DNA of 64,000 bases, taken from contig JAGOQP010000003.1 of assembly GCA_017991375.1 (NCBI GenBank), forward strand, positions 17,525-81,524. The letters run 5' to 3'. The notes below the pieces were generated by a model. That model worked only from the letters and a program-made list of their open reading frames with translations. It made no database searches and was not told where the DNA came from. Positions 1 through 64,000 of the stretch are shown here, one piece after another. Each line of letters begins with the position of its first letter. Positions within the stretch are counted from its first letter, which is position 1. The position numbers and the translations under genes are program-made. The stretch is from Minisyncoccota bacterium (lineage in GTDB: Bacteria > Patescibacteriota > Minisyncoccia > UBA6257 > JAGOQP01).

Positions 1-151
1 GAGATAAAAGTAGTTGTTTTGCGTGAAACCAGGGCAGTCGAGTACGCGAAATAACCGCATAAAAGCTAACTTTTTTGACTAAATAGCATAGCCCTGGCGA
101 AATGTCAGGGTTATGCTTCGTGCGGTAAATGGGGATAACCGCGTATTTCCT

Positions 152-179
152 TGTCTTTTTTTGTATATACAGTATACTT
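152..179 (+). promoter_or_regulatory. candidate sigma70-like promoter upstream of hup (TTGTCT ... TATACT)
   Basis: -35-like and -10-like hexamers with roughly 16-nt spacing about 50 nt upstream of the hup start. Confidence 0.35.
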
Positions 180-226
180 ATTGCATAACAACCAAAAAGG
201 TCGAAGTTGTTAAGAAAATACACAGT

Positions 227-502
227 ATGAAAAAACAAGATTTTACAGAGATTGTAATGAATGCGGCTGGCATTGAAGTAAAGAAAAATGCGGCAGCGGC
301 CGTTGACGCAATTTTTGATACCATTGTCAAAGCATTAGCAAAAGGTGATGAAGTTGCTATCGCGGGGTTTGGAACGTTTCGTGTTGCAAAACGTGCGGCA
401 CGCGAGGGAATTAACCCACGCACTGGAGAAAAAATCCAAATCGCGGCATCGATCAAACCAAAGTTCCGAGCGGCAAAGGCGCTCAAAGAAGCAGTACAAT
501 AA
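227..502 (+). CDS. hup: HU family DNA-binding protein
   Basis: 91-aa product MKKQDFTEIVMNAAGIEVKKNAAAAVDAIFD...GFGTFRVAKRAAREGINPRTGEKIQI, a typical HU/IHF fold signature. The true start is an internal ATG of the 113..502 ORF. Confidence 0.9.
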   Translation: MKKQDFTEIVMNAAGIEVKKNAAAAVDAIFDTIVKALAKGDEVAIAGFGTFRVAKRAAREGINPRTGEKIQIAASIKPKFRAAKALKEAVQ

Positions 503-528
503 CTTTTGATATCAAAGCGATATCGCAA

Positions 529-563
529 CAAAAACGCTTGTGTTCACAGGCGTTTTTGTTTGG
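529..563 (+). terminator. rho-independent terminator after hup
   Basis: Hairpin AACGCTTGTG..CACAGGCGTT followed by a TTTTTGTTT run. Confidence 0.7.
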
Positions 564-596
564 ACTATTTTTAATATAACACTGCCCCTAGCGCGA

Positions 597-635
597 TATA
601 ATATACCCCCCACGTTTTGTGGGGGGTATATTATA
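597..635. repeat. perfect 17-bp inverted repeat with a 5-nt loop
   Basis: TATAATATACCCCCCAC-GTTTT-GTGGGGGGTATATTATA sits between hup and ruvB with no downstream T-tract. Confidence 0.8.
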
Positions 636-968
636 CAGATATAAGAACCTGATTCTGTGGACAACTGTGTGGGTGTTAATCTCTGCGATCATGCAAAGAA
701 TTATAGAATTTTTTAGAGAAATATCGCAGTCAAAACCACAATACCCTTAATGCGTAAAAAAATTCCAAAGTGTGTCCACAGGATCAGGTCCTCATGACGT
801 ACCCCAAGATCTCTTGGGGGAACGGTGAGTGTATACTAGCATAATAAAAGCTCTTTGTCAAGAGCTTGCCGAGCCACGATACTAGTGGGCAGGGCGATTA
901 TGCAAGGGGTTTATCTTGTGCTCATTTTCTGGTACAGTGGGTACCATAGTAATGCAATATGTTCTGTT

Positions 969-1961
969 ATGTCAAGAGTGATTAAAAAACAAGAAGGAGA
1001 GCAAAAAAAAGAAGATGTTTCGTTGGATATATTGCTGCGACCGTCGCGATTTTCCGATTACATCGGTCAAGAAACAATAAAAAACAATATCCGTATCATT
1101 CTTGAAGCCGCAAAACAACGAGAAGAAGTCATGGATCATTTGTTGCTCTACGGTCAGGCGGGGCTCGGGAAGACGACGCTCGCGTCGATTATCGCTAAAG
1201 AGATGAATGCGCACATGCGTGTTACCTCTGGTCCCGTGCTCGAAAAAACGGGCGACCTAGCCGCGCTTCTCTCTACCATTGAAGCGGGAGATATTCTCTT
1301 TATAGACGAAGCGCATCGCATTAATCGCTCAATTGAAGAAATGCTCTATCCAGCAATGGAATCTCGACAACTGCACCTTATTATAGGAAAAGGTCCGGCT
1401 GCGCGCATGATGTCTATTGATCTTCCGCCGTTTACGTTAGTGGCCGCTACCACACGGGTTAATATGCTCTCGGCTCCTTTAAGATCTCGTTTTGGAGGAG
1501 TGTTTCATCTTGATTATTATACGGAAGATGATATGAAGAGGATTATCGAACGTTCGGCAACACTGCTAGGTATTAGTATCGACGAATTAGCGGTTGATAT
1601 ACTCGCGCGCGCGTCACGTTTTACTCCACGTATTGCAAATCGCCTACTCAAACGGGTTCGAGATTTGGCGCAGGTTGCGGGGAAAAATCGAGTTGATGAA
1701 TCAATCGCGCAACAGGCGATGGCGATGTTTGAAATAGATGATTTGGGGCTTGAGGCACACGATAGAAAATTACTCAGAACTATTATAGAAAAATTTGGAG
1801 GTCGCCCAGTTGGTATTGGGGCGCTTGCGGCGGCCATGGAAGAAGATCGAGGTACTATAGAGGACGTCTTTGAGCCATTTCTTCTTAAACTTGGATTGCT
1901 GGCGCGCACCAGTTCTGGACGCGTGGTAACTGAGAAAGGAAGAGAGCACATAGAAAAATAG
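969..1961 (+). CDS. ruvB: Holliday junction branch migration helicase RuvB
   Basis: Walker A GQAGLGKTTLA and DEAHR box, with RuvB C-terminal winged-helix region. The start is taken at the internal ATG (MSRVIKKQ). Confidence 0.9.
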   Translation: MSRVIKKQEGEQKKEDVSLDILLRPSRFSDYIGQETIKNNIRIILEAAKQREEVMDHLLLYGQAGLGKTTLASIIAKEMNAHMRVTSGPVLEKTGDLAALLSTIEAGDILFIDEAHRINRSIEEMLYPAMESRQLHLIIGKGPAARMMSIDLPPFTLVAATTRVNMLSAPLRSRFGGVFHLDYYTEDDMKRIIERSATLLGISIDELAVDILARASRFTPRIANRLLKRVRDLAQVAGKNRVDESIAQQAMAMFEIDDLGLEAHDRKLLRTIIEKFGGRPVGIGALAAAMEEDRGTIEDVFEPFLLKLGLLARTSSGRVVTEKGREHIEK

Positions 1962-1962
1962 A

Positions 1963-3225
1963 ATGAAAAAAATCACAGCCACCACATTCTCAGAAAAAAA
2001 GTTTACGCGGGACTCGTTTACGATTGTCGAGCTGTTAATAGTGGTGGGAATTATTGGAATACTCGCTGTTGCTACCGTTGTAGTGCTCAATCCATTTGAG
2101 TACATAAAAGAATCGCGCGACGCGGTTCGCATAAATGATCTTGAATCTATTAATAAAGCGCTCACTGTTTTGGAAGCTCAGGGACACATATCGTTTGGTG
2201 ATGCTGGAACAGCGTATGTTTCTGTTGCCGACGACGCATCATCAACGTGTGGGTCGCTTGGACTCCCCGCGCTTCCTTTTGGGTATCAGTATCACTGTGT
2301 TTCATCCACGACGTTGCGAAACGTTGATGGAACCGGATGGATTCCTGTTGATTTTCAATCGTCACCTTCCCTTTCATTTTCTTTATTGCCTATTGATCCT
2401 CTAAATACAACATCATCATACTATCTATATATTCCTGGCGGGTCATGGGAATTAAATGCTTTTTTTGAATCACAAAAATACAGATTATCGGGAAACAAAG
2501 ATAAAACTTCAGCTGATGGCGGAGATTCTCTGGGTGTGTATGAAGTCGGTTCAAATAAAACCCTTTCTCCATTGAAAGATAGTGGCTTGATTGGTTATTG
2601 GGATTTTGAAGAAGGATCTGGATCGGTTGTCTATGACAAAACAAACTCTGGTTTTGATGGCACATGGTATGGAACGGGGAGTCATTATGGAACAGGTAAG
2701 GTCGGCGCGTACGCGGGAAAGTTTAATACGCCAACCATAACAAGCGACTATGTGCTACTTCCCAGTGGAATGGCGGCGTCCATTCATGGGGGGACAGAGG
2801 CATCACTTACTATGTGGGTGAAGCTTGATAGTGATATTCCCGATAGTTCTACCAAGCAAGGACTCATTCAATTAAGTGGCTATGGAAGTACTAATGGGTC
2901 TTTTTACCCGTATACCACAGGATTTTTGTATTTAGATATTTTTAGAATAACGAGATTGGGATTCTCTCGTAGTGATTTGTTATCCGATTGGCATTTTCTA
3001 TCGGTGACGACACAGCCAGGGACTAATGGGTGGAAGGTGTATCTTAACGGAAAAATTATTTACCAGTCCACGGGAGAAGCGACTGTCTCCACAAACTATG
3101 CAAACACCACTATTGGGTTAAATAGCGTAAGTCGGCGAACGCTGGGGTTTATCGATGAAGTGCGAGTGTATAATCGTGCGCTTTCTCCCGCTGAAGTTGT
3201 TGGTATATATAACGCGACAAAATAG
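1963..3225 (+). CDS. type IV pilin-like protein with C-terminal LamG (concanavalin-like) domain
   Basis: N-terminus KKFTRDSFTIVELLIVVGIIGILA resembles a prepilin cleavage/methylation motif. The C-terminus GLIGYWDFEEGSGSVVYDKTNSGFDGTWYG...YNRALSPAEV is LamG-like. Confidence 0.75.
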   Translation: MKKITATTFSEKKFTRDSFTIVELLIVVGIIGILAVATVVVLNPFEYIKESRDAVRINDLESINKALTVLEAQGHISFGDAGTAYVSVADDASSTCGSLGLPALPFGYQYHCVSSTTLRNVDGTGWIPVDFQSSPSLSFSLLPIDPLNTTSSYYLYIPGGSWELNAFFESQKYRLSGNKDKTSADGGDSLGVYEVGSNKTLSPLKDSGLIGYWDFEEGSGSVVYDKTNSGFDGTWYGTGSHYGTGKVGAYAGKFNTPTITSDYVLLPSGMAASIHGGTEASLTMWVKLDSDIPDSSTKQGLIQLSGYGSTNGSFYPYTTGFLYLDIFRITRLGFSRSDLLSDWHFLSVTTQPGTNGWKVYLNGKIIYQSTGEATVSTNYANTTIGLNSVSRRTLGFIDEVRVYNRALSPAEVVGIYNATK

Positions 3226-3232
3226 TGTGCTT

Positions 3233-3856
3233 ATGCGCGGAGTTATTATTTCCGAAGTTCTCCCAAATCCATTGGGGACTGACGCGAAAAATGAGTGGAT
3301 AGAATTATACAACGAAGGAGCGCGGGCGATATCGTTATCAGGATGGAGCATTAAAGATAAAAGTGGCAAATCTAGTGTTTTCCAAGAAGGGGATATTATT
3401 GAGTCAAAATCCTTTTTGGTTATTAAAGGAGGTGATATGCGCATCTCACTTAACAATGATGGGGATGCGCTTTTTTTATATGACGATCAAAACAATATAT
3501 GTGATGTATTTGAATATACGCAAAAAGTGGGAGATAACATCTCCGTCATAAAAGAAAGTGGAAGTGTGGTGTTTAGTACTACGGCAACTCCTGGATTTAA
3601 AAATGTGATAACTATCCCAGTAAAAAAAACAAAAACCGCGCAAAAAATAAATCTCACAAAAGAAACATCATATACTTCATCAACGATGCCCGCGCAGATT
3701 ATAAATACTGCCTCAACTTCTGATACGTCTATTATTACAAGCGCGCTTGTGTTGGGGGCGGTGGGTGCGCTCATTTGGTTTTTTCTTCGTAAAAAGATCA
3801 ATGTGGTATATGGTACACGCGTAGAAAAAGACGAAAGACAAGCGGACTCATTTTAA
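3233..3856 (+). CDS. lamin tail domain (LTD) protein with C-terminal membrane anchor
   Basis: IISEVLPNP...EWIELYN...LSGWSIKD matches the LTD motif. The C-terminal hydrophobic helix ALVLGAVGALIWFFLRKK is a likely anchor. Confidence 0.7.
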   Translation: MRGVIISEVLPNPLGTDAKNEWIELYNEGARAISLSGWSIKDKSGKSSVFQEGDIIESKSFLVIKGGDMRISLNNDGDALFLYDDQNNICDVFEYTQKVGDNISVIKESGSVVFSTTATPGFKNVITIPVKKTKTAQKINLTKETSYTSSTMPAQIINTASTSDTSIITSALVLGAVGALIWFFLRKKINVVYGTRVEKDERQADSF

Positions 3857-3916
3857 CCTAGTTTTTAAGATGCTTTTTCGCCTAATACTCATTGAGAAAG
3901 ATACGCTGATCAGCCC

Positions 3917-3946
3917 TTGACTTTTTATGGTGAGTTCCTCTATAAT
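3917..3946 (+). promoter_or_regulatory. strong sigma70-type promoter, likely the rRNA promoter
   Basis: TTGACT, an 18-nt spacer, then TATAAT, roughly 320 nt upstream of the 23S 5' end. Confidence 0.55.
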
Positions 3947-4018
3947 ACGCCCACGATGTATATAACAGTTAGTCTTAAGTGCGGGTGATTCAATGGCGCG
4001 TTTTCATGCGCTTGGGAA

Positions 4019-4046
4019 CATCCGCCGCCTGGGCGGATTTTTGTTT
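4019..4046 (+). terminator. terminator-like hairpin inside the rRNA leader
   Basis: TCCGCC-GCCTG-GGCGGA followed by TTTTTGTTT. It could delimit a short leader RNA or act as an attenuator. Confidence 0.4.
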
Positions 4047-4539
4047 CTAAAAAATCGAGTTTAGGCACTATGCCAGAAGGAGAGAAAAGACCGGACGTTG
4101 AAAATTTCATAAAGCAATGTCAACAAAAACCGTGCTATCAGTGGTAGGGTCTTTTTTACTGATAGCAACGCAGGTAACCTTTTGGATCAGTATGTCTGTT
4201 CCGAAAGGCGAAAAACGCAAAGAGTATTTTTTGCAGTAACGCAAAAAATCGAGCTTAAAAAATTGTGGTTATATTAAGGGCGTATGGTGGATGCCTTGAC
4301 ACTAAATGGCGATGAAGGACGTGGCGTAACTACGAAAACTTCGGGGAGGTGTGTAGCAACCTTTGATCCGGAGGTGTCCGAATGGGGAAACCCAATTGAG
4401 CAACCCTCAATTACTCTGGCCTCGCGCCAGAGTGCGAACCCGCTGAAGTGAAACATCTCAGTAAGCGGAGGAAAGGAGAACGAAGTTATCCCCTTAGTAG
4501 CGGCGAGCGAAACGGGGAAAGCCCAAACCAGATCGGATG

Positions 4540-4720
4540 TCGGACTTTGGGTAGCAGTATTTGGAAATCGGATCTCAGATATAAAACATCTGATATCTGA
4601 AATCCGATATCTGATATCTGAAATCCGATATCTTGATTTGGGGTAGTAAGGCATGTGCGCTATCTTGACTTACGACTTTCTACTGACGACGTATGTTGTT
4701 GGTTGTTAGTCGTTGGTTGG
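4540..4720 (+). repeat. 23S helix-9 region expansion containing tandem 21-nt repeats and a GTTGGTTGTTAG motif
   Basis: TCTGATATCTGAAATCCGATA x2 at 4589-4630, then TGTTGTTGGTTGTTAGTCGTTGGTTGG. The segment sits between the conserved blocks corresponding to E. coli positions about 130-180. Confidence 0.7.
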
Positions 4721-5644
4721 GATGTGGAAGAGTTATAAATTTTTTAGCTAGCCAAACTCCTTGGAACAGGAGACCATAGAGGGCGAACGTCCCGTAGGCG
4801 AAAGCTAAAAAACTCTTTAGCATGTGATCTTGAGTACTTCGAAAAATGAATGTTTCGGAGGAATCTTCCCGCACTATCGGGAAAGGCTAAATACATTTAG
4901 TGATCGATAGCGAACGAGTACCGTGAGGGAAAGGTGAAAAGTAGGCCGGTGAGGCCGATGAAATAGAACCTGAAACCATATGTCTACAAGGAACGGAACC
5001 TCGCAAGAGGAACCGTGTGCCTATTGAAGAATGAACCAACGAGTTTATGTGTATCGCTCGTCTAAGTTCTACGGAACGGAGGCATAGCGAAAGCGAGTCT
5101 TAAAAGGGCGATTATGGCGGTACGCATAAGACCCGAAGCCGGGTGAGCTTGCCGTGGGCAGGATGAAGTTCGTCGAAAGGCGAATGGAGGTCCGAACCGG
5201 TTGGTTGTGCAAAACCTTCGGATGACCCATGGTAAGGAGTGAAAAGCTAATCGAACTCGGTAATAGCTGGTTCTCTCCGAAATAGCTTTAGGGCTAGCGT
5301 CCAGGATTAATGTATGGGGGGTAGAGCTACTGGTTGAGAGGTAAAGGGAGAAATCTCGGCCTTTCGGTCAAACTCCGAATACCCATGCAAATCGCCTGGG
5401 CAGTCAGAACGTGGGGGCTAAGCTCCATGTTCGCGAGGGGAACAGCCCAGATCGTTGTCTAAGGTCCCCAAATCTATGCTCAGTGTAAAAGGTAGTAGTT
5501 TGCCAGAGACAGGTAGGAGGTTGGCTTAGAGGTAGCCATCCTTTAAAGAGTGTGTAACAACTCACTACTAGACGGCCGACTGCGCCGAAAATTTACCGGG
5601 GCTTAAGCATAGTACCGAAGACACGAATGTCAGTGCATTACACA

Positions 5645-6045
5645 AAGTGTTTATAAAAGGTTTTTGGAAACAATGAGAAGGATGTAGAGCAGGAGAAGCT
5701 CAAACGAGAGAGCGCTCACATGGCATGTGAGAGGTTGAGGTTTGAATCCTCACTCCTGCGCCACACCTAAAAATCAATATCGAGAGAGGGGATGTGATCG
5801 TTTAATGGTAAGACGTTCGGCGATCCTTTAGGTCTGTGCTCCCGCGCGGATCAGAGGAATCATCTTCCTCAAGGAGGCCTCCAGGAAGAAGATCTAAGAT
5901 TTGCCGAATATGAGAGTTCGAAGCTCTCGAGCGTCCCCTCTCCCGATCAATAATTGCACACCGTCACGATTATTAGTGGCTAGCCGCACTCTAAAGGTTG
6001 CTAATCTGAATCTGGGTTGGCTCCTTCTCATTGTTTCCAAAAAAT
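5645..6045 (+). other. intervening sequence or intron-like insertion in 23S helix 45
   Basis: About 400 nt are inserted between conserved ..AGTACCGAAG.. and ..GGTAGGAGAGCATTCC... The insertion is closed by a perfect 19-nt inverted repeat, TTTGGAAACAATGAGAAGG at 5663-5681 and CCTTCTCATTGTTTCCAAA at 6021-6039. No credible ORF lies inside. Confidence 0.6.
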
Positions 6046-7554
6046 AAATATTTTGTGTAGTGCATTGACGTGGTAGGAGAGCATTCCAAATGCGCTGAAG
6101 CTTGACCCGTGAGGGCGAGTGGAGTGTTTGGAAGAGAGAATGTTGGTATGAGTAACCACAACCCGCCTGAGAACGGCGGGCCCCGAAAATCCAAGGTTTC
6201 CTTCGCAATGGAAATCAGCGAAGGGTGAGGCGGTCCTAAGGCGATGGCGAAAGCCGGAGCTAATGGATAGTCGGTTAATATTCCGACCCGCCAGTATGAT
6301 TCGATGGAGGGACAAGGTGTTGTACGCGGATCGTCTTAATGGTTTGACGTCCGTGACGCGAGAATCTCTGACTGGCAAATCCGTCAGAGTTCCTTTAATG
6401 GTGCATTCGAGCGTAGCGGCGATGTCTGCTTATGGCGGGCAAAGTTCGCGGAGCACATCTTCGAGAAAAACTTCTAAGGTTAATCATATTGGCACCGTAC
6501 CGTAATCCGACACAGGTGGGTGAGGCGAGAAGCCTCAGGGGAACGAGTGATTCATCCTTAAGGAACTCGGCACAAAAGCGGCCGTAACTTCGGGATAAGG
6601 CCTTCCAGCCCTTTTGGATAATGATCGTGTTATGCGCCGACAAGATAGTGGTATGCTAGTATTTGTCGTGTAACGTTATTATTATCCAAAAGAGCTGGAC
6701 GCAGCGAAAGTCTCTCGGGTGACTGTTTACTAAAGACACAGCTCCCTGCGAACTCGTAAGAGGATGTATAGGGGGTGACGCCTGACCGATGCGAGAAGGT
6801 TAACGGTGCCGGTTGTGCCGCAAGGTACAGCTGAGTGCCCGAAGCCCTCGTCAATGTCAGCGATAACTATAATCGTTCTAAGGTAGCGCAATTCCTTTCC
6901 GGGTAAGTTCCGGAGCGCACGAAAGGCGTAACGACCTGAGAACTGTCTCAAGGATGAGCTCGGTGAAAATGCGATTCCCGTGAAGACGCGGGGTACCTGC
7001 AGCGGGACGAGAAGACCCCAGGAGCTTTACTGTAACTTGATATTGATACTAGGGCTTGGATGCGTAGCGTAGTGGGCAGGCTTTGAAGCCATGCTTTCGG
7101 GCGTGGTGGAGCCGACGATGAAACACCCATCTTTCAAATTTTAGTATCTAACCTCGAGGGCAAAAACCGCGGGGGACAGTGTCTGGTGGGCAGTTTTAAT
7201 GGGGCGTTATCCTCCCAAAAAGTAACGGAGGAGTTTAAAGGTCAGCTTAGTCCGGATGGAAATCGGACTGGACGTGTAAAGGCGTATGCTGGCTTGACGG
7301 CAAGACACACAAGTCGCGCCGACGCGAAAGCGGAACTTAGTGACCCGACGGCAATGTCATGTGTTATTTATAATGCGTGATGCTTCATAGGAAGGCCGGA
7401 GACAACGGATAAAAGCTACCCTGGGGATAACAGGCTGGTGATGCCCGAGCGTCCATAGCGACGGCATCGCTCGGCACCTCGATGTCGGCTCACCCTAGCG
7501 CGGGGCTGGAGAAGGTCCCAAGCGTTTGGCTGTTCGCCAATTAAAAGGGTACGC

Positions 7555-7588
<34 letters not shown>

Positions 7589-7632
7589 CTCTATCTGCTG
7601 CAGGCGTTGACGCTTGAGGGAGGTTGGCTCTA

Positions 7633-8388
7633 GTAAGAAATTGCTACTTTCCCGAGTAATCGGGAATGATAATATGGCTAATAACGGTGAACTCTTAACT
7701 GTTCTGGTTCGTTGATAGCTACAACTACATGTCGGTCCGTTAGTTGTGGTACAATTTACTTGAGGACCAGTAAATTAATTAAGACAATACCGTGGGAAGT
7801 CGATCAAAAACAAATCTAGCTTACATAGCTGGTTTTCTTGATGGCGATGGAAGTCTAATGATGCAAATCAAAAAGCGTACTGACGGAATCAAAAAATTCC
7901 GATTTATGCTCACTATTTGTTTGTATCAAGATTCAAGACATGATAAACCTTTGTGGTGGATCAAAAAACAATTTGGTATCGGGTATATTTCCAAGAGGAA
8001 AGATCATATAACCGAATTGAGAATTAATGGTTTTAAGCAAGTCCGAACTATTCTTGAAGAATTACTTCCGTATATTCGCTTTAAAAGAAAGCAAGCGATT
8101 GAAATAATTAAAGCTGCGCGTATTCTTGAAAATAGAAAGGTTAGTGTCAGGAATACAAAAAAACTTGTTGATTGTATAATTACTATTCAAAAAAACAATT
8201 ATGCGACCAAAAGCAAACGCAGCAAAAGTGAGTTATATAGTGTTTTAGGTTTGACCCCGTAACGACTGATTTCCAATGATATATTGGAATGAAATAGAAA
8301 CTTTTTAGTTTTTATGATATGCCATCCCCCGGCGCTTTGTCGGGGTGAAGATATAGTCTGCGCACGTAGTGATACGTGATATCGTGAC
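7633..8388 (+). mobile_element. group I intron in the 23S rRNA
   Basis: About 755 nt interrupt the universally conserved CTAGTA|CGAGAGGACC sequence. The 23S resumes at ..GACGAGAGGACCGGG at about 8388. The insertion encodes a LAGLIDADG ORF. Confidence 0.75.
7792..8262 (+). CDS. LAGLIDADG homing endonuclease (intron-encoded)
   Basis: Single LAGLIDADG motif LAYIAGFLDGDGS near the N-terminus; 156 aa; located inside the 23S intron. Confidence 0.85.
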   Translation: MGSRSKTNLAYIAGFLDGDGSLMMQIKKRTDGIKKFRFMLTICLYQDSRHDKPLWWIKKQFGIGYISKRKDHITELRINGFKQVRTILEELLPYIRFKRKQAIEIIKAARILENRKVSVRNTKKLVDCIITIQKNNYATKSKRSKSELYSVLGLTP

Positions 8389-8465
8389 GAGAGGACCGGG
8401 CTGAACGAACCTCTGGTCTACCAGCTTTGGTACCAACTGAAGCGCTGGGTAGCTATGTTCGGTCG

Positions 8466-8498
<33 letters not shown>

Positions 8499-8715
8499 CA
8501 TCCCAAGATTAGGCGTCGTAGGATCCTGGAAGATGACCAGGTTGATAGGCTCTCGGTGTACGCATCGTAAGATGTTTAGCCAAGGAGTACTAATAATCCA
8601 TACTGACTACAATTTTTTGAGCGTAACGTTTTTTGCCTTTCAGAGCGGCGTATGCTGCCCTAAAAAGGTGTTGATTATTGCAAAAGGAAGTTTTTATCGT
8701 AACTGCGCGCAATAG

Positions 8716-8830
8716 CTTCCTGGTGATTTATTAGAGCATGTACCACCTCTTCCCATTCCGAACAGAGAAGTGAAAGTGCTCTAACCTGATGGTACTTGGT
8801 TTTCCAGGGAGAGTAGGGTTCGCCGGGATA
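8716..8830 (+). rRNA. rrf: 5S ribosomal RNA
   Basis: CCTGGTG...CCCATTCCGAACAGAGAAGTGAAAG...AGAGTAGGG..GCC matches the 5S consensus. It is flanked by a 13-nt inverted repeat, CTGCGCGCAATAG / CTATTGCGCGCAG, that looks like a processing stem. Confidence 0.9.
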
Positions 8831-8861
8831 CTATTGCGCGCAGTTTTGTTTTGCAATAGCG

Positions 8862-8891
8862 GTTGACATTATTATAAAAGATTGTATATAA
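8862..8891 (+). promoter_or_regulatory. sigma70-type promoter upstream of the 8988 gene
   Basis: TTGACA, 16-18 nt, TATAAT; followed by the hairpin CGCAGATTTT...AAAATCTGCG at 8920-8962 and then the RBS AAAGGAGG. Confidence 0.5.
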
Positions 8892-8987
8892 TACGTTACG
8901 CAAAATGTACTCTATAAAAAATAGTTCCACGCAGATTTTTGGAGGTATTGTCTCTTAAAATCTGCGCGGAACAAAAAGGAGGCGATC

Positions 8988-9389
8988 GTGCCTGAGAAAG
9001 TCGAGTTTTGGGGGAGAGACATAGAGCTCTGGGGACCCGATGACGTCGGGTCTGGTGCCAATGGTAATACTATCTCGATTGGGGAGGCAATTAACCGAGT
9101 GTTGGAGAAAGGATGCGATCCAGTAAGAAGCGGAACATTTAGTATGTTCCGTGGCTCACGTCTTACCGCGGTAATTCGTTTTCAGCTCGTTCAGGCCGCT
9201 GTAAGAGATCGTCAAGAAGAAGATGGGGTTTATGGAATCGTGGAGACACTTGTGCCAAAGCCCACTTTCACTGAGGATGGACAACGGCAGGTTCGACTGA
9301 GTTCATCGGCCACGTACGCTGACCTTCCATTCATCTCGGACCACAGGATTGTGTGCTTTGCTCGGTCAGAGGAAAGGAGTGGACAATGA
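8988..9389 (+). CDS. hypothetical protein (GTG start)
   Basis: Strong RBS AAAGGAGG 7 nt upstream of GTG. 133 aa with no recognisable family and higher GC than its surroundings. Confidence 0.55.
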   Translation: MPEKVEFWGRDIELWGPDDVGSGANGNTISIGEAINRVLEKGCDPVRSGTFSMFRGSRLTAVIRFQLVQAAVRDRQEEDGVYGIVETLVPKPTFTEDGQRQVRLSSSATYADLPFISDHRIVCFARSEERSGQ

Positions 9390-9568
9390 CCAACAACAAA
9401 ACTCCAACGTGGCTTTTGTTCTCTAGCGCGTTATTTTTTGGGTCTTTTTTTGGTGGTATTGTGTGGAAAGTGGCTCAGCAATTGTGGCCAGGGGGAAACA
9501 GGATGTGGATTGGAGGCATCGTTCTACTCGTCTTTCTTTCTGGCGCGGTGATAAAGTATAGGGAATAA
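9386..9568 (+). CDS. small two-helix membrane protein
   Basis: RBS AGGAG precedes the ATG. The ATG overlaps the upstream stop (ATGA). MTNNKTPTWLLFSSALFFGSFFGGIVWK... is hydrophobic. Confidence 0.55.
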   Translation: MTNNKTPTWLLFSSALFFGSFFGGIVWKVAQQLWPGGNRMWIGGIVLLVFLSGAVIKYRE

Positions 9569-9750
9569 AGAAAAAACGACAACGAAAAACACTCTACAAG
9601 TCACTCGGTCCTTCATTAGCTCTCTCGCGCGGCGCGCCACTCGGCTCGCCGTTTTGTTTTATTTGTAATAACTCGTATAATAAACAATATAGCTTCCAAT
9701 CTTTTATCGTAGTTATTAGTTATTGGTTGTGAGTTATTAGTCAATGTTTT

Positions 9751-10779
9751 ATGCGTCTCACCAAACAAATTATCTATGGCTCAATAGTAATAGTGGTACT
9801 AGCTCTCATAGCGTGGGCGGTCTATAGTACGTTTTTATCTTCCAGCCCGTCTTGTGTTGATGGAAAGAAAAATCAAGAAGAAACGGGCGTTGATTGCGGT
9901 GGACCGTGTCAATCATGCGATATAAAAGCGCTTCAACCTGTTAAAGCCAACTACGCAAAAGTATTTCGCGTTGCTGATGGGGTTGGTGTAATTGTCGAAC
10001 TGTATAACCCAAATAGTCTTTGGGGAGCTCCGTCACTACCTATTGAGCTTGAACTCAAAGATGCTCAGGCAAATACTGTTCAAGTTATTACCTATGAGTT
10101 GTATATCCATGCGGGAGAAGTAAAATATATAATCGAGCCATATATAAAAGATACCCAAGGAGCTATTACGGCGGCACGGGTCGTTATAAAAAATCCCCAG
10201 TGGATTTCGCACGAACAATTTCCAAGACCGGATATCAGCGTGCAGGACGCAAAGACAATCATGGATGGTTCGGTTGCGGTTGCGGCACGAGTGGTTAATC
10301 AGACCGAGCGGGCATATACCGACATAGACGCATACGCGATTGTATTTAACAAAAACAACGAGCCCCTCGCGGGATCAAAAACTATTATTGATTCGCTAGA
10401 TCAATTCGCTCAGCGGGCATTTAAAATATCTTTTTCAAAAGATTTACGCATTTATGAACCGCAGGCTGATCCGAGCGCGTCACTTCCCCGTACATTGAGA
10501 GTGGGTGATTCTGGGTCTGATGTGAAATATCTACAAATGATTCTTTTTGAAAGCGGTCTTTTGGAACGGGATCCAACGGGTTTTTATGATGAACTTACCC
10601 GAGAGTCCATTTTCTCAATGCAACAGCAAGCAGGACTTCCTGCTACGGGAGAGTTGGATGAAATTACCCGTCAAGCGGTCATAGAAGTGTTAAAACAACA
10701 AACACCAACTGTGTCCGCAGAGCAAGATAATTTTCTTGTTGATCCACTTCGCACCAAAATATTTATTGATGCGCGGTAG
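9751..10779 (+). CDS. membrane-anchored protein with C-terminal peptidoglycan-binding domain
   Basis: N-terminal TM helix; Cys motif CVDGKK..CGGPCQSC; C-terminus GDSGSDVKYLQMILFESGLL...GFYDELTRESIFSMQQQAGLPATGELDEITRQAV resembles PG_binding_1. Confidence 0.7.
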   Translation: MRLTKQIIYGSIVIVVLALIAWAVYSTFLSSSPSCVDGKKNQEETGVDCGGPCQSCDIKALQPVKANYAKVFRVADGVGVIVELYNPNSLWGAPSLPIELELKDAQANTVQVITYELYIHAGEVKYIIEPYIKDTQGAITAARVVIKNPQWISHEQFPRPDISVQDAKTIMDGSVAVAARVVNQTERAYTDIDAYAIVFNKNNEPLAGSKTIIDSLDQFAQRAFKISFSKDLRIYEPQADPSASLPRTLRVGDSGSDVKYLQMILFESGLLERDPTGFYDELTRESIFSMQQQAGLPATGELDEITRQAVIEVLKQQTPTVSAEQDNFLVDPLRTKIFIDAR

Positions 10780-10801
10780 CTGATTTTTTGCCTTTTTCAT
10801 C

Positions 10802-10832
10802 AAAAAAGTATAGGATTATCCTATACTTTTTT
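10802..10832. terminator. perfect 15-bp palindrome flanked by an A-run and a T-run (bidirectional terminator-like)
   Basis: AAAAAAGTATAGGAT-T-ATCCTATACTTTTTT lies between the upstream gene stop and the valS start. Confidence 0.55.
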
Positions 10833-10835
10833 GAT

Positions 10836-12956
10836 ATGCATCCTGACTTTCTAAAACCGTATAACTTCAAAGAAAACGAAAGTGTTATATATTCTCAATG
10901 GGATATATCCGGATACTTTAATCCAGACAATCTTCCCGGCGAAAGAAAAAAAGCTTTCTCTATCGTATTGCCCCCGCCAAACGTGACTGGGGTGTTGCAT
11001 ATGGGTCACGCGCTCAATGCAACCATTCAAGATATTCTTACGCGCTATCATCGCATGAAGGGCGAAAAAACTCTCTGGATTCCTGGAACCGATCATGCCG
11101 GCATTGCCACGCAAAATGTGGTAGAAAAACAATTAAAAAAAGAAGGTATTTCTCGTCATGATTTGGGAAAAGAAAAATTTTTGGAAAAGGTATGGGAGTG
11201 GAAAGAAACGTATGGCAATATTATTCTGGATCAATTAAAGAAAATAGGAGCATCGTGCGATTGGTCGCGCGCGCGTTTTACTATGGACAAACAGTACGCT
11301 CGTGCGGTGCAGGAGGTATTTATTCGCTACCATCAAAAGGGGTGGATCTATCAAGGCGACCGGATCGTGAATTGGTGTACCAAAGACGCCACTTCCCTTT
11401 CGGATCTTGAGCTTGAATATAAAGAAGAACAAGGAACGTTATGGTATATAAAATATCCACTCAAGGATGGAAGATATATTATAGTTGCTACCACACGCCC
11501 CGAAACAATGTTGGGAGACGCAGCTGTTGCTGTGCATCCACAAGACGAACGATACAATGACTTTATTGGTAACACAGTACTTCTTCCACTGGTGGGAAGA
11601 GAAATTCCTATTATTGGGGATAGTTCAGTCGAAAAAGAATTTGGCACGGGGGCGGTTAAAGTAACGCCCGCGCATGACTTTGCCGACGCGGAGATGGGTG
11701 AGCGTCATGCACTCCCGATATTTCAAGTTATTAACGAACGAGGGAAAATGACCGCGTTGGCGGGCGAGGAATTTGAGAATTTAAAAGTCATCGAAGCACG
11801 CGCGAAGGTGGTAGAAAAGCTTAAAAAAGCGGGTTTGGTGGAAAAAGAAGAGCCCTACACGCACAGCGTTGCTCATTGCTATCGTTGTGATACGGTTATA
11901 GAGCCGCTTATTTCAAAACAGTGGTTTTTAAAAATGAGCGAACTCGCGCAAAAAGCGATCGAAGAAGTCGAAAGTGGGCGCGTTGTTTTTTATCCGGATC
12001 GGTGGAAAAAAGTATATCTTGAATGGCTTTCAAAAGTTAAGGATTGGTGTATCTCGCGACAAATTTGGTGGGGACACGCCGTTCCCATTGAGGGTTCTAC
12101 TGATGTGTTGGATACATGGTTTTCTTCGGCGCTGTGGCCGTTTGCTACTCTTGGATGGCCAGAGAAAACAAAAGATCTAGAAACGTTCTATCCAACCTCA
12201 GTGCTTTCTACCGCGCGGGACATTATTAATTTATGGGTCGCGCGTATGATTTTTTCCGGGAAAGAACTCATGGGAGAAAAACCATTTTCTGATGTTATTA
12301 TTCATGCGACGATCTTGGCAAAAGATGGACGCAGGATGTCAAAATCATTAGGAACAGGAATTGATCCAATGACGCTTATAGAAAAATATGGCGCTGATGC
12401 AACGCGATTTGGACTTATATGGCAAGCAATGGGTGGGCAAGATATAAAGTGGGCCGATGAGCACGTGGTCGCCGGGCAGAAATTCGCAAACAAACTATGG
12501 AACATCGCGCGATTTGTTTTGGACAATACAAATTATGAAGATTTTGACAATATGGAGTCATACGAATGGAATCTTGAAGAAGAAGCTATTGTGAACGAGT
12601 TTCAGTTATTAAACAAAATTAATTTCAATAACAAATACGTTCGAAAACCACACAATAAACCCGATTGTGAGGCTATAGAGAAATATATAAATGAATATGA
12701 ATTTGGACAGGCGCTTCATATCGCCTATGATTTAATTTGGCATAAATTTGCTGATAAATATATAGAATATGCAAAAATAAGATTAAGACAGGGTGACCAA
12801 AAAGAACAAAAAAAACAAAAAGCTATTTTATTTCAATCTCTCGTAAAAATAATCAAACTTCTACATCCTTTTATGCCATTTGTAACCGAAGCAATTTATC
12901 AACGATTCCCCGCCCAAGTTAAAAGTAAGGGCCTTCTCATGATTGAGGATTGGTAG
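10836..12956 (+). CDS. valS: valyl-tRNA synthetase (short form)
   Basis: PPPNVTGVLHMGHAL (HIGH), KMSKSLGT (KMSKS), WCISRQ; matches ValS over its length. The C-terminal coiled coil is absent. Confidence 0.9.
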   Translation: MHPDFLKPYNFKENESVIYSQWDISGYFNPDNLPGERKKAFSIVLPPPNVTGVLHMGHALNATIQDILTRYHRMKGEKTLWIPGTDHAGIATQNVVEKQLKKEGISRHDLGKEKFLEKVWEWKETYGNIILDQLKKIGASCDWSRARFTMDKQYARAVQEVFIRYHQKGWIYQGDRIVNWCTKDATSLSDLELEYKEEQGTLWYIKYPLKDGRYIIVATTRPETMLGDAAVAVHPQDERYNDFIGNTVLLPLVGREIPIIGDSSVEKEFGTGAVKVTPAHDFADAEMGERHALPIFQVINERGKMTALAGEEFENLKVIEARAKVVEKLKKAGLVEKEEPYTHSVAHCYRCDTVIEPLISKQWFLKMSELAQKAIEEVESGRVVFYPDRWKKVYLEWLSKVKDWCISRQIWWGHAVPIEGSTDVLDTWFSSALWPFATLGWPEKTKDLETFYPTSVLSTARDIINLWVARMIFSGKELMGEKPFSDVIIHATILAKDGRRMSKSLGTGIDPMTLIEKYGADATRFGLIWQAMGGQDIKWADEHVVAGQKFANKLWNIARFVLDNTNYEDFDNMESYEWNLEEEAIVNEFQLLNKINFNNKYVRKPHNKPDCEAIEKYINEYEFGQALHIAYDLIWHKFADKYIEYAKIRLRQGDQKEQKKQKAILFQSLVKIIKLLHPFMPFVTEAIYQRFPAQVKSKGLLMIEDW

Positions 12957-13140
12957 CGTGACTATGCGAGCTACAACATACGTCTTTCGGTTAAGGACTA
13001 GTAGTTAATGATTAATGATTTCTTTTCACCTTTCCATTTATCCTGTCTTCGACTCTGAGGGATGAGCCCTCAGGCTCAGACTCGAACGAGAGTCCTCGAA
13101 GGGCTTTTCACTTTTGTCTTCGTGGGTTACACTTAGACGT

Positions 13141-13839
13141 ATGAGTGTTTTTATCGCCCTTATTCTTGGTTTTATCCCTAGCATCGCTTGGTTGGCATTT
13201 TTCCTTAAAGAAGATATTCACCCCGAGCCACGCAAAATGATTGCGCGCGCCTTTTTGTTTGGAGGCATGTCTGCGCTTATCTCATTGGGGCTGGAGATGG
13301 CATTTAATGGCCTGCTGAGCAATGTGGTTATAACACTCCCTCATCTTATTGAAGAAAACATATCCGTTTTTATAGGATTTGCCCTTATAGAAGAAGCGGT
13401 AAAATTCGTCTTGGTATATTTAGCGGTTAGAAAGAGTCCCTATTTTGATGAACCGATTGACGCTATGATTTATATGGTTACCGGCGCCTTGGGATTTGCT
13501 ATGGCGGAAAATTTTTTCATTGCGTACTCAGGAAGAGAACAGGACATACTCTCGCTGATTGTTTTGCGTTTTATTGGGGCTACACTGCTCCATGCGCTCG
13601 CGTCAGGAATTATCGGTCACTATTGGGCGCGGGGGATTAAGTTTAAAATGGAAGGAAAAATGATTGTCGCCGGAGTGGTGCTTGCCACAGCGTTCCATGC
13701 GGCATTCAATTATCTGGTCTTTAAGTTCAACGATTATTTGGTGTATCCCACTCTCTTTCTCATTTTTGTCGGGTTTTTTGTTCTGTATGATTTTGAAGAG
13801 CTTAAAAAGATGGAGGGCCCAGCGAGCGTTAACGATTAA
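13141..13839 (+). CDS. PrsW-family intramembrane protease-like protein
   Basis: Multi-TM protein with EEAVKF, FAMAEN and HALASGIIGHYW motifs characteristic of PrsW / CPBP-like membrane proteases. Confidence 0.6.
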   Translation: MSVFIALILGFIPSIAWLAFFLKEDIHPEPRKMIARAFLFGGMSALISLGLEMAFNGLLSNVVITLPHLIEENISVFIGFALIEEAVKFVLVYLAVRKSPYFDEPIDAMIYMVTGALGFAMAENFFIAYSGREQDILSLIVLRFIGATLLHALASGIIGHYWARGIKFKMEGKMIVAGVVLATAFHAAFNYLVFKFNDYLVYPTLFLIFVGFFVLYDFEELKKMEGPASVND

Positions 13840-13910
13840 CGATAAAGGAGGGCGTTACCCTTTCCACTTTAAACTTTCCTCTTTTCACTCTATATGCTAT
13901 ACTTCATTAT

Positions 13911-14423
13911 ATGAGCGAAAACAATAAAGATTTTTTTGAACAACTCGCGGGGCTTTCAGGGGAAGGAGATATCCCAGAGCCGGAGTTGGTGAAGGCCGAC
14001 ATTCTTTCAAAGAAATTAGACAAACCGGAACTGGAAGAGAAAGAGGTGCCTATTAATGGAGCTGATGATGGCGAGCTTGGGTTTGAAGACGCTGAGGGGC
14101 ATCTTGTTATTGATGTATATCAAGATTCTGCTTCTATTGTTATTGAATCAACGGTCGCGGGAGTAGATGCAAACGACATAGATGTCGCGATCACTCCAGA
14201 ATCGGTGACTATAAAGGGAAAGCGGTCAAAAAAAGAACGAGTCAAAAAAGACGATTATTTGTACCAGGAATGTTTCTGGGGAAAGTTTTCTCGGTCCGTT
14301 ATTTTACCGCAGGAGATTGATCCAGAGAAATCATCAGCTTCGCTTAAAAATGGATTGCTCAAGATTGTGTTGCCGAAAGTAAACAGACAACATGGTAAAA
14401 AAATAAAGATAAAACTGGACTAA
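13911..14423 (+). CDS. Hsp20/alpha-crystallin family small heat shock protein
   Basis: Alpha-crystallin domain with GLLKIVLPK near the C-terminus; 170 aa. Confidence 0.8.
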   Translation: MSENNKDFFEQLAGLSGEGDIPEPELVKADILSKKLDKPELEEKEVPINGADDGELGFEDAEGHLVIDVYQDSASIVIESTVAGVDANDIDVAITPESVTIKGKRSKKERVKKDDYLYQECFWGKFSRSVILPQEIDPEKSSASLKNGLLKIVLPKVNRQHGKKIKIKLD

Positions 14424-14490
14424 CGTCCAGTTTTAGATTCTATTATCCTTGGTCTTTCCCTCGTGTATTTTTTGGCGCATAATAGTGTGT

Positions 14491-16155
14491 ATGGAACGTT
14501 TCACGCATGAACAAGAGGTAGTGCCACAAGACGCTCAACAAGAAGAAAATCCTCCAGTGGTTATTCAAGGTAAGCGCCCAGATGAATACATAGAATCGCT
14601 TAAAAAAGCTGGGCTTGAAAAGCATGCGGCAGTATTTGCGGTTATCGTAGCGGTCGCGCGCATTATTCAAGAAAGGGGAGGGCGAGCGATGCTGGTGGGC
14701 GGAGCGGTTCGTGACGAGCTCACTGATAAACATCCAAACGATTTTGATATTGAAGTGTACAATGTTGACGAGGGAGAGCTCAAAAAGATATTAGAAGGGA
14801 TTGGCGAAGTTGAGGAATGTGGACAAGTATACGGGATTTTTAAAGTTCACATAGAAGGTATTAGTGTCGATTTTTCACTTCCGCGTAAAGAGCGTTCAAC
14901 AGGAGATACACATAAGGATATTGAAGTTGAATCAGCCCCCGATCTCTCTTTTAGGCAAGCAGCCCAGCGGCGGGACTTTACTATAAACGCGTTCTTAAAA
15001 GATGTACTAACCGGAGAAATTTTTGATTACTTTGGTGGTATTGATGATCTAAGGCAACGTCGTTTGCGCATGGTAAGTGAGAGAACGTTTGCCGAAGATC
15101 CCTTGCGTCCAATGCGCGCTCCCCAATTTGTCGGAAGGTTTGGGTTTTTTGTTGATCACGCAACGCAAGAGGAAATTAAAAAAGTAACACAAAAACTTGC
15201 GACTCTCCCCGTTTCACGTTTGCGGGACGAATGGAAAAAACTTCTTACCAGATCAAAAACGCCATCACTAGGACTTTCGGCCGCGATGGGTCTTGGAATT
15301 TTAGAAACATTATACGGCGATGAGGTACTCCCACTTACTCACACAGAACAGGATCCGCATAAACACCCGGAGGGGAACGTATGGATTCATACCATGCAAG
15401 CGGTTGACAGTGCTCGTCGCGTTATAGACGCGCTTAACAAAAATCATCGCCAAGGGAGGCAGGATGGTATGAGCATAGAAAGCGAAGAGGAGCTTGTTAT
15501 ACTACTTGCGACTTTTTGTCATGACTTTGGGAAACCAAAAGCAACAAAAAAAGAAGAGGGCAAAATAACATCGTACGAACACGAACAAATGGGACTTGAG
15601 CCCGCGGCGGCATTTTTAGAAAAGATTGGAACAAAAAAGAAAGTAATAGATAAAGTTCTCAAAATAGTGCGGTGTCACCGCAGAGCGCTCGATATGATGA
15701 AAGCGTTTCAAGATGGCAAGGTATCAAGCCGTATGATTCGAAGGTTGGTACAGGATGTATTTCCGGCAAGCGTAAAGGAGTTACTTGTGGTCGCGGTAGC
15801 GGATAGTATGGGTCGTGTTGGATTGCCTAATGTTATGAAGGCACAACTTCTTGATGTAAAAGAATTGCGCGCCATACAGGCATTGAGCGACTTAGCTCAA
15901 CAAGAAGTGGGAGAACATAATCGCCCCAAACAAGCAATCGCTGGACAGGAACTTATTGCCCTTGGCATTGAGCCCCGCGCGCGATCAGACGCGGAGTTTG
16001 GTCAATTACTATCACTGGTAAATGCGTTAGTCGATCACCACGGCATTGAGAAAGCATGGGTTATAAGCGAGCTAGAGAAACAAAAAGGAAAACCACTCCG
16101 CGTGGTTGCTGAGTATCTTCAAAGGCGTTTTAAGAAAGAGAAACCAAAGAAATAA
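14491..16155 (+). CDS. cca: CCA-adding tRNA nucleotidyltransferase with HD domain
   Basis: GGAVRDEL and DFDIEV (class II nucleotidyltransferase head), plus HD motif CHDFGKP. The start is taken at MERFTHEQ. Confidence 0.8.
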   Translation: MERFTHEQEVVPQDAQQEENPPVVIQGKRPDEYIESLKKAGLEKHAAVFAVIVAVARIIQERGGRAMLVGGAVRDELTDKHPNDFDIEVYNVDEGELKKILEGIGEVEECGQVYGIFKVHIEGISVDFSLPRKERSTGDTHKDIEVESAPDLSFRQAAQRRDFTINAFLKDVLTGEIFDYFGGIDDLRQRRLRMVSERTFAEDPLRPMRAPQFVGRFGFFVDHATQEEIKKVTQKLATLPVSRLRDEWKKLLTRSKTPSLGLSAAMGLGILETLYGDEVLPLTHTEQDPHKHPEGNVWIHTMQAVDSARRVIDALNKNHRQGRQDGMSIESEEELVILLATFCHDFGKPKATKKEEGKITSYEHEQMGLEPAAAFLEKIGTKKKVIDKVLKIVRCHRRALDMMKAFQDGKVSSRMIRRLVQDVFPASVKELLVVAVADSMGRVGLPNVMKAQLLDVKELRAIQALSDLAQQEVGEHNRPKQAIAGQELIALGIEPRARSDAEFGQLLSLVNALVDHHGIEKAWVISELEKQKGKPLRVVAEYLQRRFKKEKPKK

Positions 16156-16161
16156 AAGACA

Positions 16162-17964
16162 CTAATTCTCTGGAGCATTATTGACGATGCGTTCTTTTCG
16201 TACACGATCCAGTTGTGATCGAATTTGTTTTCTCAGGCGGATATTTTTGGGCGTGATTTCCAGATAGTCATCTTTGTTCATAATTTCGAGTCCTCGTTCG
16301 AGCGTGAGCGTAAGCGGGGGAGTAAGTTGGATCGCTTCGTCCGCTCGTGCCGCGCGCATATTGGTAAGATTTTTTCCTTTAGTAGGATTAACAGTTAAAT
16401 CAATTCCTTTTGATACGTTGCCGATAATCATTCCTTCATATACTTCGATTCCTGGCCCAATATAGAGTGTGCCACGCTCTTGAAGATTTGCGAGCGCGTA
16501 CCCAAGGGCTGTTCCGGTCTCCATGGATACCATGGAGCCAACATCTTTTTTGCGAATATCTCCCACATAGGGTCGAAATCCGATAAATCGACTGCATAAA
16601 ATTCCCTCACCGCGCGTGTCTATAACAAATTCGTTGCGGTACCCTAAAAGTCCTCGTGTGGGAACCTCAAATATAAGTCGTAGCCAATTGTCGTGTTGAT
16701 GTGTCGCGGTCATAACGCCACGTCGTTTTCCCATTTTCTCAATAACCACCCCCGAGAGTTCCTGAGGAACATCAACCACTACCTCTTCGTATGGCTCCAT
16801 CTGTTGCCCGTCAATGTGTTTGATGATAACCTCTGGTTGTGATACTTGAAGCTCATATCCCTCGCGACGCATATTTTCAAGCAGTATCGCGATATGCAAC
16901 TCGCCTCGTCCAAAAACAGTGCAATAATCATTTGACGAAAAATCAACACGCAAACCGATATTAACCTCCAATTCCTTCTCTAGTCGTTCGCGAATCTGTC
17001 TGGTGGTGACGAATTTTCCATCGCGTCCAGCAAATGGAGAATCATTTACTAAGAAAGTAAGACAAATGGTTGGCTCATCAACGGTAATCGCGGGGAGCGC
17101 TTTTTGGTCTACTGACGCGCATATCGTTTCTCCGATATCAATATCCGTGATGCCGGCGATCATAACAATATCTCCAGCTTGAACATGAGGAACTTCCTTG
17201 CGCGCGAGTCCGTTAAAAGTAAATAATTTTATGACTTTTGCTGATCGTGTTTCTCCTGATGGTTTTTTAACTACAACCGTTTCTCCGACTGATACAGATC
17301 CTTCGTATACGCGGCAAATTGCCATGCGCCCAAGAAAATTGTCATACGCAAGATTAAATGATTGCGCGCTGAGAGGGGCATCAATATAAGCGGGTGCGGG
17401 AGCGACGACTTCTAATATCGTTTCAAGTAATGGCGTTAAATCGGAAGAGGTGTCGGTAAGATGTTTCTTTGCGATACCATCCCGTCCTATTGCGTAGATA
17501 GTGTGGAAATTAAGTTGTTCGTCGGTCGCGCCAAGATCAAAAAAGAGTTCATATACTTGATCATGAGTTCGTGCCGGGTCTGCCGCGGCCTTGTCTATTT
17601 TATTGATAACCACAATCGGCTTAAGACCAAGCTCGAGTGATTTTTTGAGCACGAAGCGGGTTTGTGGCATCGGACCTTCTTGCGCGTCTACCACTAACAA
17701 TACCGAATCAATAGAGCGCAATACGCGCTCGACTTCTGATCCAAAATCAGCATGACCAGGTGTGTCAACGATGTTAATTTTTGTATCCCTAAAAAAGAGA
17801 GAGGCGTTTTTTGAATAAATCGTAATACCACGCTCTTTTTCGAGCGCGTTACTATCCATGCTCACCCCACTTTCAACCATTCCCGTTTGACGCATAAGCG
17901 CGTCAGTAAGGGCTGTTTTTCCATGGTCAACGTGAGCAATAATTGCGATATTGCGTATTTCCAT
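16162..17964 (-). CDS. typA: translational GTPase TypA/BipA
   Basis: [30 protein letters not shown]; BipA-like domain order. The start is taken at MEIRNIAII. Confidence 0.88.
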
Positions 17965-18184
17965 ACAAGATAAAGCAGGACTTGATTTAATCAAATATCA
18001 GCCCCAATGTCAAAAAATAACAGACATTCGAGTTGCAAAAGTCAGTAAAATAGAGCACAATAACAGAGCAAAAATTAGATAAAAGATGAACGTTATGCGA
18101 TCAACGATGAAAGATGAATGGTTACCAGATAGTTCTGTGTTGTAAGTCGTTAGTCGTTAGTTGTTAGTTATTGGTTAACGTCCC

Positions 18185-18256
18185 GCTCCCATCGTTCAAT
18201 GGATAGGACGCAAGATTGCGGATCTTGTAATTGAGGTTCGACTCCTCATGGGAGCA
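18185..18256 (+). tRNA. tRNA-Arg (anticodon GCG), no encoded CCA
   Basis: Hand-folded cloverleaf: acceptor GCTCCCA/TGGGAGC, T-loop TTCGACT, anticodon loop TTGCGGA. GTTG-type repeats flank it on both sides in inverted orientation. Confidence 0.65.
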
Positions 18257-18561
18257 CATAATTTTTACTCAACAACATACAACCAACAACCGACAACAAA
18301 ATAACTTCCAAAATGGGAGTTTTTATTGATTATATGTCGTCGGTTGTCAGTTAATGTGATGCTGTACTCTCCGCGTTTTCGGTGCGGCAAATCCCTCAGC
18401 AAAAATATAAACAGTAGAATCGTACCAATAAAAATTTCAAGTTCTTCTTTAGCGACGAATACTTTGAATGAATTAAATATGGAAAATTATGGAATTTTTC
18501 AATTATAGAAAAATAAGAACCCCAAGCAGACTTAATCCGCAAGGGGTTTTAGTTCTTGGGT

Positions 18562-18900
18562 TCATAGGACTATTGAGATGATCAACGTCGCAACGAGTTG
18601 CGCGGCGATGATCATCGGATGAACCTTGATGCCGAACCTCTTCAGGTAGTGGCAGGTGAACGACCCGCTGTATGTCGTGCTTGAATCGCATCTCGCACGA
18701 AGCGTCTTTTCGAGTGCAGTAAGCGGGCACCCAAGCCACAATAGTTGCGAAACGATTGTGGTCGTGAAAACGACAATATTGATTGGCCTGTACCACCCAA
18801 GGTGGAAGACAAACTCCAAGAGAATGCCCGCCACTAGCATAACTATCCAGATCAGATGGAGGCAGGCCGTGGCATCCGCCAACTTGCGGTAGATATTCAC
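18562..18900 (-). CDS. hypothetical small membrane protein
   Basis: 112 aa with three hydrophobic helices, in a GC-rich islet. It overlaps a longer alternative-frame ORF (18503..19114) that looks less protein-like. Confidence 0.4.
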   Translation of the reverse strand: MNIYRKLADATACLHLIWIVMLVAGILLEFVFHLGWYRPINIVVFTTTIVSQLLWLGCPLTALEKTLRARCDSSTTYSGSFTCHYLKRFGIKVHPMIIAAQLVATLIISIVL

Positions 18901-19505
18901 TTAGCACCTCCTTCGTGGCTTTCCTCTGAAAAAGAACAGTTCTCTGCGGCGCTATTACCGGAGAGACTATCAAGTTCTTACGACTTGGTAGTGAATCCAT
19001 TATAGCATATATGTGTTCCAGAGTCAATAGAGCTAAAAAGCCCACATTTTTAGCTTTTTCTAGGTTTTGTATCCAATAAAAATTCTCTTTTTTACCATTT
19101 TCTCGATAGTACACCCAGTAGGAATTTTACGTCGTTCTTCGACTGCGTGTTCAGAACTCTTCAGGCACTCACGGCGTCTAAACATTTTTGTAGAACTTTT
19201 CATAGTTGTCATAAAATCGAAATACAGTAGAAACAATATAAATGTTCTTGTTGTATGTCGTCGGTCGTTAGTTGTAAGTTAGCGCTGTGCAGAATACTTG
19301 AATTAGTCCGAACCGCTTTCGCCGCCTGCGGCGGCGCGGAAGCCCCCCGCGAAAATCCGAAAAGGCGGCGGAGCCGCACGAATGACAATTTCAAGTTTTT
19401 CTTTGGCGGATTCGGATTACTGAAATTCTAACGAATTTCAGTCTTGGCGGCAAATTCTTGTTCTTTTAAAAAGATAATGGGCACCCTCTTGCGAGAATGC
19501 CCATG

Positions 19506-20141
19506 TTACGTCCGAAGGTGAGCAAGCGATCGTGCGATGTTTCGCCGAGCTTGCGTTTCGTACTTGTCGCGGAAGAACTGCGTCGCGTAGATGTCCGATC
19601 GTTCGAGGAACGACTTGAGTATCGCCGATCGTCCAGCAACAAACGCATCTTCGGAAACCCACTCGTACTCTTTGCGAACCTGCCGCTCATATTCATCGAA
19701 CCCTTCCTCGGCTTGTCCGAGAATAGAAAGGTCGATGTCCACGAGAAGCTGAACGTCGGAGTCGCTGGGGGTCGCCGCATGCTTCGTTGCCATGATGAGA
19801 TTTGTCACCGATTGTCCGAGGTTGTCGGGCAACGAAGCATTTCTCACCATTTCCACCGCGAGCGCTGCACTCCGCTCTTCGCTGTCCTTGGCCTTGGTAT
19901 CGTAGATTGCGTCGTGATACCAGAGGGCCAACTCCACTGCGTCAGGATTTACAGCGAGGTCTCGGGCTTGCTCGAGCTCATCGAGGCAATGCCCGATGTG
20001 TTGGAGCGTGTGGTACGCTCGGTGCGGTTCGGAGTATCGCGCAACAAGGTCGTTGTACGCCCCGCTCGCGCCTCCTTGCGCACCAAGGCGTTGACACATG
20101 GCTGTCCAGCGTTGTTCGAGTATCATCGTCATATTCCTCAT
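19506..20141 (-). CDS. HD-superfamily phosphohydrolase (COG4339-like)
   Basis: PHRAYHTLQHIGHCL ... LALWYHDAIYD are the conserved His/Asp motifs. The start is chosen at the ATG that makes an ATGA overlap with the upstream gene stop. Confidence 0.65.
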   Translation of the reverse strand: MRNMTMILEQRWTAMCQRLGAQGGASGAYNDLVARYSEPHRAYHTLQHIGHCLDELEQARDLAVNPDAVELALWYHDAIYDTKAKDSEERSAALAVEMVRNASLPDNLGQSVTNLIMATKHAATPSDSDVQLLVDIDLSILGQAEEGFDEYERQVRKEYEWVSEDAFVAGRSAILKSFLERSDIYATQFFRDKYETQARRNIARSLAHLRT

Positions 20142-20407
20142 TGTAGCGAGATTTTGTAGATGACACGAGGCGTGTGAGGTCCATCCTCGAACGGGCTCGC
20201 TGGCGGAGTCGCCCATTCCTTCTTCTGCTTCTCCCGGTAGACGCGAGCTTCGGCAACTTTCTTCTCCCAGATTCCTTTCGCTTCCGCGATCGCTCCGTCC
20301 TCCGTGGTCGCTTTCAGAGGAATTTCCTCGTGCTCGATCGTTCCGGCAAGACCTCCTCCGAACGTGTCTCGGTAGGTGTACACGAAGTACCATTTTCCGC
20401 GGTTCAT
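20138..20407 (-). CDS. hypothetical protein, translationally coupled to the HD hydrolase
   Basis: 89 aa, KWYFVYTYRDTFGGG...; its stop overlaps the downstream start. Confidence 0.5.
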   Translation of the reverse strand: MNRGKWYFVYTYRDTFGGGLAGTIEHEEIPLKATTEDGAIAEAKGIWEKKVAEARVYREKQKKEWATPPASPFEDGPHTPRVIYKISLQ

Positions 20408-20677
20408 GTTTTACCTCCTTTCAAGGTACGGATTTGTTTCACCTAGACACTCTGTCCAGATTTCAATTAAAGATATCATATCATATCATAAAAGTCAAGC
20501 TCACGCAAGTACAACAAAAAAACCTTTATTTCAGGCTATTTTCACTTTTAAATCCAATGTTTAAAATTTTTTTTCTGTTTTTAACAAAATCGGAAATTTC
20601 TTTTTGCCCCGAAAAATCCGTATGATTTGGCCGCCGAGCACCGCGAATCGACATCTAAATCCTTGACTTTCCCAACG

Positions 20678-20752
20678 TGGTGCACCCAGTAGGAATTGAA
20701 CCTACATTCCGAGCTTCGGAGGCCCGTGTTCTATCCGTTAAACTATGGGTGC
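20678..20752 (-). tRNA. tRNA-Arg (anticodon CCG) with encoded CCA
   Basis: Acceptor GCACCCA/TGGGTGC, T-loop TTCAATT, anticodon loop CTCCGAA. Confidence 0.75.
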
Positions 20753-21055
20753 ATAAAAGCTTAGAGCGTTATAGCTTATGGCGTGTAGCTCGATGCGACA
20801 GATATGAAATACTATAGTCCTGTGCTTATCAACATTACAATGATCGTCTCATATGCGCAATATACTATTTATTTGTAATGCAATTAACGGCGAACGATGA
20901 AATATGAGTGACTACTTAACCTTCGGCTGATAATTGTCGGTTCTGTTGTTGGTTGTTAGTTGTAGGTTGTTGGTTTATTATGCTCATGGTCATTTACCAT
21001 ACACTCTTTACTGCTCACTATTCACCATGCTTCGCAGTATGCTACCCTAATAGCA

Positions 21056-23221
21056 ATGATTTCTCTTTCAACGCCGCTTACACAGGTAAAGGGCATAGGA
21101 TTGGTTGGAGCTCGTTTAGCGAAGCTTGGTTTGGCGACTATTAAGGATGTTTTGTATTATTTTCCATTTCGGTATCAAGATTTTTCTACCCTTTCAACCA
21201 TAGCTGACTTAAAAGACGGGAATGTCGCGACAGTATGTGGCACCGTTGAAAAGGTGAGTGTCTATCGTACGCCGCGGAAGAAAATGTGGATTGTGCAGGT
21301 AGTGGTGCGCGATGAGACCGGGCTGCTCTTTATTACGTGGTTCAATCAAAAGTTTATTGCAGGAACGCTCAAACAAGGAATGGAGATAAATGTCGCGGGG
21401 AAAGCTATTGCAGAGGGGAAGAAAATGACGATGCAGAGCCCCACGTATGAAATTATTTCACAAAAAAATACTACAGGGTCTCGGCATACAGGACGACTAG
21501 TTCCCATATATTCAGAAACTCCCGGGATTACCTCGCGAGGAATTCGTTTTGCGCTTTCAAAAATAATGCCACTCGTGAAAGACATTCCCGAATTTCTTCC
21601 AGATGATATCGTAGAGAGTAATTCGTTACTCTCATTATCTGACGCGTTGCAGAAAATACACTTTCCCACCTCTATAGAAGAAGCGCAAACCGCGCAACAT
21701 CGTTTTGCGTTTCAAGATCTTTTTCTGTTGCAGTTGGTGCATGGCATGGAACGGGCTCGACTAACACGTCAACCCGCGCACTCTTTTGCTTATGACCCGG
21801 GGGATATAAAAAAAAGGTTAGACACCCTACCATTTGAACTCACGCTTTCTCAAAAGAAAGCATTGGTGGAAATTCTTGATGATCTTAAAAAACCGTATCC
21901 CACTAATCGTTTACTTCAGGGCGACGTGGGGTCGGGTAAAACTATCGTTGCGGCACTGGCGGCGTTAGTGGTAGTACAACAAGGAAAACAGGTGGTATTT
22001 ATGGCGCCAACAGAAGTTCTTGCTGCTCAACACTACGCGACGTTCAAAAAATTTTTTAAAGATGTCTCTAATGGTGTAGCGCTTATGACCGCGTCACAGG
22101 CGGCGGTGTTCTTTGGTGACGGTTTGGAATCCCAACAAAGCAAAAAAGAAGTATTAAGCGAAATAAAAAAAGGGGAAATAGCCATTATTATCGGCACGCA
22201 CTCGGTTATTCAAAAGCATGTTGAGTTTAACGATGTGGCGTTTGTCGTAATTGATGAACAGCATCGATTTGGTGTTAGTCAGCGTTTTTTGCTTAGTCGC
22301 GCGTCTGCTCTCATGTTGCCGCACCTGCTTTCTATGTCGGCGACACCCATCCCGCGCACACTCGCGCTTACGGTTTTTGGCGATTTGAACCTCTCCATTA
22401 TCAACGAGCTTCCAAAAAACAGAAAAGGAATCATCACAAAAATTGTTCCTCCAACACAGCGAAATGACGCGTATGAATTTATCAGAAAACATATCCGTAG
22501 CGGTCATCAGGCGTTCGTTATTTGCCCTCGCATAGATCAAACGCAGATTGAGGCAGATAAAACATTGGGGGCGGATACTTTGTTTTCCTATCCCAACGTA
22601 TCTACGTCGCATTCACGTGCGTCGGTAGCGTGGGAGGTTAAGTCGGTTGTTCAGGAGTATGAAAAATTATCTCAAAAAGTATTTCCAGATCTTCGAGTGG
22701 GTATGCTTCATGGACGACTCAAGGCAAAAGAAAAGCAAGATATTATGCGTCGGTTCCAGGAGGGTGTGGTAGATATTCTTATTTCAACATCAGTGGTTGA
22801 GGTTGGCGTGGATGTTCCCAACGCGACCATTATGATGATTGAAGGGTCCGAACATTTTGGGTTGTCGCAACTGTATCAATTTCGTGGTCGCGTGGGTAGG
22901 AGCGATCATCAGTCGTATTGTTTTTTGTTCACCGATATACAATCGGCAACAACTCATGAGCGCATGAAGGCAGTAGTCAACGCGAAAAGCGGGTTTGAGC
23001 TTGCGGAAATAGATCTAAAACTGCGCGGCCCAGGGCAATTTTTAGGGCAGGAGCAAACGGGGCTTCCTGATTTGGCAATGAAGGCAATACAAAATCCGTT
23101 ACTGGTACAAAAGGCGCGCTCGGCGGCAGCGAATGTTATTTCTCGGGACCCATTACTAAAAAGAACTCCTTATCTACTTGCGTATGTGAATCTTTTTAAA
23201 GATCAAATTCATCTGGAATAG
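21056..23221 (+). CDS. recG: ATP-dependent DNA helicase RecG
   Basis: N-terminal wedge/OB domain, helicase motifs GDVGSGKT, DEQHRFG, and a C-terminal helicase domain. Confidence 0.9.
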   Translation: MISLSTPLTQVKGIGLVGARLAKLGLATIKDVLYYFPFRYQDFSTLSTIADLKDGNVATVCGTVEKVSVYRTPRKKMWIVQVVVRDETGLLFITWFNQKFIAGTLKQGMEINVAGKAIAEGKKMTMQSPTYEIISQKNTTGSRHTGRLVPIYSETPGITSRGIRFALSKIMPLVKDIPEFLPDDIVESNSLLSLSDALQKIHFPTSIEEAQTAQHRFAFQDLFLLQLVHGMERARLTRQPAHSFAYDPGDIKKRLDTLPFELTLSQKKALVEILDDLKKPYPTNRLLQGDVGSGKTIVAALAALVVVQQGKQVVFMAPTEVLAAQHYATFKKFFKDVSNGVALMTASQAAVFFGDGLESQQSKKEVLSEIKKGEIAIIIGTHSVIQKHVEFNDVAFVVIDEQHRFGVSQRFLLSRASALMLPHLLSMSATPIPRTLALTVFGDLNLSIINELPKNRKGIITKIVPPTQRNDAYEFIRKHIRSGHQAFVICPRIDQTQIEADKTLGADTLFSYPNVSTSHSRASVAWEVKSVVQEYEKLSQKVFPDLRVGMLHGRLKAKEKQDIMRRFQEGVVDILISTSVVEVGVDVPNATIMMIEGSEHFGLSQLYQFRGRVGRSDHQSYCFLFTDIQSATTHERMKAVVNAKSGFELAEIDLKLRGPGQFLGQEQTGLPDLAMKAIQNPLLVQKARSAAANVISRDPLLKRTPYLLAYVNLFKDQIHLE

Positions 23222-23261
23222 CAAAAACATCCCTCTCTTTGACGTTGAACGTGTGGGGGTT

Positions 23262-23759
23262 TTATATACCGAGTAATTTAGAAAAAAGATCCGAGAGCGA
23301 TGGCTCTATTTTTTTCTTTGGTAAATGTATTTTCAAAAACGTTTCTATCTTCTCTATATCATTTTTCCAGATGCGGGCGCGTACCATTGAGCGTAGTCGT
23401 TCTTTGGGGGCAAAATAAAGCTCATATTCCTGTTCGTGATATTCTACGACATCAAAATGACTATACTTTTCATAGGGAAGATGCTGATAGCCGTCTATGA
23501 TGAGTTCTGTTTCAGTAAGTTTGAACGAGTGTGTCTCTGCTTGTTGTGTTGAAAGAAACAGTACAACACCAGTTGCCAGAATAACAAAAATTCCAAACAA
23601 AAAATTTTTTTGCCACACCGCGAATATAAGCAACACCGCCATAACACCTAGAACAACAAGATAAAAAACATCGCCGCGCTCTCGGTCGTCGCGCGTTTTT
23701 ATGTCCCATGACATGGAAATGGGTTTTTGCTCTTTGTCGTCAACGTGAGATTCGTGCAT
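23262..23759 (-). CDS. hypothetical membrane protein
   Basis: 165 aa with two TM helices after an acidic N-terminus. Confidence 0.5.
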   Translation of the reverse strand: MHESHVDDKEQKPISMSWDIKTRDDRERGDVFYLVVLGVMAVLLIFAVWQKNFLFGIFVILATGVVLFLSTQQAETHSFKLTETELIIDGYQHLPYEKYSHFDVVEYHEQEYELYFAPKERLRSMVRARIWKNDIEKIETFLKIHLPKKKIEPSLSDLFSKLLGI

Positions 23760-23792
23760 AGCGTGTATATAGTGCTAGTGTACCACAAATGT

Positions 23793-25490
23793 TTATATAT
23801 GCTCCAACGCGCTAATTCCCAAAAGAGCGAGCCCCTCTTTAATAGTTCGAGAAACAGTCCTAATAACCACCAGCCGAGCATCTCGACGGCGCTTGAGAGT
23901 GTCTTTCAGAATAGGTGTTGTTTCGTAGTATTTATTTGCTTCTGAGGCCAACGAAAAAAGATAGTCCGCGATATGATGAGCCGACGCGTCTCGATACGCG
24001 GCGGTGACGGCGTCGTAATATCCAAACAATGTTCGTAATAGAGGAATATCTGAGTCGTCTAATAGCGAAAAAGATGGGCGAGTAAACAATGGTCCTTTTT
24101 TGACGATACGTGAAAGCCGTGCGTATACATACTGAATGTATGGGCCGCTATTTCCACTCAGCGAAAGCGCGGCTCGTGGATCAAAGACAATATCAGAATC
24201 TCTGCGATCTTTGAGAAGGTTATATTTGAGCGCCGCCACACCAACGGCGTTAGATACGGAGTGAATCTGTTTTGAGGTGTAGCGAGGGTTTTTTTCTATA
24301 ACAAGGATTTCTTCAAGAGCAATGAGTTCGTTAATAATGTCTTGAGCAGAAATAATATTTCCCTCGCGAGTGGCGAGTTTTTTCCCGTTGGCTCCTAGCA
24401 CCATCCCGAACGCAATATGTTCAAGTCCGGTGCTCGTTATGCCAAGTATTTTTGCAACAGCAAATAGTTGTTTAAAATGTAAATTTTGTTGGTCCGCAAC
24501 TACATACAAACAGCGCGTGGGGGAGTAGGCGTCAACGCGATAGCGCAAGCTCACCAAATCTCGTGTTAAATATAGCGTTGCTCCATCGCTCTTTTGAATA
24601 AGAGCGGGCGGCATTTGTTCTCCAAGATCAATTATAAGTGCCCCGTCACTTTTTTTAGCAACACCAGACGAAACCAAATGTTCGATAAACGGCTTTAGAA
24701 ACGGTTCGTAAAAACTTTCTCCTTTAATAACGTCAAACGAAATATCAAGCTGGCGATATATGCCCGCGAATGCTTTAAGTGACAATTTTACAAACCATTG
24801 CCAGAGCGCTCGTGTTTTTTTCTCTCCTCGCTCGAGATTAGCGAATGTTTCTTGAGCTCTAGTGAGCATTTCAGGATTGGTCGCTAATTCACTATTGTAT
24901 CGAACATAGAGGGCTAGGAGAGTTCCAATGGGGTCGCGCTCAACTTCTTTTTTTACTCCCCACTGTTGATAGGCGGCCAAAAGCATTCCAAATTGCGTTC
25001 CCCAATCACCAAGATGGTTCCATCGCACAACCGAATACCCCAGTCGTTCATAGAGACGCGCCAGAAAATCTCCAATCAGCGTGGCGCGCAAGTGTCCAAT
25101 ATGCATTGGTTTTGCCACATTGGGAGATGAATAATCAATAACCACGCGCTGTTTTTTCCCAACAGCGCTCATGTGTTTGTTGTGTGCTAAAAAGGAATTG
25201 AGGCCATTCGCGTACAAAAACGGCGATACAAAAAAATTCAAAAACCCATTTCCCGCAACCTCTACTCGCTCAACTCCTTCAGGAAGATGCTCTTGTATCT
25301 TTTTTTGAATCTCTTGTGCGATAGAAAGAGGGGGTTTTTTTGTTATGCGAGACAGCGAAAACGCGATGGTGCTAGAGTAATCGCCAAATGTTTCGCGGTC
25401 TTTAGTTTCAACATCAAACAACACCGGCTGATTGGTGTGCTCTTTAGCGATGCCGTTTAGAATTAAATGGATATAATCTTTTGGAAGCAT
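23793..25490 (-). CDS. argS: arginyl-tRNA synthetase
   Basis: PNVAKPMHIGHLRATLIGD (HIGH) and a C-terminal DALK anticodon-binding domain. The start is probably MLPKDYI; the ORF extends to 25562 through an upstream inverted repeat. Confidence 0.88.
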   Translation of the reverse strand: MLPKDYIHLILNGIAKEHTNQPVLFDVETKDRETFGDYSSTIAFSLSRITKKPPLSIAQEIQKKIQEHLPEGVERVEVAGNGFLNFFVSPFLYANGLNSFLAHNKHMSAVGKKQRVVIDYSSPNVAKPMHIGHLRATLIGDFLARLYERLGYSVVRWNHLGDWGTQFGMLLAAYQQWGVKKEVERDPIGTLLALYVRYNSELATNPEMLTRAQETFANLERGEKKTRALWQWFVKLSLKAFAGIYRQLDISFDVIKGESFYEPFLKPFIEHLVSSGVAKKSDGALIIDLGEQMPPALIQKSDGATLYLTRDLVSLRYRVDAYSPTRCLYVVADQQNLHFKQLFAVAKILGITSTGLEHIAFGMVLGANGKKLATREGNIISAQDIINELIALEEILVIEKNPRYTSKQIHSVSNAVGVAALKYNLLKDRRDSDIVFDPRAALSLSGNSGPYIQYVYARLSRIVKKGPLFTRPSFSLLDDSDIPLLRTLFGYYDAVTAAYRDASAHHIADYLFSLASEANKYYETTPILKDTLKRRRDARLVVIRTVSRTIKEGLALLGISALEHI

Positions 25491-25703
25491 GGGGGTAGTG
25501 ATTGGTGAATAGTGATCAGTGTGAGGACAAATAATCCACCGCTCATTGTGACTTTTACTCACTAGTCACTGTACACTATTCACTTATTTTAACACAATGT
25601 ATTACCGAACGTCACTTTTCCACATGAGAAGATCGGATGTGGTATACTTATCATATGAGCCGCTTTGTAGGCGGGGTCGAGGTAATATACGAAATAAAAA
25701 CAT

Positions 25704-25943
25704 ATGCCAACAAAGAAATTAAATGTATTGGATTGGATAGCGCTGATTCTTGTGGTGATTGGTGGGCTCAATTGGGGCCTAATCGGCGCGCTCAACTTCA
25801 ATCTAGTCACGACATTGGTAGGTATGTGGCCATTTGTTGAATCGCTGGTGTATATGATTGTCGGTATCGCGGCAATCTATGTCCTGGTTGTTATGCCCGG
25901 ATTCTTGCGTTGCTGCAAATCGTGCCAGGTGCAAAATCAGTAA
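25704..25943 (+). CDS. DUF378-family small membrane protein
   Basis: LILVVIGGLNWGLIGALNFNLV matches the DUF378 signature. Confidence 0.7.
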   Translation: MPTKKLNVLDWIALILVVIGGLNWGLIGALNFNLVTTLVGMWPFVESLVYMIVGIAAIYVLVVMPGFLRCCKSCQVQNQ

Positions 25944-26102
25944 ACACTCAAAATCCCGTCTTTGTGGTGAGGTTAATAAGGCGGGATTTTGTTTTTTTTG
26001 GCATATTTCGTATGGTATGATGTGGACGATAGCGATGTCCGCAAAATTATCTTCTTTTTTGATTTGTTTTTTCTTAGATTAGATTTTTCACTGCTAATAT
26101 TT

Positions 26103-26140
26103 TTGACCCCTTTTTTCACGATCGTGAAAAAAGGGGTCAA
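26103..26140. repeat. 38-bp perfect palindrome, copy 1 of 3
   Basis: TTGACCCCTTTTTTCACGATCGTGAAAAAAGGGGTCAA; identical copies at 28205 and 63580. Confidence 0.95.
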
Positions 26141-26305
26141 ATGGGGTAGTTACATTGTGGTTTATCATGGTTATAATTCACCACAGTCATGGTCTATCAC
26201 AGTGGTGGGTCATCAGAAAGCGAGTAATTAAATAAAGAGGGTGGCTAAGAAAGCGTCGTTGTTATTTTTATTTAATGAGCTACGCGCGTTTTTTGTGTTA
26301 ACTAT

Positions 26306-27103
26306 ATGCGCTTGTCCCCACATAGTATACGAGTGTTTCAAAAAACCGTTTTGCGGTATTTTGATAAACACAAACGAGATTTTCCATGGCGTCGTGGCGT
26401 AACACCATACAAAACACTTGTGTCGGAGATAATGCTTCAGCAAACACAAGCAGATCGTGTGGCAAAATACTTTCCCCGTTTTATAAAACAATTTCCGACC
26501 ATCCAAGCGCTTGCTCAAGCTTCTATCACGCGTGTTCTTCGGGCGTGGCAAGGACTTGGATATAATCGTCGGGCGTTATTTTTGCATCGATGCGCGCAAC
26601 ACATAGTCCGCCAACACAAAGGGGCAATTCCTAACACTATAAGTGAGCTCGACGCGCTCCCAGGAGTGGGATACGCGACCGCGTGTTCCATAGTGGCGTT
26701 TGCCTACAATAAACCGACTGTTTTTATAGAAACCAATATACGAAGCGTGTATATTCATCACTTTTTCAAAAATAAAAAGAATATTTCCGATGCGACGCTT
26801 ATATCTCTGGTCAAACAAACACTCTATTCAAAAAACCCTCGGCGGTGGTATTCGGCGCTCATGGATTATGGAACGATTCTTAAAAAAAGAGAGGCAAACC
26901 CTTCTCGCCAAAGTGCTCACTATATAAAACAAAAACCATTTAAAGGATCAACGCGCCAAATTCGCGGACGTATTGTAAAAGAACTTTTAAAAAGAAAGGA
27001 TGCCAAAGATATTGTGCGACTTCTCAAAAATGTCGGATTTGGTGAAGCAGCAATAAAAAAATCCCTCTCGACTCTCAAAAAGGAGGGATTTACGGGCCTG
27101 TAA
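26306..27103 (+). CDS. HhH-GPD DNA glycosylase (MutY/Nth family) lacking the Fe-S Cys cluster
   Basis: FPWR, VSEIMLQQTQ, LGYNRRA, LPGVGYATA are HhH-GPD signatures. There is no C-x6-C-x2-C-x5-C cluster. Confidence 0.75.
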   Translation: MRLSPHSIRVFQKTVLRYFDKHKRDFPWRRGVTPYKTLVSEIMLQQTQADRVAKYFPRFIKQFPTIQALAQASITRVLRAWQGLGYNRRALFLHRCAQHIVRQHKGAIPNTISELDALPGVGYATACSIVAFAYNKPTVFIETNIRSVYIHHFFKNKKNISDATLISLVKQTLYSKNPRRWYSALMDYGTILKKREANPSRQSAHYIKQKPFKGSTRQIRGRIVKELLKRKDAKDIVRLLKNVGFGEAAIKKSLSTLKKEGFTGL

Positions 27104-27157
27104 AACTCTTTCTCCTTTCTTGTGGCAGGGCGCGTCAAGATGGTATAGTGTGAATAT

Positions 27158-28150
27158 ATGGAAAAATATCTCGTTGACGTGTTTACTGGTGTGCGGCCGT
27201 CTCACACACTCACGATTGCAAATTACATCGGTGCGATAAAGCCGATTATTGATTTACAAAAAAAAGGCGCGCGCCCAGTAGTGTTTGTCGCGGATCTTCA
27301 CGCGCTTACTGATAACGAACCAAAACAGATTGGACAGTATATACAGGAAATAGCCGCTGATTACATCGCGCTCGGACTGGATCCCGAAAAAACGAGCATT
27401 TTTACCCAGTCGGCAATCAGAGAGGAAGTGCTTACGTTAACGGCGTATCTGGCGCGATTAATATCTGTTGCCGAACTACTGCGCGTGCCAACACTCAAAG
27501 ATAAACTAAAATCAGGAGCGCGCCCCGAGACAGCTAACGCGTTGTTGTTTCTGTATCCGGTACTTATGGCGGCTGATATTTTAATTCAGCGTGCTCAGCG
27601 TGTTCCTGTGGGCGAGGACCAATTGGCGCATCTTGAAGTGTCGCGAGAACTTGCTCGACGCTTTAACCAAAAGTATAAAACAGTATTCCCATTGCCTCAG
27701 CCGTATGTCACCAAAGCATTGCGTATTATGTCGTTGGACGGTAAGGGGAAAATGAGTAAAAGCAATCCCGATGGCGCGTTTTTACTCACCGACACCCCCG
27801 CTCACATTCGCGCGAAAATAAAAAAGGCGGCAACGGCAACTGAAGGAAACATAACAGACGTTCTAAAAAGTCACTGCTCCATTATTGAGCACATCGGAAC
27901 AGAAAAAGAAAACGAACTTATGGGCGCCATCATCAAAAAGCATAAAAAAGGAGAAAAGGTTATGGGGGAGTTTAAGACATTGCTTGGAGATTGCGTAGAA
28001 CGTTTTTTGGTGGGATTTCAAGAAAAACGTGCTCAAGTATTGGGAAATAAAAATTTCGTCCCGCTGGTTTTAGAAAAAGGAAATGGTTTTGCGCGTGAAA
28101 ACGCGTCGCGCACGTTGGAGTTGGTAGAAAAAGCGATGAAAGAAAGATAA
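27158..28150 (+). CDS. trpS: tryptophanyl-tRNA synthetase
   Basis: GVRPSHTLTIANYIGA (HIGH-like), KMSKS; about 330 aa, class Ic. Confidence 0.85.
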   Translation: MEKYLVDVFTGVRPSHTLTIANYIGAIKPIIDLQKKGARPVVFVADLHALTDNEPKQIGQYIQEIAADYIALGLDPEKTSIFTQSAIREEVLTLTAYLARLISVAELLRVPTLKDKLKSGARPETANALLFLYPVLMAADILIQRAQRVPVGEDQLAHLEVSRELARRFNQKYKTVFPLPQPYVTKALRIMSLDGKGKMSKSNPDGAFLLTDTPAHIRAKIKKAATATEGNITDVLKSHCSIIEHIGTEKENELMGAIIKKHKKGEKVMGEFKTLLGDCVERFLVGFQEKRAQVLGNKNFVPLVLEKGNGFARENASRTLELVEKAMKER

Positions 28151-28204
28151 TACATGATGCGAATATACTAATAGCGCGAATCCGCCACTACCTATTATAG
28201 TAGA

Positions 28205-28242
28205 TTGACCCCTTTTTTCACGATCGTGAAAAAAGGGGTCAA
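28205..28242. repeat. 38-bp perfect palindrome, copy 2 of 3
   Basis: Identical to 26103-26140. Confidence 0.95.
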
Positions 28243-28267
28243 TCCATGGCGAACGAATGACTACGAA

Positions 28268-28293
28268 TGGGAAGGAATCATTAATCTTTCATC
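28268..28293. repeat. left inverted repeat of the pair bounding the 28.27-29.76 kb segment
   Basis: GGAATCATTAATCTTTCATCCTTAAT. Its reverse complement matches 29728-29760 across a 20-nt identical core TTAATCTTTCATCCTTAAT. Confidence 0.6.
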
Positions 28294-28498
28294 CTTAATT
28301 ATTGACCGCACAGTGCTTATCCTTAATCATTAATCGCACACTGTCGACCCATAACTCGTTCCACATTTATCATTCACGTTTCACTAAAAAGGCTATCCTT
28401 GACGGAAAGCTTTTTTTGTAGTACGTTTGTTTTTAGCATTCTGACAATGTGTCCCGAGTCAACAAACAAACCAGCCAGAGAAAGAGGGGAGAAACGCT

Positions 28499-28927
28499 AT
28501 GTCTCATTACCCAATTTCTGACTGTACCAAGTGTGACGTAGCGACTTGTATTCACAGGAGAGCTGCGTACGTAGAAAAAACAACGCAGAGATTTTCGGTT
28601 TCTCATCATCAGAGAAAACCAGTATGCGGTAGGATTTCTTTGCCACAAGTAGGTATTGAGAGCGATTGCAGAGCTGAGGTTTTCAATATGACAAAAGAGG
28701 CGCTCCGACGCATTTCTTTTCACGTCCGAGCTTCGCGTGCTCGCGAGATTTTTGTTCTTGTGTTGTTAGAGGAAATTCGTTCAACCATTGTTGGTCGTTA
28801 CCACGAGAACAGCGCGATGGGAATGATCGGCGATGAAGTGATGACGTTGTTACAGGATCTTGTGGCTCACGAAAGCTCGCAAGCTTCACCGCCATCCGCT
28901 CAAAAGAGCGACACTTCTTCTAGGTGA
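28499..28927 (+). CDS. hypothetical protein
   Basis: RBS GAGGGG 8 nt upstream; 142 aa; no recognisable family. Confidence 0.45.
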   Translation: MSHYPISDCTKCDVATCIHRRAAYVEKTTQRFSVSHHQRKPVCGRISLPQVGIESDCRAEVFNMTKEALRRISFHVRASRAREIFVLVLLEEIRSTIVGRYHENSAMGMIGDEVMTLLQDLVAHESSQASPPSAQKSDTSSR

Positions 28928-28956
28928 GCGCCTTCTAAGGAATTTCAGAGGGGGCT

Positions 28957-28992
28957 TGACAAATCTTTTGTAGTGTGCTAAGATGTATCTCG
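28957..28992 (+). promoter_or_regulatory. sigma70-type promoter driving the GC-rich locus
   Basis: TTGACA, a 17-nt spacer, then TAAGAT. Confidence 0.5.
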
Positions 28993-28994
28993 TA

Positions 28995-29697
28995 CACTAC
29001 AACGGAGGGAAGATGCACAGGCGCCCAAGAGACAACCCGTACTAGCTACTCAGGACAAGCCGCTCTGGCACGGTATTCGCTCACTCCACGGTTTGGGGGA
29101 GCGAAGCGGAAAGGGCATAGGTACTCCATCTGGGGGATGCTCTTTCGTGCCGTGCCGCCACTGCGCTACAGTGTCATCGTCGACGCTGTAGCACGGCCGC
29201 CCCATGCGGCGGCAGAGAGGAGGGCACTGTAGTGCCCATCGTCGAGGTCCGAGGTGGACCTTAGCCCGCTAAGATAGCACGATCGCCCCAAGAGGATTTT
29301 ATTAAAGTAGACCTCTTGGAGAAGGAAAGAACCAAAGGATCAGCATGTCAAAGGCGGGCGAGGGCAAAGCCCATGCGTCCCCTCCCTTCTCTACCTAAGA
29401 AGAAACGGCATGACTCACTACGAGTCGTCTGCCGTCTCTTAGGTCAAACCCTGCGGGAAGAATGCTGGCTTGCCAGGAATCTTCTCGCGACAAGCGCGAA
29501 CCTCGAAACGAAAAAGGTTCTCGGTGCCCCGTGTGTGACACGGGCGCACCGAGACCACAACCACGAGGAGCTCAACAAGAGCTTTAGTCGCCGATACAGC
29601 GAGCGCGTAGCACACTCTCGACACTTGCGGTCCGGTGGAATGATTGAAGCCGGAACCGTAGCCCTGCACCACCTGGTGTGGGGCGTTTTTTTATGCG
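28995..29697 (+). ncRNA. candidate large structured non-coding RNA (about 700 nt; identity unknown)
   Basis: GC content is far above the surroundings. It contains many near-perfect GC-rich hairpins, for example GCCGCC..GGCGGC, GGGCACTGTAGTGCCC, CCAAGAGG..CCTCTTGG and GGTGCCCCGTGTGTGACACGGGCGCACC. No ORF exceeds 130 aa, and the translations are Arg-rich nonsense. It ends in the terminator CCACCTGGTGTGGGGCG followed by TTTTTTT. Confidence 0.4.
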
Positions 29698-29727
29698 ATT
29701 AACGACGAATGTGGAAAAAGCAATTGG

Positions 29728-29760
29728 CTACAATTAATGATTAAGGATGAAAGATTAACG
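29728..29760. repeat. right inverted repeat of the pair bounding the 28.27-29.76 kb segment
   Basis: CAATTAATGATTAAGGATGAAAGATTAACGATCC, whose reverse complement is GGATCGTTAATCTTTCATCCTTAATCATTAATTG. Confidence 0.6.
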
Positions 29761-29818
29761 ATCCCCCCTGTTTTTTTAGGTTAAGGATTAATAGTCAACG
29801 ATAAACTATTTCTCTCCG

Positions 29819-30547
29819 CTATTCCCTCACCAATATCATCAGTACGATACCCGCAATAAAAATGAAAAAGTTTAATATAGATTTTCCCAAATGTTTTTCT
29901 TTTCGTATTTCTGGCATCAAATCTGAAGCGGCAATATAAATAAATCCTCCCGCGGCAAATGGCAATAAGTAGGGAAGTATATGTTCAAGAGGTGTGCGCA
30001 CTAGATATCCCGCTATACCTCCCAATACTACAAAGAGCGATACGGTGTAATTGGCAATAAGCGCTTTAAGGCGATTAAACCCCGCGTGAAGCAACACGCC
30101 AAAATCTCCAATTTCTTGAGGAATCTCATGCAACGCAATGGCGATTGTTGTGGCTATTCCGAGAGGAATGTCGACCAGAAATGAGCTTGCGATCACAAGG
30201 CCGTCTATAAAATTATGAAGTGAATCGCCAAATAAATTCATGTGGCCGAGCGTGTGTACTTCACATATTCCTTTGTGACAGTGCCGCCAGTGGAGAATTT
30301 TTTCCATTAAAAAGAAAAAAACAAAAGCTCCCAAGGTGATGATAAAAAGCATTTCGGGGTGAATTTTTTCCGCTGCCTCGGGGAGTAAATGTATAAAAGC
30401 GCCGCCAATAAGCGCTCCAGCTGAAAACGAAACAAGATAAATAGTGATAGCGGGAAGCGACTCCTCCTTTTTTACATACAAAAAAGCAACGGCGATAAAT
30501 ATACACAGCGTTATCGAAAACGTCGCTAGTAAAATAAATAGAAGCAT
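29819..30547 (-). CDS. zupT: ZIP family metal (zinc) transporter
   Basis: HNFIDGL and HEIPQEIGDFGVL motifs; multi-TM. Confidence 0.8.
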   Translation of the reverse strand: MLLFILLATFSITLCIFIAVAFLYVKKEESLPAITIYLVSFSAGALIGGAFIHLLPEAAEKIHPEMLFIITLGAFVFFFLMEKILHWRHCHKGICEVHTLGHMNLFGDSLHNFIDGLVIASSFLVDIPLGIATTIAIALHEIPQEIGDFGVLLHAGFNRLKALIANYTVSLFVVLGGIAGYLVRTPLEHILPYLLPFAAGGFIYIAASDLMPEIRKEKHLGKSILNFFIFIAGIVLMILVRE

Positions 30548-30575
30548 ACGCTATACCACTTGCCGCTTTTTTGCG

Positions 30576-30845
30576 CTACATTCCCAAAAATTCAAGTAGT
30601 TTATAAACCACAAACGCCGGCCATACCGCGGCCTTCAACACTCCGAGCACCCCGACCCAAAACGTATCCGCGTGCTGGATAAAATATACAGCCGCTCCAA
30701 TAAAGCCGATACCATAAAGTCCACACGAGGCCCCTGCTCGGTGGCTCTTTTTTGATCCGCACCATTTTTTAAAGCACGAGCAACATTCGTTGCATTGCTG
30801 AGTGCATGCACACTGTTCTTTTTCCATATAGGAGACATTATACAC
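30576..30845 (-). CDS. Cys-rich small membrane protein
   Basis: N-terminal CACTQQCNECCSCFKKWC followed by two TM helices. The start is ambiguous: GTG at 30845 or ATG at 30827. Confidence 0.45.
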   Translation of the reverse strand: MYNVSYMEKEQCACTQQCNECCSCFKKWCGSKKSHRAGASCGLYGIGFIGAAVYFIQHADTFWVGVLGVLKAAVWPAFVVYKLLEFLGM

Positions 30846-30867
30846 CCAAAACGTTGATGGTCAAAAA

Positions 30868-31758
30868 TTATGACAGAGATTTTCTTTTTATCCACTCAAT
30901 AAGAAAGAATACGCCGGTTATAACTGCCGGGCCCGCAATTAATACATACCAACTCCAATGACGATGAAGTCCCACCATCCATACGTAATAGAGCGCAAAA
31001 CCAAAAAACGCAATTGCGCCTACTAGAGGCTTTTTCCACGCAAATATAGTTGCGACAAGAACAACCAAAGGGATGATAAGATGGATAAGGCCGCCAAGAA
31101 TCATATTCCACCCGAGCGGTCCAGAAAACCCATCAAACGAGAATAAAAGCAAAAATCCGACAAACAATAGGGCTAGTATTCGTGGTGTCCAATAAAGTAA
31201 CGAATTATGCATAGTAGTGTGTGTAAGATGTGTGTGATGAGTATTGTCCCATTGAATGATTCGTTTGTTAAGTAGGGGAGAAAAATGATTTTTGTATCGT
31301 TTTTGGACTTCGGGTAATTTCCAATCTTCTCCAGTAATTTGTTTTCTGCACATAGGGGAATCGCACTGGCATTTCCATGACGATCGGTAGTCGCCATCAT
31401 CTTCCCAAAGAGCATAATCAGAAGTAATTTCCTCGCCGCTTGCGATAGCGCGCTTTGCGACGAGAGTGTATGTATCACTCATCCAGGTATTTGCGTCGCA
31501 GGAATGGTTGATAAAATAGCCTCGATCGACACCCCGATCTTCAACACTAAATACATCATCATCCCATTGTATTGCCAGTTTTCCACCAACCGTTTTTGCC
31601 TTTAGGGCTTCTTCTTTGTTGACGTAGTTTCCTCCCCACACAATTACTTTTTCTCCTGGGGCAATATTTTCAACAGCAAAAAGCCCCTTGCCGTATTTCT
31701 TGGTTTCTCGTAGTTCTATTTTTGGGCTTATCCAATCTTCTTGCGAGGGAGTAGTCAT
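30868..31758 (-). CDS. SET-domain protein fused to a C-terminal multi-TM domain
   Basis: N-terminal GKGLFAVENIAPGE...RGYFINHSCDANTW...EEITSDY plus post-SET CQCDSPMC; the C-terminal half has 4-5 hydrophobic helices. Confidence 0.7.
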   Translation of the reverse strand: MTTPSQEDWISPKIELRETKKYGKGLFAVENIAPGEKVIVWGGNYVNKEEALKAKTVGGKLAIQWDDDVFSVEDRGVDRGYFINHSCDANTWMSDTYTLVAKRAIASGEEITSDYALWEDDGDYRSSWKCQCDSPMCRKQITGEDWKLPEVQKRYKNHFSPLLNKRIIQWDNTHHTHLTHTTMHNSLLYWTPRILALLFVGFLLLFSFDGFSGPLGWNMILGGLIHLIIPLVVLVATIFAWKKPLVGAIAFFGFALYYVWMVGLHRHWSWYVLIAGPAVITGVFFLIEWIKRKSLS

Positions 31759-31817
31759 GGCGGTTTTGTGATGTGCTTTGATTGTTTCTAATTAAAAATT
31801 CTTTTTAAAATACGCAC

Positions 31818-32756
31818 CTATCTTGGAAAATCTTCCATTTTCATCTCATCTTTTAATTGTTGCAATTTCTTTCGCATATCGCGATCATTAGGTTGCTCTT
31901 CTTTAATACTGTCTTGAAACTCATTCTTTTCGTCGCTATCCTCAGTAGATGGGGGATTGAGCATATTCCGCGCTTTTTCAAGAAGCTTATATTCTTTGGC
32001 GATTTCCATGCCTTTTTCATTATCAACTCCACCACACTCAAATTTGAAATTTCCAGAAAAACTAAATCCTATTCCAGAAGAACCTGCTGAACAAGATTTT
32101 TCAATTGAAAAATAATCAGGGGTGCTAAAAGCATCACCTAGAGAGAAAGCCGAGCAAAACGTTTTTGCGTCTCCTGTTGTTATGTCAACAGTCTCCTGAG
32201 TAAATCCCATCACAGTCCCTTTGCTTTTTGTCTCTATAACTACCCAATCATTCCTCTTTCTTTCTGGAGCGGGGTATATGAGCTTAGCATTATAATCAAT
32301 TCTAACTGGCGCGGTAAACGGGTTATAGTACTCAACCATCAACCCGCTCTCCTCTATGTCAACCGTCCCTTCTCCAATAGAGGCCTCTACATGCCCTGTG
32401 CCGGAGTAGGTATAACGGATTTTTCTCCCCAAAATAAATAATTTATTTTTTTCCTTATCAAAGACGTTTATATCCTCTGAAATATATTCAATAGAGCCTT
32501 TTTCATTACCAAGCACCGAGCTGGTGTATGGGCCTTTTATTTCTTCTTGGCTTTGACAAAAAGAGTACTTATCTTCATCGGCAAAATCTTCAAAACGCGA
32601 TTCTTCAAGTGTTTCGCGTGTTTCTTCATCTAATTGCAAATCGCCCTGTCTTCGAGTAGCTTCTTCAAAGCCAGAGTTATTCAAAAACACTCCAGTAGCA
32701 ATAGCGCCACCTACAACAACTATGGCTCCGCCAATAAGGAGGGTGTTTTTGCCCAT
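31818..32756 (-). CDS. membrane-anchored hypothetical protein
   Basis: N-terminal TM helix GGAIVVVGGAIATGVFL; acidic extracellular body; 312 aa. Confidence 0.55.
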   Translation of the reverse strand: MGKNTLLIGGAIVVVGGAIATGVFLNNSGFEEATRRQGDLQLDEETRETLEESRFEDFADEDKYSFCQSQEEIKGPYTSSVLGNEKGSIEYISEDINVFDKEKNKLFILGRKIRYTYSGTGHVEASIGEGTVDIEESGLMVEYYNPFTAPVRIDYNAKLIYPAPERKRNDWVVIETKSKGTVMGFTQETVDITTGDAKTFCSAFSLGDAFSTPDYFSIEKSCSAGSSGIGFSFSGNFKFECGGVDNEKGMEIAKEYKLLEKARNMLNPPSTEDSDEKNEFQDSIKEEQPNDRDMRKKLQQLKDEMKMEDFPR

Positions 32757-32759
32757 ATA

Positions 32760-33266
32760 TTACAATCCACAGGCGTTAGTAAAAGATTCGCAGTCAAAGG
32801 CGTCAATCATGCAATTAATTTTATTCGCGCTCCAAGATGAGCATTCTTTCATGCAAGAATTCAGACCATCCGCAAACAATGCCTCGGTTGCATTGGGAAC
32901 AAGGGTTAGGCATTTGCCAACATAACTTCCACATGCCGCCTCGCACCCGCTTGCATTCTTATCAACTGTTTTTGGAGCTATTGCTTCTGGAATTAACATG
33001 TCGGCAATCAAATCGGGTCGCGAAGTTATTTGTTCGCAACTTTTAGATTCTTTTAAATGCTTCTTTGATTCTTCGCTTACCTTTGAGCAGGCGTTATTGC
33101 AGGTTCTTTCATTTACCAACGAAGGACAAGTTTGGCTGGCTGCTTGGCAAACATCTTTGCACGCAAGATCGCCCTGACTTGCCGATTTATCTGTTGTAAG
33201 TAAAAGGACTCCACCTCCAACCACCACTACCGCCAACAAAGCTCCTAAAACAATTTTTATACTCAT
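32760..33266 (-). CDS. Cys-rich secreted or membrane-anchored protein
   Basis: N-terminal signal/anchor; about 18 Cys in 140 aa of mature region. Confidence 0.55.
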   Translation of the reverse strand: MSIKIVLGALLAVVVVGGGVLLLTTDKSASQGDLACKDVCQAASQTCPSLVNERTCNNACSKVSEESKKHLKESKSCEQITSRPDLIADMLIPEAIAPKTVDKNASGCEAACGSYVGKCLTLVPNATEALFADGLNSCMKECSSWSANKINCMIDAFDCESFTNACGL

Positions 33267-33613
33267 ATTTTTATATTAATTCTATCTATTCTACTAGTTT
33301 TTTGTGTTATTGGCGAATAAATAAGCTTCTATATACAGAAAATGAGTTACAATCACAAAATGTGATTCTTGGCGGTGACGATGCTCCGAAATTCGAATCA
33401 AAAAGGCGGCTCAAATTCAGGATTCTTGATAAAAGTATACAGGGATTACGAGCTATCTACAAAGTTCATCCAGAATGGTTTGGAATACCTAAACCGAAGT
33501 CTGATGGGGGTAAAAACGAGGTGGATTATTCTATATAAAATTTCCCCGATCCAGTGTACACACATCCCGCCCGCGAAGGGCAGAAGGGATCGCGGGCGGG
33601 GCTCCCTAGAGAT

Positions 33614-35572
33614 TCAAGATTTAATTCCAAAAATTCTTAACAATTCACTACCGACGACCACATTTGGTAAATGTTGTGTGACCTCTCCGAAAAAAGGGCT
33701 TGCTTGTGTTCGCGCACTTCTGCCTCGTTGTCCTCCCATTATTCTGACATTCAATTTCATAGCCACACCAAAATCTATATCTCTAAACGACGACAATATC
33801 AGCGTCTGTTTTGGGCGCGTAATTGCGACGAAGAAAAGTCTTTTTGCTTCAGCTCGTAGACGATCTAACTCCGCTGTCTGGTTCTCGTTGATCAATTTCC
33901 GTTCATCTTTGATGGTCGGCACAAGACCTGCTACACATCCGATTACAAAGACTACTTTTGACGTTAGTCCCTTAGACTTGTGTAAGCTCATTATCCGTAC
34001 ATATCCTGCATCATTTGTAACCTCTGGAGAGCGAATTCTATCTTGCAGTTTAGTAAAAAAGGTTTTCAAATCCATCTCCTCATCAATTTTTATAGTATCA
34101 ATTATGCTCAATAAAACTTCTATATCAGAGGGGTCAGTCCGATCAAATAACGATGCGACGATTTCAGTAACACTCTTGCCATCGAGACTCGTTTTGACAG
34201 ATTCAATATCATCATATCGTCTGACGATTTCGTCTGAGCGCGAAATAGCAATTGTTCCGGCTTTAATATCCAGGATGACTTCTTTTGGTGTCTTGTTTAG
34301 CTCCTCTGCTTTTAGGAGAATTTTTTCGTATGTTCCTTGCAAAACCGTCGGCATACCAAGAAGCGCGCGCAAAGCAATGCGGTCATCAGGGTAAGCAATA
34401 TAATTTAATAAAGAGTAAGCCCTTTTTGCCTTTTCCGTATCCAACGCTTCTTCTTGAAAAAATGTGTTTGAATTGATTGCGAAAGAAGATTTTAATTCAT
34501 CCCTAAGCGCATAGCCCAACTGACGGCGCGGAGAAAGTATCAGTATGTCTTCGGCTCGTACTTCGCGTGTAGCATCTGAAATCATAGCGCTTACAATTTT
34601 TGCTGTTCCTTTTGTTTCCTCATCGATGTTGTTCCACTGGACTGCATGAACCTCACCTTCGCCATTTTCAGGATGTTCACCGAGTTTCTTAGGGTGTTCG
34701 CCTAAAAAGTAACCCATCAATTCATTTGCCAGGCGGACTACTTTTTTCGGGCATCGACGACAAATCTGAAGACTTATATCCTCAAGGGGATTGTGAGTCG
34801 TCGGAAATTCTATAATTCCGTCGGGGTGAGCGTGTTTAAAACTGTAGATGGACTGATCGTCGTCGCCGATAACCAAAAGCTCTCCATTGCTTGCAAATAG
34901 ATCAATAAGCGATTGCTCCGCTTTGTTAAGGTCTTGGTATTCATCAACCAAAATATAGTCGTACTGATTTAATTCTTGAGCGGTAGGATTGTTTCTTAGA
35001 TAATCGTATGTGATTGGCACAAGTTCACCAATAAGCATCGCTCTATGAATACTCAGCCAACGCAAAAGTCGAGTCTTAAATCTTGCATCATCAGCAGATT
35101 GAATTACTCCCGGGGTGTCTTGCTGTTGTCGTGCAAACGCACTTTCGTACGCTAATAGTAATTTTTCAGTATTTCTTTTTCCATTAAAATCTCCCTTGAG
35201 ATCTTCCAAAAGAAAATTCGTTTCAAAATCCATCAAAGGGCGCGGAGTTCGATTCGTTATTTCTAGCACTTGCTGTCTTCGAAGTATTTCAAAACAAAGA
35301 CTATGCAATGTGCGTGCGCGAACATTTTCCGCGCCAGGGGTCTGAGCCGCCGCCAAGTCTTTCTTTAGTGCATCAGCCGCCACATTCGTGAAAGTAACAA
35401 CGAGTATGCGAGATGGGTCTTTTCCTTCCTCCAAAAGTCGCATTACTTTCCTTTGCAAAGCATAACTTTTCCCCGTTCCGGGTCCGGCGAGAACACGCAT
35501 CGCCGATCCTTGATGGCTCGCGATTCGTAAGTGATTTCCGTCAATGTCCTGATTCCATTTAGGCATAGTCAT
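33614..35572 (-). CDS. UvrD/Rep-family (SF1) DNA helicase
   Basis: GPGTGKS (Walker A), VDEYQD, SLHKSKGL, VAITRPK motifs. The start overlaps the upstream hsdMS stop by 14 nt. Confidence 0.85.
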   Translation of the reverse strand: MTMPKWNQDIDGNHLRIASHQGSAMRVLAGPGTGKSYALQRKVMRLLEEGKDPSRILVVTFTNVAADALKKDLAAAQTPGAENVRARTLHSLCFEILRRQQVLEITNRTPRPLMDFETNFLLEDLKGDFNGKRNTEKLLLAYESAFARQQQDTPGVIQSADDARFKTRLLRWLSIHRAMLIGELVPITYDYLRNNPTAQELNQYDYILVDEYQDLNKAEQSLIDLFASNGELLVIGDDDQSIYSFKHAHPDGIIEFPTTHNPLEDISLQICRRCPKKVVRLANELMGYFLGEHPKKLGEHPENGEGEVHAVQWNNIDEETKGTAKIVSAMISDATREVRAEDILILSPRRQLGYALRDELKSSFAINSNTFFQEEALDTEKAKRAYSLLNYIAYPDDRIALRALLGMPTVLQGTYEKILLKAEELNKTPKEVILDIKAGTIAISRSDEIVRRYDDIESVKTSLDGKSVTEIVASLFDRTDPSDIEVLLSIIDTIKIDEEMDLKTFFTKLQDRIRSPEVTNDAGYVRIMSLHKSKGLTSKVVFVIGCVAGLVPTIKDERKLINENQTAELDRLRAEAKRLFFVAITRPKQTLILSSFRDIDFGVAMKLNVRIMGGQRGRSARTQASPFFGEVTQHLPNVVVGSELLRIFGIKS

Positions 35573-38027
35573 TCAAAACTCCGGAGATTTTCTTTTCCAT
35601 CGCTTCAATCAGATTGCGATTTGAGGCGATAATTTCTTCCTCTTTTTCCATTTCCTCGACCATTTGTTCTTGGACTTCGAGAGGCGGGAGCGGGATTTTT
35701 AGATCTTTGATTTGCTTAATCGTGTACTGTTGTAATGTTGCACCTCCTTGCTCCGTCTTAATCTTTCCTTGAATATCTTCAGAGTTTAAAATGTGCAAAA
35801 GAAATCTCGGCAAAATCTGCTCCTTTGATCTAAGCCAAGCCAATTGAGAATTAAGATTTGCGGAATCATACTCTTTATCAATTATTGCCACTTTCCCAAT
35901 TTCTCCACGATTAGAAAAAATAACATCATTCGTTTTGAGATGTCCCTTCTTTAGTTTGTTATGTTTTTCTTCGCTTATGAATTTCATGTCCGTAGAATCA
36001 ATTTTCAAATTCTGAATATTTGTCGCACGAATAAAAGGTACTCCTTGGTTGACCATTTCAGATGATTTTGGATAGTTCGAAGAATGGTTTCCGTCTCCTA
36101 CTTCACAAATGTCACCAATTTTTGCCATGGGAATATCACCTAATTTTCTAAGCGACTGGCCAAAATATCGTCTCTCTCTCTCTAGATTTTCGATGATTGC
36201 TTTCGCGTGCTCGATGGCGTTCTGCTTGACCTCAATCCGCTCAACGATTTCTTTCTGCACCTCAATCGGCGGGAGCGGGATTTTTGTATCCTTTAGTTTT
36301 GAGAAATGCCTCTTGTAACCGTCTGATTCAATCGGTTTTAATTTAAGATAGAAGTATAGATACTTAGGTAGAAGTTCGTCATTTGTTTTGATTATCTTAA
36401 TTCCATCAGCCCCTTGAGCAAACGGCTGTTCAAGATATTTAACCGCACAGGTATGATCACCAAAAATCACAAGAGGATTATTTGCATTGACTAGCGCAGA
36501 CTCATCGTCAGTCCATCCCGAAATTTCTTCTTGTGATTGATCAATAATCGGATATTTACCATTATTACCAAATTCACTTTTTTGAATCTTTGTTGGTGGA
36601 GTAATTGTCTCTATCAACTCACCAATTTTTCTAACAGGCCACTTCTGATTTTTCTGCTCGCCAAGATTATCCAGCCGATATCGTTCCGCCGAAAGGTTAT
36701 AGTCGCCACTTTGCGCTATTTGCTCTTTTGATATTTCATACGCAAAAAGACTATTTTCCTGAAGCCACGGGTTTTTCATTCCCGTTTCAATCGCTATTCT
36801 TTGCCCCTTGAGCACTTTTGTCGCGTCTACTTCGTTATCGGGGCGGACGAGATCATTTCTATCAATCGGTCGGCGCTGTGCGCCAAGATCAAAGCCGTCA
36901 TTCAAAACCCGCACGAATAAAATCTTATCCGTCTTTTTTGCGACCGTATTATCAAAAAAGAGAATACTCGTTTTTACGCCCGCATACGGATTGAACACGC
37001 CCTGCGGAAGCGACACGACTGCAAACAAGCCGTCCTCAACCAGAATCTTTCGAAGCTGTTTATACGCTCCAGACGACTGGAAAATAATGCCCTCCGGCAC
37101 GATGATACCGGCGCGTCCATTTGGGCGCAGATGCTCCTTGATGTAATCAACGAAAAGCACCTCCGCGCGGTTTGCCTGCACGGAAAATCGCTTGTGCGGG
37201 CGAATACCGCCTTGTGGAGACATAAACGGCGGATTCGCCATAATGACATCAAAACTTTCATCCCATTTCTCATCGCTTGAGAGCGTGTCGTATTCAAAAA
37301 TCTTTGGCTCGGCGAAGCCATGCAAATACATATTCACTTTTGAGAGCTTTACCATGTCGGGCGAAATATCGTAGCCGACAAGATTATTCATCAATTTTTT
37401 CTTTTCGTCCGGAGTGAGGGGTTTGTCTTTTTGCTGTTTGAGAATGTTTTTGTATGCACTGATGAGGAAGCCAGCCGTACCGCACGCAGGGTCGAGAATC
37501 GTGTCGCCCTTTTTCGGCTCAATAACATCAACGATAAAGTCGATGATATGCCGAGGCGTGCGGAATTGCCCCGCATCGCCCTGCGAGCCGAGAATCGAGA
37601 GGAGATATTCAAAAGCGTTGCCGAGTTCTTCGCTGTGGTTGTAAGTGAAGCCGTTTATTTCTTTCAAAAAGAGCGTGAGCGTTTCGGGGCTTCGATACGG
37701 CAGAAAAGCATCTTTGAAAATATCGCGGAACAATTGCGGGATGTGCGGGTTTTGCGACATTCGCGCGACGGCTTCGCCGTACAGCTCCAATCGCTCATGT
37801 CCGCCAAGCTTTGGGTCAAGTAATTTCGTCCATGCGTACTTTTGAAAACCGTTGGTGAAAAATCGCGCCTTGCCACCAAGCTCGATAGCTTCCTTGTCCA
37901 TATCATCCATAAATTTATAGATGAGTGCGGTCGTGATTTGCTCAACCTGTGCTTTTGGGTCAGGGACTTTACCGACAAGAATTTGCCGAGCGGAATCTAT
38001 TTTTCGTTTTGTTTCTTGGGTAAGCAT
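35559..38027 (-). CDS. type I restriction-modification fused methyltransferase-specificity subunit (HsdM-HsdS fusion)
   Basis: N-terminal HsdM: FRTPRHIIDFIV, DPACGTAGFL, ANPPF motif IV. The C-terminal roughly 380 aa has two TRD-like regions, each ending with the HsdS conserved repeat (IPLPPIEVQKEIVERIE and IPLPPLEVQEQMVEEME). Confidence 0.8.
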   Translation of the reverse strand: MLTQETKRKIDSARQILVGKVPDPKAQVEQITTALIYKFMDDMDKEAIELGGKARFFTNGFQKYAWTKLLDPKLGGHERLELYGEAVARMSQNPHIPQLFRDIFKDAFLPYRSPETLTLFLKEINGFTYNHSEELGNAFEYLLSILGSQGDAGQFRTPRHIIDFIVDVIEPKKGDTILDPACGTAGFLISAYKNILKQQKDKPLTPDEKKKLMNNLVGYDISPDMVKLSKVNMYLHGFAEPKIFEYDTLSSDEKWDESFDVIMANPPFMSPQGGIRPHKRFSVQANRAEVLFVDYIKEHLRPNGRAGIIVPEGIIFQSSGAYKQLRKILVEDGLFAVVSLPQGVFNPYAGVKTSILFFDNTVAKKTDKILFVRVLNDGFDLGAQRRPIDRNDLVRPDNEVDATKVLKGQRIAIETGMKNPWLQENSLFAYEISKEQIAQSGDYNLSAERYRLDNLGEQKNQKWPVRKIGELIETITPPTKIQKSEFGNNGKYPIIDQSQEEISGWTDDESALVNANNPLVIFGDHTCAVKYLEQPFAQGADGIKIIKTNDELLPKYLYFYLKLKPIESDGYKRHFSKLKDTKIPLPPIEVQKEIVERIEVKQNAIEHAKAIIENLERERRYFGQSLRKLGDIPMAKIGDICEVGDGNHSSNYPKSSEMVNQGVPFIRATNIQNLKIDSTDMKFISEEKHNKLKKGHLKTNDVIFSNRGEIGKVAIIDKEYDSANLNSQLAWLRSKEQILPRFLLHILNSEDIQGKIKTEQGGATLQQYTIKQIKDLKIPLPPLEVQEQMVEEMEKEEEIIASNRNLIEAMEKKISGVLNDYA

Positions 38028-38030
38028 AAA

Positions 38031-40586
38031 TTACATGAATGTATTCACGGAGACATAGTCTTTCACATATTCGGGAATAACTTCGCGGAAGCCGTTCAGT
38101 TCTTTGTAGTCCGCCATTGAAACTTTCGGATTTGTTGCGAATCGACCATATTCCTTTGACTCCACAATTTCCCGAATCTCGTTGTCGGTGATGTATGCCT
38201 TGAGGAAATTCTTGATCGGGTAGTAATACTTGCTGTCCGGCCTGTAGATGGAGATAAACTTTTCAAACTCCTCCTCAAGAAGCTCGTCCTTATTCTTGAA
38301 TTTATCAAGGCGACCGAATACGCGATCTATGACTTCCCGCAAAGAAAGGCGGCGGTCTACTTTTGCAGATTTTCGCAGTTTCTCTAGGTTGTAGAAGTCC
38401 TCGGGCTTGTCGAAGATTTCAGTCTTCACATACTCCTCGATGGCTTGCATGTCGCCCTGCACGTATTTTTCTTTTACGAAACTGTCGGACTTGAGTACAT
38501 CCTCAAATTTCTCAAAAAGTTTGCGATCTACTTTCATTCCCTCAACACCAATCGCTTTTTCGTTGAAAGTCTTTAGCGGGTCAGGGGTTCCGATAACTAC
38601 TTCATCAATATCAATCGGCTCTCCGCCTGTTCCACCAGTGCCTACTTTCGGCACTTTTAGAACTTCGTCGTAATTAAACTTTTCCTCGAAATACTCGCAG
38701 TTGGCGAAAAAGTCGAACAGTTTGAATTTATCTTTTTCTGTCTTTGTTTCCTCCGCCTCTCCGTCCTCACGATGTTCAAATGAGAAATTGAATTTGCGAG
38801 TACCACGCCCTTTGATCTGTATGAAGTCAGTCGGCGAGAAAATCGGGCGCATAAGCCCAAGGTTCAAAATATCTTGGCAGTCATAGCCGGTCGTCATCAT
38901 GCCGACAGTAACGCAAACGCGCGTCTTGCTTGATTTATATCCATCAAGCCACTTCGTGTAGCCGTTCAGGTTGTTGTTTGCAAAATTGATAGTGAATTGC
39001 TGTGCGTCGGGAATATTTGAAGTAACTTGCACGGCAAAATCCGAATTGTATTTGCCCGGCCACATTTTGTCCGCAAGCTGGTTGAGCATTTGCGTGATTT
39101 TTGTCGCGTGTTTTTGGCTTACGCAATAGATAATGCCTTTGCCAATCTCTCCGCTTACTGGATCGGGGAGCGCGTTTTTGAGAAATGTTTCGCAGAAAAT
39201 CGTGTTTGTCTTGTCGGAGAAAAATTTCCTCTCAAAATCCGTTTGGTAAAAAGTCTGTTCCTCTTTGCCTTCCTCGGTGTCAATAATGAGCGAATATCCC
39301 TCGTCAGAGAGAAGTTGCGTAGTGATTTCCGTGCGCGCGTCAGCAACGACCGGATTGACCAAGAAGCCGTCTTTTACGCCATCGAGTAAACTGTAGCGGA
39401 AAGTCGGCTCGCCGTTTTCACAGCCGAAAGTTGTGTAAGTATCAAGGAGTTGGCGCCGCTCCCATGATCGCGGGTCTTTCTCATTCAATTTTGCAGGGTC
39501 TATGCCTTTAAGATAATTTCTAGGAGTAGCGGTGAGTCCGAGCTTGTAGCCGACAAAGTATTCAAAGACCGCACGGCTATTTCCACCGATTGAGCGATGG
39601 GCTTCGTCAGAAATGATGAGGTCAAAATCCGTTGGAGTGAAAAGTTTTTGGTATTTGTTGCCGGATGAAAGACTTTGTATCGTAGAAACGACAATCTCCG
39701 CCTTGCGCCAATCGTCTCGATTTTCTTTATAGATAACGGTCGTGTAATCCTTGGAAAGCCACTTTTTGAAATTTTTCGCCGCCTGATCTTCAAGCTCGAT
39801 GCGGTCTACGAGAAAGAGAATCCGTTTTGCATTTCCGGTCTTGAGAAAGAGCTTGATAACGGCGGCGCAGGTAAGGGTCTTTCCAGTTCCCGTCGCCATC
39901 TCAAAGAGATAGCGATCTTTTCCGTTTTGCGCCCACGCTTGGAGTGCCTCGATAGCTTTTAGCTGATACGGGCGCAAAAATTTCAAGTCGTATTCCTTGA
40001 TCAGTTCTGATTTCTGCTTTTCATCTGTCCAGCGAGGGTCTTTTTGATAGACAGGGTTTTGGGTGAGTGCGATAAAATCGGGCGCGAGTTTTTCTTCGTT
40101 CAGCCTTTTTGAGTCCGGCTTGAAGGATTCAATATGCTTGAGTGATTCCGGCGTAGGGAAAACGGTAATAATTGACGGATTGCCTCGTTCCAAATCCCAA
40201 AAATAATGAATGTTGCCGTTCGAGAGAATAATGAATCGAACATTTTGAGACTGTGCATACCGGCGAGCTTGCTCTTTGCCGTTGAGTGGGTCTTTATCTT
40301 CTGATTTTGCTTCTAGCACGACATACGGAAAACCCTTTTCATCGAGCAAAAGAAAGTCGATAAAACCGTCCTTCGTTTTATCAAAATCGTTTCCAAATTC
40401 ATCAACGGCGGATTTTGTGAGCTTCACATTGTTTTCCAAAACAATATTCGCCACGCCGTTTTCATCGTCAAAAAACCTCCAGCCGGATACTTGAAGCAAG
40501 TTGTTTATTTTTATTCTTGATTTTGCTTCTTTTTGCATATAATTGGCTAAATAATCCTTATTTTGCTTGGGTTCAAACTTGGACAT
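38031..40586 (-). CDS. hsdR: type I restriction enzyme R subunit (HsdR)
   Basis: N-terminal PD-(D/E)xK core DFLLLDEKGFPYVVLEAK; SF2 helicase motifs MATGTGKT and IISDEAHRS; 851 aa. Confidence 0.85.
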   Translation of the reverse strand: MSKFEPKQNKDYLANYMQKEAKSRIKINNLLQVSGWRFFDDENGVANIVLENNVKLTKSAVDEFGNDFDKTKDGFIDFLLLDEKGFPYVVLEAKSEDKDPLNGKEQARRYAQSQNVRFIILSNGNIHYFWDLERGNPSIITVFPTPESLKHIESFKPDSKRLNEEKLAPDFIALTQNPVYQKDPRWTDEKQKSELIKEYDLKFLRPYQLKAIEALQAWAQNGKDRYLFEMATGTGKTLTCAAVIKLFLKTGNAKRILFLVDRIELEDQAAKNFKKWLSKDYTTVIYKENRDDWRKAEIVVSTIQSLSSGNKYQKLFTPTDFDLIISDEAHRSIGGNSRAVFEYFVGYKLGLTATPRNYLKGIDPAKLNEKDPRSWERRQLLDTYTTFGCENGEPTFRYSLLDGVKDGFLVNPVVADARTEITTQLLSDEGYSLIIDTEEGKEEQTFYQTDFERKFFSDKTNTIFCETFLKNALPDPVSGEIGKGIIYCVSQKHATKITQMLNQLADKMWPGKYNSDFAVQVTSNIPDAQQFTINFANNNLNGYTKWLDGYKSSKTRVCVTVGMMTTGYDCQDILNLGLMRPIFSPTDFIQIKGRGTRKFNFSFEHREDGEAEETKTEKDKFKLFDFFANCEYFEEKFNYDEVLKVPKVGTGGTGGEPIDIDEVVIGTPDPLKTFNEKAIGVEGMKVDRKLFEKFEDVLKSDSFVKEKYVQGDMQAIEEYVKTEIFDKPEDFYNLEKLRKSAKVDRRLSLREVIDRVFGRLDKFKNKDELLEEEFEKFISIYRPDSKYYYPIKNFLKAYITDNEIREIVESKEYGRFATNPKVSMADYKELNGFREVIPEYVKDYVSVNTFM

Positions 40587-40589
40587 CTG

Positions 40590-40607
40590 GCGGAGAGGGA
40601 GGGATTC
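40590..40607. repeat. 18-nt direct duplicate of the tRNA-Ser 3' end
   Basis: GCGGAGAGGGAGGGATTC is identical to 40782-40799, the 3' terminal portion of the tRNA. It lies 4 nt from the hsdR start. Confidence 0.85.
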
Positions 40608-40782
40608 TCCTTCGACTCTAGTATACGCCGTCGCGTATACTAGGTCTAGGCACCAACTCGCTGTATAATCTGCTGATTACACATGCTCCGTTGTTCGAAA
40701 TCCCCACAAGAGCCAAGCAGTTGGCTCTTTCCCTCTTCGTGCATAAAATCATCTCGCTTAATAACGAGAAATTTTATATGCG

Positions 40783-40869
40783 CGGAGAGGGAGGGATTCG
40801 AACCCTCGGACCGGTTTCCCGGTCAACATCTTAGCAGGATGCTGCTATCGACCGCTCAGCCACCTCTCC
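40783..40869 (-). tRNA. tRNA-Ser (anticodon GCT), class II with long variable arm, no encoded CCA
   Basis: Acceptor GGAGAGG/CCTCTCC, anticodon loop CTGCTAA, variable arm TGACCGGGAAACCGGTC, T-loop TTCGAAT. Confidence 0.8.
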
Positions 40870-41026
40870 AGGGTGACTAACAACTAACAACCAACGACTT
40901 TTGAATTTTCTCTTTCCACTTTTCACCTTCCATTTATCCTGAGCGAAGTCGAAGGACTTTTCACTACCACACCATCCTACCCGCAAAATAGCTCAAAATC
41001 AATGTGGGTTATTTTTTGGTCGCAAC

Positions 41027-41530
41027 GTGCTACTATATACGTATATGGAACAACAAGATAAAACAATGTGTTGTCCACCGTTTGATCCCACGCCGTGGAC
41101 AGACAAAGAAATAGTTTGGCAAAACAAGCTGTTTATTAAAGACAAGGTCGCCGCGTTTTTTCATTTTCCCCTTAACATGGGCGCGGTTATAACGAGAATG
41201 TGGAAAAAGGTGACTGACGCGAACGCACAAACCGAGATGAACGATTGGATATTGCTCTCGGATGAGGTGTCTCCGTGGACATCAATACAGTTGATGGCGG
41301 TTACCAAAGAAGTGCCTGGTGCAGAAAATGTGTCGCTCTCGGGAACATTTTTGACAAAGGTATTTGAAGGACCGTACAAAAACGCGCCGCAGTGGTACGC
41401 GCAGATGAATGAGTATGTAAAAGAAAAAGGGTACGAAACGAAAAAATTTTACTTTTACTACACAACATGTCCCACATGTGCCAAAAAGTATGGCAAGAAC
41501 TATGTGGTAACCATTGCTCAAATTAAGTAA
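41027..41530 (+). CDS. hypothetical protein
   Basis: 167 aa; MCCPPFDPTPWTDKEIVWQNKLFIK...YFYYTTCPTCAKKYGKNYV; no confident family assignment. Confidence 0.5.
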   Translation: MLLYTYMEQQDKTMCCPPFDPTPWTDKEIVWQNKLFIKDKVAAFFHFPLNMGAVITRMWKKVTDANAQTEMNDWILLSDEVSPWTSIQLMAVTKEVPGAENVSLSGTFLTKVFEGPYKNAPQWYAQMNEYVKEKGYETKKFYFYYTTCPTCAKKYGKNYVVTIAQIK

Positions 41531-41573
41531 AGCATTTACTATTTATAAACAGTAATAAAATAAAAAATATACT

Positions 41574-42161
41574 ATGAACCCAGAAGAAGAAAAAACAACA
41601 ACGTCTCAAGAAACCAGCCAAAAAAATACTAAGAATAAAAACATTATTCTTATCGCGGTGGGTGTTATTGTGGTACTCGCGATTGTGGGGACGTTGTTTG
41701 GCGGAAAGTTTAGCGTGAGTAACAAGATGGGGGAGAAAATGGGAGAAAAGTTTGCCGAAAAAATTCTTGAAGAACAATTTGGCGGTGATGTTGATGTTGA
41801 CGCGAGCGATGGTTCGGTGAGTGTTAAAACAGACAAGGGAACATTTAGCGCGGGCGATAAAGCAAAATGGCCTTCAGATATACCCAGTAGCGTACCTAAG
41901 TTTTCGGGAGGAACGATTGTGATGGCTGGATCGGCGTTTGGTATGGAAGCGGGGACTGGATGGCAGATAGTGGTCTCAAATGTTTCCGAAAATGATGTCG
42001 TTGACTATCAAAAATCGCTCAAAGCCGCCGGATGGACAACGGGAGCGACCATGGATATCGGGTCTACATTTTTTCAGATGACCAAAGGAGAGCTTATGAT
42101 TGTGGTGATGCATAACACCGATGACAAAACAGTGAGTATTACCGTTGGCCCGAAAAAATAA
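41574..42161 (+). CDS. membrane-anchored hypothetical protein
   Basis: N-terminal TM helix IILIAVGVIVVLAIVGTLF; repeated MGEK; 195 aa. Confidence 0.55.
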   Translation: MNPEEEKTTTSQETSQKNTKNKNIILIAVGVIVVLAIVGTLFGGKFSVSNKMGEKMGEKFAEKILEEQFGGDVDVDASDGSVSVKTDKGTFSAGDKAKWPSDIPSSVPKFSGGTIVMAGSAFGMEAGTGWQIVVSNVSENDVVDYQKSLKAAGWTTGATMDIGSTFFQMTKGELMIVVMHNTDDKTVSITVGPKK

Positions 42162-42184
42162 AAACCAGCAACAAAAATAAGGCA

Positions 42185-42226
42185 TAAAAACATTCCAACA
42201 TTCTTAAGAATGTTGGAATGTTTTTT
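42185..42226 (+). terminator. rho-independent terminator
   Basis: Perfect hairpin CATTCCAACATTCTT-AAGAATGTTGGAATG followed by TTTTTT. Confidence 0.8.
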
Positions 42227-42289
42227 GTGGGGTTGGTGTGTCGCGTATGCGGAAAATGTTCCACGTGAAGTTGACAAAATATAAAAGCG

Positions 42290-42724
42290 GTGTATGATAA
42301 GAATACGCACACGAGAAAGGGGTTAGAAATGACTGGCGGAGAAGTAGCGAGAGTGGTGAGATCCGTGTATGATCTAAGTTTTCAGGTATTTCTCAGGGGA
42401 TTCATGCTCCAATTTTCAAATCCCATGGATCACGGAAGTTATCGAAAACTTCTTCGTTTTGAGAAAGTACTCAAGATCTTGTTGAGTATTCTCACCAAAG
42501 GAGAGTGGGCGAGCGCGACGCTTCCTCCACAAGAGTTGGGGGAAGACGGATTTAGTATGGTTGAGAACATCTTGCGTGAGAATGGGTTTCTTTTTATACA
42601 ACACGACAGAGACGACGCGAGAGATCCTGGTGCCGCTACTATGTCGGTCTCTGTGGCGGCACTCTTTCTTCGTAGATTGGAAGAAGAAAATCTTTTGGGA
42701 GACGAAGCGCCGAGTCCTAAATAG
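42290..42724 (+). CDS. hypothetical protein
   Basis: 144-aa ORF with moderately protein-like composition; no recognisable motif. Confidence 0.35.
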   Translation: MYDKNTHTRKGLEMTGGEVARVVRSVYDLSFQVFLRGFMLQFSNPMDHGSYRKLLRFEKVLKILLSILTKGEWASATLPPQELGEDGFSMVENILRENGFLFIQHDRDDARDPGAATMSVSVAALFLRRLEEENLLGDEAPSPK

Positions 42725-42907
42725 AACACAAACGGTTCGTTACACCAAGACCCCACAAGGGGTCTTTTGTTAGTTGATGATCAATAACTGACGACAAACA
42801 ATAAAAACAAAGAGGGGTGATACCGCAGTTGGTATAAGTCATTAGTTGGTGGTTAACTTAACGCGGTCTTGCTCCTTTCTTTTTTTTCTGGTACAGTAGT
42901 GGGCACG

Positions 42908-44380
42908 ATGCTTACTCAAGATACAAGCGCACAGAGCGGCCCACGACCTCGTCCGCCGATTGTGGTGGTTATGGGGCACGTAGATCACGGCAAGACCACA
43001 TTGCTTGATTTTTTGCGTAAGAGCCGTGTTGCCGAGCGAGAAGCTGGCGGCATTACTCAGTCAATTGGCGCATACGAAGTTGAACGCAACGGAAAAAGAA
43101 TCACTTTTATTGATACGCCAGGGCATCAAGCATTTACTCACATGCGTCAGCGCGGAGCACAGGTTGCCGATGTTGCTATCCTTGTTGTCGCCGCAGATGA
43201 CGGAGTACAACCACAAACAGAAGAGGCAATTTCAATTTTGCAAAATTCAGGGACTCCTTTTGTGGTGGCGATTACCAAAATAGATAAAAATAATGCTGAC
43301 ATAGAAAAAACAAAACAAGATTTGCTCGCGCACGGAGTGTATTTGGAGGGATTTGGAGGAGAGGTGCCGTGGCACGGGATTTCGTCAAAAACAGGTGAGG
43401 GTGTGGATGAACTTCTTGACCTGGTGTTGTTGTTGGAAGAAATGTCTGGATCAACATGTAATCCAGCCGCGCCCGCGAAAGGATTTGTATTGGAATCAAA
43501 AGTAGATAGCCGTCGAGGCATTATCGCGGTTGTCATTGTCAAAGAGGGGACGCTTCGTGTTGGTAGTACTATCGCGACATCGTCGGCGTGTGGGAAAATA
43601 AAAATCTTAGAGGATTTTACTGGTAAACGAGTTGACGAACTTACACCATGCGCGCCCGCGCTCGTGGTGGGGTTTGAGCAATTGCCGGCTATTGGAGAAG
43701 AATATACCGCCGGAGAGTTGGAGATCGAAGCATACAGAAACGCTCTGGTAAAAAAAGAGGACGCGCATACGTTACCAATGCAACAAAACAATGAAGCGGC
43801 CGCAGAAGATGTTATTTCGGTATTCGTAAAAGCGGATGTCTCAGGATCGCTGGAGGCACTCGCACAAGTTATTGCTAGCATGACAACCGATGGCGCTACG
43901 TTTCGTGTCTTGGGCCAGGGGGTGGGTGATATTAGTGACAGTGATATTAAAGACGCAAAAGCAATGAACGCGATTATCGCCGGTTTTAATGTAAAGTTGG
44001 CAAAGTCAGCCGAAAATTTAGCCCGAGCCCATGAAATAAAAATAATTACTTCAAACATAATCTATCGTATCGTTGAGGCGCTCGAAGATATAGCAAAAAA
44101 TCGCGATCGAAAAGAGATCCTGGGCAAATTAGAAGTACTCGCGCTTTTTTCTAAGAAGGATAAAAAACAACTTATAGGAGGACGTGTTACCGAAGGAATA
44201 TTAACGCTCAACCAAAAATTTCACATTGTTCGAGGTGATGAATCATTAGGCATGGGCCGTATTACTAATCTTCAAATGGGAAAAAAGCCGGCCACAAAAG
44301 TTGAAAACTGCGAATGTGGTCTTATGATTGAATCACCGATTGATATTGCCGTCGGAGATATTCTGGTGGTGGAAAAGTAA
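42908..44380 (+). CDS. infB: translation initiation factor IF-2 (short form, G domain to C-terminus)
   Basis: RPPIVVVMGHVDHGKTTLLD, DTPGH, TKIDK; IF2 C-terminal beta-barrels; followed by rbfA. Confidence 0.88.
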   Translation: MLTQDTSAQSGPRPRPPIVVVMGHVDHGKTTLLDFLRKSRVAEREAGGITQSIGAYEVERNGKRITFIDTPGHQAFTHMRQRGAQVADVAILVVAADDGVQPQTEEAISILQNSGTPFVVAITKIDKNNADIEKTKQDLLAHGVYLEGFGGEVPWHGISSKTGEGVDELLDLVLLLEEMSGSTCNPAAPAKGFVLESKVDSRRGIIAVVIVKEGTLRVGSTIATSSACGKIKILEDFTGKRVDELTPCAPALVVGFEQLPAIGEEYTAGELEIEAYRNALVKKEDAHTLPMQQNNEAAAEDVISVFVKADVSGSLEALAQVIASMTTDGATFRVLGQGVGDISDSDIKDAKAMNAIIAGFNVKLAKSAENLARAHEIKIITSNIIYRIVEALEDIAKNRDRKEILGKLEVLALFSKKDKKQLIGGRVTEGILTLNQKFHIVRGDESLGMGRITNLQMGKKPATKVENCECGLMIESPIDIAVGDILVVEK

Positions 44381-44559
44381 AGAAGACAAAAATAAACGAT
44401 TAAGGATGAATGAGTTACACATAGAACGGTAAACGTGGAACGAGCTATAGATCAATGCCGTGCGGTTATCGATTAAAATTATCTCCCCGGCTTTGGTTAA
44501 GGATTATTATTCTATTCCATTGTTGGTTGTAGGTTGTTGGTTGTAAGTTAATTATCATC

Positions 44560-44832
44560 ATGCATCATCGCAAAGAGCGTTTAGAAAGTCTCATCGCTGA
44601 TTTACTCTCGGCTGAGATAGTAAAAAATTTGGAAACGCCGGATGCGCTTATCACTATCACCGGTGTTGAAATAAACGAAGAAGCGGAAACAGCAACAGTT
44701 TTAATATCTGTGTTTCCCGATGAGCGAAAAAAAGATGTTATCAAGGGACTCAAAAAAATAATTCCCGCCCTTTCGTTTATGCTACTTAAAAAAATGCGTA
44801 TCAAAAAAGTTCCAACACTCTTATTTAGATGA
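44560..44832 (+). CDS. rbfA: ribosome-binding factor A
   Basis: 90 aa; RLESLIADLLSAEI...ITITGVEINEEAETATVLISV is the RbfA pattern; conserved infB-rbfA linkage. Confidence 0.75.
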   Translation: MHHRKERLESLIADLLSAEIVKNLETPDALITITGVEINEEAETATVLISVFPDERKKDVIKGLKKIIPALSFMLLKKMRIKKVPTLLFR

Positions 44833-45002
44833 TAAAATAAAGATACGCCATACGATTTACACGTACGGCCTGATAGCCCCCCTTCTCCACCAGAGGCGGA
44901 TTCGGAGGGTACGGCAAGTGGTATAATACAAACACGACCCGGTGGTAAAGTAGGATAATGTAATACATTATCCAGCGGACTGTGCGGGTAACAGAAAAGT
45001 AT

Positions 45003-45074
45003 GGCGCGGTAGCCAAGTGGTAAGGCAGTTCTCTGCAAAAGAACTACACGGCGGTTCAATTCCGCCCCGCGCCT
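45003..45074 (+). tRNA. tRNA-Cys (anticodon GCA), no encoded CCA
   Basis: Acceptor GGCGCGG/CCGCGCC, anticodon loop CTGCAAA, T-loop TTCAATT. Preceded by an extended -10 TGGTATAAT. Confidence 0.75.
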
Positions 45075-45077
45075 CAG

Positions 45078-45374
45078 ATGTCTAAACGTTTTCAGAAAAA
45101 AGTGGAAGATTTTGTGTGCGAGCAATGTGACGCATTAGTTTCTGGTGATGGGTATACAAACCATTGTCCGCGTTGTTTATGGAGCAAACACGTTGATGTA
45201 TTTCCTGGTGATCGCGCTCATACATGTAGGGGACTTATGGAGCCAATTGAAATTCGTATTCGCGCAAGAGAATACGACATTGTTCACAGATGTATTCGTT
45301 GTGGGGTAAGGCGGGTAAATAAAACTGCCGAGCATGACGATGTGGATGCTATCGTGCGGCTATCACAACATTGA
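45078..45374 (+). CDS. RNHCP-domain zinc-ribbon protein
   Basis: CEQCD...YTNHCPRCLWSKHVDVFPGDRAHTCRGLMEP...CIRCG matches the RNHCP family. Confidence 0.7.
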   Translation: MSKRFQKKVEDFVCEQCDALVSGDGYTNHCPRCLWSKHVDVFPGDRAHTCRGLMEPIEIRIRAREYDIVHRCIRCGVRRVNKTAEHDDVDAIVRLSQH

Positions 45375-45407
45375 AGCGGCCTAGTTTGTATGGTATAAAA
45401 CCAGAAA

Positions 45408-45492
45408 GCCCGGGTGATGGAATGGTAGACATGAGGGACTTAAAATCCCTTGAGAGTAACATCTCGTGCCAGTTCGACTCTGGCCCCGGGCA
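45408..45492 (+). tRNA. tRNA-Leu (anticodon TAA), class II, no encoded CCA
   Basis: Acceptor GCCCGGG/CCCGGGC, anticodon stem AGGGA/TCCCT, loop CTTAAAA, long variable arm, T-loop TTCGACT. Confidence 0.75.
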
Positions 45493-45646
45493 CAAAATTA
45501 TATACTCTCGTTGTTTTGGTTAATTATTTTTTGTATAATACAACTATTATAAAAACGATACCTATATGGCAAACAATTATTATTTTCTCAAAAAAGAAGC
45601 GTTCTCATACGGATGAAGCACGACCAAAAAGTATTTTTGGTTTTTT

Positions 45647-46195
45647 GTGCAGGTGCTCGTCATCGTGGTAGTCATTTCGGGTATTTTATCGATGCTTGGA
45701 AATTACTATACGGCGCGCAATGGGGGATTGGGAGCGCTATTTATGCTTCTTAGTTATGTGATCAATTTCTTTCTCGCCGTAGGAGTAACTATGATTGCGC
45801 TTAATGTGTTTGATCAAAAACCAGCGACGTTGAAAATGCTATATGCCGATCCCGCGGTGGTGTGGAGATATTTCTTAGCGACAGTGCTCTATATGCTTAT
45901 TATTCTTGGGGGAACCATCTTGCTCATTGTGCCTGGTATTATATGGGCGATTAAATATTCTCAATACAAATACATTGTTATAGAAAAAAACATTGGTCCA
46001 TGGGAAGCTCTGAAGTTGAGCGGAAGAATAACCAAAGGATCGCGGTGGAATATATTCTTTTTCTTTGTTCTTGTTGGACTCCTTAACGTGCTTGGGGCTA
46101 TTGTGCTTGGTGTGGGACTGTTAGTTACTATTCCGGTATCTATGATGGCATCGGTATGGGTTTATAGAAAATTACTTGGGCGCGGCGAAGCATAG
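45647..46195 (+). CDS. hypothetical multi-TM membrane protein (DUF975-like)
   Basis: 182 aa with four predicted TM helices. Confidence 0.55.
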   Translation: MQVLVIVVVISGILSMLGNYYTARNGGLGALFMLLSYVINFFLAVGVTMIALNVFDQKPATLKMLYADPAVVWRYFLATVLYMLIILGGTILLIVPGIIWAIKYSQYKYIVIEKNIGPWEALKLSGRITKGSRWNIFFFFVLVGLLNVLGAIVLGVGLLVTIPVSMMASVWVYRKLLGRGEA

Positions 46196-46344
46196 CATAA
46201 TGTAGTGACATAATGTTTTCCGCCAGAGGTGGGTCAGCCACAAGCTGGAGTGATAGGTAAACAGAGCGTATAAAAACCTTGACGGGGTATTCTTTGTGTA
46301 TTATGTTAGTACCGGCACCTTACCAGAGAAGGAGGGCTCTATAA

Positions 46345-46620
46345 ATGAGCGGTTCGGTTTTTACTGTTGCGTTTGCTACATTCAGCGGGGTTTTGGAAGC
46401 GCCTTTTGCCAAAACGTTTATCCTGTGCGGTCTTCATACTCTTGAGGAAATGCAAGGGCGGATTAAGAAATGGTTCCAAGATACATACGTTCCCGAGTTT
46501 CGTCGCGGAGTTCCGATGATCAGTGAGATGAAAATCAAAAATCCAGATGGGTTTGTGACGATAAGCGAGCTTGTTGTCGCCCTTCAGGATGAAGAATGCG
46601 AAGTTGTTGTTTTGGAGTGA
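46345..46620 (+). CDS. hypothetical protein (first gene of a two-gene operon)
   Basis: Strong RBS AGGAGGG; 91 aa; candidate promoter TTGACG..TATTAT at 46278-46307. Confidence 0.5.
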   Translation: MSGSVFTVAFATFSGVLEAPFAKTFILCGLHTLEEMQGRIKKWFQDTYVPEFRRGVPMISEMKIKNPDGFVTISELVVALQDEECEVVVLE

Positions 46621-46626
46621 GCGCAC

Positions 46627-46971
46627 ATGCGAGAAGATGTCAGAGTGTTTATTGCCTGTGTGCAGTGCTCAATTAAAGAGAGTAAGCACTACGGATTCAA
46701 CCGGCATGTTGTAATGGATGTGCCTGAGGGCGAGCTCGTTCCCACGTCCAGACGTTTTGTCTACTCATTTTTTACCCCTCGTGTACATGCATGGATAAAA
46801 GAAACCCTAGGCATCCCCCCAGAAGATTTTCATCCGAGCGAGTGGGATATTGTTGGTATTCAGGAGATTCCTCGGGATTCTTCGATCCCCGATGTGTCTA
46901 GTAGGCAGGTACTTGGGGTGATTATTGAAGCTGGCCATGCGCACATTCCGTCTGTTGCAAAGGCCGAGTAG
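46627..46971 (+). CDS. hypothetical protein (second gene of the two-gene operon)
   Basis: RBS GGAG; 114 aa; followed by the terminator hairpin GGCGCC..GGCGCC and a T-tract at about 46990-47025. Confidence 0.5.
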   Translation: MREDVRVFIACVQCSIKESKHYGFNRHVVMDVPEGELVPTSRRFVYSFFTPRVHAWIKETLGIPPEDFHPSEWDIVGIQEIPRDSSIPDVSSRQVLGVIIEAGHAHIPSVAKAE

Positions 46972-47135
46972 ATCGCCAGTATCATCCTTGGCGCCCGTTC
47001 CCACGAGCGCCTTTTGTTTTTACTCTTGATTATCCGCCCTTTCTCCGCTACAGTTTGGAATGGTTATTATTGGTTTTTCACTTGGTGTTTTAGATTTTTT
47101 CTATCAGCTATAAGCCATAAGCTCTTAGCCAAATC

Positions 47136-47463
47136 GGCCTCATCGTCTAACGGTTAGGACAGTGCCCTTTTCCACCATCGGTGGATCGCCCATAGGGGGA
47201 CACGGCATACGCGTCAATATGTTCTATGTATATGTGTTAAAATCACTTGGACATAGCCGACATTATATCGGCATAACTAATAACGGAAAGAAAAGATTGC
47301 AAAAACATAACAGCGGATCGGTTCGTTCCACAAAAGCATATAGACCATGGGCTATAGCTTGGATAGAAGAATACAATAACAAAACAGATGCTCGCAGGAG
47401 AGAATTACTACTGAAAAATAATTACACGTTAAGAAAAGAGTTATTCGAAAAAATAGAAAAATC
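47136..47463 (+). repeat. tandem unit 1: tRNA-Glu 5'-half copy (35 nt) plus GIY-YIG ORF
   Basis: 328-bp unit, near-identical to 47464-47791 (1-2 mismatches). Confidence 0.9.
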
Positions 47464-47485
47464 GACCTCATCGTCTAACGGTTAG
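47219..47485 (+). CDS. GIY-YIG nuclease family small protein (copy 1)
   Basis: MFYVYVLKSLGHSRHYIGITNNGKKRLQKHN...; about 89 aa. The last roughly 11 codons and the stop are encoded by the following tRNA-Glu 5'-half copy. Confidence 0.7.
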   Translation: MFYVYVLKSLGHSRHYIGITNNGKKRLQKHNSGSVRSTKAYRPWAIAWIEEYNNKTDARRRELLLKNNYTLRKELFEKIEKSTSSSNG

Positions 47486-47791
47486 GACAGTGCCCTTTTC
47501 CACCATCGGTGGATCGCCCATAGGGGGACACGGCATACGCGTCAATATGTTCTATGTATATGTGTTAAAATCACTTGGACATAGCCGACATTATATCGGC
47601 ATAACTAATAACGGAAAGAAAAGATTGCAAAAACATAACAGCGGATCGGTTCGTTCCACAAAAGCATATAGACCATGGGCTATAGCTTGGATAGAAGAAT
47701 ACAATAACAAAACAGATGCTCGCAGGAGAGAATTACTACTGAAAAATAATTACACGTTAAGAAAAGAGTTATTCGAAAAAATAGAAAAATC
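47464..47791 (+). repeat. tandem unit 2: tRNA-Glu 5'-half copy plus GIY-YIG ORF
   Basis: See unit 1. Confidence 0.9.
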
Positions 47792-47813
47792 GGCCTCATC
47801 GTCTAACGGTTAG
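47547..47813 (+). CDS. GIY-YIG nuclease family small protein (copy 2)
   Basis: Identical to copy 1 except one residue near the C-terminus. Its C-terminus is encoded by the 5' half of the intact tRNA-Glu gene. Confidence 0.7.
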   Translation: MFYVYVLKSLGHSRHYIGITNNGKKRLQKHNSGSVRSTKAYRPWAIAWIEEYNNKTDARRRELLLKNNYTLRKELFEKIEKSASSSNG

Positions 47814-47866
47814 GACAGTGCCCTTTCACGGCATAAATTCGGGTTCGATTCCCGATGAGGTCACCA
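47792..47866 (+). tRNA. tRNA-Glu (anticodon TTC) with encoded CCA
   Basis: Acceptor GGCCTCA/TGAGGTC, D-arm GTCT..GGAC, anticodon loop CTTTCAC, T-loop TTCGATT, then ACCA. Confidence 0.8.
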
Positions 47867-47867
47867 A

Positions 47868-47900
47868 AATAAATAGCACCGAAGGTGTTATTTATTTTGG
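47868..47900 (+). terminator. rho-independent terminator after tRNA-Glu
   Basis: AAATAAATAGCACC-GAA-GGTGTTATTTATTTT. Confidence 0.6.
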
Positions 47901-48237
47901 TGATACTAAGCGAAATCGAACTATAAGCCCCCGTGGCGCCTGCCTGCTGTAGGCAGGGAAGATATGGAAGAATATTTGACATAGAAAAGCAACCAGGTTT
48001 ATAATATTAATCATGTTCAAGGCAATATTGAGCATCTAAGGCCGGAGTCGGGGATCCTCAAGATTATAAGAGTAAATTTCTGAGATCTGTGGTCACTCAA
48101 AAGATGCTTATAAATCACAGTTCTAAAAATAGTTGCCGGAGTCGGAACCCCTCATAAAAAACATCTTGATAATTAAGGTGTTTTTTGTTTTTGATGTGGA
48201 TAATGGAGGAATATTATTGTACACTGAACATATTCTC

Positions 48238-48891
48238 ATGTGGTATTTATACTTGGATGAAAGCGGTGATTTAGGTTTTGATTTTGTTAATAAAAAACCA
48301 ACAAAATTCTTCACCGTAACTATTCTAGCTGTTAGCTCTCGAGATGCTAACAGAAAGTTATTTAATGCTGCGAAAAAAACATTAAATCAAAAACTCAATA
48401 ACAAAAAACATAGGAAAAGAATCATTTCTGAGCTTAAAGGAACTGGAACCACAATAATAATCAAAAAATATTTTTTTGAAAAAGTTAAGAACACAAAATT
48501 TGGCCTCTATTCTATCACTTTGAACAAAAAACGAGTGTATGCAACTCTGGCAGAAAATAAATCAAGAGTTTATAACTATATTTCAAGACAGGTTTTAGAC
48601 CGCATACCTTTTGAAAAATATGACTCTGATAGAGTAGAGCTAATCATAGATAAGTCTATGGCAAAACCAGAAATCTCAGAGTTTAATTCTTATATTAGGC
48701 GCCAACTAGAAGGAAGAATCTCCCCAAACACGCCGTTGGATATATATCACCGCTTGTCTCATGAAAATTTTGGATTGCAAATTGTCGATTTGTTTTGCTG
48801 GGGCATTTTTGAAAAGTACGAAAAACCAAAAAACGATGATTGGTTTAACATTTTTAAAGAAAAAGTACTGCTTGACGAGCAGTACCTATAA
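48238..48891 (+). CDS. DUF3800-family protein
   Basis: N-terminal MWYLYLDESGDLGFDF matches the DUF3800 YxDESG signature. The locus is very AT-rich and Lys/Asn-rich and looks foreign. Confidence 0.6.
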   Translation: MWYLYLDESGDLGFDFVNKKPTKFFTVTILAVSSRDANRKLFNAAKKTLNQKLNNKKHRKRIISELKGTGTTIIIKKYFFEKVKNTKFGLYSITLNKKRVYATLAENKSRVYNYISRQVLDRIPFEKYDSDRVELIIDKSMAKPEISEFNSYIRRQLEGRISPNTPLDIYHRLSHENFGLQIVDLFCWGIFEKYEKPKNDDWFNIFKEKVLLDEQYL

Positions 48892-49182
48892 AGACCCCTT
48901 GCGGGGGAGCTGCCTTATAGATTTGTAGTGTCCACACTATAGCCAACCGATGGATGGGAACATGTGGAACAATCTATAAAGGGCTAACGCTCAAATATAG
49001 ATTAGCATAAATTCTATAAAAAACAACAAATTTTGTGGATAAGTTAAAAACGAATCCTAATATGAGCTAGGTTTTATTAGGTTTTTATAAATAGGATAGT
49101 ATTTACAGATATATAGATAATTATTGACTCCACTCTCAAAAAGAGGCACTATTTTAATATACGGGCCAAAAGCCCTATTTCT

Positions 49183-50703
49183 ATGGAGCAGAAAAATCCG
49201 ACATTCTATCGCGCGATGGAAATAATACCTGCGGTGCTCGCGTGGACCACTATCATCGCCATGGTTGTGTTATCCGCGTTTATTCCGGCTTATGTTGCCG
49301 TGTTTATTATCCTCTTTGATATCTATTGGCTTCTTAAAACTATATATCTTTCTTTACACCTGAGAAACAGCTTCACCATCATGAAGCGCAACACAGATAA
49401 AGATTGGAGAGTTTTTTTGGAAACCGACATACGCACAAAAGCTCTATGGGAACGCGTACATCATGTGGTGATCTTGCCGATGTACAATGAGCAATACGAA
49501 GTGGTTCGTGAAACATTTGAACGTCTTTCTCGAGCGAACTATCCACTTGATAAGTTATTTGTCGTACTCGCGCTTGAAGAGCGAGCGGGAGCGCACGCTC
49601 AAGACATTGGAGAAAAAATAAAAAAAGAATTTGGAGACATGTTTGGTGCGTTTTTAGTAACCACTCACCCAGCCCATATTCCCGGGGAACGCCCTGGTAA
49701 AGGATCAAACGAGTCATATGCCGCAGAGATTGTTAAACGTGACGTCATAGACGCGCGGGGCATTGAGTACGCAACACTGTTGGTATCGGTATTTGACGTT
49801 GACACGCAGGTGTATAAGGACTACTTCGGTATTCTTACCCATACATTCTTAACCACGGAGGATAATCAACACGCAAGCTATCAACCCATTCCGTTGTTTC
49901 TTAACAACGTGTACGATTCGCCCGCGCTCGCGCGCATCGTTGGATTTTCGGGAACGTTTTGGCATTTAATGCAACAGTCACGTCCCGAAAAACTAACCAC
50001 CTTCTCATCTCACTCAATGCCTTTTCAGGCGCTGTTAGATATTGGATATTGGCAAAGAGATATTGTATCGGAGGATTCGCGTGTATTTTGGCAATGCCTT
50101 ATTCATTATAATGGAGCGTATAGAGTTGTCCCGCTTTTTTATCCGGTATCTATGGATGCTAACGTCGCGCCCACGTTTTGGGGAACGATGGTAAATTTAT
50201 ACAAACAGCAACGTCGGTGGGCATGGGGAAGTGAGAATATCGCGTACATGATGACAGGGTTTAAGAATAACAAAACGATTCCGTTTAAAACAAAATTTTT
50301 TTGGGCGTTCCATTTGATAGAGGGATGCCATTCATGGGCGACAAATTCTCTGATTATTTTCGCGCTGGGGTGGTTACCCATCTTGCTCGGGGGGCAGTTG
50401 TTTCGAGTAACTATGCTCGCGTATAATCTTCCGCAAATTACCAGGATTATTATGAACTTAGCGTCTCTGGGAATTATTAGCTCGGCGGCGCTTTCGATGA
50501 CCATATTACCTCCAAAGCCCGAATGGTTTAGAAAAAAACATTATGTGTGGTATTTTATTTCGTGGGTGCTGATGCCCATCACGCTCATTGTATTTGGATC
50601 ATTCGCGGCTCTGGACGCGCAGACGCGTCTGGCGTTATCGGGGAAATTCCGTTTGGATTTTTGGGTTACACCGAAGCATCGCCGAGACGGCGGTAAACGA
50701 TGA
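49183..50703 (+). CDS. family 2 glycosyltransferase, membrane-embedded, processive type (QxxRW)
   Basis: N-terminal TM helices, a GT2 catalytic region, LYKQQRRWAWGS (the Q(Q/R)xRW motif of cellulose/chitin-synthase-like enzymes), and C-terminal TM helices. Confidence 0.75.
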   Translation: MEQKNPTFYRAMEIIPAVLAWTTIIAMVVLSAFIPAYVAVFIILFDIYWLLKTIYLSLHLRNSFTIMKRNTDKDWRVFLETDIRTKALWERVHHVVILPMYNEQYEVVRETFERLSRANYPLDKLFVVLALEERAGAHAQDIGEKIKKEFGDMFGAFLVTTHPAHIPGERPGKGSNESYAAEIVKRDVIDARGIEYATLLVSVFDVDTQVYKDYFGILTHTFLTTEDNQHASYQPIPLFLNNVYDSPALARIVGFSGTFWHLMQQSRPEKLTTFSSHSMPFQALLDIGYWQRDIVSEDSRVFWQCLIHYNGAYRVVPLFYPVSMDANVAPTFWGTMVNLYKQQRRWAWGSENIAYMMTGFKNNKTIPFKTKFFWAFHLIEGCHSWATNSLIIFALGWLPILLGGQLFRVTMLAYNLPQITRIIMNLASLGIISSAALSMTILPPKPEWFRKKHYVWYFISWVLMPITLIVFGSFAALDAQTRLALSGKFRLDFWVTPKHRRDGGKR

Positions 50704-50727
50704 AAGATTAACGATTAACGATGGCTT

Positions 50728-51888
50728 ATGCGTATTTTGGCTATTGAAACAAGTTGTGATGAGTCGGCAATCGCGATTGTCGACATACAACAAAAAAAGA
50801 AAAACGATATCCCGCGCATCAAGGTAATTAAGCATGAAGTTGCTTCTCAGATAAAACTACACGCTCAATACGGGGGTGTAGTTCCCGCTCTTGCAAAAAG
50901 GGAGCATATAAAAAATTTGCCGATTTTGTTAAAAAAAATAATTCCTGAAAATCGCTTATCACTTATCTCCACTATTGATTGTATCGCGGTAACGGTTGGT
51001 CCAGGGTTGGAGCCGGCATTGTGGACGGGAATTGAGTTTGCAAAAGAGCTCGCGCGTAAATGGAAAAAACCTCTCATTGGCGCCAATCATATCGAAGGCC
51101 ACTTGTATAGCTTCCTGTTGTCCTCATCACTTACCACTACCCACTTACCACTACCCACTAATATATTTCCCGCCATCGGGCTTATTGTAAGCGGAGGGCA
51201 TACGATTGTGCTTGAGCTTAGTAATTTATCAAAGAGAAAAAAACTGGGAGAAACGCTCGATGACGCGGTGGGAGAATCGTTCGATAAAGTAGCGCGCCTA
51301 CTTGAACTTCCATATCCCGGGGGACCAGCGCTTGAAAAATGTGCCAGAAATGGCGATCCGCGTAGCATCCCATTTCCCTCTCCAATGATTGATGCGCACA
51401 ATTATAATTTTAGTTACAGCGGCCTCAAGACGGCAGTGCTTTATTATATGAAAGGGGTGCAAAGTGAAAAAAATAAACACTGGTGGTCTCCGGATTCCAT
51501 TCACAAACATACGGGTAATTCAGATACGCTCGTACCGCGTTCGTCTGGGGATAAAAAAAGCGCAGAAAGGACTTCAAGTCGAGTGGCCGACATAGCAGCG
51601 TCGTTTCAATATGCCGCGTTTAGAGTACTTGCCAAAAAAGCAGTCAGGGCCGCTCGTGCGTGTGGTGCTCGTGCTATTACTATTGGCGGCGGAGTAGCAG
51701 CGAGCAAGAAACTCCCCGAAATGATACGGGCTGAAATTAAAAAACAAAAGTTAGAAACACGTGTCATAGCTCCACCGTTGGTGTATTGCATGGACAACGC
51801 GGTTATGATCGCGCTTGCCGGGTTTTTCGCTCAACAACAAAAAAAGAGATATCCGCTTAAAGCAAATGGTATTCTTAATATAAAATAA
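50728..51888 (+). CDS. tsaD: tRNA N6-adenosine threonylcarbamoyltransferase TsaD (Kae1/Gcp family)
   Basis: MRILAIETSCDESAIAIVD, GANHIEGHLYS, VSGGHT. It contains an in-frame insertion encoded by the tandem repeat CTTACCACTACCCAC x2 (SSSLTTTHLPLPTN). Confidence 0.85.
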   Translation: MRILAIETSCDESAIAIVDIQQKKKNDIPRIKVIKHEVASQIKLHAQYGGVVPALAKREHIKNLPILLKKIIPENRLSLISTIDCIAVTVGPGLEPALWTGIEFAKELARKWKKPLIGANHIEGHLYSFLLSSSLTTTHLPLPTNIFPAIGLIVSGGHTIVLELSNLSKRKKLGETLDDAVGESFDKVARLLELPYPGGPALEKCARNGDPRSIPFPSPMIDAHNYNFSYSGLKTAVLYYMKGVQSEKNKHWWSPDSIHKHTGNSDTLVPRSSGDKKSAERTSSRVADIAASFQYAAFRVLAKKAVRAARACGARAITIGGGVAASKKLPEMIRAEIKKQKLETRVIAPPLVYCMDNAVMIALAGFFAQQQKKRYPLKANGILNIK

Positions 51889-51941
51889 ACCGCTCGAAGA
51901 AGGAGCCACGAGCGGGGAAGGTGTGCGATATTGATTCTCAT

Positions 51942-52229
51942 TTATTTGGTTTTCCGTCTGGGTCTTAGGACTAAGGTAACAAACGAACGAGCTGTTTGGG
52001 CGCTCCTTTTAAGCATGTTGAGAAATCTCTCGGCGGTTCGGTTAAACTCTCTAATCTCTTCCGGTGACGGGGAAAATTGACCTCTTCTTGTGCCGTTCAT
52101 CCTCTCGAATATCTCTTGGAGACGGCCCCTTTTGGTAGATTGGCTGCTCTTACGATTATGGAAATCGCTCTGAATACGAGAACGACGCAATCGTGTCACG
52201 TCTCTTTGATACCCTCTATCGTATCCCAT
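51942..52229 (-). CDS. hypothetical highly basic small protein
   Basis: 95 aa, Arg/Lys-rich. A minus-strand terminator hairpin CCGCTCG..CGAGCGG plus T-run sits immediately downstream (51898-51925). Confidence 0.45.
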   Translation of the reverse strand: MGYDRGYQRDVTRLRRSRIQSDFHNRKSSQSTKRGRLQEIFERMNGTRRGQFSPSPEEIREFNRTAERFLNMLKRSAQTARSFVTLVLRPRRKTK

Positions 52230-52413
52230 AGAACCCTCCCTGCTGGTTGGGATAGTAAAACGAAGTAATTAATTAGTCAATTATCCCTTGGGCTCTCTAG
52301 TTCTCGGTCTGCTTTGGCAGATCGGGAGTCTTTTTATAAAAACAGTTTGTGCACACTTATGTCGTCTAGTGCTTAATATTGAGGATATTTATTTTTTTTG
52401 ATACGGTTACGGA

Positions 52414-53481
52414 ATGAATGTGCTTAAAAGAATCGATTGGCAGTTAATGATGGCCGTAGCGCTTTTGTGCGGTGCCGGGCTAGTGAGTCTTCTTTCATCC
52501 CATCAGGATTTATTTTGGAAACAGTGCGCGTGGTGTGGGGTTGGTCTTGTAGTCGCGCTTATTCTTACATTGGTTGATTTACGATCCTTCTTTTCACACC
52601 GTGGGTTTGTGCTTAGTTTTTATTATGTGACCGTCGGATTATTGGCTTTGACTTATTTTTTTGCTCCAGCGGTAAAAGGAAATCGGGCGTGGCTTTTTAT
52701 CGGTCCGTTTCAATTTCAACCGGCGGAACTTGCGAAAGTTGCGTTGATTTTAGTTCTTGCTCGTTACCTCGCTAAATGTCATGTAAGCATCGGGAGGTGG
52801 AGAACCATCGCAATGTCGCTGCTGTGGTGTGTTCCCTTGGTTGGTTTTATTGCTGTTCAGCCGGATATGGGGTCTGCTCTGATGTTGCTTATTATATGGG
52901 GATGCCTGGTGTTGATGTCTGGGTTGCCACTTAAGCGAGTCGCTATCGGTGCGTTGGCGGCGATTCTTATTGGGGGGTTGCTATGGGGATTTGTATTAAA
53001 AGGGTATCAGAAGGAAAGAATTATTGGGGCCTTTAACCCAGAGCGTGATCCGCTGGGGGTCAACTATAATATTATCCAGTCAAAAATAGCGATTGGTTCT
53101 GGGGGATGGTTTGGAAAAGGGTTTGGCCAAGGCACGCAGACCCAGCTTGGTTTTCTTCCCGAAGGACACAATGATTTTATTTTCTCCGCGATAGCCGAAG
53201 AGGGTGGATTTTTTGCCATACTGGTGTTAATCATCGCGTATGTATGGATGATGGTGCGCATTCTTAAGATGGGTGCTCGCAGTGATAATAATATGTACGC
53301 GTTTGTATGTTTGGGAACCGCGGCTCTGTTCTTTGGTCAATTTTTCTTTAACGTGGGTTCCGCGACTGGATTGCTTCCCGTTATTGGGGTAACGCTCCCT
53401 TTTGTAAGCTATGGGGGGTCTAGTATTCTTGCTAATATGATACTCATCGGTATGATACAATCATTTTGGGCAAGAAAATAA
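52414..53481 (+). CDS. ftsW: SEDS-family peptidoglycan glycosyltransferase (FtsW/RodA)
   Basis: Ten-TM topology; conserved PDMGSALM and GFLPEGHNDFIFS motifs. Confidence 0.85.
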   Translation: MNVLKRIDWQLMMAVALLCGAGLVSLLSSHQDLFWKQCAWCGVGLVVALILTLVDLRSFFSHRGFVLSFYYVTVGLLALTYFFAPAVKGNRAWLFIGPFQFQPAELAKVALILVLARYLAKCHVSIGRWRTIAMSLLWCVPLVGFIAVQPDMGSALMLLIIWGCLVLMSGLPLKRVAIGALAAILIGGLLWGFVLKGYQKERIIGAFNPERDPLGVNYNIIQSKIAIGSGGWFGKGFGQGTQTQLGFLPEGHNDFIFSAIAEEGGFFAILVLIIAYVWMMVRILKMGARSDNNMYAFVCLGTAALFFGQFFFNVGSATGLLPVIGVTLPFVSYGGSSILANMILIGMIQSFWARK

Positions 53482-53560
53482 TAAACAACCTACAACCAAC
53501 AACTTACAACATTGATATTCAGCAATAATTTGTATATCTGTTTGTTGTGGTGGATTAGTA

Positions 53561-54544
53561 TTGAGCAACATTGCTATGTATAAATTTCTTATCACCTATA
53601 TTTGTATTATTATTGGCGCGGTCGGATTATTGTGGGGGATTAATCAAATCCTTTTTTCAACAGGCGATCAGCAGGCAGTGGTAAAGGTAGTCATAGAACA
53701 AAATCAGGGCGTCTCGCACATCGCTGACGCGCTACTCGAAAAAGAGTTAATTCATTCACGATTACTTTTTTTGTTGTACTCGTATGTGTCTGGATCGTAT
53801 TCAAAATATCAACCAGGCGTATATGCTGTTGCTCCCTCAAGTTCACTTCGAGAAATTATTAAGTTGCTTATCGGCGGACCCAAAGATGTAACGGTGACTA
53901 TTATTCCAGGAATGACGCTTAGAGAGATAGACGAGATGCTTGCGCAAAACGGCGTTATCGCGACAGGAACGTTGCTCAAAACGGCTCCGAGCACGTTTAA
54001 AGACACGATTCGATCGCTCAAGAACGCAAAAACACTAGAAGGATTTTTAATGCCTGACACCTATCGTTTCAAGGGATCAAGCGATGTTGAGGAGGTAATA
54101 GAAACAATTCTTGCCAATTTTAAAAAAGAAAATAATTCACTTTCGTATCAAACACTTATTAAAGCATCGCTCATAGAAAAAGAAGTTCCTCAGGATGACG
54201 ACCGAGTGATAGTAGCGGGGATTATAGAAAAGCGTCTCGCGATGGGGATGCCTCTTCAGATAGACGCGACCGTCCGCTACTGGGCATGTGGTGAGCGTTT
54301 TACCAATTGTGGTTCTTTTAGACGGAGTGATTTTTCGACCGATTCACCTTATAACACGTATATATACAAAGGACTCCCGCCAGCCCCTATCTGTAATCCC
54401 TCTCAGAGCGCGATAGATGCCGCGCGCTCTCCTAAAGCAAGCCCTTTCCTTTATTATTTGTCTGATCCTCAAACCAGCAAGACAATCTTTTCAAAAACAC
54501 TTGAAGAACACAATAAAAATCGAGCGTTGTATCTTGGGTTGTAG
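53561..54544 (+). CDS. mltG: endolytic murein transglycosylase MltG (YceG-like)
   Basis: N-terminal TM then a YceG domain (IPGMTLREIDEML, LMPDTYRF, YNTYIYKGLPPAPICNPS). Confidence 0.8.
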   Translation: MSNIAMYKFLITYICIIIGAVGLLWGINQILFSTGDQQAVVKVVIEQNQGVSHIADALLEKELIHSRLLFLLYSYVSGSYSKYQPGVYAVAPSSSLREIIKLLIGGPKDVTVTIIPGMTLREIDEMLAQNGVIATGTLLKTAPSTFKDTIRSLKNAKTLEGFLMPDTYRFKGSSDVEEVIETILANFKKENNSLSYQTLIKASLIEKEVPQDDDRVIVAGIIEKRLAMGMPLQIDATVRYWACGERFTNCGSFRRSDFSTDSPYNTYIYKGLPPAPICNPSQSAIDAARSPKASPFLYYLSDPQTSKTIFSKTLEEHNKNRALYLGL

Positions 54545-54583
54545 TAAGTGACACGGGAGATAAAAAGGTGTATAAGTAATACT

Positions 54584-55048
54584 ATGGAAAGTCCAGAACG
54601 GTTAATGGACGAACAAAAGGAGGCGCCGAAAGAGTTAGTGGTATGGGTTGTTGATGATTGGGAGGTTGAAACAACGGCGCAATATATACAAATGCAATTT
54701 AACGGCCGCGTTAAAGTTGTCCCTTTCAAAACGGGGGAGAGCGCGCTGGAAGAAATCAAAAAAGAAGGAGCAACGCTTCCTGATCTTATTATTGTTGATG
54801 GGGAACTTGATGCAGACGAAGAAGAGCTGAGAATGGGAGATGAGGTTGTGAAACGGTTGGTTGGAAGCGGACGATTAAAGCCCTTGTGTGGCATTATCCC
54901 ATTTAGCACAAAACGTGAAATAAACCAGAAAATATATGAAGCAGGAGGAGCGCGTGTTGTTTCTGGTTTTCTTGAGGCAAAAAATACAACACCGGTGATC
55001 TCGTATATAGAGCGATTACTATCAACAAAATCAAAGAGGCACGAATAG
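54584..55048 (+). CDS. receiver-domain-like (CheY-like) protein
   Basis: VVWVVDDWE ... LIIVDGELDAD ... fits an alpha/beta receiver-fold pattern; about 155 aa. Confidence 0.45.
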   Translation: MESPERLMDEQKEAPKELVVWVVDDWEVETTAQYIQMQFNGRVKVVPFKTGESALEEIKKEGATLPDLIIVDGELDADEEELRMGDEVVKRLVGSGRLKPLCGIIPFSTKREINQKIYEAGGARVVSGFLEAKNTTPVISYIERLLSTKSKRHE

Positions 55049-55096
55049 GGGTGTGTATCGTTTCCCTACGCGGATAAATAAGGGACTTGACATTTT

Positions 55097-55126
55097 TAGT
55101 CCTCTTGGTTTATACTAAACCCACTC
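55097..55126 (+). promoter_or_regulatory. sigma70-type promoter upstream of rpoB, with a roughly 230-nt leader
   Basis: TTGACA, a 17-nt spacer, then TTATACT. Confidence 0.5.
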
Positions 55127-55357
55127 AGTCACTTCCTATTTTAAAAAGCGCGCTCACCTTGTCGCACTCGGTCTTGTTGGCCGCGGTGCATGCAAAGACG
55201 TATTGGTTGCGCCCTATGGCTCTACTGGTGCGTTCTGCCGACGGTAAGCGATATCATAATAGTGTTTACCACCAATACTAAGTAATACGTCGAAAATTAA
55301 ATACCCTCACCAAGGAGAAAGAGGAGGTCTTTTTTTGCAACGTGTATAAAAAAGTAT

Positions 55358-58300
55358 ATGCATACGCTACCAATTAAGTCGTTTTCAAAACACCCGGGCG
55401 ATTTTATTGAAAAGCCATACTTTGGAGAAATCCAATTGAATTCGTGGCAGTGGTTTTTGAAAAAAGGTATCAAAGAATTATTTAAAGAAATTTCTCCCAT
55501 TCGCGACTACACCTCAAAGGAGTACGAGCTTTATTTTGAGGACTACTCGTTTGATGAACCAAAATTTACCGAGGAAGAATCATGGCAGCGAAGTTCAACA
55601 TACGAAGCAGCGCTTCGCGCGCATGTGCGATTAGTTAATTTAAAGACAAAAAAAGAAACGGAGCAGGAGGTTTACTTGGGTGACTACCCCATGATGACTG
55701 ATCGAGGAACGTTTATTATAAATGGAGTTGAGCGTGTGGTGGTATCTCAATTTATCAGATCGGCGGGGGTATACTTTACCGCAAAATCGGTTCGTGGTCG
55801 CAGATACTTTGGCGCAAAAATTATTCCCGATCGTGGGAGTTGGATGGAATTTGAAGTTGAACTCGATGGGAGTATTGGCGTTAAAATAGACAAACATCGC
55901 AAAGTTCCAGTATCCGATTTACTGCGCGTGTTTGGCTTGGAAACAAACGATACCATCACCTCCACGTTTTCTAGCGATGATGTCGGCGAAACAAAATTCA
56001 TTGCCGCGACACTTAAGCGTGACGTGGCACATGATATTGATGGGTCATATATAGAAATCTACAAACGGTTGCGCCCGGGAGATTTAGTAAGTGCCGAAAA
56101 CGCAAAGAGTTTGATTGATGGCATGTTCAAACGCCTAGATCGTTTTTCTATGTCGCAGGTGGGGCGTTTTAAGTTGAATCAGCGATTGGGCGTGGATCAA
56201 AAAATTGATACGCAACTTATTCGGTTGGAGGATTTGGTGCTTATTGTAAAGGAGCTTATTCGTTTGAATAACGATGAAAACGCTCAACCGGATGATTTTG
56301 ACGATCTTTCTAATCGGCGCGTGCGTTCGGTTGGCGAATTATTGCAGGGGAGAATGCGCGTAGGATTTGCGCGTATGCGCAGAATCATCCAAGACCGCAT
56401 GTCTACTTCCGAAGCGGCGCTCATTACCCCAATGCAGTTAATCAATCCGCGTCCGTTGGCGATGGTGGTGAGAGAATTCGTGATGTCATCACAATTGTCG
56501 CAATTTATGGATCAGGTAAACCCATTGGCTGAGTTGGAGCACAAGCGATTGCTTTCGGCTCTTGGTCCTGGGGGACTTTCTCGCGAACGAGCTGGCTTTG
56601 AAGTGCGCGATGTTCATGCCTCACACTACGGACGCATTTGTCCTATTCAAACTCCAGAAGGTCAAAACATCGGTCTTATTAACCACCTTTCTAACTTCGC
56701 GCGCGTCAACGATATGGGCTTTTTAGAAACGCCGTATGTGCGCGTAAAAAATGGAAAAGTAACTGGTGAGATAGTGTGGATGGATGCGCTTGAGGAACGC
56801 AAACACAACATCGCGCAGGGGAGTGTACGATTGGATGCGTCAAAACATCTTGTTGAGGATATTATTGAAGCTCGCATAAATGGAGAGCCGGGCGTGTGTC
56901 CACGCGATGAAGTTGAGTATATGGATGTTTCATCGTTGCAAGTGGTATCGGCCGCAACCAGTTGTATTTCGTTTTTGGAACATGACGATGCCACGCGCGC
57001 GCTGATGGGATCAAATATGCAACGTCAAGCGGTGCCAGCAGTTCGACCACAGATGCCACTAGTGGGGACGGGAGCTGAGGAACGTATCGCTCTCGACTCG
57101 GGGCGTGTAGTGCTCTCAAAAGAAGACGGAGAAGTTACGTCTGTTGATGCCTCTCATATTGTGGTGCGTGGGAAAAACGGCTCTATTGAGTACGTTTTAC
57201 ATAAGTTTCGTCGATCAAACAGCTATACGGGAATAAGTCAGCGTCCAATCGTAGTCCCCGGTCAAAAAGTCAAAAGAGGCCAGCCGATCGCCGACGGCCC
57301 CGCGACAGATCACGGGACGCTCGCGCTGGGACAAAATCTTCTTATTGCGTTTATTCCATTTTTTGGCGGTAATTTTGAAGACGCGGTAGTTATTTCAGAG
57401 CGTGTTGCACAACAAGATCGGTTTACGTCGGTGGCGATTGAAGATTATATTTGTGATGTTCGTGACACAAAACTTGGTCCGGAGGTAACCACATCCGACA
57501 TCCCAAACGTTTCGGAAGAAAAATTGCGCAATTTGGATGAAGAGGGAATTATCCGTGTTGGCGCCGAGGTGCGTGCGGGAGATATTTTGGTGGGGAAAAT
57601 TTCTCCAAAAGGTGAAACAGAGCTCACCGCTGAAGAAAAATTATTGCGATCTATCTTTGGTGAAAAAGCGCGTGACGTGAAAGATACTTCGCTCTATTTA
57701 CCGCACGGGAAAATCGGTCGCGTTATTGGAATAAAAATATTCTCTCGAGAACATGGAGACAAATTGGAACCGGGAGTTATTAAAAGAATTCAAGTAGAAG
57801 TTGCTCACTTGCGAAAAATACGCGCGGGAGACAAGCTTGCTGGACGTCATGGAAACAAAGGTGTTATTTCACAGGTGCGTCCTGTTGAAGATATGCCGTA
57901 TCTTGCTGATGGAACGCCGGTTGATGTGGTTCTCAATCCCGTAGGCGTACCGTCTCGCATGAACTTAGGACAAGTGCTCGAAGTCCATTTGGGACTTGCC
58001 GCTAAGAAATTAGGATATCGTGTGGTGACACCGGTGTTTGCGAGCGCGACCGAAGAAGAAATCGCGCATGAACTTAAAAAAGCGGGGTGTCCTGAAAATG
58101 GACGACTGGAATTATTTGATGGCCACACCGGAAAGAAATTCGATCAGCCGGTGACGGTGGGGTATATGTACATTATGAAACTCAATCACTTGGTTGAGGA
58201 TAAGATTCACATGCGTTCAATTGGGCCGTACTCACTAGTAACTCAACAACCGCTGGGAGGGAAAGCGCAATTTGGCGGTCAGCGTTTTGGAGAAATGGAA

Positions 58301-58531
58301 GTATGGGCGCTCGAAGGATATGGCGCGGCTCATACACTGCAGGAAATGCTGACGATCAAATCGGATGACGTGCTTGGACGCGCGGCGGCGTTTGAATCAA
58401 TTGTAAAAGGAGATGACATTCGCGTGTCGACATCTCCCTCGGCGTTTAGTGTGCTCACTAACGAAATTAACGCGCTTGGTATTAAGATTGATCCGGTGCG
58501 CAAAGAAGACGTTGGGGACAAGGACTACTAA
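55358..58531 (+). CDS. rpoB: DNA-directed RNA polymerase subunit beta
   Basis: Conserved RpoB blocks (GDYPMMTDRGTFIINGVERVVVSQ, NMQRQAVP, GRHGNKGV); 1057 aa. Confidence 0.95.
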   Translation: MHTLPIKSFSKHPGDFIEKPYFGEIQLNSWQWFLKKGIKELFKEISPIRDYTSKEYELYFEDYSFDEPKFTEEESWQRSSTYEAALRAHVRLVNLKTKKETEQEVYLGDYPMMTDRGTFIINGVERVVVSQFIRSAGVYFTAKSVRGRRYFGAKIIPDRGSWMEFEVELDGSIGVKIDKHRKVPVSDLLRVFGLETNDTITSTFSSDDVGETKFIAATLKRDVAHDIDGSYIEIYKRLRPGDLVSAENAKSLIDGMFKRLDRFSMSQVGRFKLNQRLGVDQKIDTQLIRLEDLVLIVKELIRLNNDENAQPDDFDDLSNRRVRSVGELLQGRMRVGFARMRRIIQDRMSTSEAALITPMQLINPRPLAMVVREFVMSSQLSQFMDQVNPLAELEHKRLLSALGPGGLSRERAGFEVRDVHASHYGRICPIQTPEGQNIGLINHLSNFARVNDMGFLETPYVRVKNGKVTGEIVWMDALEERKHNIAQGSVRLDASKHLVEDIIEARINGEPGVCPRDEVEYMDVSSLQVVSAATSCISFLEHDDATRALMGSNMQRQAVPAVRPQMPLVGTGAEERIALDSGRVVLSKEDGEVTSVDASHIVVRGKNGSIEYVLHKFRRSNSYTGISQRPIVVPGQKVKRGQPIADGPATDHGTLALGQNLLIAFIPFFGGNFEDAVVISERVAQQDRFTSVAIEDYICDVRDTKLGPEVTTSDIPNVSEEKLRNLDEEGIIRVGAEVRAGDILVGKISPKGETELTAEEKLLRSIFGEKARDVKDTSLYLPHGKIGRVIGIKIFSREHGDKLEPGVIKRIQVEVAHLRKIRAGDKLAGRHGNKGVISQVRPVEDMPYLADGTPVDVVLNPVGVPSRMNLGQVLEVHLGLAAKKLGYRVVTPVFASATEEEIAHELKKAGCPENGRLELFDGHTGKKFDQPVTVGYMYIMKLNHLVEDKIHMRSIGPYSLVTQQPLGGKAQFGGQRFGEMEVWALEGYGAAHTLQEMLTIKSDDVLGRAAAFESIVKGDDIRVSTSPSAFSVLTNEINALGIKIDPVRKEDVGDKDY

Positions 58532-58563
58532 ACATAAAAACGTAACTACTATCTATCTATTTT

Positions 58564-61500
58564 ATGGCTCTTATAGATTTTGACTATCTTCGTCTTAAAA
58601 TTCCTTCGCCCGATGAAGTGCTTTCGTCGTCATACGGTGAGATAACCAAACCAGAGACAATTAACTATCGCACACAACGTCCAGAAAAAGACGGACTTTT
58701 TTCAGAACGCATATTCGGTCCGACAAAAGATTACAAATGTTACTGCGGTAAATTTAAAGGATTGCGATATAAAGGAACGGTATGTGATAAGTGTGGTGTT
58801 GAAGTTACACGCGCCATTGTGCGCCGCGAACGCATGGGGCACATTAAGCTTGCTGCCCCCGTGGCACATATCTGGTTTCTTAAGACCGGATCGTCAAAAA
58901 TCGGTTTGTTTTTTGATGCCCCTGTGTCAAAACTTGAAAAAGTTGTTTACTATGCGTCGTACATCGTTACCAACGTGCACGAAGAAGCACGCAAGGAATC
59001 GTTAGCCAATCTTCAGAGTGAATATAAATCACGTCACGGAGATATTTCCGATAAAGCCCAACGCGAAACGTTCGACGCGACATTCGCACGCTCAAAAGAA
59101 TTTTTGACGTCGGTTAAAATGGGGACGGTTATATCGGAAAATGATTATTTTGAACTTGCGAAAAAATTTGGCGCCGTATTTGAGGCGGGAACTGGAGCGG
59201 AAGCGCTCTATCGGATTTTGGAGAAAGTGAATCTCAAAAAAGAAATCACTGCCGTGCAACAACAGCTTGATGTGCTCAGCAAAAAGAAGGATGTAGTTTC
59301 TGAGAAAAAACTTTTAACAAAATTGCGCGTACTGCATGCGTTTGTGCGCAATAATATGCGTCCCGAATGGATGATTATGACAGTATTGCCCGTTATTCCG
59401 CCTGACTTGCGACCAATGGTTCCGCTTGATGGAGGGCGTTACGCCAGTTCTGACCTTAACGATCTATATCGTCGGGTTATTAATCGTAATAATCGTTTGC
59501 AAAAATTAGTTGAACTCAAAGCTCCAGAAATTATTGTTACTAACGAAAAGCGCATGCTTCAAGAGGCAGTTGACGCGCTCATTGATAATGCCGCTCGCTT
59601 TGGACGTCAACAGATGTCCGCGCAGAATCGTCCGCTTAAGTCTTTGGCTGATATTCTCAAGGGAAAGCAGGGACGATTTAGACAAAACTTACTAGGAAAA
59701 CGCGTCGACTACTCAGGGCGTTCGGTTATCGTTGTTGGTCCCGAAATGCGCCTTAACGAGTGCGGTATTCCAAAAAAGATGGCACTGGAATTGTTTAGAC
59801 CGTTTGTGATCAATCAAATTTTGGAACGCGGACTCGCGCACAATATAAAAAATGCAAATCGTTTAATCGAGCAGGGTATTCCGGAGGTATGGGAGATTGT
59901 CGAAGAAGTCACTCAAAACAAATTGGTGCTTCTTAACCGCGCGCCAACGCTACACCGATTGGGTATTCAAGCGTTCAAGCCGATTCTTATTGAAGATTTA
60001 GCAATTCGCATTCCGCCGATGGTGTGTAGCGCGTTTAACGCGGACTTTGATGGAGACCAAATGGCCGTGCATCTGCCACTCTCTGCGCAAGCGCAACAAG
60101 AGGCAAATGATCGCATGATTTCTTCAAAGAACATCATCAAACCAGCCAATGGAGATCCAATTGCCGCTCCATCGCAAGATATTGTGCTTGGGTGTTACTA
60201 CTTGACGCGTATTATCGATGAAAAAAATGATTCAAAAGACGTAAAAATATTTTCGTCTCCAGAAGAAGCCCTCATGGCAATGGAACTCGGGGCGGTAAGA
60301 ATAAACGAACCGATTCGTGTTGGTTCCTCAAAAGCAGAAGTAATCAGTTGTGGTCGTTTGATTTTCAATCGTATCGTTCCAAAAGAGCTGGGCTTTGTGA
60401 ATACGACTATGGACAAGAAGAGCTTAAAAGCGCTCGTGGGGCGTTACATTGACACCTTTGGATTTGAATCAGCGTGGGAATTTCTTGATGCGGTTAAGCG
60501 TATTGGGTTTGAGTATGGCGCGCTCTCTGGTATTACCTGGAGTACGTTTGATATGAAGGTGCCGGAAGAAAAAGATGTTATTGTCGCGCAGGCACGTACA
60601 CAGGTCAAAAAGATTCTTGAACAATACGAAGGAGGATTATTAGACGAAGGAGAACGCAAAGCGCATATTTTGCAGATTTGGGAGGGAGCGAAAAAACAAC
60701 TCGCGGAACTGGTCAAAAAGGCGCTTCCTCAAAAAAGTCCTATTTTTAGCATGATTGATTCTGGCGCGAAAGGAACGTGGGCACAGGCGACACAAATGAT
60801 GGGAATGAAAGGGCTAGTGAATAATCCGAAAGGAGAAACAATTGAATTGCCTGTGGTCTCATCGTATAAAGAGGGATTATCAGTGCTTGAATTCTTTATT
60901 AACACGCATGGCGCGCGCAAAGGATCAACGGACACGGCACTCAAAACGGCGCAGGCGGGATATTTAACTCGTCGTATGGTTGATGTGTGTCAGGATATTG
61001 TTATCAATAACGATGACTGTGGAACGTCTGAGGGTGTCACGATTGATCGTGCCTCAGGTGATGCGTATGGCTTTTCGTTCGCAACGAGACTTTTTGGACG
61101 AACGGCTGCTGGGGACATAAAAGAAGGTAACAAAATCCTTGTTCGTGAGGGAGACATTATTGATCGCGCCTCAGCTGACGCAATAAAAAACTCATCTATC
61201 GCGTCAGTCGTGGTTCGCTCTCCTATTACCTGTAAATCACTCTATGGCGTGTGCTCACATTGTTACGGGTTGGATCTGGGGCGTCTATCTCTTGCCAAGC
61301 AAGGAGAAGCTGTTGGTATTATCGCTGCACAGTCCATTGGTGAGCCAGGAACACAGCTTACTCTGCGTACTTTCCACGCCGGAGGGGTTGCGGAAAAAGA
61401 CATTACATCAGGACTCCCTCGTATTGAAGAGGTCTTTGAGGCCCGTCCTCCAAAGGGAAGAGCGGCTTTGGCAAAAGGAGATGGTATGGTTGAAGATATT

Positions 61501-62196
61501 GAGGATCATGGATCTCAAAAAATCATCAAGATCAAAACCCATGCGTCGCGCGCCAAAGGAAAATCAAAAACAAAACCAAAAGAAAAAGTCATTGAATACA
61601 TCGCTCCTAAAAATGTCATGCTCTTTGTTTCAATCGGCGACACCGTAAAACAAGGGGATCAACTCTTTGAAGGAAGCATTGATCTTAAGGAGTTATTCGC
61701 GCTCAAAGGAAGAGAAGAAACAGAAAAATATATCATCAATGAAGTGCAACGCATCTACGTTACCAACGGAAATACCATAAACGACAAACATATTGAGTTG
61801 ATTGTGAAGCAAATGTTCTCTCGCGTAGTGGTAAAGGAAACGGGAGAGAGTGATTTTGTGGTGGGACAGGTTGTTGAAAAATCGCGCTTCTTGGAAGTAA
61901 ATCGCGCGCTTAAACGAAAGGGAAAAACACTGGCGAAAGCGCGGCAACTTCTGTTGGGAATTACACGCGCGGCACTGAGCACAGGAAGTTTCCTCTCAGC
62001 CGCTTCATTCCAAGAAACGGCTCGTGTCCTGGTGAACGCGGCATCAGAAGGACGCGTGGATCGTTTGCGCGGACTTAAGGAAAACGTTATCATAGGGCGC
62101 TTGATTCCAGCGGGCACTGGATATGGACGAGTAGACGATGTCGCGCAGGGCGAAAAAACCGATTCGGACGGAGACGCTCTAACCGAAACGGCGTAA
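58564..62196 (+). CDS. rpoC: DNA-directed RNA polymerase subunit beta'
   Basis: Zn-binding [28 protein letters not shown] catalytic loop, trigger loop and bridge helix blocks; 1210 aa. Confidence 0.95.
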
Positions 62197-62271
62197 AAAT
62201 GATTAAATCAGCAGTTACTTGCGTTTCTGCTTGGTATGTGATACCGTAACCACACATTGTAAATTACGAAA

Positions 62272-62721
62272 ATGAGTATCATGTCTGAAGTTGAAAAGAA
62301 AGAATACGAAATAGCTTTGCTTGTACGCGCCGAAGGCGATGTTCAACACGCAAAAGCGTTGCTTGAAAAACATGGCGTCGTGACTACTTTTGAGAGCCCG
62401 CTCAAGCAAATACAGTTGGCTTACCCAATCGCAAAGGAAAAGGCGGCAGTGTTTTGTTTCTGGTATGGAATGGCCGACCCCGCGGTTATCAACAAGTTAA
62501 CTAACGAATTACGTCATGAATCATGGTGCGTGCGTTCACTTATTGTAACCGATCCGGTTAAACACACCCATCACGAAGCGCGACGATCAGAACGCGATGG
62601 CGAATACATCGAAAAGTCACAAGAACCAAAAGAACAAATGGCACCAATACAGAATAAAAAAACAGCAGACACAGTCACTAACGAAGATTTAGAAAAAAAG
62701 CTGGAAGAAATTCTTGGGTAG
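62272..62721 (+). CDS. rpsF: 30S ribosomal protein S6
   Basis: KKEYEIALLV...FESPLKQIQLAYPIAKEKAAVFCFWY is the S6 fold pattern; rpsF-ssb-rpsR operon context. Confidence 0.75.
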   Translation: MSIMSEVEKKEYEIALLVRAEGDVQHAKALLEKHGVVTTFESPLKQIQLAYPIAKEKAAVFCFWYGMADPAVINKLTNELRHESWCVRSLIVTDPVKHTHHEARRSERDGEYIEKSQEPKEQMAPIQNKKTADTVTNEDLEKKLEEILG

Positions 62722-62760
62722 TCGTTATGTGCGTATATATTACTATTTAGTAGCACTTAT

Positions 62761-63240
62761 ATGAATCTCAACAAAGTATTTCTCATCGGTCGGGTGACTA
62801 CCGATATTGTGCTCAAAGCGACTCCATCAAACCAGGCGGTTACTAATTTTTCTGTTGCAACCAACAGGGTATGGACCGATAAAAGCGGCGTAAAGCAAGA
62901 GGATGCCCAGTTTCACAGCGTTGTGGTGTGGGGAAGACAAGCAGAGCTCGCGAGTCAATTCTTAAGCAAGGGAAGTTTGGTGATGATTGAGGGACGGCTC
63001 CAGACGCGAACGTGGAAAGATAATAGCAATCAAACACACCGAGTGACTGAGGTGGTATGCGAAGGGATCCAGTTTGGACCACGGAGCGCGAACGCAGGAG
63101 CATCCTCGGGGGCGCCGCGTCCAGCGGAGAAAAAAGCAGAGACGCAACCGGCAACTAACGAATTTGAGGATTCACTAGAAGAGAATCTCCCACAAATATC
63201 AATGGATGAAGAGATTAAAGCAGAAGATTTACCGTTTTAA
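62761..63240 (+). CDS. ssb: single-stranded DNA-binding protein
   Basis: OB fold MNLNKVFLIGRVTTD...SVVVWGRQAE...IEGRLQTRTW and an acidic C-terminal tail ending DLPF. Confidence 0.9.
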   Translation: MNLNKVFLIGRVTTDIVLKATPSNQAVTNFSVATNRVWTDKSGVKQEDAQFHSVVVWGRQAELASQFLSKGSLVMIEGRLQTRTWKDNSNQTHRVTEVVCEGIQFGPRSANAGASSGAPRPAEKKAETQPATNEFEDSLEENLPQISMDEEIKAEDLPF

Positions 63241-63243
63241 CCT

Positions 63244-63471
63244 ATGGCAATACAACGAGTTTCAAAAAGACCGCGACAGTGTTTTTTCTGCTCGCAGAAT
63301 ATACAAGAGGTTGATTATAAAGATATCGCGCTTCTTAAACGTTTTATATCGGCACAGGGTAAAATTGTCGATCCTCAACATACAACCACATGCGCCAAGC
63401 ACCAGCGTAGATTGGCTCAAGCGATAAAGCGCGCGCGCTTTATGTCTCTTCTTTCGTATGTGAAAAAATAA
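63244..63471 (+). CDS. rpsR: 30S ribosomal protein S18
   Basis: KRPRQCFFC...[17 protein letters not shown] matches the S18 signature. Confidence 0.85.
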
Positions 63472-63478
63472 ATTTAAA

Positions 63479-63516
63479 CCCCCTCGTGAAAAAAGTTCAC
63501 GAGGGGGTTTTTGTTT
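63479..63516 (+). terminator. rho-independent terminator after rpsR
   Basis: CCCCCTCGTGAA-AAAAG-TTCACGAGGGGG followed by TTTTTGTTT. Confidence 0.85.
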
Positions 63517-63579
63517 GATAGGTAAGTATGTACAAAAAGGTTGACGAAGGATAAAAAAACGGCGGGATTTTTGACCCCT

Positions 63580-63617
63580 TTTTTCACGATCGTGAAAAAA
63601 GGGGTCAAAGGGGAGCT
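63580..63617. repeat. 38-bp perfect palindrome, copy 3 of 3
   Basis: Identical to 26103-26140. Confidence 0.95.
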
Positions 63618-63694
63618 AACGCTAGTCGGGGGTATGAGAGGTATAACGAACGAGTATATTGTGCGCGCCCCGTCGCGTGCGTTATACTACTAGT

Positions 63695-64000
63695 ATGTTT
63701 TCTATTGATATCGCTATTGCTCATATATTTGGCGCTATCCCGCGAGTGGGAATTATTTCCGCTCTGATAGCGACCATCGGGACGTATCTTATTTATATTA
63801 TTGGCGTTATCGCGATCGTATTATGGTTTCGTGAAAAAGACATCAAAAAACGTATATACGTTGTTCTTATTACTATTGTGGTTGAAGTGCTGTCACGAGG
63901 AATCATAACCGAAACGATTCGCGCGCTCTGGCATCGCGCTCGTCCGTTTGTCTCACTGGGATTTGAACCGCTTATTAGTGGAAAAACATCTCCGTCGTTT
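63695..64000 (+). CDS. membrane protein, 5' partial at window end (PAP2-like phosphatase candidate)
   Basis: MFSIDIAIAHIFGAIPRVGIISALIATIGTYLIYIIGV...LWHRARPF is hydrophobic and KX6RP-like. It runs off the window. A -10 TATACT lies at about 63672. Confidence 0.4.
   Translation, partial: MFSIDIAIAHIFGAIPRVGIISALIATIGTYLIYIIGVIAIVLWFREKDIKKRIYVVLITIVVEVLSRGIITETIRALWHRARPFVSLGFEPLISGKTSPSF

Follow-up and report, generated by a model that had tools for sequence, protein, structure and literature searches.

The 38-bp palindrome and its genomic context

The window, that is, the whole stretch of 64,000 nucleotides of contig JAGOQP010000003.1 (Minisyncoccota bacterium) that was analyzed, carries three identical copies of the palindrome TTGACCCCTTTTTTCACGATCGTGAAAAAAGGGGTCAA, each in a spacer between tandem plus-strand genes. 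An exact search placed copy 1 at positions 26103–26140, copy 2 at 28205–28242, and copy 3 at 63571–63608; none of them is assigned to a strand. No further match occurred in the window at up to three mismatches, and none in 100 shuffles. The identity of the three copies had been claimed in a sequence-only reading of the same DNA. Its positions for copies 1 and 2 were correct, but the third copy, which it had located at 63580 (end 63617), in fact starts 9 nt further to the left. A fourth copy, a variant, lies outside the window approximately 6 kb upstream (L237, 2020–2057). Compared with copies 1–3, it shows a symmetric double change from TTG/CAA to TCG/CGA, and its palindromy is still perfect. 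The known copy number is four in ~82 kb of one contig, all extragenic.

The sequence-only reading had described 14-bp arms around a palindromic core. The palindromy itself was confirmed, but its extent is larger: The unit is a perfect 19 + 19 palindrome with zero spacer, and the apparent loop, GATC, is itself self-complementary. T/A flanks extend the palindromy to 40 bp at copies 1 (26102–26141) and 3 (63570–63609), with 20-bp arms and zero spacer, and GA/TC flanks extend it to 42 bp at copy 2 (28203–28244); these flanks lie outside the repeated unit. Logan contigs from several samples contain copy 1 and break inside the palindrome.

Copy 1 starts 159 nt past the end of the DUF378 gene, copy 2 starts 54 nt past the trpS stop codon, and copy 3 starts 99 nt past rpsR, just as the plus-strand gene-end context had been described. 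Copy 4 lies 23 nt past the stop codon of a pilin-like gene. However, the emphasis on gene 3′ ends captures only half the picture, because the copies occupy terminator-to-promoter spacers and equally precede the next plus-strand gene. Downstream of copies 1–3, at distances of 69–256 nt, lie the plus-strand genes for an HhH-GPD protein, a 142-aa ORF, and a PAP2 protein. A predicted promoter-like site on the plus strand, GTTACA-17-TATAAT (26149–26177; 10/12 consensus match), starts 9 nt after copy 1.

Two of the spacers also contain canonical terminators on the plus strand. The DUF378 gene is followed by an intrinsic terminator (25949–25998) consisting of a 14-bp stem (25949–25991) and U8 (−19.5 kcal/mol, z = −4.2). 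It is located ~100 nt upstream of copy 1 and is kept in both strain L222 and the sister species (L218). The rpsF-ssb-rpsR terminator (63476–63515), which is of the bidirectional type with a 15-bp stem (63476–63510), a 5-nt loop, and a T-run, sits 60 nt upstream of copy 3; the 12-mer TCGTGAAAAAAG, as read from the sequence, is common to this terminator and the palindrome. Only this second terminator had been mentioned previously. The observation that no T-tract follows the stem of the palindrome proved correct: The bases after the stem are AUGGGG, UCCAUG, AGGGGA, and GGCAGC in the four copies. A terminator scan left the palindrome unreported, yet it detected the true terminator upstream of copy 3. 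The lack of a U-run led us to reject an intrinsic terminator. Copies 2 and 4 form the first hairpin past the upstream stop codon, whereas copies 1 and 3 come after separate canonical terminators.

A different role on transcripts would be that of an RNA hairpin acting at the ends of upstream operons as a terminator without a U-tract, a barrier to 3′-exonucleases, or an RNase III site. Every copy does come after a plus-strand gene end, the predicted fold is very stable (−30.5 kcal/mol, z = −7.8), and no hairpin other than copy 2 follows trpS and none other than copy 4 follows the pilin-like gene. On the other hand, the loop is self-complementary, and copies 1 and 3 should be little transcribed because they lie behind canonical terminators. 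We return to this explanation below, together with the base-pairing pattern.

Presence and conservation among relatives

The sister species, the TrpRS of which is 87% identical, has no palindrome at any of the three window sites. Differences were also seen between strains. Copy 1 is absent from strain L222 (92–97% identical), whereas copy 2 is present in this strain and absent in the sister species (L218). Copy 3 is present in a DRR4384xx strain and absent in both the sister species (L226) and the next relative (L240). According to BLAST break points and alignments, copy 1 lies within a strain-variable spacer segment (25997–26335, unstranded), which also includes the promoter-like site, measures 340 bp here, and is replaced by 65 bp in strain L222; it is not a clean 38-bp indel. 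Copy 2 is part of a species-specific segment after trpS (28151–28954, unstranded), which additionally contains a heptamer-built inverted repeat and the 142-aa orphan ORF. This segment is absent in the sister species, where trpS directly adjoins the homologue of window position 28955 onward. No clean pair of filled and empty sites was recovered, and the sister-species spacers are too diverged for alignment. We conclude that the palindrome sites are evolutionarily dynamic.

Where a copy is shared between strains, it is better conserved than its surroundings. Copy 2 of strain L222 shows two SNPs in the preceding 54-nt spacer and none in the 26 palindrome nucleotides covered; for copy 3 of the DRR4384xx strain, there are eight differences in the preceding 62-column spacer and none in 27 palindrome nucleotides covered. 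In total, with the heads of L238 and L239 included in the count, we observed 0 differences in ~81 palindrome nucleotides versus 22 in ~232 flanking columns (~9%).

This inter-strain conservation would also fit a purely host-functional binding site, that is, an immobile operator, architectural, or nucleoid site of a lineage-specific homodimeric DNA-binding protein, with binding selection keeping the copies identical. The perfect dyad symmetry and the position of the copies just upstream of promoters or promoter-like sites are consistent with such a site, and in the L085 lineage, the related palindrome is followed 57 nt downstream by a second one, which overlaps a TATACT box. However, no such site accompanies the orthologous genes of the sister species or those of one strain. 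The downstream genes (DNA glycosylase-trpS, orphan ORF, PAP2, PPDK) share no common theme, and no regulator gene adjoins the copies. Moreover, a single regulator's sites usually resemble each other without being identical across 38 bp, selection on half-sites does not predict the symmetric double change of copy 4, and the arms are wholly different between lineages, yet length, centre, and ends are fixed (see below). An immobile host site is therefore rather unlikely as the full explanation. Binding of a dimeric protein as such, which the sequence-only reading had listed among its candidates, is possible and probably part of the answer.

Related palindromes in other Patescibacteria

A search of related genomes, as suggested in the sequence-only reading, revealed palindromes of the same form but different spelling in five other Patescibacteria lineages. 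All are perfect palindromes of 38 bp with the form TTG-N12-ACGATCGT-N12-CAA, and their arms are lineage-specific in sequence, Watson–Crick symmetric throughout, and free of wobble pairs. When 0.89 Mb of Patescibacteria loci were scanned for palindromes without bias, CGATCG-centred perfect palindromes turned up in two of the other species, both exactly 38 bp long and with TTG/CAA ends. Matches from a pattern scan of metagenomes were distributed bimodally: Four, one of them an artefact, showed 0 of 11 variable pairs mismatched, and the others formed a random cloud with 3–11 mismatched pairs (mode 9). None of the eight matches from a viral scan was palindromic.

To describe the symmetry quantitatively, we compared seven variants of the family. 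Both sides change in 13 of the 17 pairs and a single side in none, and all 119 pair cells are Watson–Crick paired, with neither G-U pairs nor bulges. This level of covariation was attained in 0 of 500 shuffles, the count being partly selected because three of the seven variants were chosen for being perfect. Of 10 copies, 8 have unique flanks that prolong the palindromy, and no shared GTAG or other asymmetric flank motif was found among these 10 copies from six lineages.

The complete Watson–Crick pairing without G-U points to DNA symmetry rather than to selection on one RNA. A termination or processing signal, as considered in the sequence-only reading, is thus poorly supported. An RNA hairpin would also not explain why the TTG/CAA ends and the ACGATCGT centre do not vary among distant lineages, and the sister species does without the element. 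Taking the evidence together, we regard a role on transcripts as unlikely.

An explanation without any function or mobility is a mutational by-product, in which replication template switching perfects and extends quasi-palindromes in repair-poor genomes. Zero-spacer perfect palindromes of 28–44 bp are indeed abundant (~25 in the 0.89 Mb versus ~0.003 expected), and the inverted-repeat densities in CPR phyla are the highest reported (PMC13155455). The palindromy reaching into the flanks and the symmetric double change of copy 4 agree with such a process as well. It fails to explain, however, why one 38-mer recurs four times at unrelated loci, why six distant lineages agree in length, ends, and centre, and why the element is conserved between strains, which makes it a very unlikely account.

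The layout is also compatible with the core site of a tyrosine recombinase (lox/FRT/dif type), in which 15-bp arms would enclose an 8-bp crossover region, ACGATCGT; the 15 + 8 + 15 arrangement resembles loxP or FRT. In lineage L019, the stop codon of a XerC/D-like gene precedes the palindrome by 14 bp. Lineage L173 contains a decayed half-copy next to a perfect copy; a hybrid-looking site in this lineage has one arm and the centre in common. In the window, HhH-GPD-trpS is bracketed by two copies. Nevertheless, a Xer-like neighbour was found in L019 alone; the window, L004, L085, L160, L173, and L190 contain no Xer-like homologue, and neither the window nor L004 yielded a recombinase gene. Known systems conserve the arms and free the spacer, which is the reverse of this family, and a symmetric spacer would confer no directionality. 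With several such sites spaced within 40 kb, deletions would be expected to arise. The strain without copy 1 keeps the same gene order between the copies. A recombinase core site is likewise very unlikely.

Proposed explanation and significance

We propose that the 38-mer is one lineage's form of a previously undescribed Patescibacteria family of dispersed symmetric palindromes that behaves REP-like, a reading to which we assign a probability of roughly 0.45. An existing copy would serve, in trans and in the manner of REPs, as the source of new copies, which would land downstream of one gene's terminator and ahead of the following promoter, in spacers with little or no transcription. Copying of this kind would account for the identity within the genome as well as for the differences in site occupancy between close relatives. 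Recognition of the unit probably relies on its two-fold symmetry, with the DNA in duplex form or folded as an extruded or single-stranded hairpin. A putative dimeric protein, encoded at another place in the genome, would touch the centre and the ends, which do not vary, and the arms would represent the lineage-specific portion, constrained to remain self-complementary. In short, the palindrome looks as if it is copied around and actively kept symmetrical. Genes for a transposase, RAYT, integrase, reverse transcriptase, or Tas were not found in ~90 kb of the source contig, and the copies are not flanked by target-site duplications.

A more far-reaching and unlikely alternative is self-templating palindromic mobile DNA. 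Here, what is inherited would be one half in single-stranded form, composed of TTG, a 12-nt "address," and ACGATCGT. This half would pair with itself or with a second copy via ACGATCGT, and polymerase fill-in would automatically restore the perfect 38-bp dyad at every new position. Such a mechanism would explain why the length is fixed, why centre and ends are invariant, and why wobble pairs and mismatches are lacking, as well as the symmetric double change and the missing target duplications. If true, it would imply an unknown enzyme system in CPR bacteria. In a related reading, the arms may be a programmable address for a new hairpin-specific nuclease or recombinase.

The genomes of Patescibacteria/CPR bacteria are tiny and are regarded as containing little mobile DNA, yet no higher inverted-repeat densities than theirs have been reported. 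A defined, searchable family with a fixed length of 38 bp, invariant centre and ends, and symmetric lineage-specific arms offers a handle on the question of inverted-repeat abundance. Copies of the family can be tallied in different genomes and serve as a strain marker, short-read assemblies break at them in predictable places, and phylogenetic profiling with the family could find the reading protein. Should the partner prove to be an enzyme that is specific for hairpins or dyads and has a swappable specificity segment, it would be of interest for mobile-element biology and tool development. If the palindrome is only a host binding site, it would extend the catalogue of bacterial intergenic repeats modestly.

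Comparison with known systems

Identity with a CRISPR unit was rejected for the 38-mer. TIGR units show a superficial likeness, with a conserved edge/variable/conserved middle/variable/conserved edge organization, variable stretches of 9–12 nt, and a total of 36–38 nt in the same host phylum. Their own features are tandem arrays of ~36-nt units beside a Tas gene, box C/D motifs, and non-complementary spacers; Tandem Repeats Finder detected no TIGR-like array in the window or L004, and no ORF encodes a Nop domain. TIGR targets consist of 9 + 9 contiguous bases on opposite strands with a gap of ≤2 bp (PMC12045711). The variable arms of the 38-mer are 8–10 bp apart, and we therefore rejected a TIGR target.

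The region carries parAB, and the palindrome is, like parS, a perfect dyad. In this lineage, its centre, TTTCAC-GATC-GTGAAA, holds both parS half-sites split by 4 bp, and no match to TGTTTCACGTGAAACA was found at ≤2 mismatches in the window, L004, or L226, as would suit a non-canonical ParB site. A canonical parS was rejected, since the extra GATC at the dyad parts the half-sites of the 16-bp dyad TGTTNCACGTGAAACA and no canonical match occurs at ≤2 mismatches. The insertion would place the half-sites on different helix faces, the unit measures 38 bp instead of 16 bp, and other family members have ACTCAC or AATAAC at this position. Furthermore, the ParB of the sister species has a near-identical helix-turn-helix (72% identical overall), yet ~30 kb including parAB contain no 38-mer. 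Even a non-canonical parS site is therefore extremely improbable.

The CGATCG/GATC palindromic core recalls the cyanobacterial HIP1 element, GCGATCGC. HIP1 is a hyper-abundant 8-mer that also occurs within genes. The 38-mer, by contrast, has ACGATCGT as its core within a unit of fixed length (38 bp), and CGATCG itself is infrequent (98 occurrences in ~1 Mb of loci examined), so that HIP1 was rejected.

MITEs such as Correia/NEMIS, RPE, and MITEAba12 are likewise non-coding, dispersed, inverted-repeat-built, intergenic, and strain-polymorphic. They are 50–500 bp long, with terminal inverted repeats around an internal segment, target-site duplications, and ends that match an autonomous IS. In the 38-bp palindrome, however, both "ends" abut, and besides the copies, no isolated half-site was found in the window or L237 at ≤3 mismatches. 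A MITE with target duplications was rejected because the flanks are not direct repeats but tend to be mutually complementary.

Hairpins recognized by enzymes acting on single-stranded DNA, such as IS200/IS605 ends, integron attC sites, and rolling-circle origins, combine variable paired stems with an invariant foot and tip, as does the 38-bp family. This combination is expected where a protein reads the folded strand. These hairpins additionally possess strand-marking mismatches or extrahelical bases and an adjoining or enclosing enzyme-coding element, neither of which was seen here.

REPs are asymmetric, with a conserved GTAG immediately 5′ of the palindrome and reading on one strand, and their stems have a bulge (group 2) or are short and perfect with a 3–4-nt non-palindromic loop (group 3) (PMC8266576). 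The 38-bp family differs in its two-fold symmetry, the conserved TTG/CAA ends, and the self-complementary centre. A strict REP/RAYT element was rejected in view of the missing GTAG and the lack of a bulge or non-palindromic loop, and no RAYT (Y1/HUH tnpA-REP) gene is among the ORFs of the ~90 kb. The likeness to REP/BIME elements lies elsewhere: Both are short (~20–40 nt) extragenic palindromes, near-identical within a genome but species-specific in sequence, often located after gene ends, variable between strains, and conserved beyond neutral expectation. Both can also form mosaics, as exemplified by L085, in which the palindrome is part of a BIME-like, ~150-bp repeated mosaic with a second palindrome. 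Thus, the REP-like or miniature mobile palindrome proposed in the sequence-only reading does not agree with the features that define REPs and MITEs, but it does agree in behaviour (dispersed, identical, present or absent between relatives, and part of a wider family), and in this behavioural sense, it is the best supported of the candidates put forward there.

Copies of the 38-bp palindrome and their gene context

An exact search of the window located the palindrome TTGACCCCTTTTTTCACGATCGTGAAAAAAGGGGTCAA, hereafter the 38-mer, at 26103-26140, 28205-28242, and 63571-63608. The sequence-only reading had reported three identical copies of a perfect 38-bp palindrome, and both the identity and the perfect symmetry were borne out. 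Its third start (63580) was 9 nt off, and instead of 14-bp arms the unit forms a full 19+19 palindrome with zero spacer. No further match with up to three mismatches occurred in the window, none was obtained in 100 shuffles, and a half-site search added nothing credible. A fourth copy, TCGACCCCTTTTTTCACGATCGTGAAAAAAGGGGTCGA, is located on the same contig about 6 kb before the window (L237, 2020-2057). In this copy, positions 2 and 37, which mirror each other, are both altered and the palindrome is still perfect, with CC/GG flanks lengthening it to 42 bp. The remaining 9 kb of the contig 3' of the window held no additional copy.

Alignment of the 300-nt neighborhoods revealed that identity between the copies ends at the palindrome edge. 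Complementarity nevertheless runs past the 38-mer into the unrelated flanks, with T/A at copies 1 and 3 and GA/TC at copy 2. The predicted folding energy is -30.5 kcal/mol as RNA (z = -7.8) and -19.1 kcal/mol as DNA.

The three copies had been placed downstream of the DUF378 gene, trpS, and rpsF-ssb-rpsR, and we confirmed this placement at distances of 159, 54, and 99 nt past the respective stop codons. On the 3' side, copy 1 is followed by HhH-GPD-trpS (165-192 nt to the start), copy 2 by a 142-aa orphan ORF (256 nt), and copy 3 by PAP2 (69-86 nt). Copy 4 lies 23 nt from a pilin-like gene on its 5' side and about 100 nt from the PPDK gene on its 3' side. The host belongs to the Patescibacteria/CPR, and its TrpRS is only 55-60% identical to that of any GTDB species representative. 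Canonical terminators consisting of a hairpin and a U-run precede copies 1 and 3, the latter being the terminator at 63476-63510 that had already been recognized. A promoter-like site with a good match is predicted to begin 9 nt 3' of copy 1, and TTGTGC-18-TATACT, read from the sequence 50 nt past copy 3, precedes the probably leaderless PAP2 start. Thus, at least these two copies reside in terminator-to-promoter spacers. The rpsR terminator and the right half of the 38-mer have the 12-mer TCGTGAAAAAAG in common, perhaps by chance or perhaps as a trace of shared ancestry.

The 38-mer itself is not an intrinsic terminator, as the sequence-only reading had held: it has no U-run, it was not called by the terminator scan, and two copies are situated behind real terminators. 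A promoter can be dismissed as well, as TTGACC taken as the -35 element gives GAAAAA as the -10 element, and no consistent -10 element occurs among the family members described below. A structure acting only as RNA is unlikely: wobble pairs and bulges are absent and the "loop" is self-complementary, which argues for symmetry that acts in the DNA or on both strands. Rfam returned nothing for the palindromes, even with a cutoff of E <= 1.

Three other long perfect palindromes occur in the window at 597-635, 10799-10835, and 42186-42225, with arms of 17-20 bp and spacers of 0-5 nt (zero for the one at 42186). They are bordered by A-runs and T-runs and thus resemble bidirectional terminators.

A family of palindromes in other Patescibacteria

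A sequence-unconstrained scan for perfect palindromes in 80 Patescibacteria trpS loci (0.89 Mb) revealed CGATCG-centered examples in two other species, namely TTGCTATTATAACTCACGATCGTGAGTTATAATAGCAA at locus L019 and TTGGTATAATAAATAACGATCGTTATTTATTATACCAA, present in two copies at L085, a Zambryskibacteria MAG. Both are exactly 38 bp long, start with TTG, and end with CAA. Metagenomes were then scanned with the pattern TTG-N11-CACGATCGTG-N11-CAA, which gave at least 121 matches. Among the matches listed, the number of mismatched pairs at the 11 free positions was bimodal, with 0 in four matches and 3-11 in the rest (mode 9). Three perfect matches, on contigs of 43-46% GC (L160, L173, and L190), are genuine. 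The perfect match at 6000-6089 of a 64% GC contig (L104) was excluded as a fold-back artefact, its palindromy running to the contig end. In viral contigs, none of the eight matches to the pattern was palindromic. Exact-arm scans for the sequence of the present lineage gave no match in the genome, metagenome, and viral contig collections, which do not include the source MAG, and the 38-mer had no match in plasmid and phage collections.

Across seven distinct variants, T1, G3, A16-T23, C36, and A38 are invariant. Both-sided changes were found in 13 of the 17 pairs and one-sided changes in none, all 119 cells being Watson-Crick; this covariation count far exceeds shuffled and slid controls, but is inflated in that three of the seven variants had been picked for perfection. 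The unbiased pair L019/L085 and copy 4 make the same point free of that selection. Invariant ends and an invariant center at fixed spacing, combined with arms that are free as long as they are exact complements, are the pattern expected of an object recognized for its two-fold symmetry. This object could be a duplex dyad contacted by a homodimer, or a hairpin, extruded or single-stranded, whose foot and tip are read.

In eight of ten family copies, the palindrome extends into flanking sequence (binomial P ~0.002 at 0.3 per copy). Together with the symmetric double change in copy 4, this suggests either that the unit inserts into short palindromic targets at their dyad (TA, GATC, CCGG, CATG, TTTTAAAA) or template switching, in which ongoing intrastrand events would perfect and extend the dyad. 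Zero-spacer palindromes were generally plentiful in the Patescibacteria loci scanned, and this richness and the published high density of inverted repeats in CPR phyla (PMC13155455) favor template switching as a background process. Template switching cannot, however, explain the repeated unit itself.

At L085, the unit opens a ~150-bp repeat whose end is a second perfect palindrome of 32 bp. As the latter was also found alone, the arrangement is a BIME-like mosaic. The perfect copy at L173 has a decayed counterpart 87 nt upstream, with which it has ATTTTGGACAT and the center in common. At L019, the palindrome is flanked by the 3' ends of genes for a GIY-YIG-domain protein (11-691) and a XerC/D-like recombinase (808-1836). 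The latter raised a link to Xer/dif, which is improbable, since no Xer homolog occurs near any other copy; neither type of neighbor was seen at the other family copies.

Unrelated Patescibacteria also contain zero-spacer perfect palindromes with common 8-bp centers, GCTATAGC in three species (L049 3824, L032 6570, L089 1897) and TTTGCAAA in two (L038 3825; L085 3841/5020/10294). These hint that more families exist that follow the design of the ACGATCGT family.

Turnover and conservation among relatives

Same-species Logan contigs from at least five samples end inside the palindrome at each site. Thus, the copies are real, common to the samples, and break k = 31 assemblies. In a ~95%-identical strain (L222, DRR438493; 92-97% nucleotide identity), copy 2 is present and copy 1 is absent, a 340-bp segment of the copy-1 spacer being swapped for 65 bp. 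Copy 3 is present in related DRR4384xx contigs. The sister species (L218 and L226; TrpRS 87%, ~74% nucleotide identity) has kept the gene order, its spacers at the three sites are short (76 bp at site 1, 79 bp at site 3), and its trpS is followed directly by a homolog of window position 28955. The sequence-only reading had proposed a search of related genomes for the same palindrome: the architecture does recur in other lineages, but ~30 kb of the sister species contained neither the 38-mer nor any other long CGATCG palindrome. Site 3 of the next relative (L240) also lacks the 38-mer.

Between strains, the palindrome is unchanged, with no differences in the 26-28 nt covered at each of three sites, whereas the adjoining spacers differ in 2/54, 8/62, and 12/116 columns. 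At the spacer rate, the probability of zero changes in ~81 nt is ~3e-4. We conclude from this and from the presence/absence pattern that the unit was gained within the species-level lineage, is unfixed, and is constrained or homogenized.

The 38-mer can be placed between TATTT and ATGG of L222, but alternative alignments are equally good, and k-mer comparison found the whole 300-bp segment to be without a homolog; a clean empty site for copy 1 is therefore not claimed. We rejected a composite element with copies 1 and 2 as its boundaries, because L222 carries the same genes and copy 2 alone. The sister species also bears on a centromere-like function. The center in this lineage resembles a parS site interrupted by GATC, and the surroundings of parAB yielded no canonical parS; other family members, however, lack the resemblance, and, as the main ground for rejection, the sister species lacks the element despite a nearly identical ParB helix-turn-helix.

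Other differences between relatives were observed. A 2.3-kb segment at 18352-20680, between tRNA-Arg(GCG) and tRNA-Arg(CCG), is missing in L222; one of its two ORFs matches a phage phosphohydrolase family (PHROG 19425). Conversely, at window position 23220-23254, L222 carries an additional 244-aa gene. Downstream of the window (L004 11500-18600), ~7 kb including a gene for a 1204-aa DUF2341/LVIVD protein separate PAP2 from parA, whereas in the sister species PAP2 is directly followed by parAB.

Other features of the region

The 23S rRNA gene in the region 4264-8829 measures 3387 nt versus 2925 nt in the model and so contains insertions. Within it, both ARAGORN and Rfam called a tRNA-Ala(GGC)-like sequence (5689-5763). 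The interval between the 23S and 5S genes contains a LAGLIDADG endonuclease ORF (7792-8262). A candidate non-coding RNA, GC-rich and ~700 nt long (28955-29692, plus strand), has a strong promoter, TTGACA-17-TAAGAT, and a terminator-like end. It matched no Rfam family even with a cutoff of E <= 1; its homolog in the sister species (L218 7028-7690, ~69% nucleotide identity) directly follows trpS. The candidate RNA and the 142-aa orphan ORF are bracketed by 30-nt inverted repeats made of tandem heptamers (ATCNTTA) at 28274-28303 and 29736-29765. Heptamer repeats recur at 13004, 13828, 44392, and 50700, and these heptamers, along with further arrays of period 7, occupy many intergenic spacers (TRF: 4588, 9710, 18139, 20945, 50696, 51134; L004 18557).

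At 47131-47866, a 328-bp unit comprising the 5' portion of a tRNA-Glu gene and a 107-aa GIY-YIG nuclease ORF is tandemly duplicated (2.1 copies, 99% identical), and the array ends in an intact tRNA-Glu. A DUF3800-V RNA (Rfam RF02964; 48902-48997, minus strand) adjoins the DUF3800 protein gene (48133-48891, plus strand), which is the expected pairing.

Comparison with known systems

Several known systems do not accommodate the 38-mer. A LexA box is ruled out because Patescibacteria LexA uses a direct repeat (PMC7739468). A MITE does not fit, as the copies lack target duplications and no autonomous partner was seen in ~90 kb of contig. A TIGR unit, or a tigRNA or Tas target, does not apply given the lack of arrays and of a Nop protein and the wrong target geometry. 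We consider it improbable that the unit is a self-templating palindromic element or part of a programmable hairpin-reading enzyme system.

A REP-like or miniature mobile element had been among the candidates of the sequence-only reading. The identical dispersed copies, the turnover, and the mosaic agree with it; a REP in the strict sense (PMC8266576) is excluded by the lack of GTAG and of asymmetry, and the proposed search for REP/RAYT transposase genes came back empty in ~90 kb of contig. Pfam, PHROG, and NCBIfam searches with the orphan ORFs around the copies likewise pointed to no DNA enzyme. We favor, with a probability of roughly 0.45, a REP-like propagating palindrome that would be served in trans by some enzyme. 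The sequences demonstrate the repeat, the architecture of the family, and its covariation, turnover, and conservation; the mobility in trans and the protein partner are what we infer, with no clean empty site and no enzyme candidate in those ~90 kb. The main alternative is a non-mobile site bound by a dimeric protein. The two-fold symmetry would suit such a site, but identical copies at unrelated loci, a lineage-specific spelling, presence/absence variation, and the L085 mosaic are together seen in REP-type repeats and not in the operators of a regulator, so that we regard this alternative as unlikely.

The searchable literature yielded neither a description of the family nor a CPR palindromic repeat of this type, and the family is best filed as a new, previously undescribed variant among the small extragenic palindromic repeats. 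Propagating repeat and dimer-binding site are not mutually exclusive readings, because the REPs of E. coli are both.

Follow-up and report, generated by a model that had tools for sequence, protein, structure and literature searches.

The window analysed here, a stretch of 64,000 nt of Minisyncoccota bacterium DNA, carries between trpS and the gene for a ZIP transporter a GC-rich locus of about 700 nt, and the question it raises is whether this locus specifies an RNA, a protein or part of a mobile element. Large structured bacterial RNAs beyond rRNA, RNase P, tmRNA and SRP are rare, and the discovery of each new class (OLE, ROOL, GOLLD, raiA) has led to unexpected biology; the genomes of CPR bacteria (Patescibacteria) are tiny and streamlined, and their non-coding RNAs are almost unexplored. 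We have compared the window version of the locus with two diverged homologs, one 88% identical (L003) and one about 66-70% identical (L091), and the coordinates of the features discussed are collected in Table 1.

Table 1. Features of the locus and its surroundings (window positions, except for the two homologs, which are numbered on their own sequences)
Feature	Position	Strand	Description
RNA gene	28991-29692	+	About 700 nt; start placed from the -10 box, end at the terminator T-tract
Sigma-70-type promoter	28956-28984	+	-35 TTGACA (28956-28961), 17-nt spacer, extended -10 TG-n-TAAGAT (28979-28984)
Operator-like 11-bp inverted repeat	28968-29002		TTGTAGTGTGC (28968-28978) - N13 - GTACACTACAA (28992-29002)
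Shine-Dalgarno-like GGAGG	29004-29008	+	4-7 nt before the mini-ORF ATG; in all three versions
Mini-ORF	29013-29045	+	ATG CAC AGG CGC CCA AGA GAC AAC CCG TAC TAG = MHRRPRDNPY*
Domain A	29062-29214	+	Three-way junction closed by GGCACGG/CCGUGCC, then hairpins P6 and P7
Domain B	29262-29375	+	Closing helix GCCCGCU/GGCGGGC around two stacked helices
CU-rich 'anti-SD'	29375-29385	+	GCGUC-CCCUCC; predicted pairing with SD and AUG
Domain C	29388-29574	+	Long hairpin P14, hairpins P15 and P16, 18-bp near-perfect hairpin
3' extension	29575-29660	+	Two to three hairpins; in window and L003, absent from L091
Intrinsic terminator	29661-29692	+	GCCCUGCACC-ACCU-GGUGUGGGGC, then U7
ORF142	28499-28927	+	Lineage-specific orphan between trpS and the RNA promoter
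Left inverted-repeat arm	28274-28303		Overlaps two tandem 28-nt units (28291-28346) with promoter-like sites
Right inverted-repeat arm	29736-29765		GATNAAN-type heptads; in the spacer between terminator and ZIP stop codon
Perfect palindrome, 38 bp	28205-28242		Dispersed element, not part of the RNA unit
L003 homolog	346-1065		720 nt
L091 homolog	3723-3097	-	627 nt

Composition and transcription signals

The GC content of 28995-29697 is 0.579, the highest of any 700-nt stretch in the 64 kb, compared with 0.439 for the whole window; the original prediction, made from the sequence alone, had given about 58% for the locus, which was borne out, and about 40% for the background, which was too low. 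A second GC-rich island of the window, at 19.3-20.4 kb, looks coding. Inside the locus the longest ORF has 128 aa and is part of a stretch of 143-144 codons that is free of stops, in keeping with the earlier statement that none exceeds 130 aa. Gene callers place spurious ORFs of 89-139 aa, annotated as 'hypothetical proteins', on the RNA locus.

The promoter that had been proposed, TTGACA-17-TAAGAT, was reproduced and found to possess a TG extension in addition; it matches the consensus at 10 of 12 positions, and its hexamers and their spacing are common to L003 (where the -10 box reads TAGGAT) and L091. The clean intrinsic terminator was recovered as a 10-bp, GC-rich stem (29661-29684) followed by T7 and is kept in both homologs, L091 altering the 5' strand only, with U.G changed to C-G and G.U to A-U. 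Conserved promoter and intrinsic terminator signals delimit the putative RNA unit. The operator-like palindrome flanks the -10 box and the predicted transcription start on both sides; both of its arms and the 13-nt spacing between them are kept in all three lineages, and in L091 it is perfect. We infer that a protein would bind this 11-bp palindrome.

Conservation, distribution and coding tests

The RNA sits between trpS and the ZIP gene in all three lineages, the ZIP gene being convergent and about 125 nt downstream of the RNA, an arrangement that is likewise kept in each. L091, L092 and L093 were matched by nhmmer at E = 5e-73, with the RNA in the same ZIP-RNA-trpS slot. Contigs nearly identical to the window occur in Logan runs that include ERR3438381/2, ERR7015365, ERR14964774, SRR11235434 and SRR11088371, and the runs of the relatives are DRR438505 and SRR12799666/8/9. 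Between the window and L091 the RNA has an identity of 0.66, compared with 0.49 for the flanking genes at their third codon positions and 0.38 for the spacer next to the RNA, and runs of 24, 22, 16 and 16 nt are invariant across the three versions. By these comparisons the RNA is inherited vertically, in place between two housekeeping genes. The single indel of strains L001 and L002 is an extra G inside the RNA; a frameshift of the upstream ORF142 in these strains was considered and ruled out, since the indel lies in the RNA and the call of 95 aa is due to another choice of start codon.

A search anchored on ZIP found the RNA-bearing clade to consist of only P0003 (the window) and P0004 (79% identical, the source of L091), the P0006 and P0007 loci from the same search being not syntenic and without the RNA. 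In 80 CPR and other genomes, whose TrpS was at best 55-60% identical, the loci anchored on TrpS contained no nhmmer or blastn match to the RNA, no comparable GC-rich gap and nothing that matched two domain covariance models of it. When JGI metagenomes were scanned with the invariant 20-mer TGGGGGAGCGAAGCGGAAAG, the four matches obtained were all due to chance, falling in an unrelated tandem repeat, (GGAGCGAAGCGGAAAG)n; viral contigs scanned with different conserved blocks of the RNA gave no match, and blastn against phage and plasmid collections returned only a 38-nt terminator-like match in a Vibrio plasmid. Open stretches of at least 40 aa from the window and L091 RNAs, concatenated, had no match at E <= 1 among 5.8 billion protein clusters, a weak negative in that the index missed even L001's own 109-aa call. 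Neither paralogs nor an internal duplication of the RNA were found, and its hairpins are not repeats of one another. As far as accessible data show, the RNA appears restricted to a small clade of Patescibacteria, and, given that no match outside this clade was found in the 80 syntenic loci or the JGI metagenomes, it may conceivably be a young, fast-evolving element of marginal function.

The marks of protein coding, namely a conserved frame, an excess of third-position changes and indels in multiples of three, were not found in the body of the RNA. Codon periodicity, which the homologs allowed us to check, is absent, with 66/73/63 substitutions at the three codon positions compared with 40/17/168 in trpS and 50/20/124 in the ZIP gene, and a coding body is not indicated. 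The indels measure 2, 1, 4, 2, 3, 16, 10, 4, 11, 1, 1 and 3 nt, and most of them are not divisible by three; none of the frames is open in each of the versions, the longest open one switching both strand and frame, and the ORFs of the locus belong to no Pfam or PHROGs family. The substitution pattern shows the predicted RNA body to evolve under selection for base pairing and not for a reading frame. The locus had been described as apparently non-coding, which holds for this body without a conserved frame but not for a 5' ORF of 9-10 codons with apparent peptide-level selection.

Folding of the RNA and its 5' mini-ORF

That the locus is dense in hairpins was confirmed by folding, the full-length minimum free energy being -319.9 kcal/mol compared with -252 +/- 7 for shuffled sequences (z = -9.4); the minus strand gives z = -12.6. 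The three versions, when folded independently, have a common domain architecture, and the homologs retain it with compensatory changes. The 145 proposed pairs are paired in 91-94% of cells, compared with 28-53% when partners are slid, and 13 are double-compensatory as against 0-2 per slid control, a count from three sequences, for which R-scape-level significance is unattainable. How often shuffle controls matched the observed score varied with the domain, from 3 to 66 times in 500 trials. The covariation is therefore supportive and not statistically decisive, because there are only three distinct lineages, two of them close. Helix contacts include 35 G.U cells compared with 10 A.C cells, and many one-sided changes in helices convert G-C to G.U, which argues for a plus-strand RNA rather than a DNA-level element. 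Whole-length RNAalifold, on MAFFT or anchored alignments, gave stable local hairpins and unreliable long-range pairs, and the RNA was therefore analysed domain by domain.

Domain A (55 pairs; 92% of cells paired compared with 37-53% slid) holds the invariant 22-mer TTTGGGGGAGCGAAGCGGAAAG at 29092-29113, and its P6 is in all three versions a perfect hairpin of 11-12 bp with a 6-nt loop, the stem sequence differing in each and L003 having matched 2-nt deletions on both strands. Domain B (32 pairs; 91% compared with 28-52%) also contains an A-rich internal loop and a long hairpin whose AU-rich loop is variable, and its 3' end, GGGC-AAA-GCCC, overlaps most of the invariant 24-mer at 29356-29379; seven of its pairs are double-compensatory, compared with 0-1 when slid, and its score was reached by 3 of 500 shuffles. 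In Domain C (58 pairs, three of them double-compensatory; 94% compared with 37-43%), both strands of the 18-bp hairpin (29520-29535 and 29538-29553) are invariant in all versions. The 3' extension is the part that varies most between the window and L003. Many helices of the RNA are of considerable length and almost perfect, and such helices are less typical of RNAs that act in catalysis or bind ligands.

The mini-ORF of L003 specifies the identical peptide, with CCA>CCG and TAG>TAA, and that of L091 specifies MRRPRDNPY*, with AGA>CGT, AAC>AAT, TAC>TAT, CCA>CCG and a one-codon indel. Among the 458 windows of seven codons that differ by 5 nt or more, PRDNPY* alone keeps 7/7 residues. The Shine-Dalgarno (SD) sequence, the ATG and M(H)RRPRDNPY are all conserved, giving the combination of short ORF, ribosome-binding site and peptide-level selection that characterizes a dual-function RNA, and the substitutions show this putative SD-led ORF of 9-10 codons to be conserved at the peptide level. 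The SD sequence is predicted to be base-paired in all three versions. In the window and L003 its partner would be the anti-SD sequence, in a helix of probability at least 0.83 that would close a 5' domain of about 370 nt; in L091 the same helix has a probability of about 0.13 and local hairpins cover the AUG instead. The SD:anti-SD helix, itself a product of modelling, is not a conserved feature.

Relation to known RNAs and competing explanations

Rfam 15 (4227 families), searched with the whole window at gathering thresholds, gave no match in 28100-29900, and the L003 and L091 homologs matched no family either; a permissive search (E <= 10) returned sub-threshold matches only, the best being mir-1426 at 24.5 bits, to the palindrome, and NsiR1 at 20.4 bits, to the terminator. 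The families covered include OLE, ROOL, GOLLD, raiA, HEARO, RNase P, tmRNA, SRP and 6S as well as group I/II introns, T-box and riboswitches; the earlier failure to recognize RNase P, tmRNA, SRP, 6S or group I/II introns by eye is upheld, and the GOLLD, ROOL, HEARO, OLE and raiA models, which had been named as the ones to try, were run and none matched. ARAGORN called no tmRNA, and the seven tRNAs that it did call all lie in other parts of the window than the locus; a literature search found no paper on a CPR/Patescibacteria non-coding RNA of this kind. With no Rfam match, and with two homologs that keep promoter, terminator and hairpins, the proposal of a novel large structured non-coding RNA is supported.

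OLE, ROOL, GOLLD and raiA are large ornate bacterial non-coding RNAs whose function is unknown or emerging (PMC12286853, PMC10861870, PMC12054373). Like them, the new RNA would be a stand-alone gene of 600-800 nt, far more GC-rich and structured than its surroundings, with many hairpins in several domains, blocks of conserved sequence set between helices that covary, and nothing that is obviously a cis target. However, it matches none of these families in sequence or structure, it is found in three lineages of one CPR clade whereas they occur in hundreds or thousands of species, it has a peptide-conserved 5' mini-ORF, and its helices are longer and closer to perfect. It also lacks the phage or prophage context of ROOL and GOLLD and the associated oap-like genes of OLE, and no partner protein gene is evident. 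ROOL, GOLLD and OLE have been seen to multimerize.

Dual-function RNAs that encode a small peptide include Staphylococcus aureus RNAIII/hld and Bacillus subtilis SR1/SR1P (PMC12612679, PMC12310071; for SR1, PMC8501984). As judged from its sequence, the new RNA resembles RNAIII and SR1 in being independently transcribed and highly structured, in having a short ORF led by an SD close to its 5' end, and in continuing as a large non-coding remainder that ends in an intrinsic terminator. It is not homologous to either, its ORF has 9-10 codons compared with their 26-43, and, unlike theirs, its base-pairing target was not found by duplex scan, RNAduplex giving no outlier and no shared ortholog over all translation-initiation regions of the window and L091. 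RNAIII is about 0.5 kb long with many stem-loops, and is the closest dual-function RNA to the new one in size and layout.

The explanation that we favour, with a probability of roughly 0.6 for the whole of it, mechanism included, is that 28991-29692 specifies a vertically inherited, independently transcribed, multi-domain dual-function RNA of about 630-720 nt, belonging to an undescribed family restricted to CPR bacteria. The family is probably dual-function. Our working hypothesis is that the principal function belongs to the folded body, which would act in trans as a scaffold for proteins or as a regulatory or catalytic RNA, like other large ornate RNAs. The mini-ORF would have its ribosome-binding site and start codon masked by RNA structure, which in the window and L003 would be the long-range SD:anti-SD helix closing the 5' domain. 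Because of this masking, translating the mini-ORF and folding the RNA to completion would be in competition, so that the activity or stability of the RNA would be coupled to translation status. A dimeric repressor on the 11-bp palindrome around the -10 box would probably control transcription. Much more tentatively, at odds well short of even, the RNA might be the founding member of a new CPR class of large dual-function RNAs, a repressor-controlled RNA of about 0.7 kb whose folding or activity is gated by ribosomes on the Arg/Pro-rich mini-ORF, with the start site masked by the anti-SD segment, and whose body acts as a lineage-specific ribonucleoprotein scaffold or ribozyme.

The same transcript could instead be an mRNA for the Arg/Pro-rich M(H)RRPRDNPY, its structured remainder of about 600 nt being a 3' UTR that stabilizes the message or tunes its translation. 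The peptide is indeed kept through synonymous changes, with SD and ATG conserved, and the start region is masked, as in translationally regulated mRNAs. We nevertheless consider this unlikely, as the invariant blocks of 16-24 nt and the compensatory pairing in several domains exceed what a stabilizing 3' UTR needs, and for a CPR genome, streamlined as it is, attaching a UTR of 600 nt to an ORF of 30 nt would be extravagant.

Leader-peptide attenuators, whether of the trpL type or ribosome-arrest leaders, share with the new RNA a very short SD-led ORF rich in one residue, here with three Arg codons, which is followed by structure and an intrinsic terminator. Ribosomes on the Arg-rich mini-ORF would then decide between termination and readthrough into the convergent ZIP gene, on which readthrough would act as antisense RNA or by transcriptional interference, and the position of that gene some 125 nt downstream in all three lineages would suit such a role. 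This seems to us quite improbable. Unlike an attenuator, the new RNA has no same-strand gene downstream, the convergent ZIP gene following its terminator in all lineages; between ORF and terminator lie about 600 nt of conserved multi-domain structure with more than 15 helices, far beyond the needs of attenuation; and neither a conserved anti-terminator pairing nor a conserved terminator/anti-terminator alternative was seen, the terminator being strong and conserved.

A further possibility, raised in the original prediction, is that the 1.5-kb segment comprising ORF142 and the RNA is a non-autonomous mobile cassette bounded by 30-nt inverted repeats. The arms are real, 27 of 30 positions being complementary compared with 22 of 30 in the best of 200 shuffles, well above chance and as expected of terminal inverted repeats, although their exact core, TTAATCTTTCATCCTTAAT, is 19 nt long and not the 20 nt first given. 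Strain L001 and the window become homologous again precisely at 28275, where the left arm has its outer edge, and six independent Logan contigs end inside the right arm. The cassette idea is nonetheless unsupported, because L091 carries the RNA in the same slot without ORF142 and without the arms, of which the right one is conserved in L003. A target-site duplication is lacking, in that the outer flanks GAATGGGAAG and CCCTGTTTTT have no direct repeat in common; Pfam and PHROGs revealed no transposase or integrase in the segment; and a second copy of it was found neither in the window nor in 1.43 Mb of related loci, nor in phage, plasmid and viral collections. The arm core has degenerate copies at 18100, 44399 and 50693 and is, by this recurrence, an AT-rich heptad-type intergenic motif that is not unique to the locus. 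We regard a cassette as very doubtful.

As had been stated, ORF142 is an orphan of 142 aa: it belongs to no Pfam or PHROGs family, and searches of 5.8 billion clusters and 1.84 billion representatives turned up only strain variants of ORF142 itself as relatives. It is absent from L091, and compared with L003 it has 8/5/10 substitutions by codon position and 11 of 87 residues changed; on these figures it is a true orphan under weak constraint. We considered it as a partner protein or transposase and rejected both, given the lack of a family, the weak constraint, the occurrence in its own lineage only and the absence from L091. The 38-bp palindrome noted at the left edge was confirmed at 28205-28242; two further exact copies lie at 26103 and 63571, it is absent at this position in strain L001, and De Bruijn contigs break inside it. 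Judged from these comparisons, ORF142, the 30-nt arms and the palindrome are lineage-specific additions to the spacer that lie outside the RNA unit, ORF142 probably so.

It is most improbable that the hairpins act at the level of DNA, as an array of replication or recombination sites or a REP-like palindrome cluster, for although the minus strand folds as well as the plus and there are other perfect palindromes in the genome, the excess of G.U over A.C and the G-C to G.U changes fit a plus-strand RNA, promoter and terminator are correctly oriented, and the hairpins are not mutual repeats. The GC content 14 points over the window average, the coding appearance of the second island and the ORFs of the gene callers might suggest a pseudogene in decay or a protein gene, rich in GC and acquired horizontally. 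This is effectively refuted by the lack of codon periodicity, conserved frame and protein family, by conservation well above neutral with compensatory pairing, and, in the case of a pseudogene, by a promoter and terminator of its own that would not persist in three lineages.

The importance of the RNA is limited by its very narrow known distribution. In genomes of about 1 Mb, 0.7 kb of non-coding sequence is costly. A practical lesson is that gene callers annotate spurious proteins over this RNA. The dual-function RNA proposed here is a candidate lineage-specific ribonucleoprotein in episymbiotic bacteria and, if the proposal is true, would allow the coupling between translation and RNA folding to be studied in a compact system.

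Composition, transcription signals and known families

The original prediction had described a GC-rich, hairpin-dense locus with its own promoter and intrinsic terminator and no internal ORF of more than 130 aa, and all of these features were recovered (table below). The GC content over 28995–29697 (703 nt) is 0.579, against 0.439 window-wide, and no other 700-nt stretch of the 64 kb is as GC-rich. The plus-strand RNA has a minimum free energy (MFE) of −319.9 kcal/mol, where dinucleotide shuffles give −252 ± 7 (z = −9.4), and folding of the minus strand is just as strong. A second GC-rich island (0.57, approx. 19300–20450), flanked by two tRNA-Arg genes, contains a 295-aa ORF (19506–20393, minus strand) overlapped by one of 89 aa, and Pfam matches neither; the larger contains HTLQH and WYHDAIYD, which we take to be HD-phosphohydrolase-like motifs, and the island is probably horizontally acquired coding DNA unrelated to the RNA.

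None of the 4227 models of Rfam 15 matched the locus region at gathering thresholds, and at E ≤ 10 only noise was obtained, on the palindrome and the terminator. ARAGORN called nothing within the locus, and Pfam and PHROGs gave no family for its internal ORFs or for ORF142, the 142-aa ORF upstream of the RNA promoter. Elsewhere in the window, ARAGORN and Rfam (53.5 bits) agree on a tRNA-Ala(GGC)-like gene (5689–5763) that encodes its CCA end and lies within the 23S rRNA gene (4264–7650). This rRNA gene is 3387 nt long, where the model has 2925 nt, and includes large insertions, e.g. around 4540–4730; the tRNA may sit in an intervening sequence of the rRNA. A DUF3800-V RNA (RF02964) was found at 48902–48997 on the minus strand (45.1 bits; gathering threshold 37.4).

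Features of the RNA gene and its surroundings (window positions)
Feature	Position	Description
38-bp palindrome	28205–28242; 26103–26140; 63571–63608	Perfect; exact copies of TTGACCCCTTTTTTCACGATCGTGAAAAAAGGGGTCAA, all in intergenic spacers
Inverted-repeat arms	28274–28303; 29736–29765	30 nt each
ORF142	28499–28927 (+)	142 aa
Promoter	28956–28984	TTGACA-17-TAAGAT with TG extension
SD-like GGAGG	29004–29008	Upstream of mini-ORF ATG
Mini-ORF	29013–29045	ATG CAC AGG CGC CCA AGA GAC AAC CCG TAC TAG = MHRRPRDNPY
Internal ORF of RNA locus		128 aa
Domain A		Three-way junction, then hairpins P6 and P7
Region between Domains A and B		Two variable hairpins
Domain B		Closed by GCCCGCU/GGCGGGC
Hairpin after Domain B		GGGC-AAA-GCCC
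Domain C		Three hairpins and an 18-bp near-perfect hairpin
3' extension		Between Domain C and terminator; absent from L091
Terminator (transcript end)	29661–29692	10-bp GC-rich hairpin, then seven T

Homologues and conserved structure of the RNA

Homologues were sought through database relatives of ORF142, through the nearest homologue of the convergent ZIP transporter and through wider sequence and synteny searches. The nearest GTDB species representatives, Falkowbacteria or other Patescibacteria, have TrpS proteins of only 55–60% identity. Two relatives of ORF142 led to the near-identical strain contigs L001 and L002 (99.9%) and to L003, which is 87.6% identical over 1288 nt spanning the entire locus and the ZIP 3' end. 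P0004, the nearest homologue of the window's ZIP protein P0003 (79% identity), led to contigs L091, L092 and L093, identical to one another at the RNA locus, in which the order ZIP–gap–trpS is conserved and the gap of about 800 nt holds a diverged RNA copy (627 nt; nhmmer E = 5e-73; 66–70% identity to the window RNA). Searches of 80 TrpS-anchored loci, of viral contigs and of phage and plasmid collections added no member, nor did a spurious-ORF protein search, and a JGI metagenome scan gave none, its four matches all being chance ones to an unrelated tandem repeat. The JGI freshwater contigs L097 (7291–7336), L099 (approx. 2210) and L100 (approx. 1336), from an unrelated low-GC organism, carry two to four tandem copies of GGAGCGAAGCGGAAAG within a long, imperfect palindrome that has A7T8 tracts on its flanks, and the match of a probe 20-mer to this repeat is by chance. 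Other ZIP homologues (≤72% identity) lie outside the P0003/P0004 clade, and synteny was absent at both such loci checked.

Between the window and L091, substitutions by codon position number 66/73/63 in the RNA, with no periodicity, as against 40/17/168 in trpS and 50/20/124 in the ZIP gene, where gaps are in-frame only, a coding-type pattern. A protein gene is effectively ruled out by these flat counts, by twelve indels of 1–16 nt and by the lack of any open reading frame kept in all three versions of the RNA. Over the RNA body identity is 0.66, higher than at third codon positions (0.49) or in the adjoining terminator–ZIP spacer (0.38), and stretches of 24, 22, 16 and 16 nt do not vary at all; the body is under constraint despite lacking a reading frame. 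L001 and L002 have one extra G at the equivalent of approx. 29360, inside the otherwise invariant 24-mer (GGGCG^GAGGGC); this conserved block either truly differs between strains or the MAG contains a homopolymer error.

When folded independently by MFE, the three versions adopted the same architecture. In sequence-based alignments made by domain, standard pairs occupied 91–94% of cells for 145 proposed pairs, compared with 28–53% when the 3' partners were slid by 1–3 columns, and 13 pairs had changed on both sides, compared with 0–2 in each slid control. Domain B was the clearest case (7 double changes; observed score reached by 3 of 500 shuffles), and P6 is in all three versions a perfect 11–12-bp stem with a 6-nt loop, its stem sequence differing each time and 2-nt deletions in L003 being matched on both strands. 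Because G.U cells outnumber A.C cells (35 to 10) and one-sided changes are often from G-C to G.U, the functional structure is placed on the plus-strand RNA, an assignment that agrees with the orientation of the putative promoter and terminator. Covariation from three sequences is supportive, not statistically decisive; with the conserved fold, the absence of an Rfam match and the absence of a coding pattern, it upholds, for these three sequences, the proposal of a novel large structured ncRNA.

Flanking repeats and inheritance of the locus

The RNA had also been proposed to lie, with an orphan ORF, on a non-autonomous mobile cassette bounded by an inverted pair with a palindrome on its left edge. 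The pair is real: the arms are complementary at 27 of 30 positions, with an identical core of 19 nt rather than the 20 claimed, and when the intergenic region was shuffled 200 times with its composition preserved, the best inverted repeat reached 22/30. The palindrome is in place, and ORF142 is indeed an orphan: in a search of 5.8 billion clusters and of 1.84 billion representatives, strain variants of itself were its only relatives. Compared with L003, it has 8/5/10 substitutions by codon position and differs at 11 of 87 residues. Homology between L001 and the window restarts precisely where the left arm has its outer edge, and six independent Logan contigs terminate inside the right arm; these two observations leave the cassette a small probability. 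However, L091 has the RNA at the orthologous site, some 36 nt separating the trpS stop codon from the −35 box, without ORF142 and without arm-like sequence on either side; the arms show no target-site duplication, the segment contains no recombinase (Pfam, PHROGs), no second copy of it occurs in anything searched, and the arm core consists of GATNAAN-type heptads and has degenerate copies at 18100, 44399 and 50693. The mobile cassette is not supported. Most simply, the RNA gene is the older element, to whose flanking spacers ORF142, the arms and the palindrome were added in a lineage-specific manner, and the comparisons show an RNA that has been inherited vertically in a small CPR clade.

The arms are two oppositely oriented instances of heptad-like, low-complexity motifs abundant in the intergenic spacers of this genome (GATGAAAGATTAACGAT, CGTTAGT(C/T)GTTAGT and ACGACGAATG; sites at 18100–18180, 18270–18300, 19250–19290, 20880–20960, 28250–28346, 29700–29805, 44399 and 50693), which might serve as arrays for protein binding or as bent DNA. 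Two tandem 28-nt units (ATCCTTAAT[T/C]ATT[G/A]A[C/T]CGCACA[G/C]TG...) at 28291–28346, upstream of ORF142, each overlap a promoter-like site (28302 and 28344) and could form a promoter or operator array for that ORF. Eight independent Logan contigs from six samples (L001, L002, L085–L090) stop at 29733–29749, inside one 17-nt part of the right arm that six of them reach from the ZIP side and two from the RNA side. The repeat may have another copy in the genome, or strains may be rearranged at this point; the right flank occurs in two variants, GATCCCCCCTG...TTAAGGATT and GATTCCCCCCTG...TTAGGGATT. As the palindrome copy after trpS is absent from L001, it was recently mobile or recently lost. Bidirectional termination is a possible role of the palindrome, within which De Bruijn contigs end.

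The mini-ORF and a working model

The description of the locus as apparently non-coding holds for the RNA body, in which no frame is kept, and needs amending at the 5' end, where a peptide-conserved mini-ORF begins 22 nt downstream of the inferred transcription start. L003 encodes the identical peptide (CCA>CCG, TAG>TAA) and L091 encodes MRRPRDNPY (AGA>CGT, AAC>AAT, TAC>TAT, CCA>CCG and a one-codon indel). Over both strands and all frames, 458 seven-codon windows differ by 5 nt or more between the window and L091, and PRDNPY* alone keeps 7/7 residues. For each of the three versions, pairing of the SD and AUG is predicted. Their partner in the window and L003 is CU-rich 29375–29385, just 3' of the invariant 24-mer (P ≥ 0.83), in a helix predicted to close a 5' domain of about 370 nt, whereas in L091 this helix is weak (P ~ 0.13) and local hairpins are predicted to cover the AUG instead. 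Predicted occlusion of the start site is therefore the shared theme, and this particular helix is not part of what is conserved. An 11-bp inverted repeat, TTGTAGTGTRC-N13-GTACACTACAA, surrounds the −10 box and start site in all three lineages; it resembles an operator for a dimeric repressor, a possible binding protein.

Regulated read-through, antisense to the ZIP gene, is a minor possibility, and a scan for base-pairing targets among the neighbouring genes gave no signal. A leader-peptide attenuator, which the mini-ORF might suggest, is unlikely because no gene follows on the same strand and 600 nt of conserved structure intervene. The locus is like the large ornate RNAs (OLE, ROOL, GOLLD, raiA) in size, autonomy and architecture and like the dual-function RNAs (RNAIII/hld, SR1/SR1P) in its 5' small ORF, yet belongs to none of them, and our literature search found no such RNA in CPR/Patescibacteria. 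The comparative evidence shows what we consider a new RNA family: conserved, structured, read from the plus strand, and having putative transcription signals of its own and a peptide-conserved mini-ORF. Our working model is that a repressor would control the RNA promoter, that translation of the mini-ORF would compete with folding of the RNA, and that the folded RNA body would act in trans.

Follow-up and report, generated by a model that had tools for sequence, protein, structure and literature searches.

An open reading frame on the minus strand of a contig from Paceibacteria, a lineage of CPR bacteria, raises two questions: has a SET-domain methyltransferase really become one protein with a membrane domain, and do the genes around it have anything to do with the enzyme? 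The window that we analysed is a stretch of 64,000 nucleotides, and an ORF check found all five genes of the cluster on the minus strand where the initial annotation had placed them. Bacterial SET proteins are known mainly as soluble enzymes or secreted effectors. Hardly anything is known, to our knowledge, of their roles in free-living and CPR bacteria, and a literature search on membrane-bound bacterial SET proteins found none.

Domain layout and topology of the fusion protein

The gene (30868..31758, minus strand) is a single ORF of 296 codons in which Pfam profiles recognize both a SET domain and DUF7670, so the initial claim of a SET domain joined to a multi-transmembrane domain in one gene stands. 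Its NCBI counterpart, from a Candidatus Pacebacteria metagenome-assembled genome (MAG), consists of the same 296 amino acids and is annotated as 'SET domain-containing protein-lysine N-methyltransferase' (MBP6855637.1). The architecture is unusual in that the arrangement of the domains is new, the component domains being already known.

Residues 1-168 (31255..31758, minus strand) comprise the SET domain, the post-SET region and a family-specific C-terminal helix, as supported by Pfam SET, PDB and Foldseek matches. The PF00856 SET profile matches aa 23-115 (E = 7.6e-11; score 42.8 bits, gathering cut-off 22.4), and the SET core is complete as originally described: the motifs G23xG25 (G23-K-G25), N84-H85-S86-C87, E110..D114-Y115 (EEITSDY115) and post-SET C130xC132x4C137 are all present and invariant. 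Cofactor, catalytic and zinc residues are invariant across an alignment of 31 relatives, including the four cysteines of the predicted post-SET zinc site (C130, C132 and C137, together with C87 of the NHSC motif). The nearest solved sequence is the MLL1 SET domain (E = 3.3e-9, over aa 20-140), whose motifs line up with those of the fusion. A Foldseek search with the AlphaFold model retrieved the SET structures of MLL4, ASH1L, MLL1 and NSD1 (E about 1e-6, probability 1.00); 234 PDB chains matched the AF2 model at E ≤ 0.001, and the 50 best-listed are all SET-domain enzymes. The pLDDT of this half is mostly 64-93.

MLL/SET1-type domains (MLL1, 7u5v/2w5y; MLL4, 4z4p) are thus the best solved-structure relatives of the fusion's SET domain, and share with it the GxG, NHSC, ELxxDY and post-SET CxCx4C motifs. 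Identity, however, is about 28%, the fusion has a minimal single domain with a membrane domain attached, and its organism has neither WDR5/RbBP5/ASH2L partners nor histones. Fusion aa 1-168 are 55-66% identical to bacterial SET/post-SET proteins that stand alone and are about 170 aa long (PF00856; for example P0002-P0085, annotated as 'SET domain-containing protein' with or without '-lysine N-methyltransferase'), which have the same motif set as well as the C-terminal segment ITGxDWKLPxxQxRYxxHFSPLLNKRI. Unlike the fusion, these proteins end 3-9 residues past NKRI167 and are soluble, and none of them has a DUF7670 domain.

The second half of the protein, aa 183-296 (30871..31212, minus strand), is a four-helix transmembrane bundle belonging to DUF7670. 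PF24709 matches aa 183-294 with E = 7.3e-23 (81.6 bits, cut-off 29), covering positions 3-115 of the 118 in the profile, and the residues that are invariant in the family (W8, P10, R11, D27, H44 and W59) are kept. The initial annotation was right about multiple transmembrane helices, but their number is four rather than 4-5, both by hydropathy and in the AF2 model of this half (pLDDT 92.3, pTM 0.83). At 50-60% identity to the stand-alone DUF7670 proteins of Paceibacteria, which are small four-TM proteins, the domain is a typical member of its family. We found no structural relatives of DUF7670 in the PDB or BFVD, and a literature search found no paper that mentions it.

Between the halves lies a 14-residue linker rich in His and Thr and encoded by CA-rich DNA (aa 169-182, QWDNTHHTHLTHTT; 31213..31254, minus strand). 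AF2 pLDDT falls below 50 at aa 177-183, and the predicted interdomain geometry is unreliable (full-length pTM 0.52; the full-length alignment used the reduced set A7, because with many SET sequences MAFFT put DUF7670 homologues onto the SET half).

Lysine and arginine residues number six on the side of the membrane that holds the N-terminus, the loop between helices 2 and 3 and the C-terminus, versus one on the opposite side, and the 182-aa folded N-terminal part is not preceded by a signal peptide. By the positive-inside rule and general principles, we infer an inner-membrane protein with both termini inside and the SET domain in the cytoplasm. The initial annotation had left open whether the SET domain lies inside or outside; it is predicted to lie inside, and a cell-surface enzyme is unlikely for this reason. 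SAM and a Cys4 zinc site, on which a SET domain depends, are both typical of cytoplasmic proteins.

Occurrence and origin of the fusion

The same fusion ORF is present in at least five independent assemblies (the NCBI MAG and at least four Logan assemblies), as five variants of 294-296 aa. Two further sequencing runs contain it at 100% identity and another at 98.3%, and identical or near-identical forms are found in loci L001, L097, L098 and L101. The frame is kept in variants of 95% and 90% identity, and no variant has a stop codon, despite three substitutions within the linker. Because the same ORF recurs in independent assemblies as distinct variants, it cannot be the product of an assembly error. 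The reading in which the SET and transmembrane proteins are truly two genes joined by an assembly, frameshift or gene-calling error is effectively refuted by this uninterrupted ORF, seen at 90-100% identity, even though other genomes nearly always encode the halves separately, Met183 matches the stand-alone DUF7670 start codon, and a gene-caller error does exist nearby (Logan calls the adjacent mini-protein gene of L001 in a wrong frame). The initial annotation had itself raised the possibility that the transmembrane region is a separate gene; it is separate almost everywhere else, but the junction here is real.

Comparison with the 90%-identical L101 allele, at a dS of about 0.25 and a protein divergence of about 10%, gives dN/dS ratios of 0.20 for the SET half and 0.16 for the DUF7670 half. 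Transmembrane helices 1-3 show 10 synonymous and no nonsynonymous changes, versus three nonsynonymous and no synonymous changes in the linker. Both halves are under purifying selection, although the signal in DUF7670 would look alike if this half were translated separately from Met183 in the same frame.

Only a single narrow group of Paceibacteria has the fusion, which is a local oddity. Among 87 indexed homologues only the lineage's own protein (P0001) covers both halves, and the same is true of the best 150 of 4,436 matches in an HMMER search of 1.84 billion representative sequences. We found no second SET-DUF7670 protein outside the clade in the indexed search, among those best 150 HMMER matches, or in a scan of GTDB genomes. 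Nor is a SET gene present at about 84 DUF7670 loci other than the lineage's own near-identical contigs: tblastn of 89 loci did not find SET beside DUF7670 as a separate gene at any of them, and the two co-occur only in L001, which is a near-identical contig of the fusion's own lineage. Conversely, DUF7670 is absent from six loci that contain SET homologues, as is the ZIP transporter gene discussed below. DUF7670 stands alone in 79 of 80 GTDB loci (L010-L089), and only in L011 is it part of a fusion. There it precedes a C-terminal alpha/beta hydrolase, whereas here it follows an N-terminal enzyme.

Met183 of the fusion aligns with Met1 of stand-alone DUF7670 homologues 113-120 aa long, which points to Met183 as the ancestral DUF7670 start codon and to the loss of a stop codon between two once-adjacent genes. 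Stop-codon loss is the most likely mechanism. A SET gene of about 170 codons and a DUF7670 gene of about 115 codons would have been adjacent, 20-35 nucleotides apart; loss of the SET stop codon would have joined them in frame, the former 3' tail of SET and the intergenic spacer would have become the His/Thr linker, which is probably what it is, and the old DUF7670 start codon would have been left as an internal methionine. The ancestral adjacency that this model demands is found in no other genome among the 89 DUF7670 loci and six SET loci. In the resulting protein the DUF7670 bundle would serve as a membrane anchor, with a helical tether holding the SET domain at the cytoplasmic face, where, with SAM as methyl donor, it would act on a substrate in the cytoplasm or close to the membrane.

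Taken as a whole, our preferred explanation is a clade-restricted stop-loss fusion that anchors a cytoplasm-facing SET domain through DUF7670, with neighbouring genes that are ordinary and do not form a module; we give it a probability of about 0.72. An alternative that we consider unlikely, while taking it seriously, is that the join is real but neutral, so that each half goes on with its former function, unrelated to that of the other, and tethering adds nothing; DUF7670 may even still be made alone from Met183. The confinement of the fusion to one narrow clade and the free evolution of its linker speak for such a read-through, and a promoter-like sequence (TTAACA-17-TGnGACAAT, 9/12 consensus positions) lies about 30 nucleotides upstream of Met183. 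An internal start is feasible in this genome, where initiation can be leaderless or lack a Shine-Dalgarno site: Shine-Dalgarno sites are scarce, at 3 of 41 genes, and a -10-like box frequently adjoins the ATG. One-off fusions are also common in the SET family, whose members are sporadically joined to NUDIX, SDR (twice), GNAT, Ser-hydrolase, DUF4440 and cupin domains, and the DUF7670-hydrolase protein of L011 is a similar case. Because the family is sporadically fused to unrelated enzymes, the fusion may be opportunistic rather than adaptive. Against neutrality, the frame has been kept over the divergence separating the L101 allele, and at least four SET relatives (P0359, P0086, P0318 and P0296) have different hydrophobic or transmembrane regions of their own, suggesting that membrane attachment is tolerated or useful. 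The 9/12 promoter match, moreover, occurs at background frequency (14 such matches found versus 9.5 expected), and its -35 hexamer is forced by conserved L-N-K codons.

Possible substrates and roles

From its motifs and closest structural matches, the SET half is most likely a methyltransferase that uses SAM to modify lysine in proteins. That it instead methylates a small molecule or a lipid head group at the membrane seems to us distinctly improbable. BurB, a SET-domain methionine S-methyltransferase from Burkholderia (PDB 9l4t/9l4v), is among the matches (9l4t, E = 4.8e-5; 9l4v, Foldseek E = 4.2e-6, TM 0.58); it is a small bacterial SET enzyme similar in size and fold to the fusion's SET domain, and makes clear that a bacterial SET domain does not have to have a protein substrate (PMC12542666). 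The fusions of SET relatives to SDR, GNAT, NUDIX, cupin and hydrolase domains fit the same idea. BurB, however, is soluble, and its match is weaker and shorter than that of the MLL-type lysine methyltransferases. None of the lysine-methyltransferase motifs is missing from the fusion or its SET family, the post-SET zinc site included, and the locus of the fusion has no biosynthetic gene cluster and none of the DMSP or malleicyprol pathway genes.

Stronger forms of protein methylation at the membrane can be imagined, in which the fusion is adaptive and DUF7670 either brings the SET domain to a particular partner in the membrane or is methylated itself, at its conserved lysines K242/K243 and K291/K293, which are predicted to be cytoplasmic. 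We regard this as a long shot. If it were true, lysine methylation would control some process at the membrane, for instance the uptake of metal by way of the neighbouring ZIP transporter or mini-protein, and the four SET relatives with hydrophobic regions would mark a wider, unrecognized class of membrane-associated bacterial lysine methyltransferases.

Under our preferred explanation of a DUF7670-anchored SET domain, the practical weight of the finding is modest, as it concerns one narrow clade and the idea of a surface module fails against related genomes. A naturally tethered SET domain under selection nevertheless suggests that the enzyme can work at the cytoplasmic face of the membrane, and it offers a small handle on the role of bacterial SET proteins. 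For DUF7670, the fusion and the L011 protein provide a first clue from context, that of an anchor with both termini inside that may serve cytoplasmic enzymes.

Neighbouring genes

Immediately downstream of the fusion gene is a gene for a mini-protein of 83 aa (30576..30827, minus strand), whose N-terminal tail is rich in cysteine (8 Cys) and whose core of two transmembrane helices is conserved. It is 100% identical to NCBI MBP6855636.1 (KBC26_01525). Its start is most likely at MEKEQ (30827), giving 83 rather than 89 residues; we prefer this start because it matches the identical NCBI protein and the homologues. The CxCxxxCxxCCxC tail lies beside a K/R-rich stretch and is predicted to be cytoplasmic, not extracellular. 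A sigma-70-like promoter, TTGACC-16-TATAAT (30837..30864, minus strand; 11/12 consensus), sits just upstream of the ATG, so the transcript would be leaderless or nearly so. The family has at least 401 homologues in CPR, DPANN and other phyla but no Pfam entry, and its two-helix core is conserved whereas the Cys tail is variable or absent. Beyond the mini-protein lies a gene for a ZIP/ZupT-like divalent-metal transporter of 242 aa (29819..30547, minus strand), as the initial annotation had recognized (PF02535, E = 1.7e-44; 152.8 bits versus 35.1); its match to the NCBIfam ZupT model (E = 6.7e-14, 51.8 bits) is below that model's cut-off of 252.

On the other side of the fusion gene are two genes without a known family. 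One encodes an acidic protein of 312 aa with a single N-terminal transmembrane anchor (31818..32756, minus strand), and the other, 3 nucleotides away, a protein of 168 aa with an N-terminal transmembrane or signal anchor (32760..33266, minus strand). The initial description of both signal-anchored proteins as Cys-rich fits the 168-aa protein (14 Cys) but not the 312-aa protein (4 Cys). The 312-aa gene is found only in near-identical strains, a gene for a GDSL-type hydrolase taking its place in L101, and among the loci that we fetched the 168-aa gene is present only in L001. NCBIfam supplies no name for four of the five proteins in the cluster.

The presence of a ZIP gene close to the DUF7670 domain suggests a unit for zinc homeostasis, in which DUF7670, the mini-protein and ZIP handle metal and the SET domain has been recruited, but we find this very improbable. 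In two related lineages of Paceibacteria (L005-L008 and L011) DUF7670 is encoded just upstream of Zur-ZnuABC, the domain has invariant Asp and His residues (D27, H44 and the RHWSWY loop), and mini-protein homologues occur near DUF7670 in L010, L039 and L086. Zinc genes (ZnuA, ZnuB, Zur or ZIP), however, lie close to DUF7670 in 3 lineages only, and about 3 of 84 independent DUF7670 loci have any zinc gene within 6 kb, which is roughly the chance expectation for a small genome. A candidate Zur box derived from L005 and L011 (TGCRAATnATTyGCA) has no match in the window, and in the two loci that we inspected elsewhere the mini-protein gene had unrelated neighbours that were not metal genes, its homologues often missing the Cys tail.

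Still less credible is the proposal of the initial annotation that the cluster is a cell-surface or host-interaction module, with the SET enzyme displayed on the surface or delivered to a host together with the Cys-rich proteins, the mini-protein and ZIP. The organism does belong to the CPR, a group with many episymbionts; for both upstream neighbours a membrane anchor and an extracytoplasmic location are predicted, and the 59-nucleotide gap between the 312-aa gene and the fusion gene has no detected promoter, making co-transcription possible in this strain. Secreted effectors do exist among bacterial SET proteins (Legionella RomA/LegAS4, Chlamydia NUE and Bacillus anthracis BaSET; PMC3980110). 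These share a SET catalytic domain with the fusion, but they are soluble proteins, secreted into host cells and equipped with targeting modules, whereas the fusion is an integral membrane protein whose SET domain, with its needs for SAM and zinc, is predicted to be cytoplasmic; it has no secretion or nuclear-targeting features, and Pfam searches revealed neither ankyrin repeats nor an NLS nor any other mark of an effector. The mini-protein gene has a strong promoter of its own and unrelated contexts elsewhere. The fusion and the neighbouring gene cluster occur together only in contigs of 98-100% identity, and in the 90% variant the upstream neighbour is already another gene. The approximately 84 DUF7670 loci outside the lineage, the six SET loci and two mini-protein loci all lack the cluster, and clustering of the neighbours at 63 DUF7670 loci found no family in more than three of them. 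Neither the fusion nor the cluster is therefore conserved in related CPR genomes, and the neighbouring genes are ordinary neighbours, not a functional module.

PADLOC defence models matched none of the fusion, mini-protein, 312-aa and 168-aa proteins; their only matches were to adjacent Type I restriction-modification genes and a UvrD/GajB-like helicase. Two metagenome scans returned chance matches only as homologues of a further element of the window, a highly structured non-coding RNA candidate of roughly 700 nucleotides at 28991-29693.

Architecture of the 296-aa protein

The 296-aa protein (30868-31758, minus strand) is most likely a clade-specific fusion that arose by stop-loss, in which a DUF7670 four-helix anchor would hold a SET methyltransferase at the membrane, facing the cytoplasm. 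Its gene comes from a Candidatus Pacebacteria/Paceibacterota MAG. The architecture is new but assembled from known parts, and the identical protein was already deposited (NCBI MBP6855637.1) and auto-annotated as "SET domain-containing protein-lysine N-methyltransferase".

The complete SET core recognized in the initial annotation is borne out by profile search, with Pfam placing SET (PF00856) at residues 23-115 (E = 7.6e-11, above the gathering score) and the functional motifs present. This half is 55-66% identical to stand-alone bacterial proteins of ~170 aa, members of a populous family. Across 31 aligned sequences, the columns without any variation coincide exactly with the functional positions–the SAM-binding motifs G23xG25 and N84-H85-(S)-C87, the catalytic motif E110..D114-Y115, and the post-SET zinc motif C130xC132x4C137–and the half ends in a family-specific segment terminating ...HFSPLLNKRI167. 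Modeled at full length by AlphaFold (pLDDT 82.1), the protein shows a SET half that matches the structures of MLL4, ASH1L, MLL1, NSD1 and BurB (E ~1e-6). By sequence, the closest solved proteins are MLL1-type SET domains (E = 3.3e-9), and BurB, a methionine S-methyltransferase, is also matched (E = 4.8e-5). Judged by motifs and model, the SET half is complete and probably an active enzyme; protein lysine is the favored substrate, and a BurB-like small molecule (PMC12542666) is possible. Other one-off fusions in the same family involve NUDIX, short-chain dehydrogenase (twice), GNAT, Ser-hydrolase, DUF4440, cupin and tandem SET-SET. Since at least four relatives (P0359, P0086, P0318 and P0296) carry unrelated hydrophobic regions, membrane attachment has arisen more than once in the family, each case being rare.

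The other half, residues 183-294, is DUF7670 (PF24709, E = 7.3e-23, above the Pfam gathering score), for which searches of PDB and BFVD yielded no significant structural relative and the literature no mention. Residues 177-296 as a query retrieved 13 proteins of 113-132 aa (50-60% identity), every one DUF7670 alone, and when GTDB was scanned at one genome per species, relatives turned up in 245 species, spanning CPR, Anaerolineae, Planctomycetota, Acidobacteriota and others. The ORF consists of the DUF7670 domain only in 79 of 80 fetched loci; the single exception, L011, encodes a 410-aa protein with a C-terminal alpha/beta hydrolase attached.

The SET relatives end 3-9 residues past I167, and the internal Met183 aligns column-for-column with the start methionine of stand-alone DUF7670 proteins. 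Between the halves lies a 14-residue linker (QWDNTHHTHLTHTT) encoded by CA-rich DNA, the sole low-confidence stretch of the model (pLDDT <50 at residues 177-183). The simplest history would be a stop-loss in an adjacent gene pair, the SET stop codon having been lost where the genes lay 20-35 nt apart.

Hydropathy and the AF2 model concur on four transmembrane helices, so the multi-helix character noted earlier stands, with the number fixed at four instead of "4-5". Lys and Arg total 6 on the side of the N-terminus, loop 2-3 (WKKP) and the C-terminus (KRKSLS), versus 1 on the opposite side; no signal peptide precedes the 182-aa domain of the 296-aa protein; and SET requires SAM and a Cys4 zinc site. 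We therefore predict an N-in/C-in topology, with SET inside, on the cytoplasmic face. The L011 hydrolase would share that side of DUF7670, which fits a role for this domain as an anchor for cytoplasmic enzymes.

Maintenance and distribution of the fusion

Three other sequencing runs contain the uninterrupted fusion ORF, two of them (L097 and L098) at 100% nucleotide identity and one (L001) at 98.3%, and the 90% cluster contains five distinct fusion variants of 294-296 aa. Among these are alleles at 95% and 90% identity, which stay in frame and largely keep the linker. Compared with the 90% allele (L101), dN/dS by the Nei-Gojobori method is 0.20 for SET and 0.16 for DUF7670; TM1-3 have 10 synonymous and no nonsynonymous differences, and the linker has 3 nonsynonymous and no synonymous ones. 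DUF7670 may in addition be translated separately, starting at the in-frame Met183; these data would look the same in either case. The promoter-like site directly upstream of Met183 is weak (9/12, at background frequency), and Shine-Dalgarno sites precede only 3 of the 41 longest ORFs in the window. An assembly or frameshift artefact is excluded, because the ORF, a SET domain joined to a multi-helix domain as first described, is intact across independent runs and variants, with selection on both halves.

The fusion is, from sequence searches, very local and clade-specific. Just one protein spans both halves, the cluster representative of the clade itself, whether among 87 indexed homologs or among the best 150 of 4,436 matches obtained by exhaustively searching 1.84 billion representatives; none of these 150 from outside the clade carries the fusion.

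Gene neighborhood

The five ORFs of the cluster are all present on the minus strand as annotated: ZIP (29819-30547), the Cys-rich mini-protein (30576-30845), the fusion, a 312-aa protein (31818-32756) and a 168-aa protein (32760-33266). The mini-protein is identical to MBP6855636.1 (KBC26_01525); its most likely start is the methionine of MEKEQ at 30827, which corrects its length to 83 aa. Two secreted Cys-rich proteins had been proposed, of which we retain one Cys-rich anchored neighbor only.

The initial annotation suggested that this cluster might be a cell-surface or host-interaction module, a reading borne out only in part. The fusion itself is genuine and unusual, but the module is not upheld: the cluster is not conserved, the upstream gene differs in L101 (a GDSL-type hydrolase), and the mini-protein is preceded by a near-consensus promoter of its own (TTGACC-16-TATAAT, 11/12), which ends 10 nt upstream of the ATG. 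In tblastn searches of the window's proteins against 89 loci, the SET, ZIP, 312-aa and 168-aa proteins recurred only in L001, a contig from the same lineage that is nearly identical; the later-fetched L097 and L098 have these genes too. Neighbors are unrelated at six SET-homolog loci, nothing recurrent emerged from clustering of DUF7670 neighbors, and no cluster protein matched defense models.

At least 401 proteins (P0101-P0220 among them) make up the mini-protein's family, which lacks a Pfam model and occurs in CPR, DPANN archaea, Thermoleophilia, spirochaetes and other groups. Its two-helix core is almost invariant (YGLGFIGAxxYFIQHAxTFWxGVLGVLKAxVWPA), and its N-terminal tail is variable, often rich in Cys and often free of it. 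The mini-protein's neighbors elsewhere are unrelated; DUF7670 is close by in three other loci (L010, L039 and L086), a weak signal. In L001 the Logan gene caller chose the wrong frame for it.

In two other, related Paceibacteria lineages (L011 6001-7233; L005 345-4046) a zinc-uptake locus, Zur-ZnuA-ZnuC-ZnuB, begins shortly downstream of DUF7670. Counting ZIP here, zinc genes are near DUF7670 in 3 of ~84 loci, roughly chance level. A perfect palindrome, TGCGAATCATTCGCA, precedes zur in L005, with a similar site in the zur-znuA spacer of L011; a candidate Zur box from those two loci is absent from the window.

Directly upstream, the cluster abuts a strain-variable defense island (33614-40586, minus strand) encoding Type I HsdR (851 aa), a fused HsdM-HsdS (822 aa) and a UvrD/GajB-like helicase (652 aa). 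Homology with the 98.3%-identical strain (L001 1-5400) ends at ~33539, and there AAA_13/SMC-like and other genes replace the island.

Other features of the window

A candidate large structured non-coding RNA of ~700 nt (28991-29693, plus strand) sits in an ORF-poor stretch (28250-29800) and has a higher GC content than its flanks. It has a promoter-like site (TTGACA-17-(TG)TAAGAT, 28956-28984, 10/12) and an intrinsic terminator (29661-29684, then T7). Region 28930-29700 folds at -345 kcal/mol, whereas shuffled versions give -273.5 +/- 6.4 (z = -11.3), and the two strands behave alike. It matched no Rfam family at E<=1, its small ORFs had no Pfam match, and two metagenome scans with 20-22-mers found no homologs. 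Two inverted copies of a dispersed intergenic repeat (30 nt, 90% complementary) flank it; the family occurs at 28274-28375, 29700-29765, 44391-44476 and 50696-50716, with core TTAAGGATGAAAGATTAACGAT / TCATCCTTAATYATT. The repeat seems to break short-read assemblies, because the L001, L097 and L098 contigs, from three other samples, all terminate exactly at it (~29733).

The 23S rRNA gene (4264-7650) is 3,387 nt long against a 2,925-nt model, with ~430 extra bases between model positions 882 and 1354 (especially 5300-6200 in the window). Unusually, this insertion contains a tRNA-Ala(GGC)-like gene (5689-5763) called by both ARAGORN and Rfam (53.5 bits). A LAGLIDADG-type motif (AGFLDGDGSL) occurs in a 156-aa ORF (7792-8262, plus strand) located after the 23S match and before the 5S gene (8718-8829, ~1 kb downstream of 23S); the window has no 16S gene. 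Among the 41 longest ORFs, many have a TATAAT-like box 5-12 nt upstream of the ATG, which together with the scarcity of Shine-Dalgarno sites suggests that leaderless or short-leader mRNAs are common in this genome. A DUF3800-V RNA motif (Rfam) lies at 48902-48997 on the minus strand, scoring 45.1 bits against a gathering score of 37.4.
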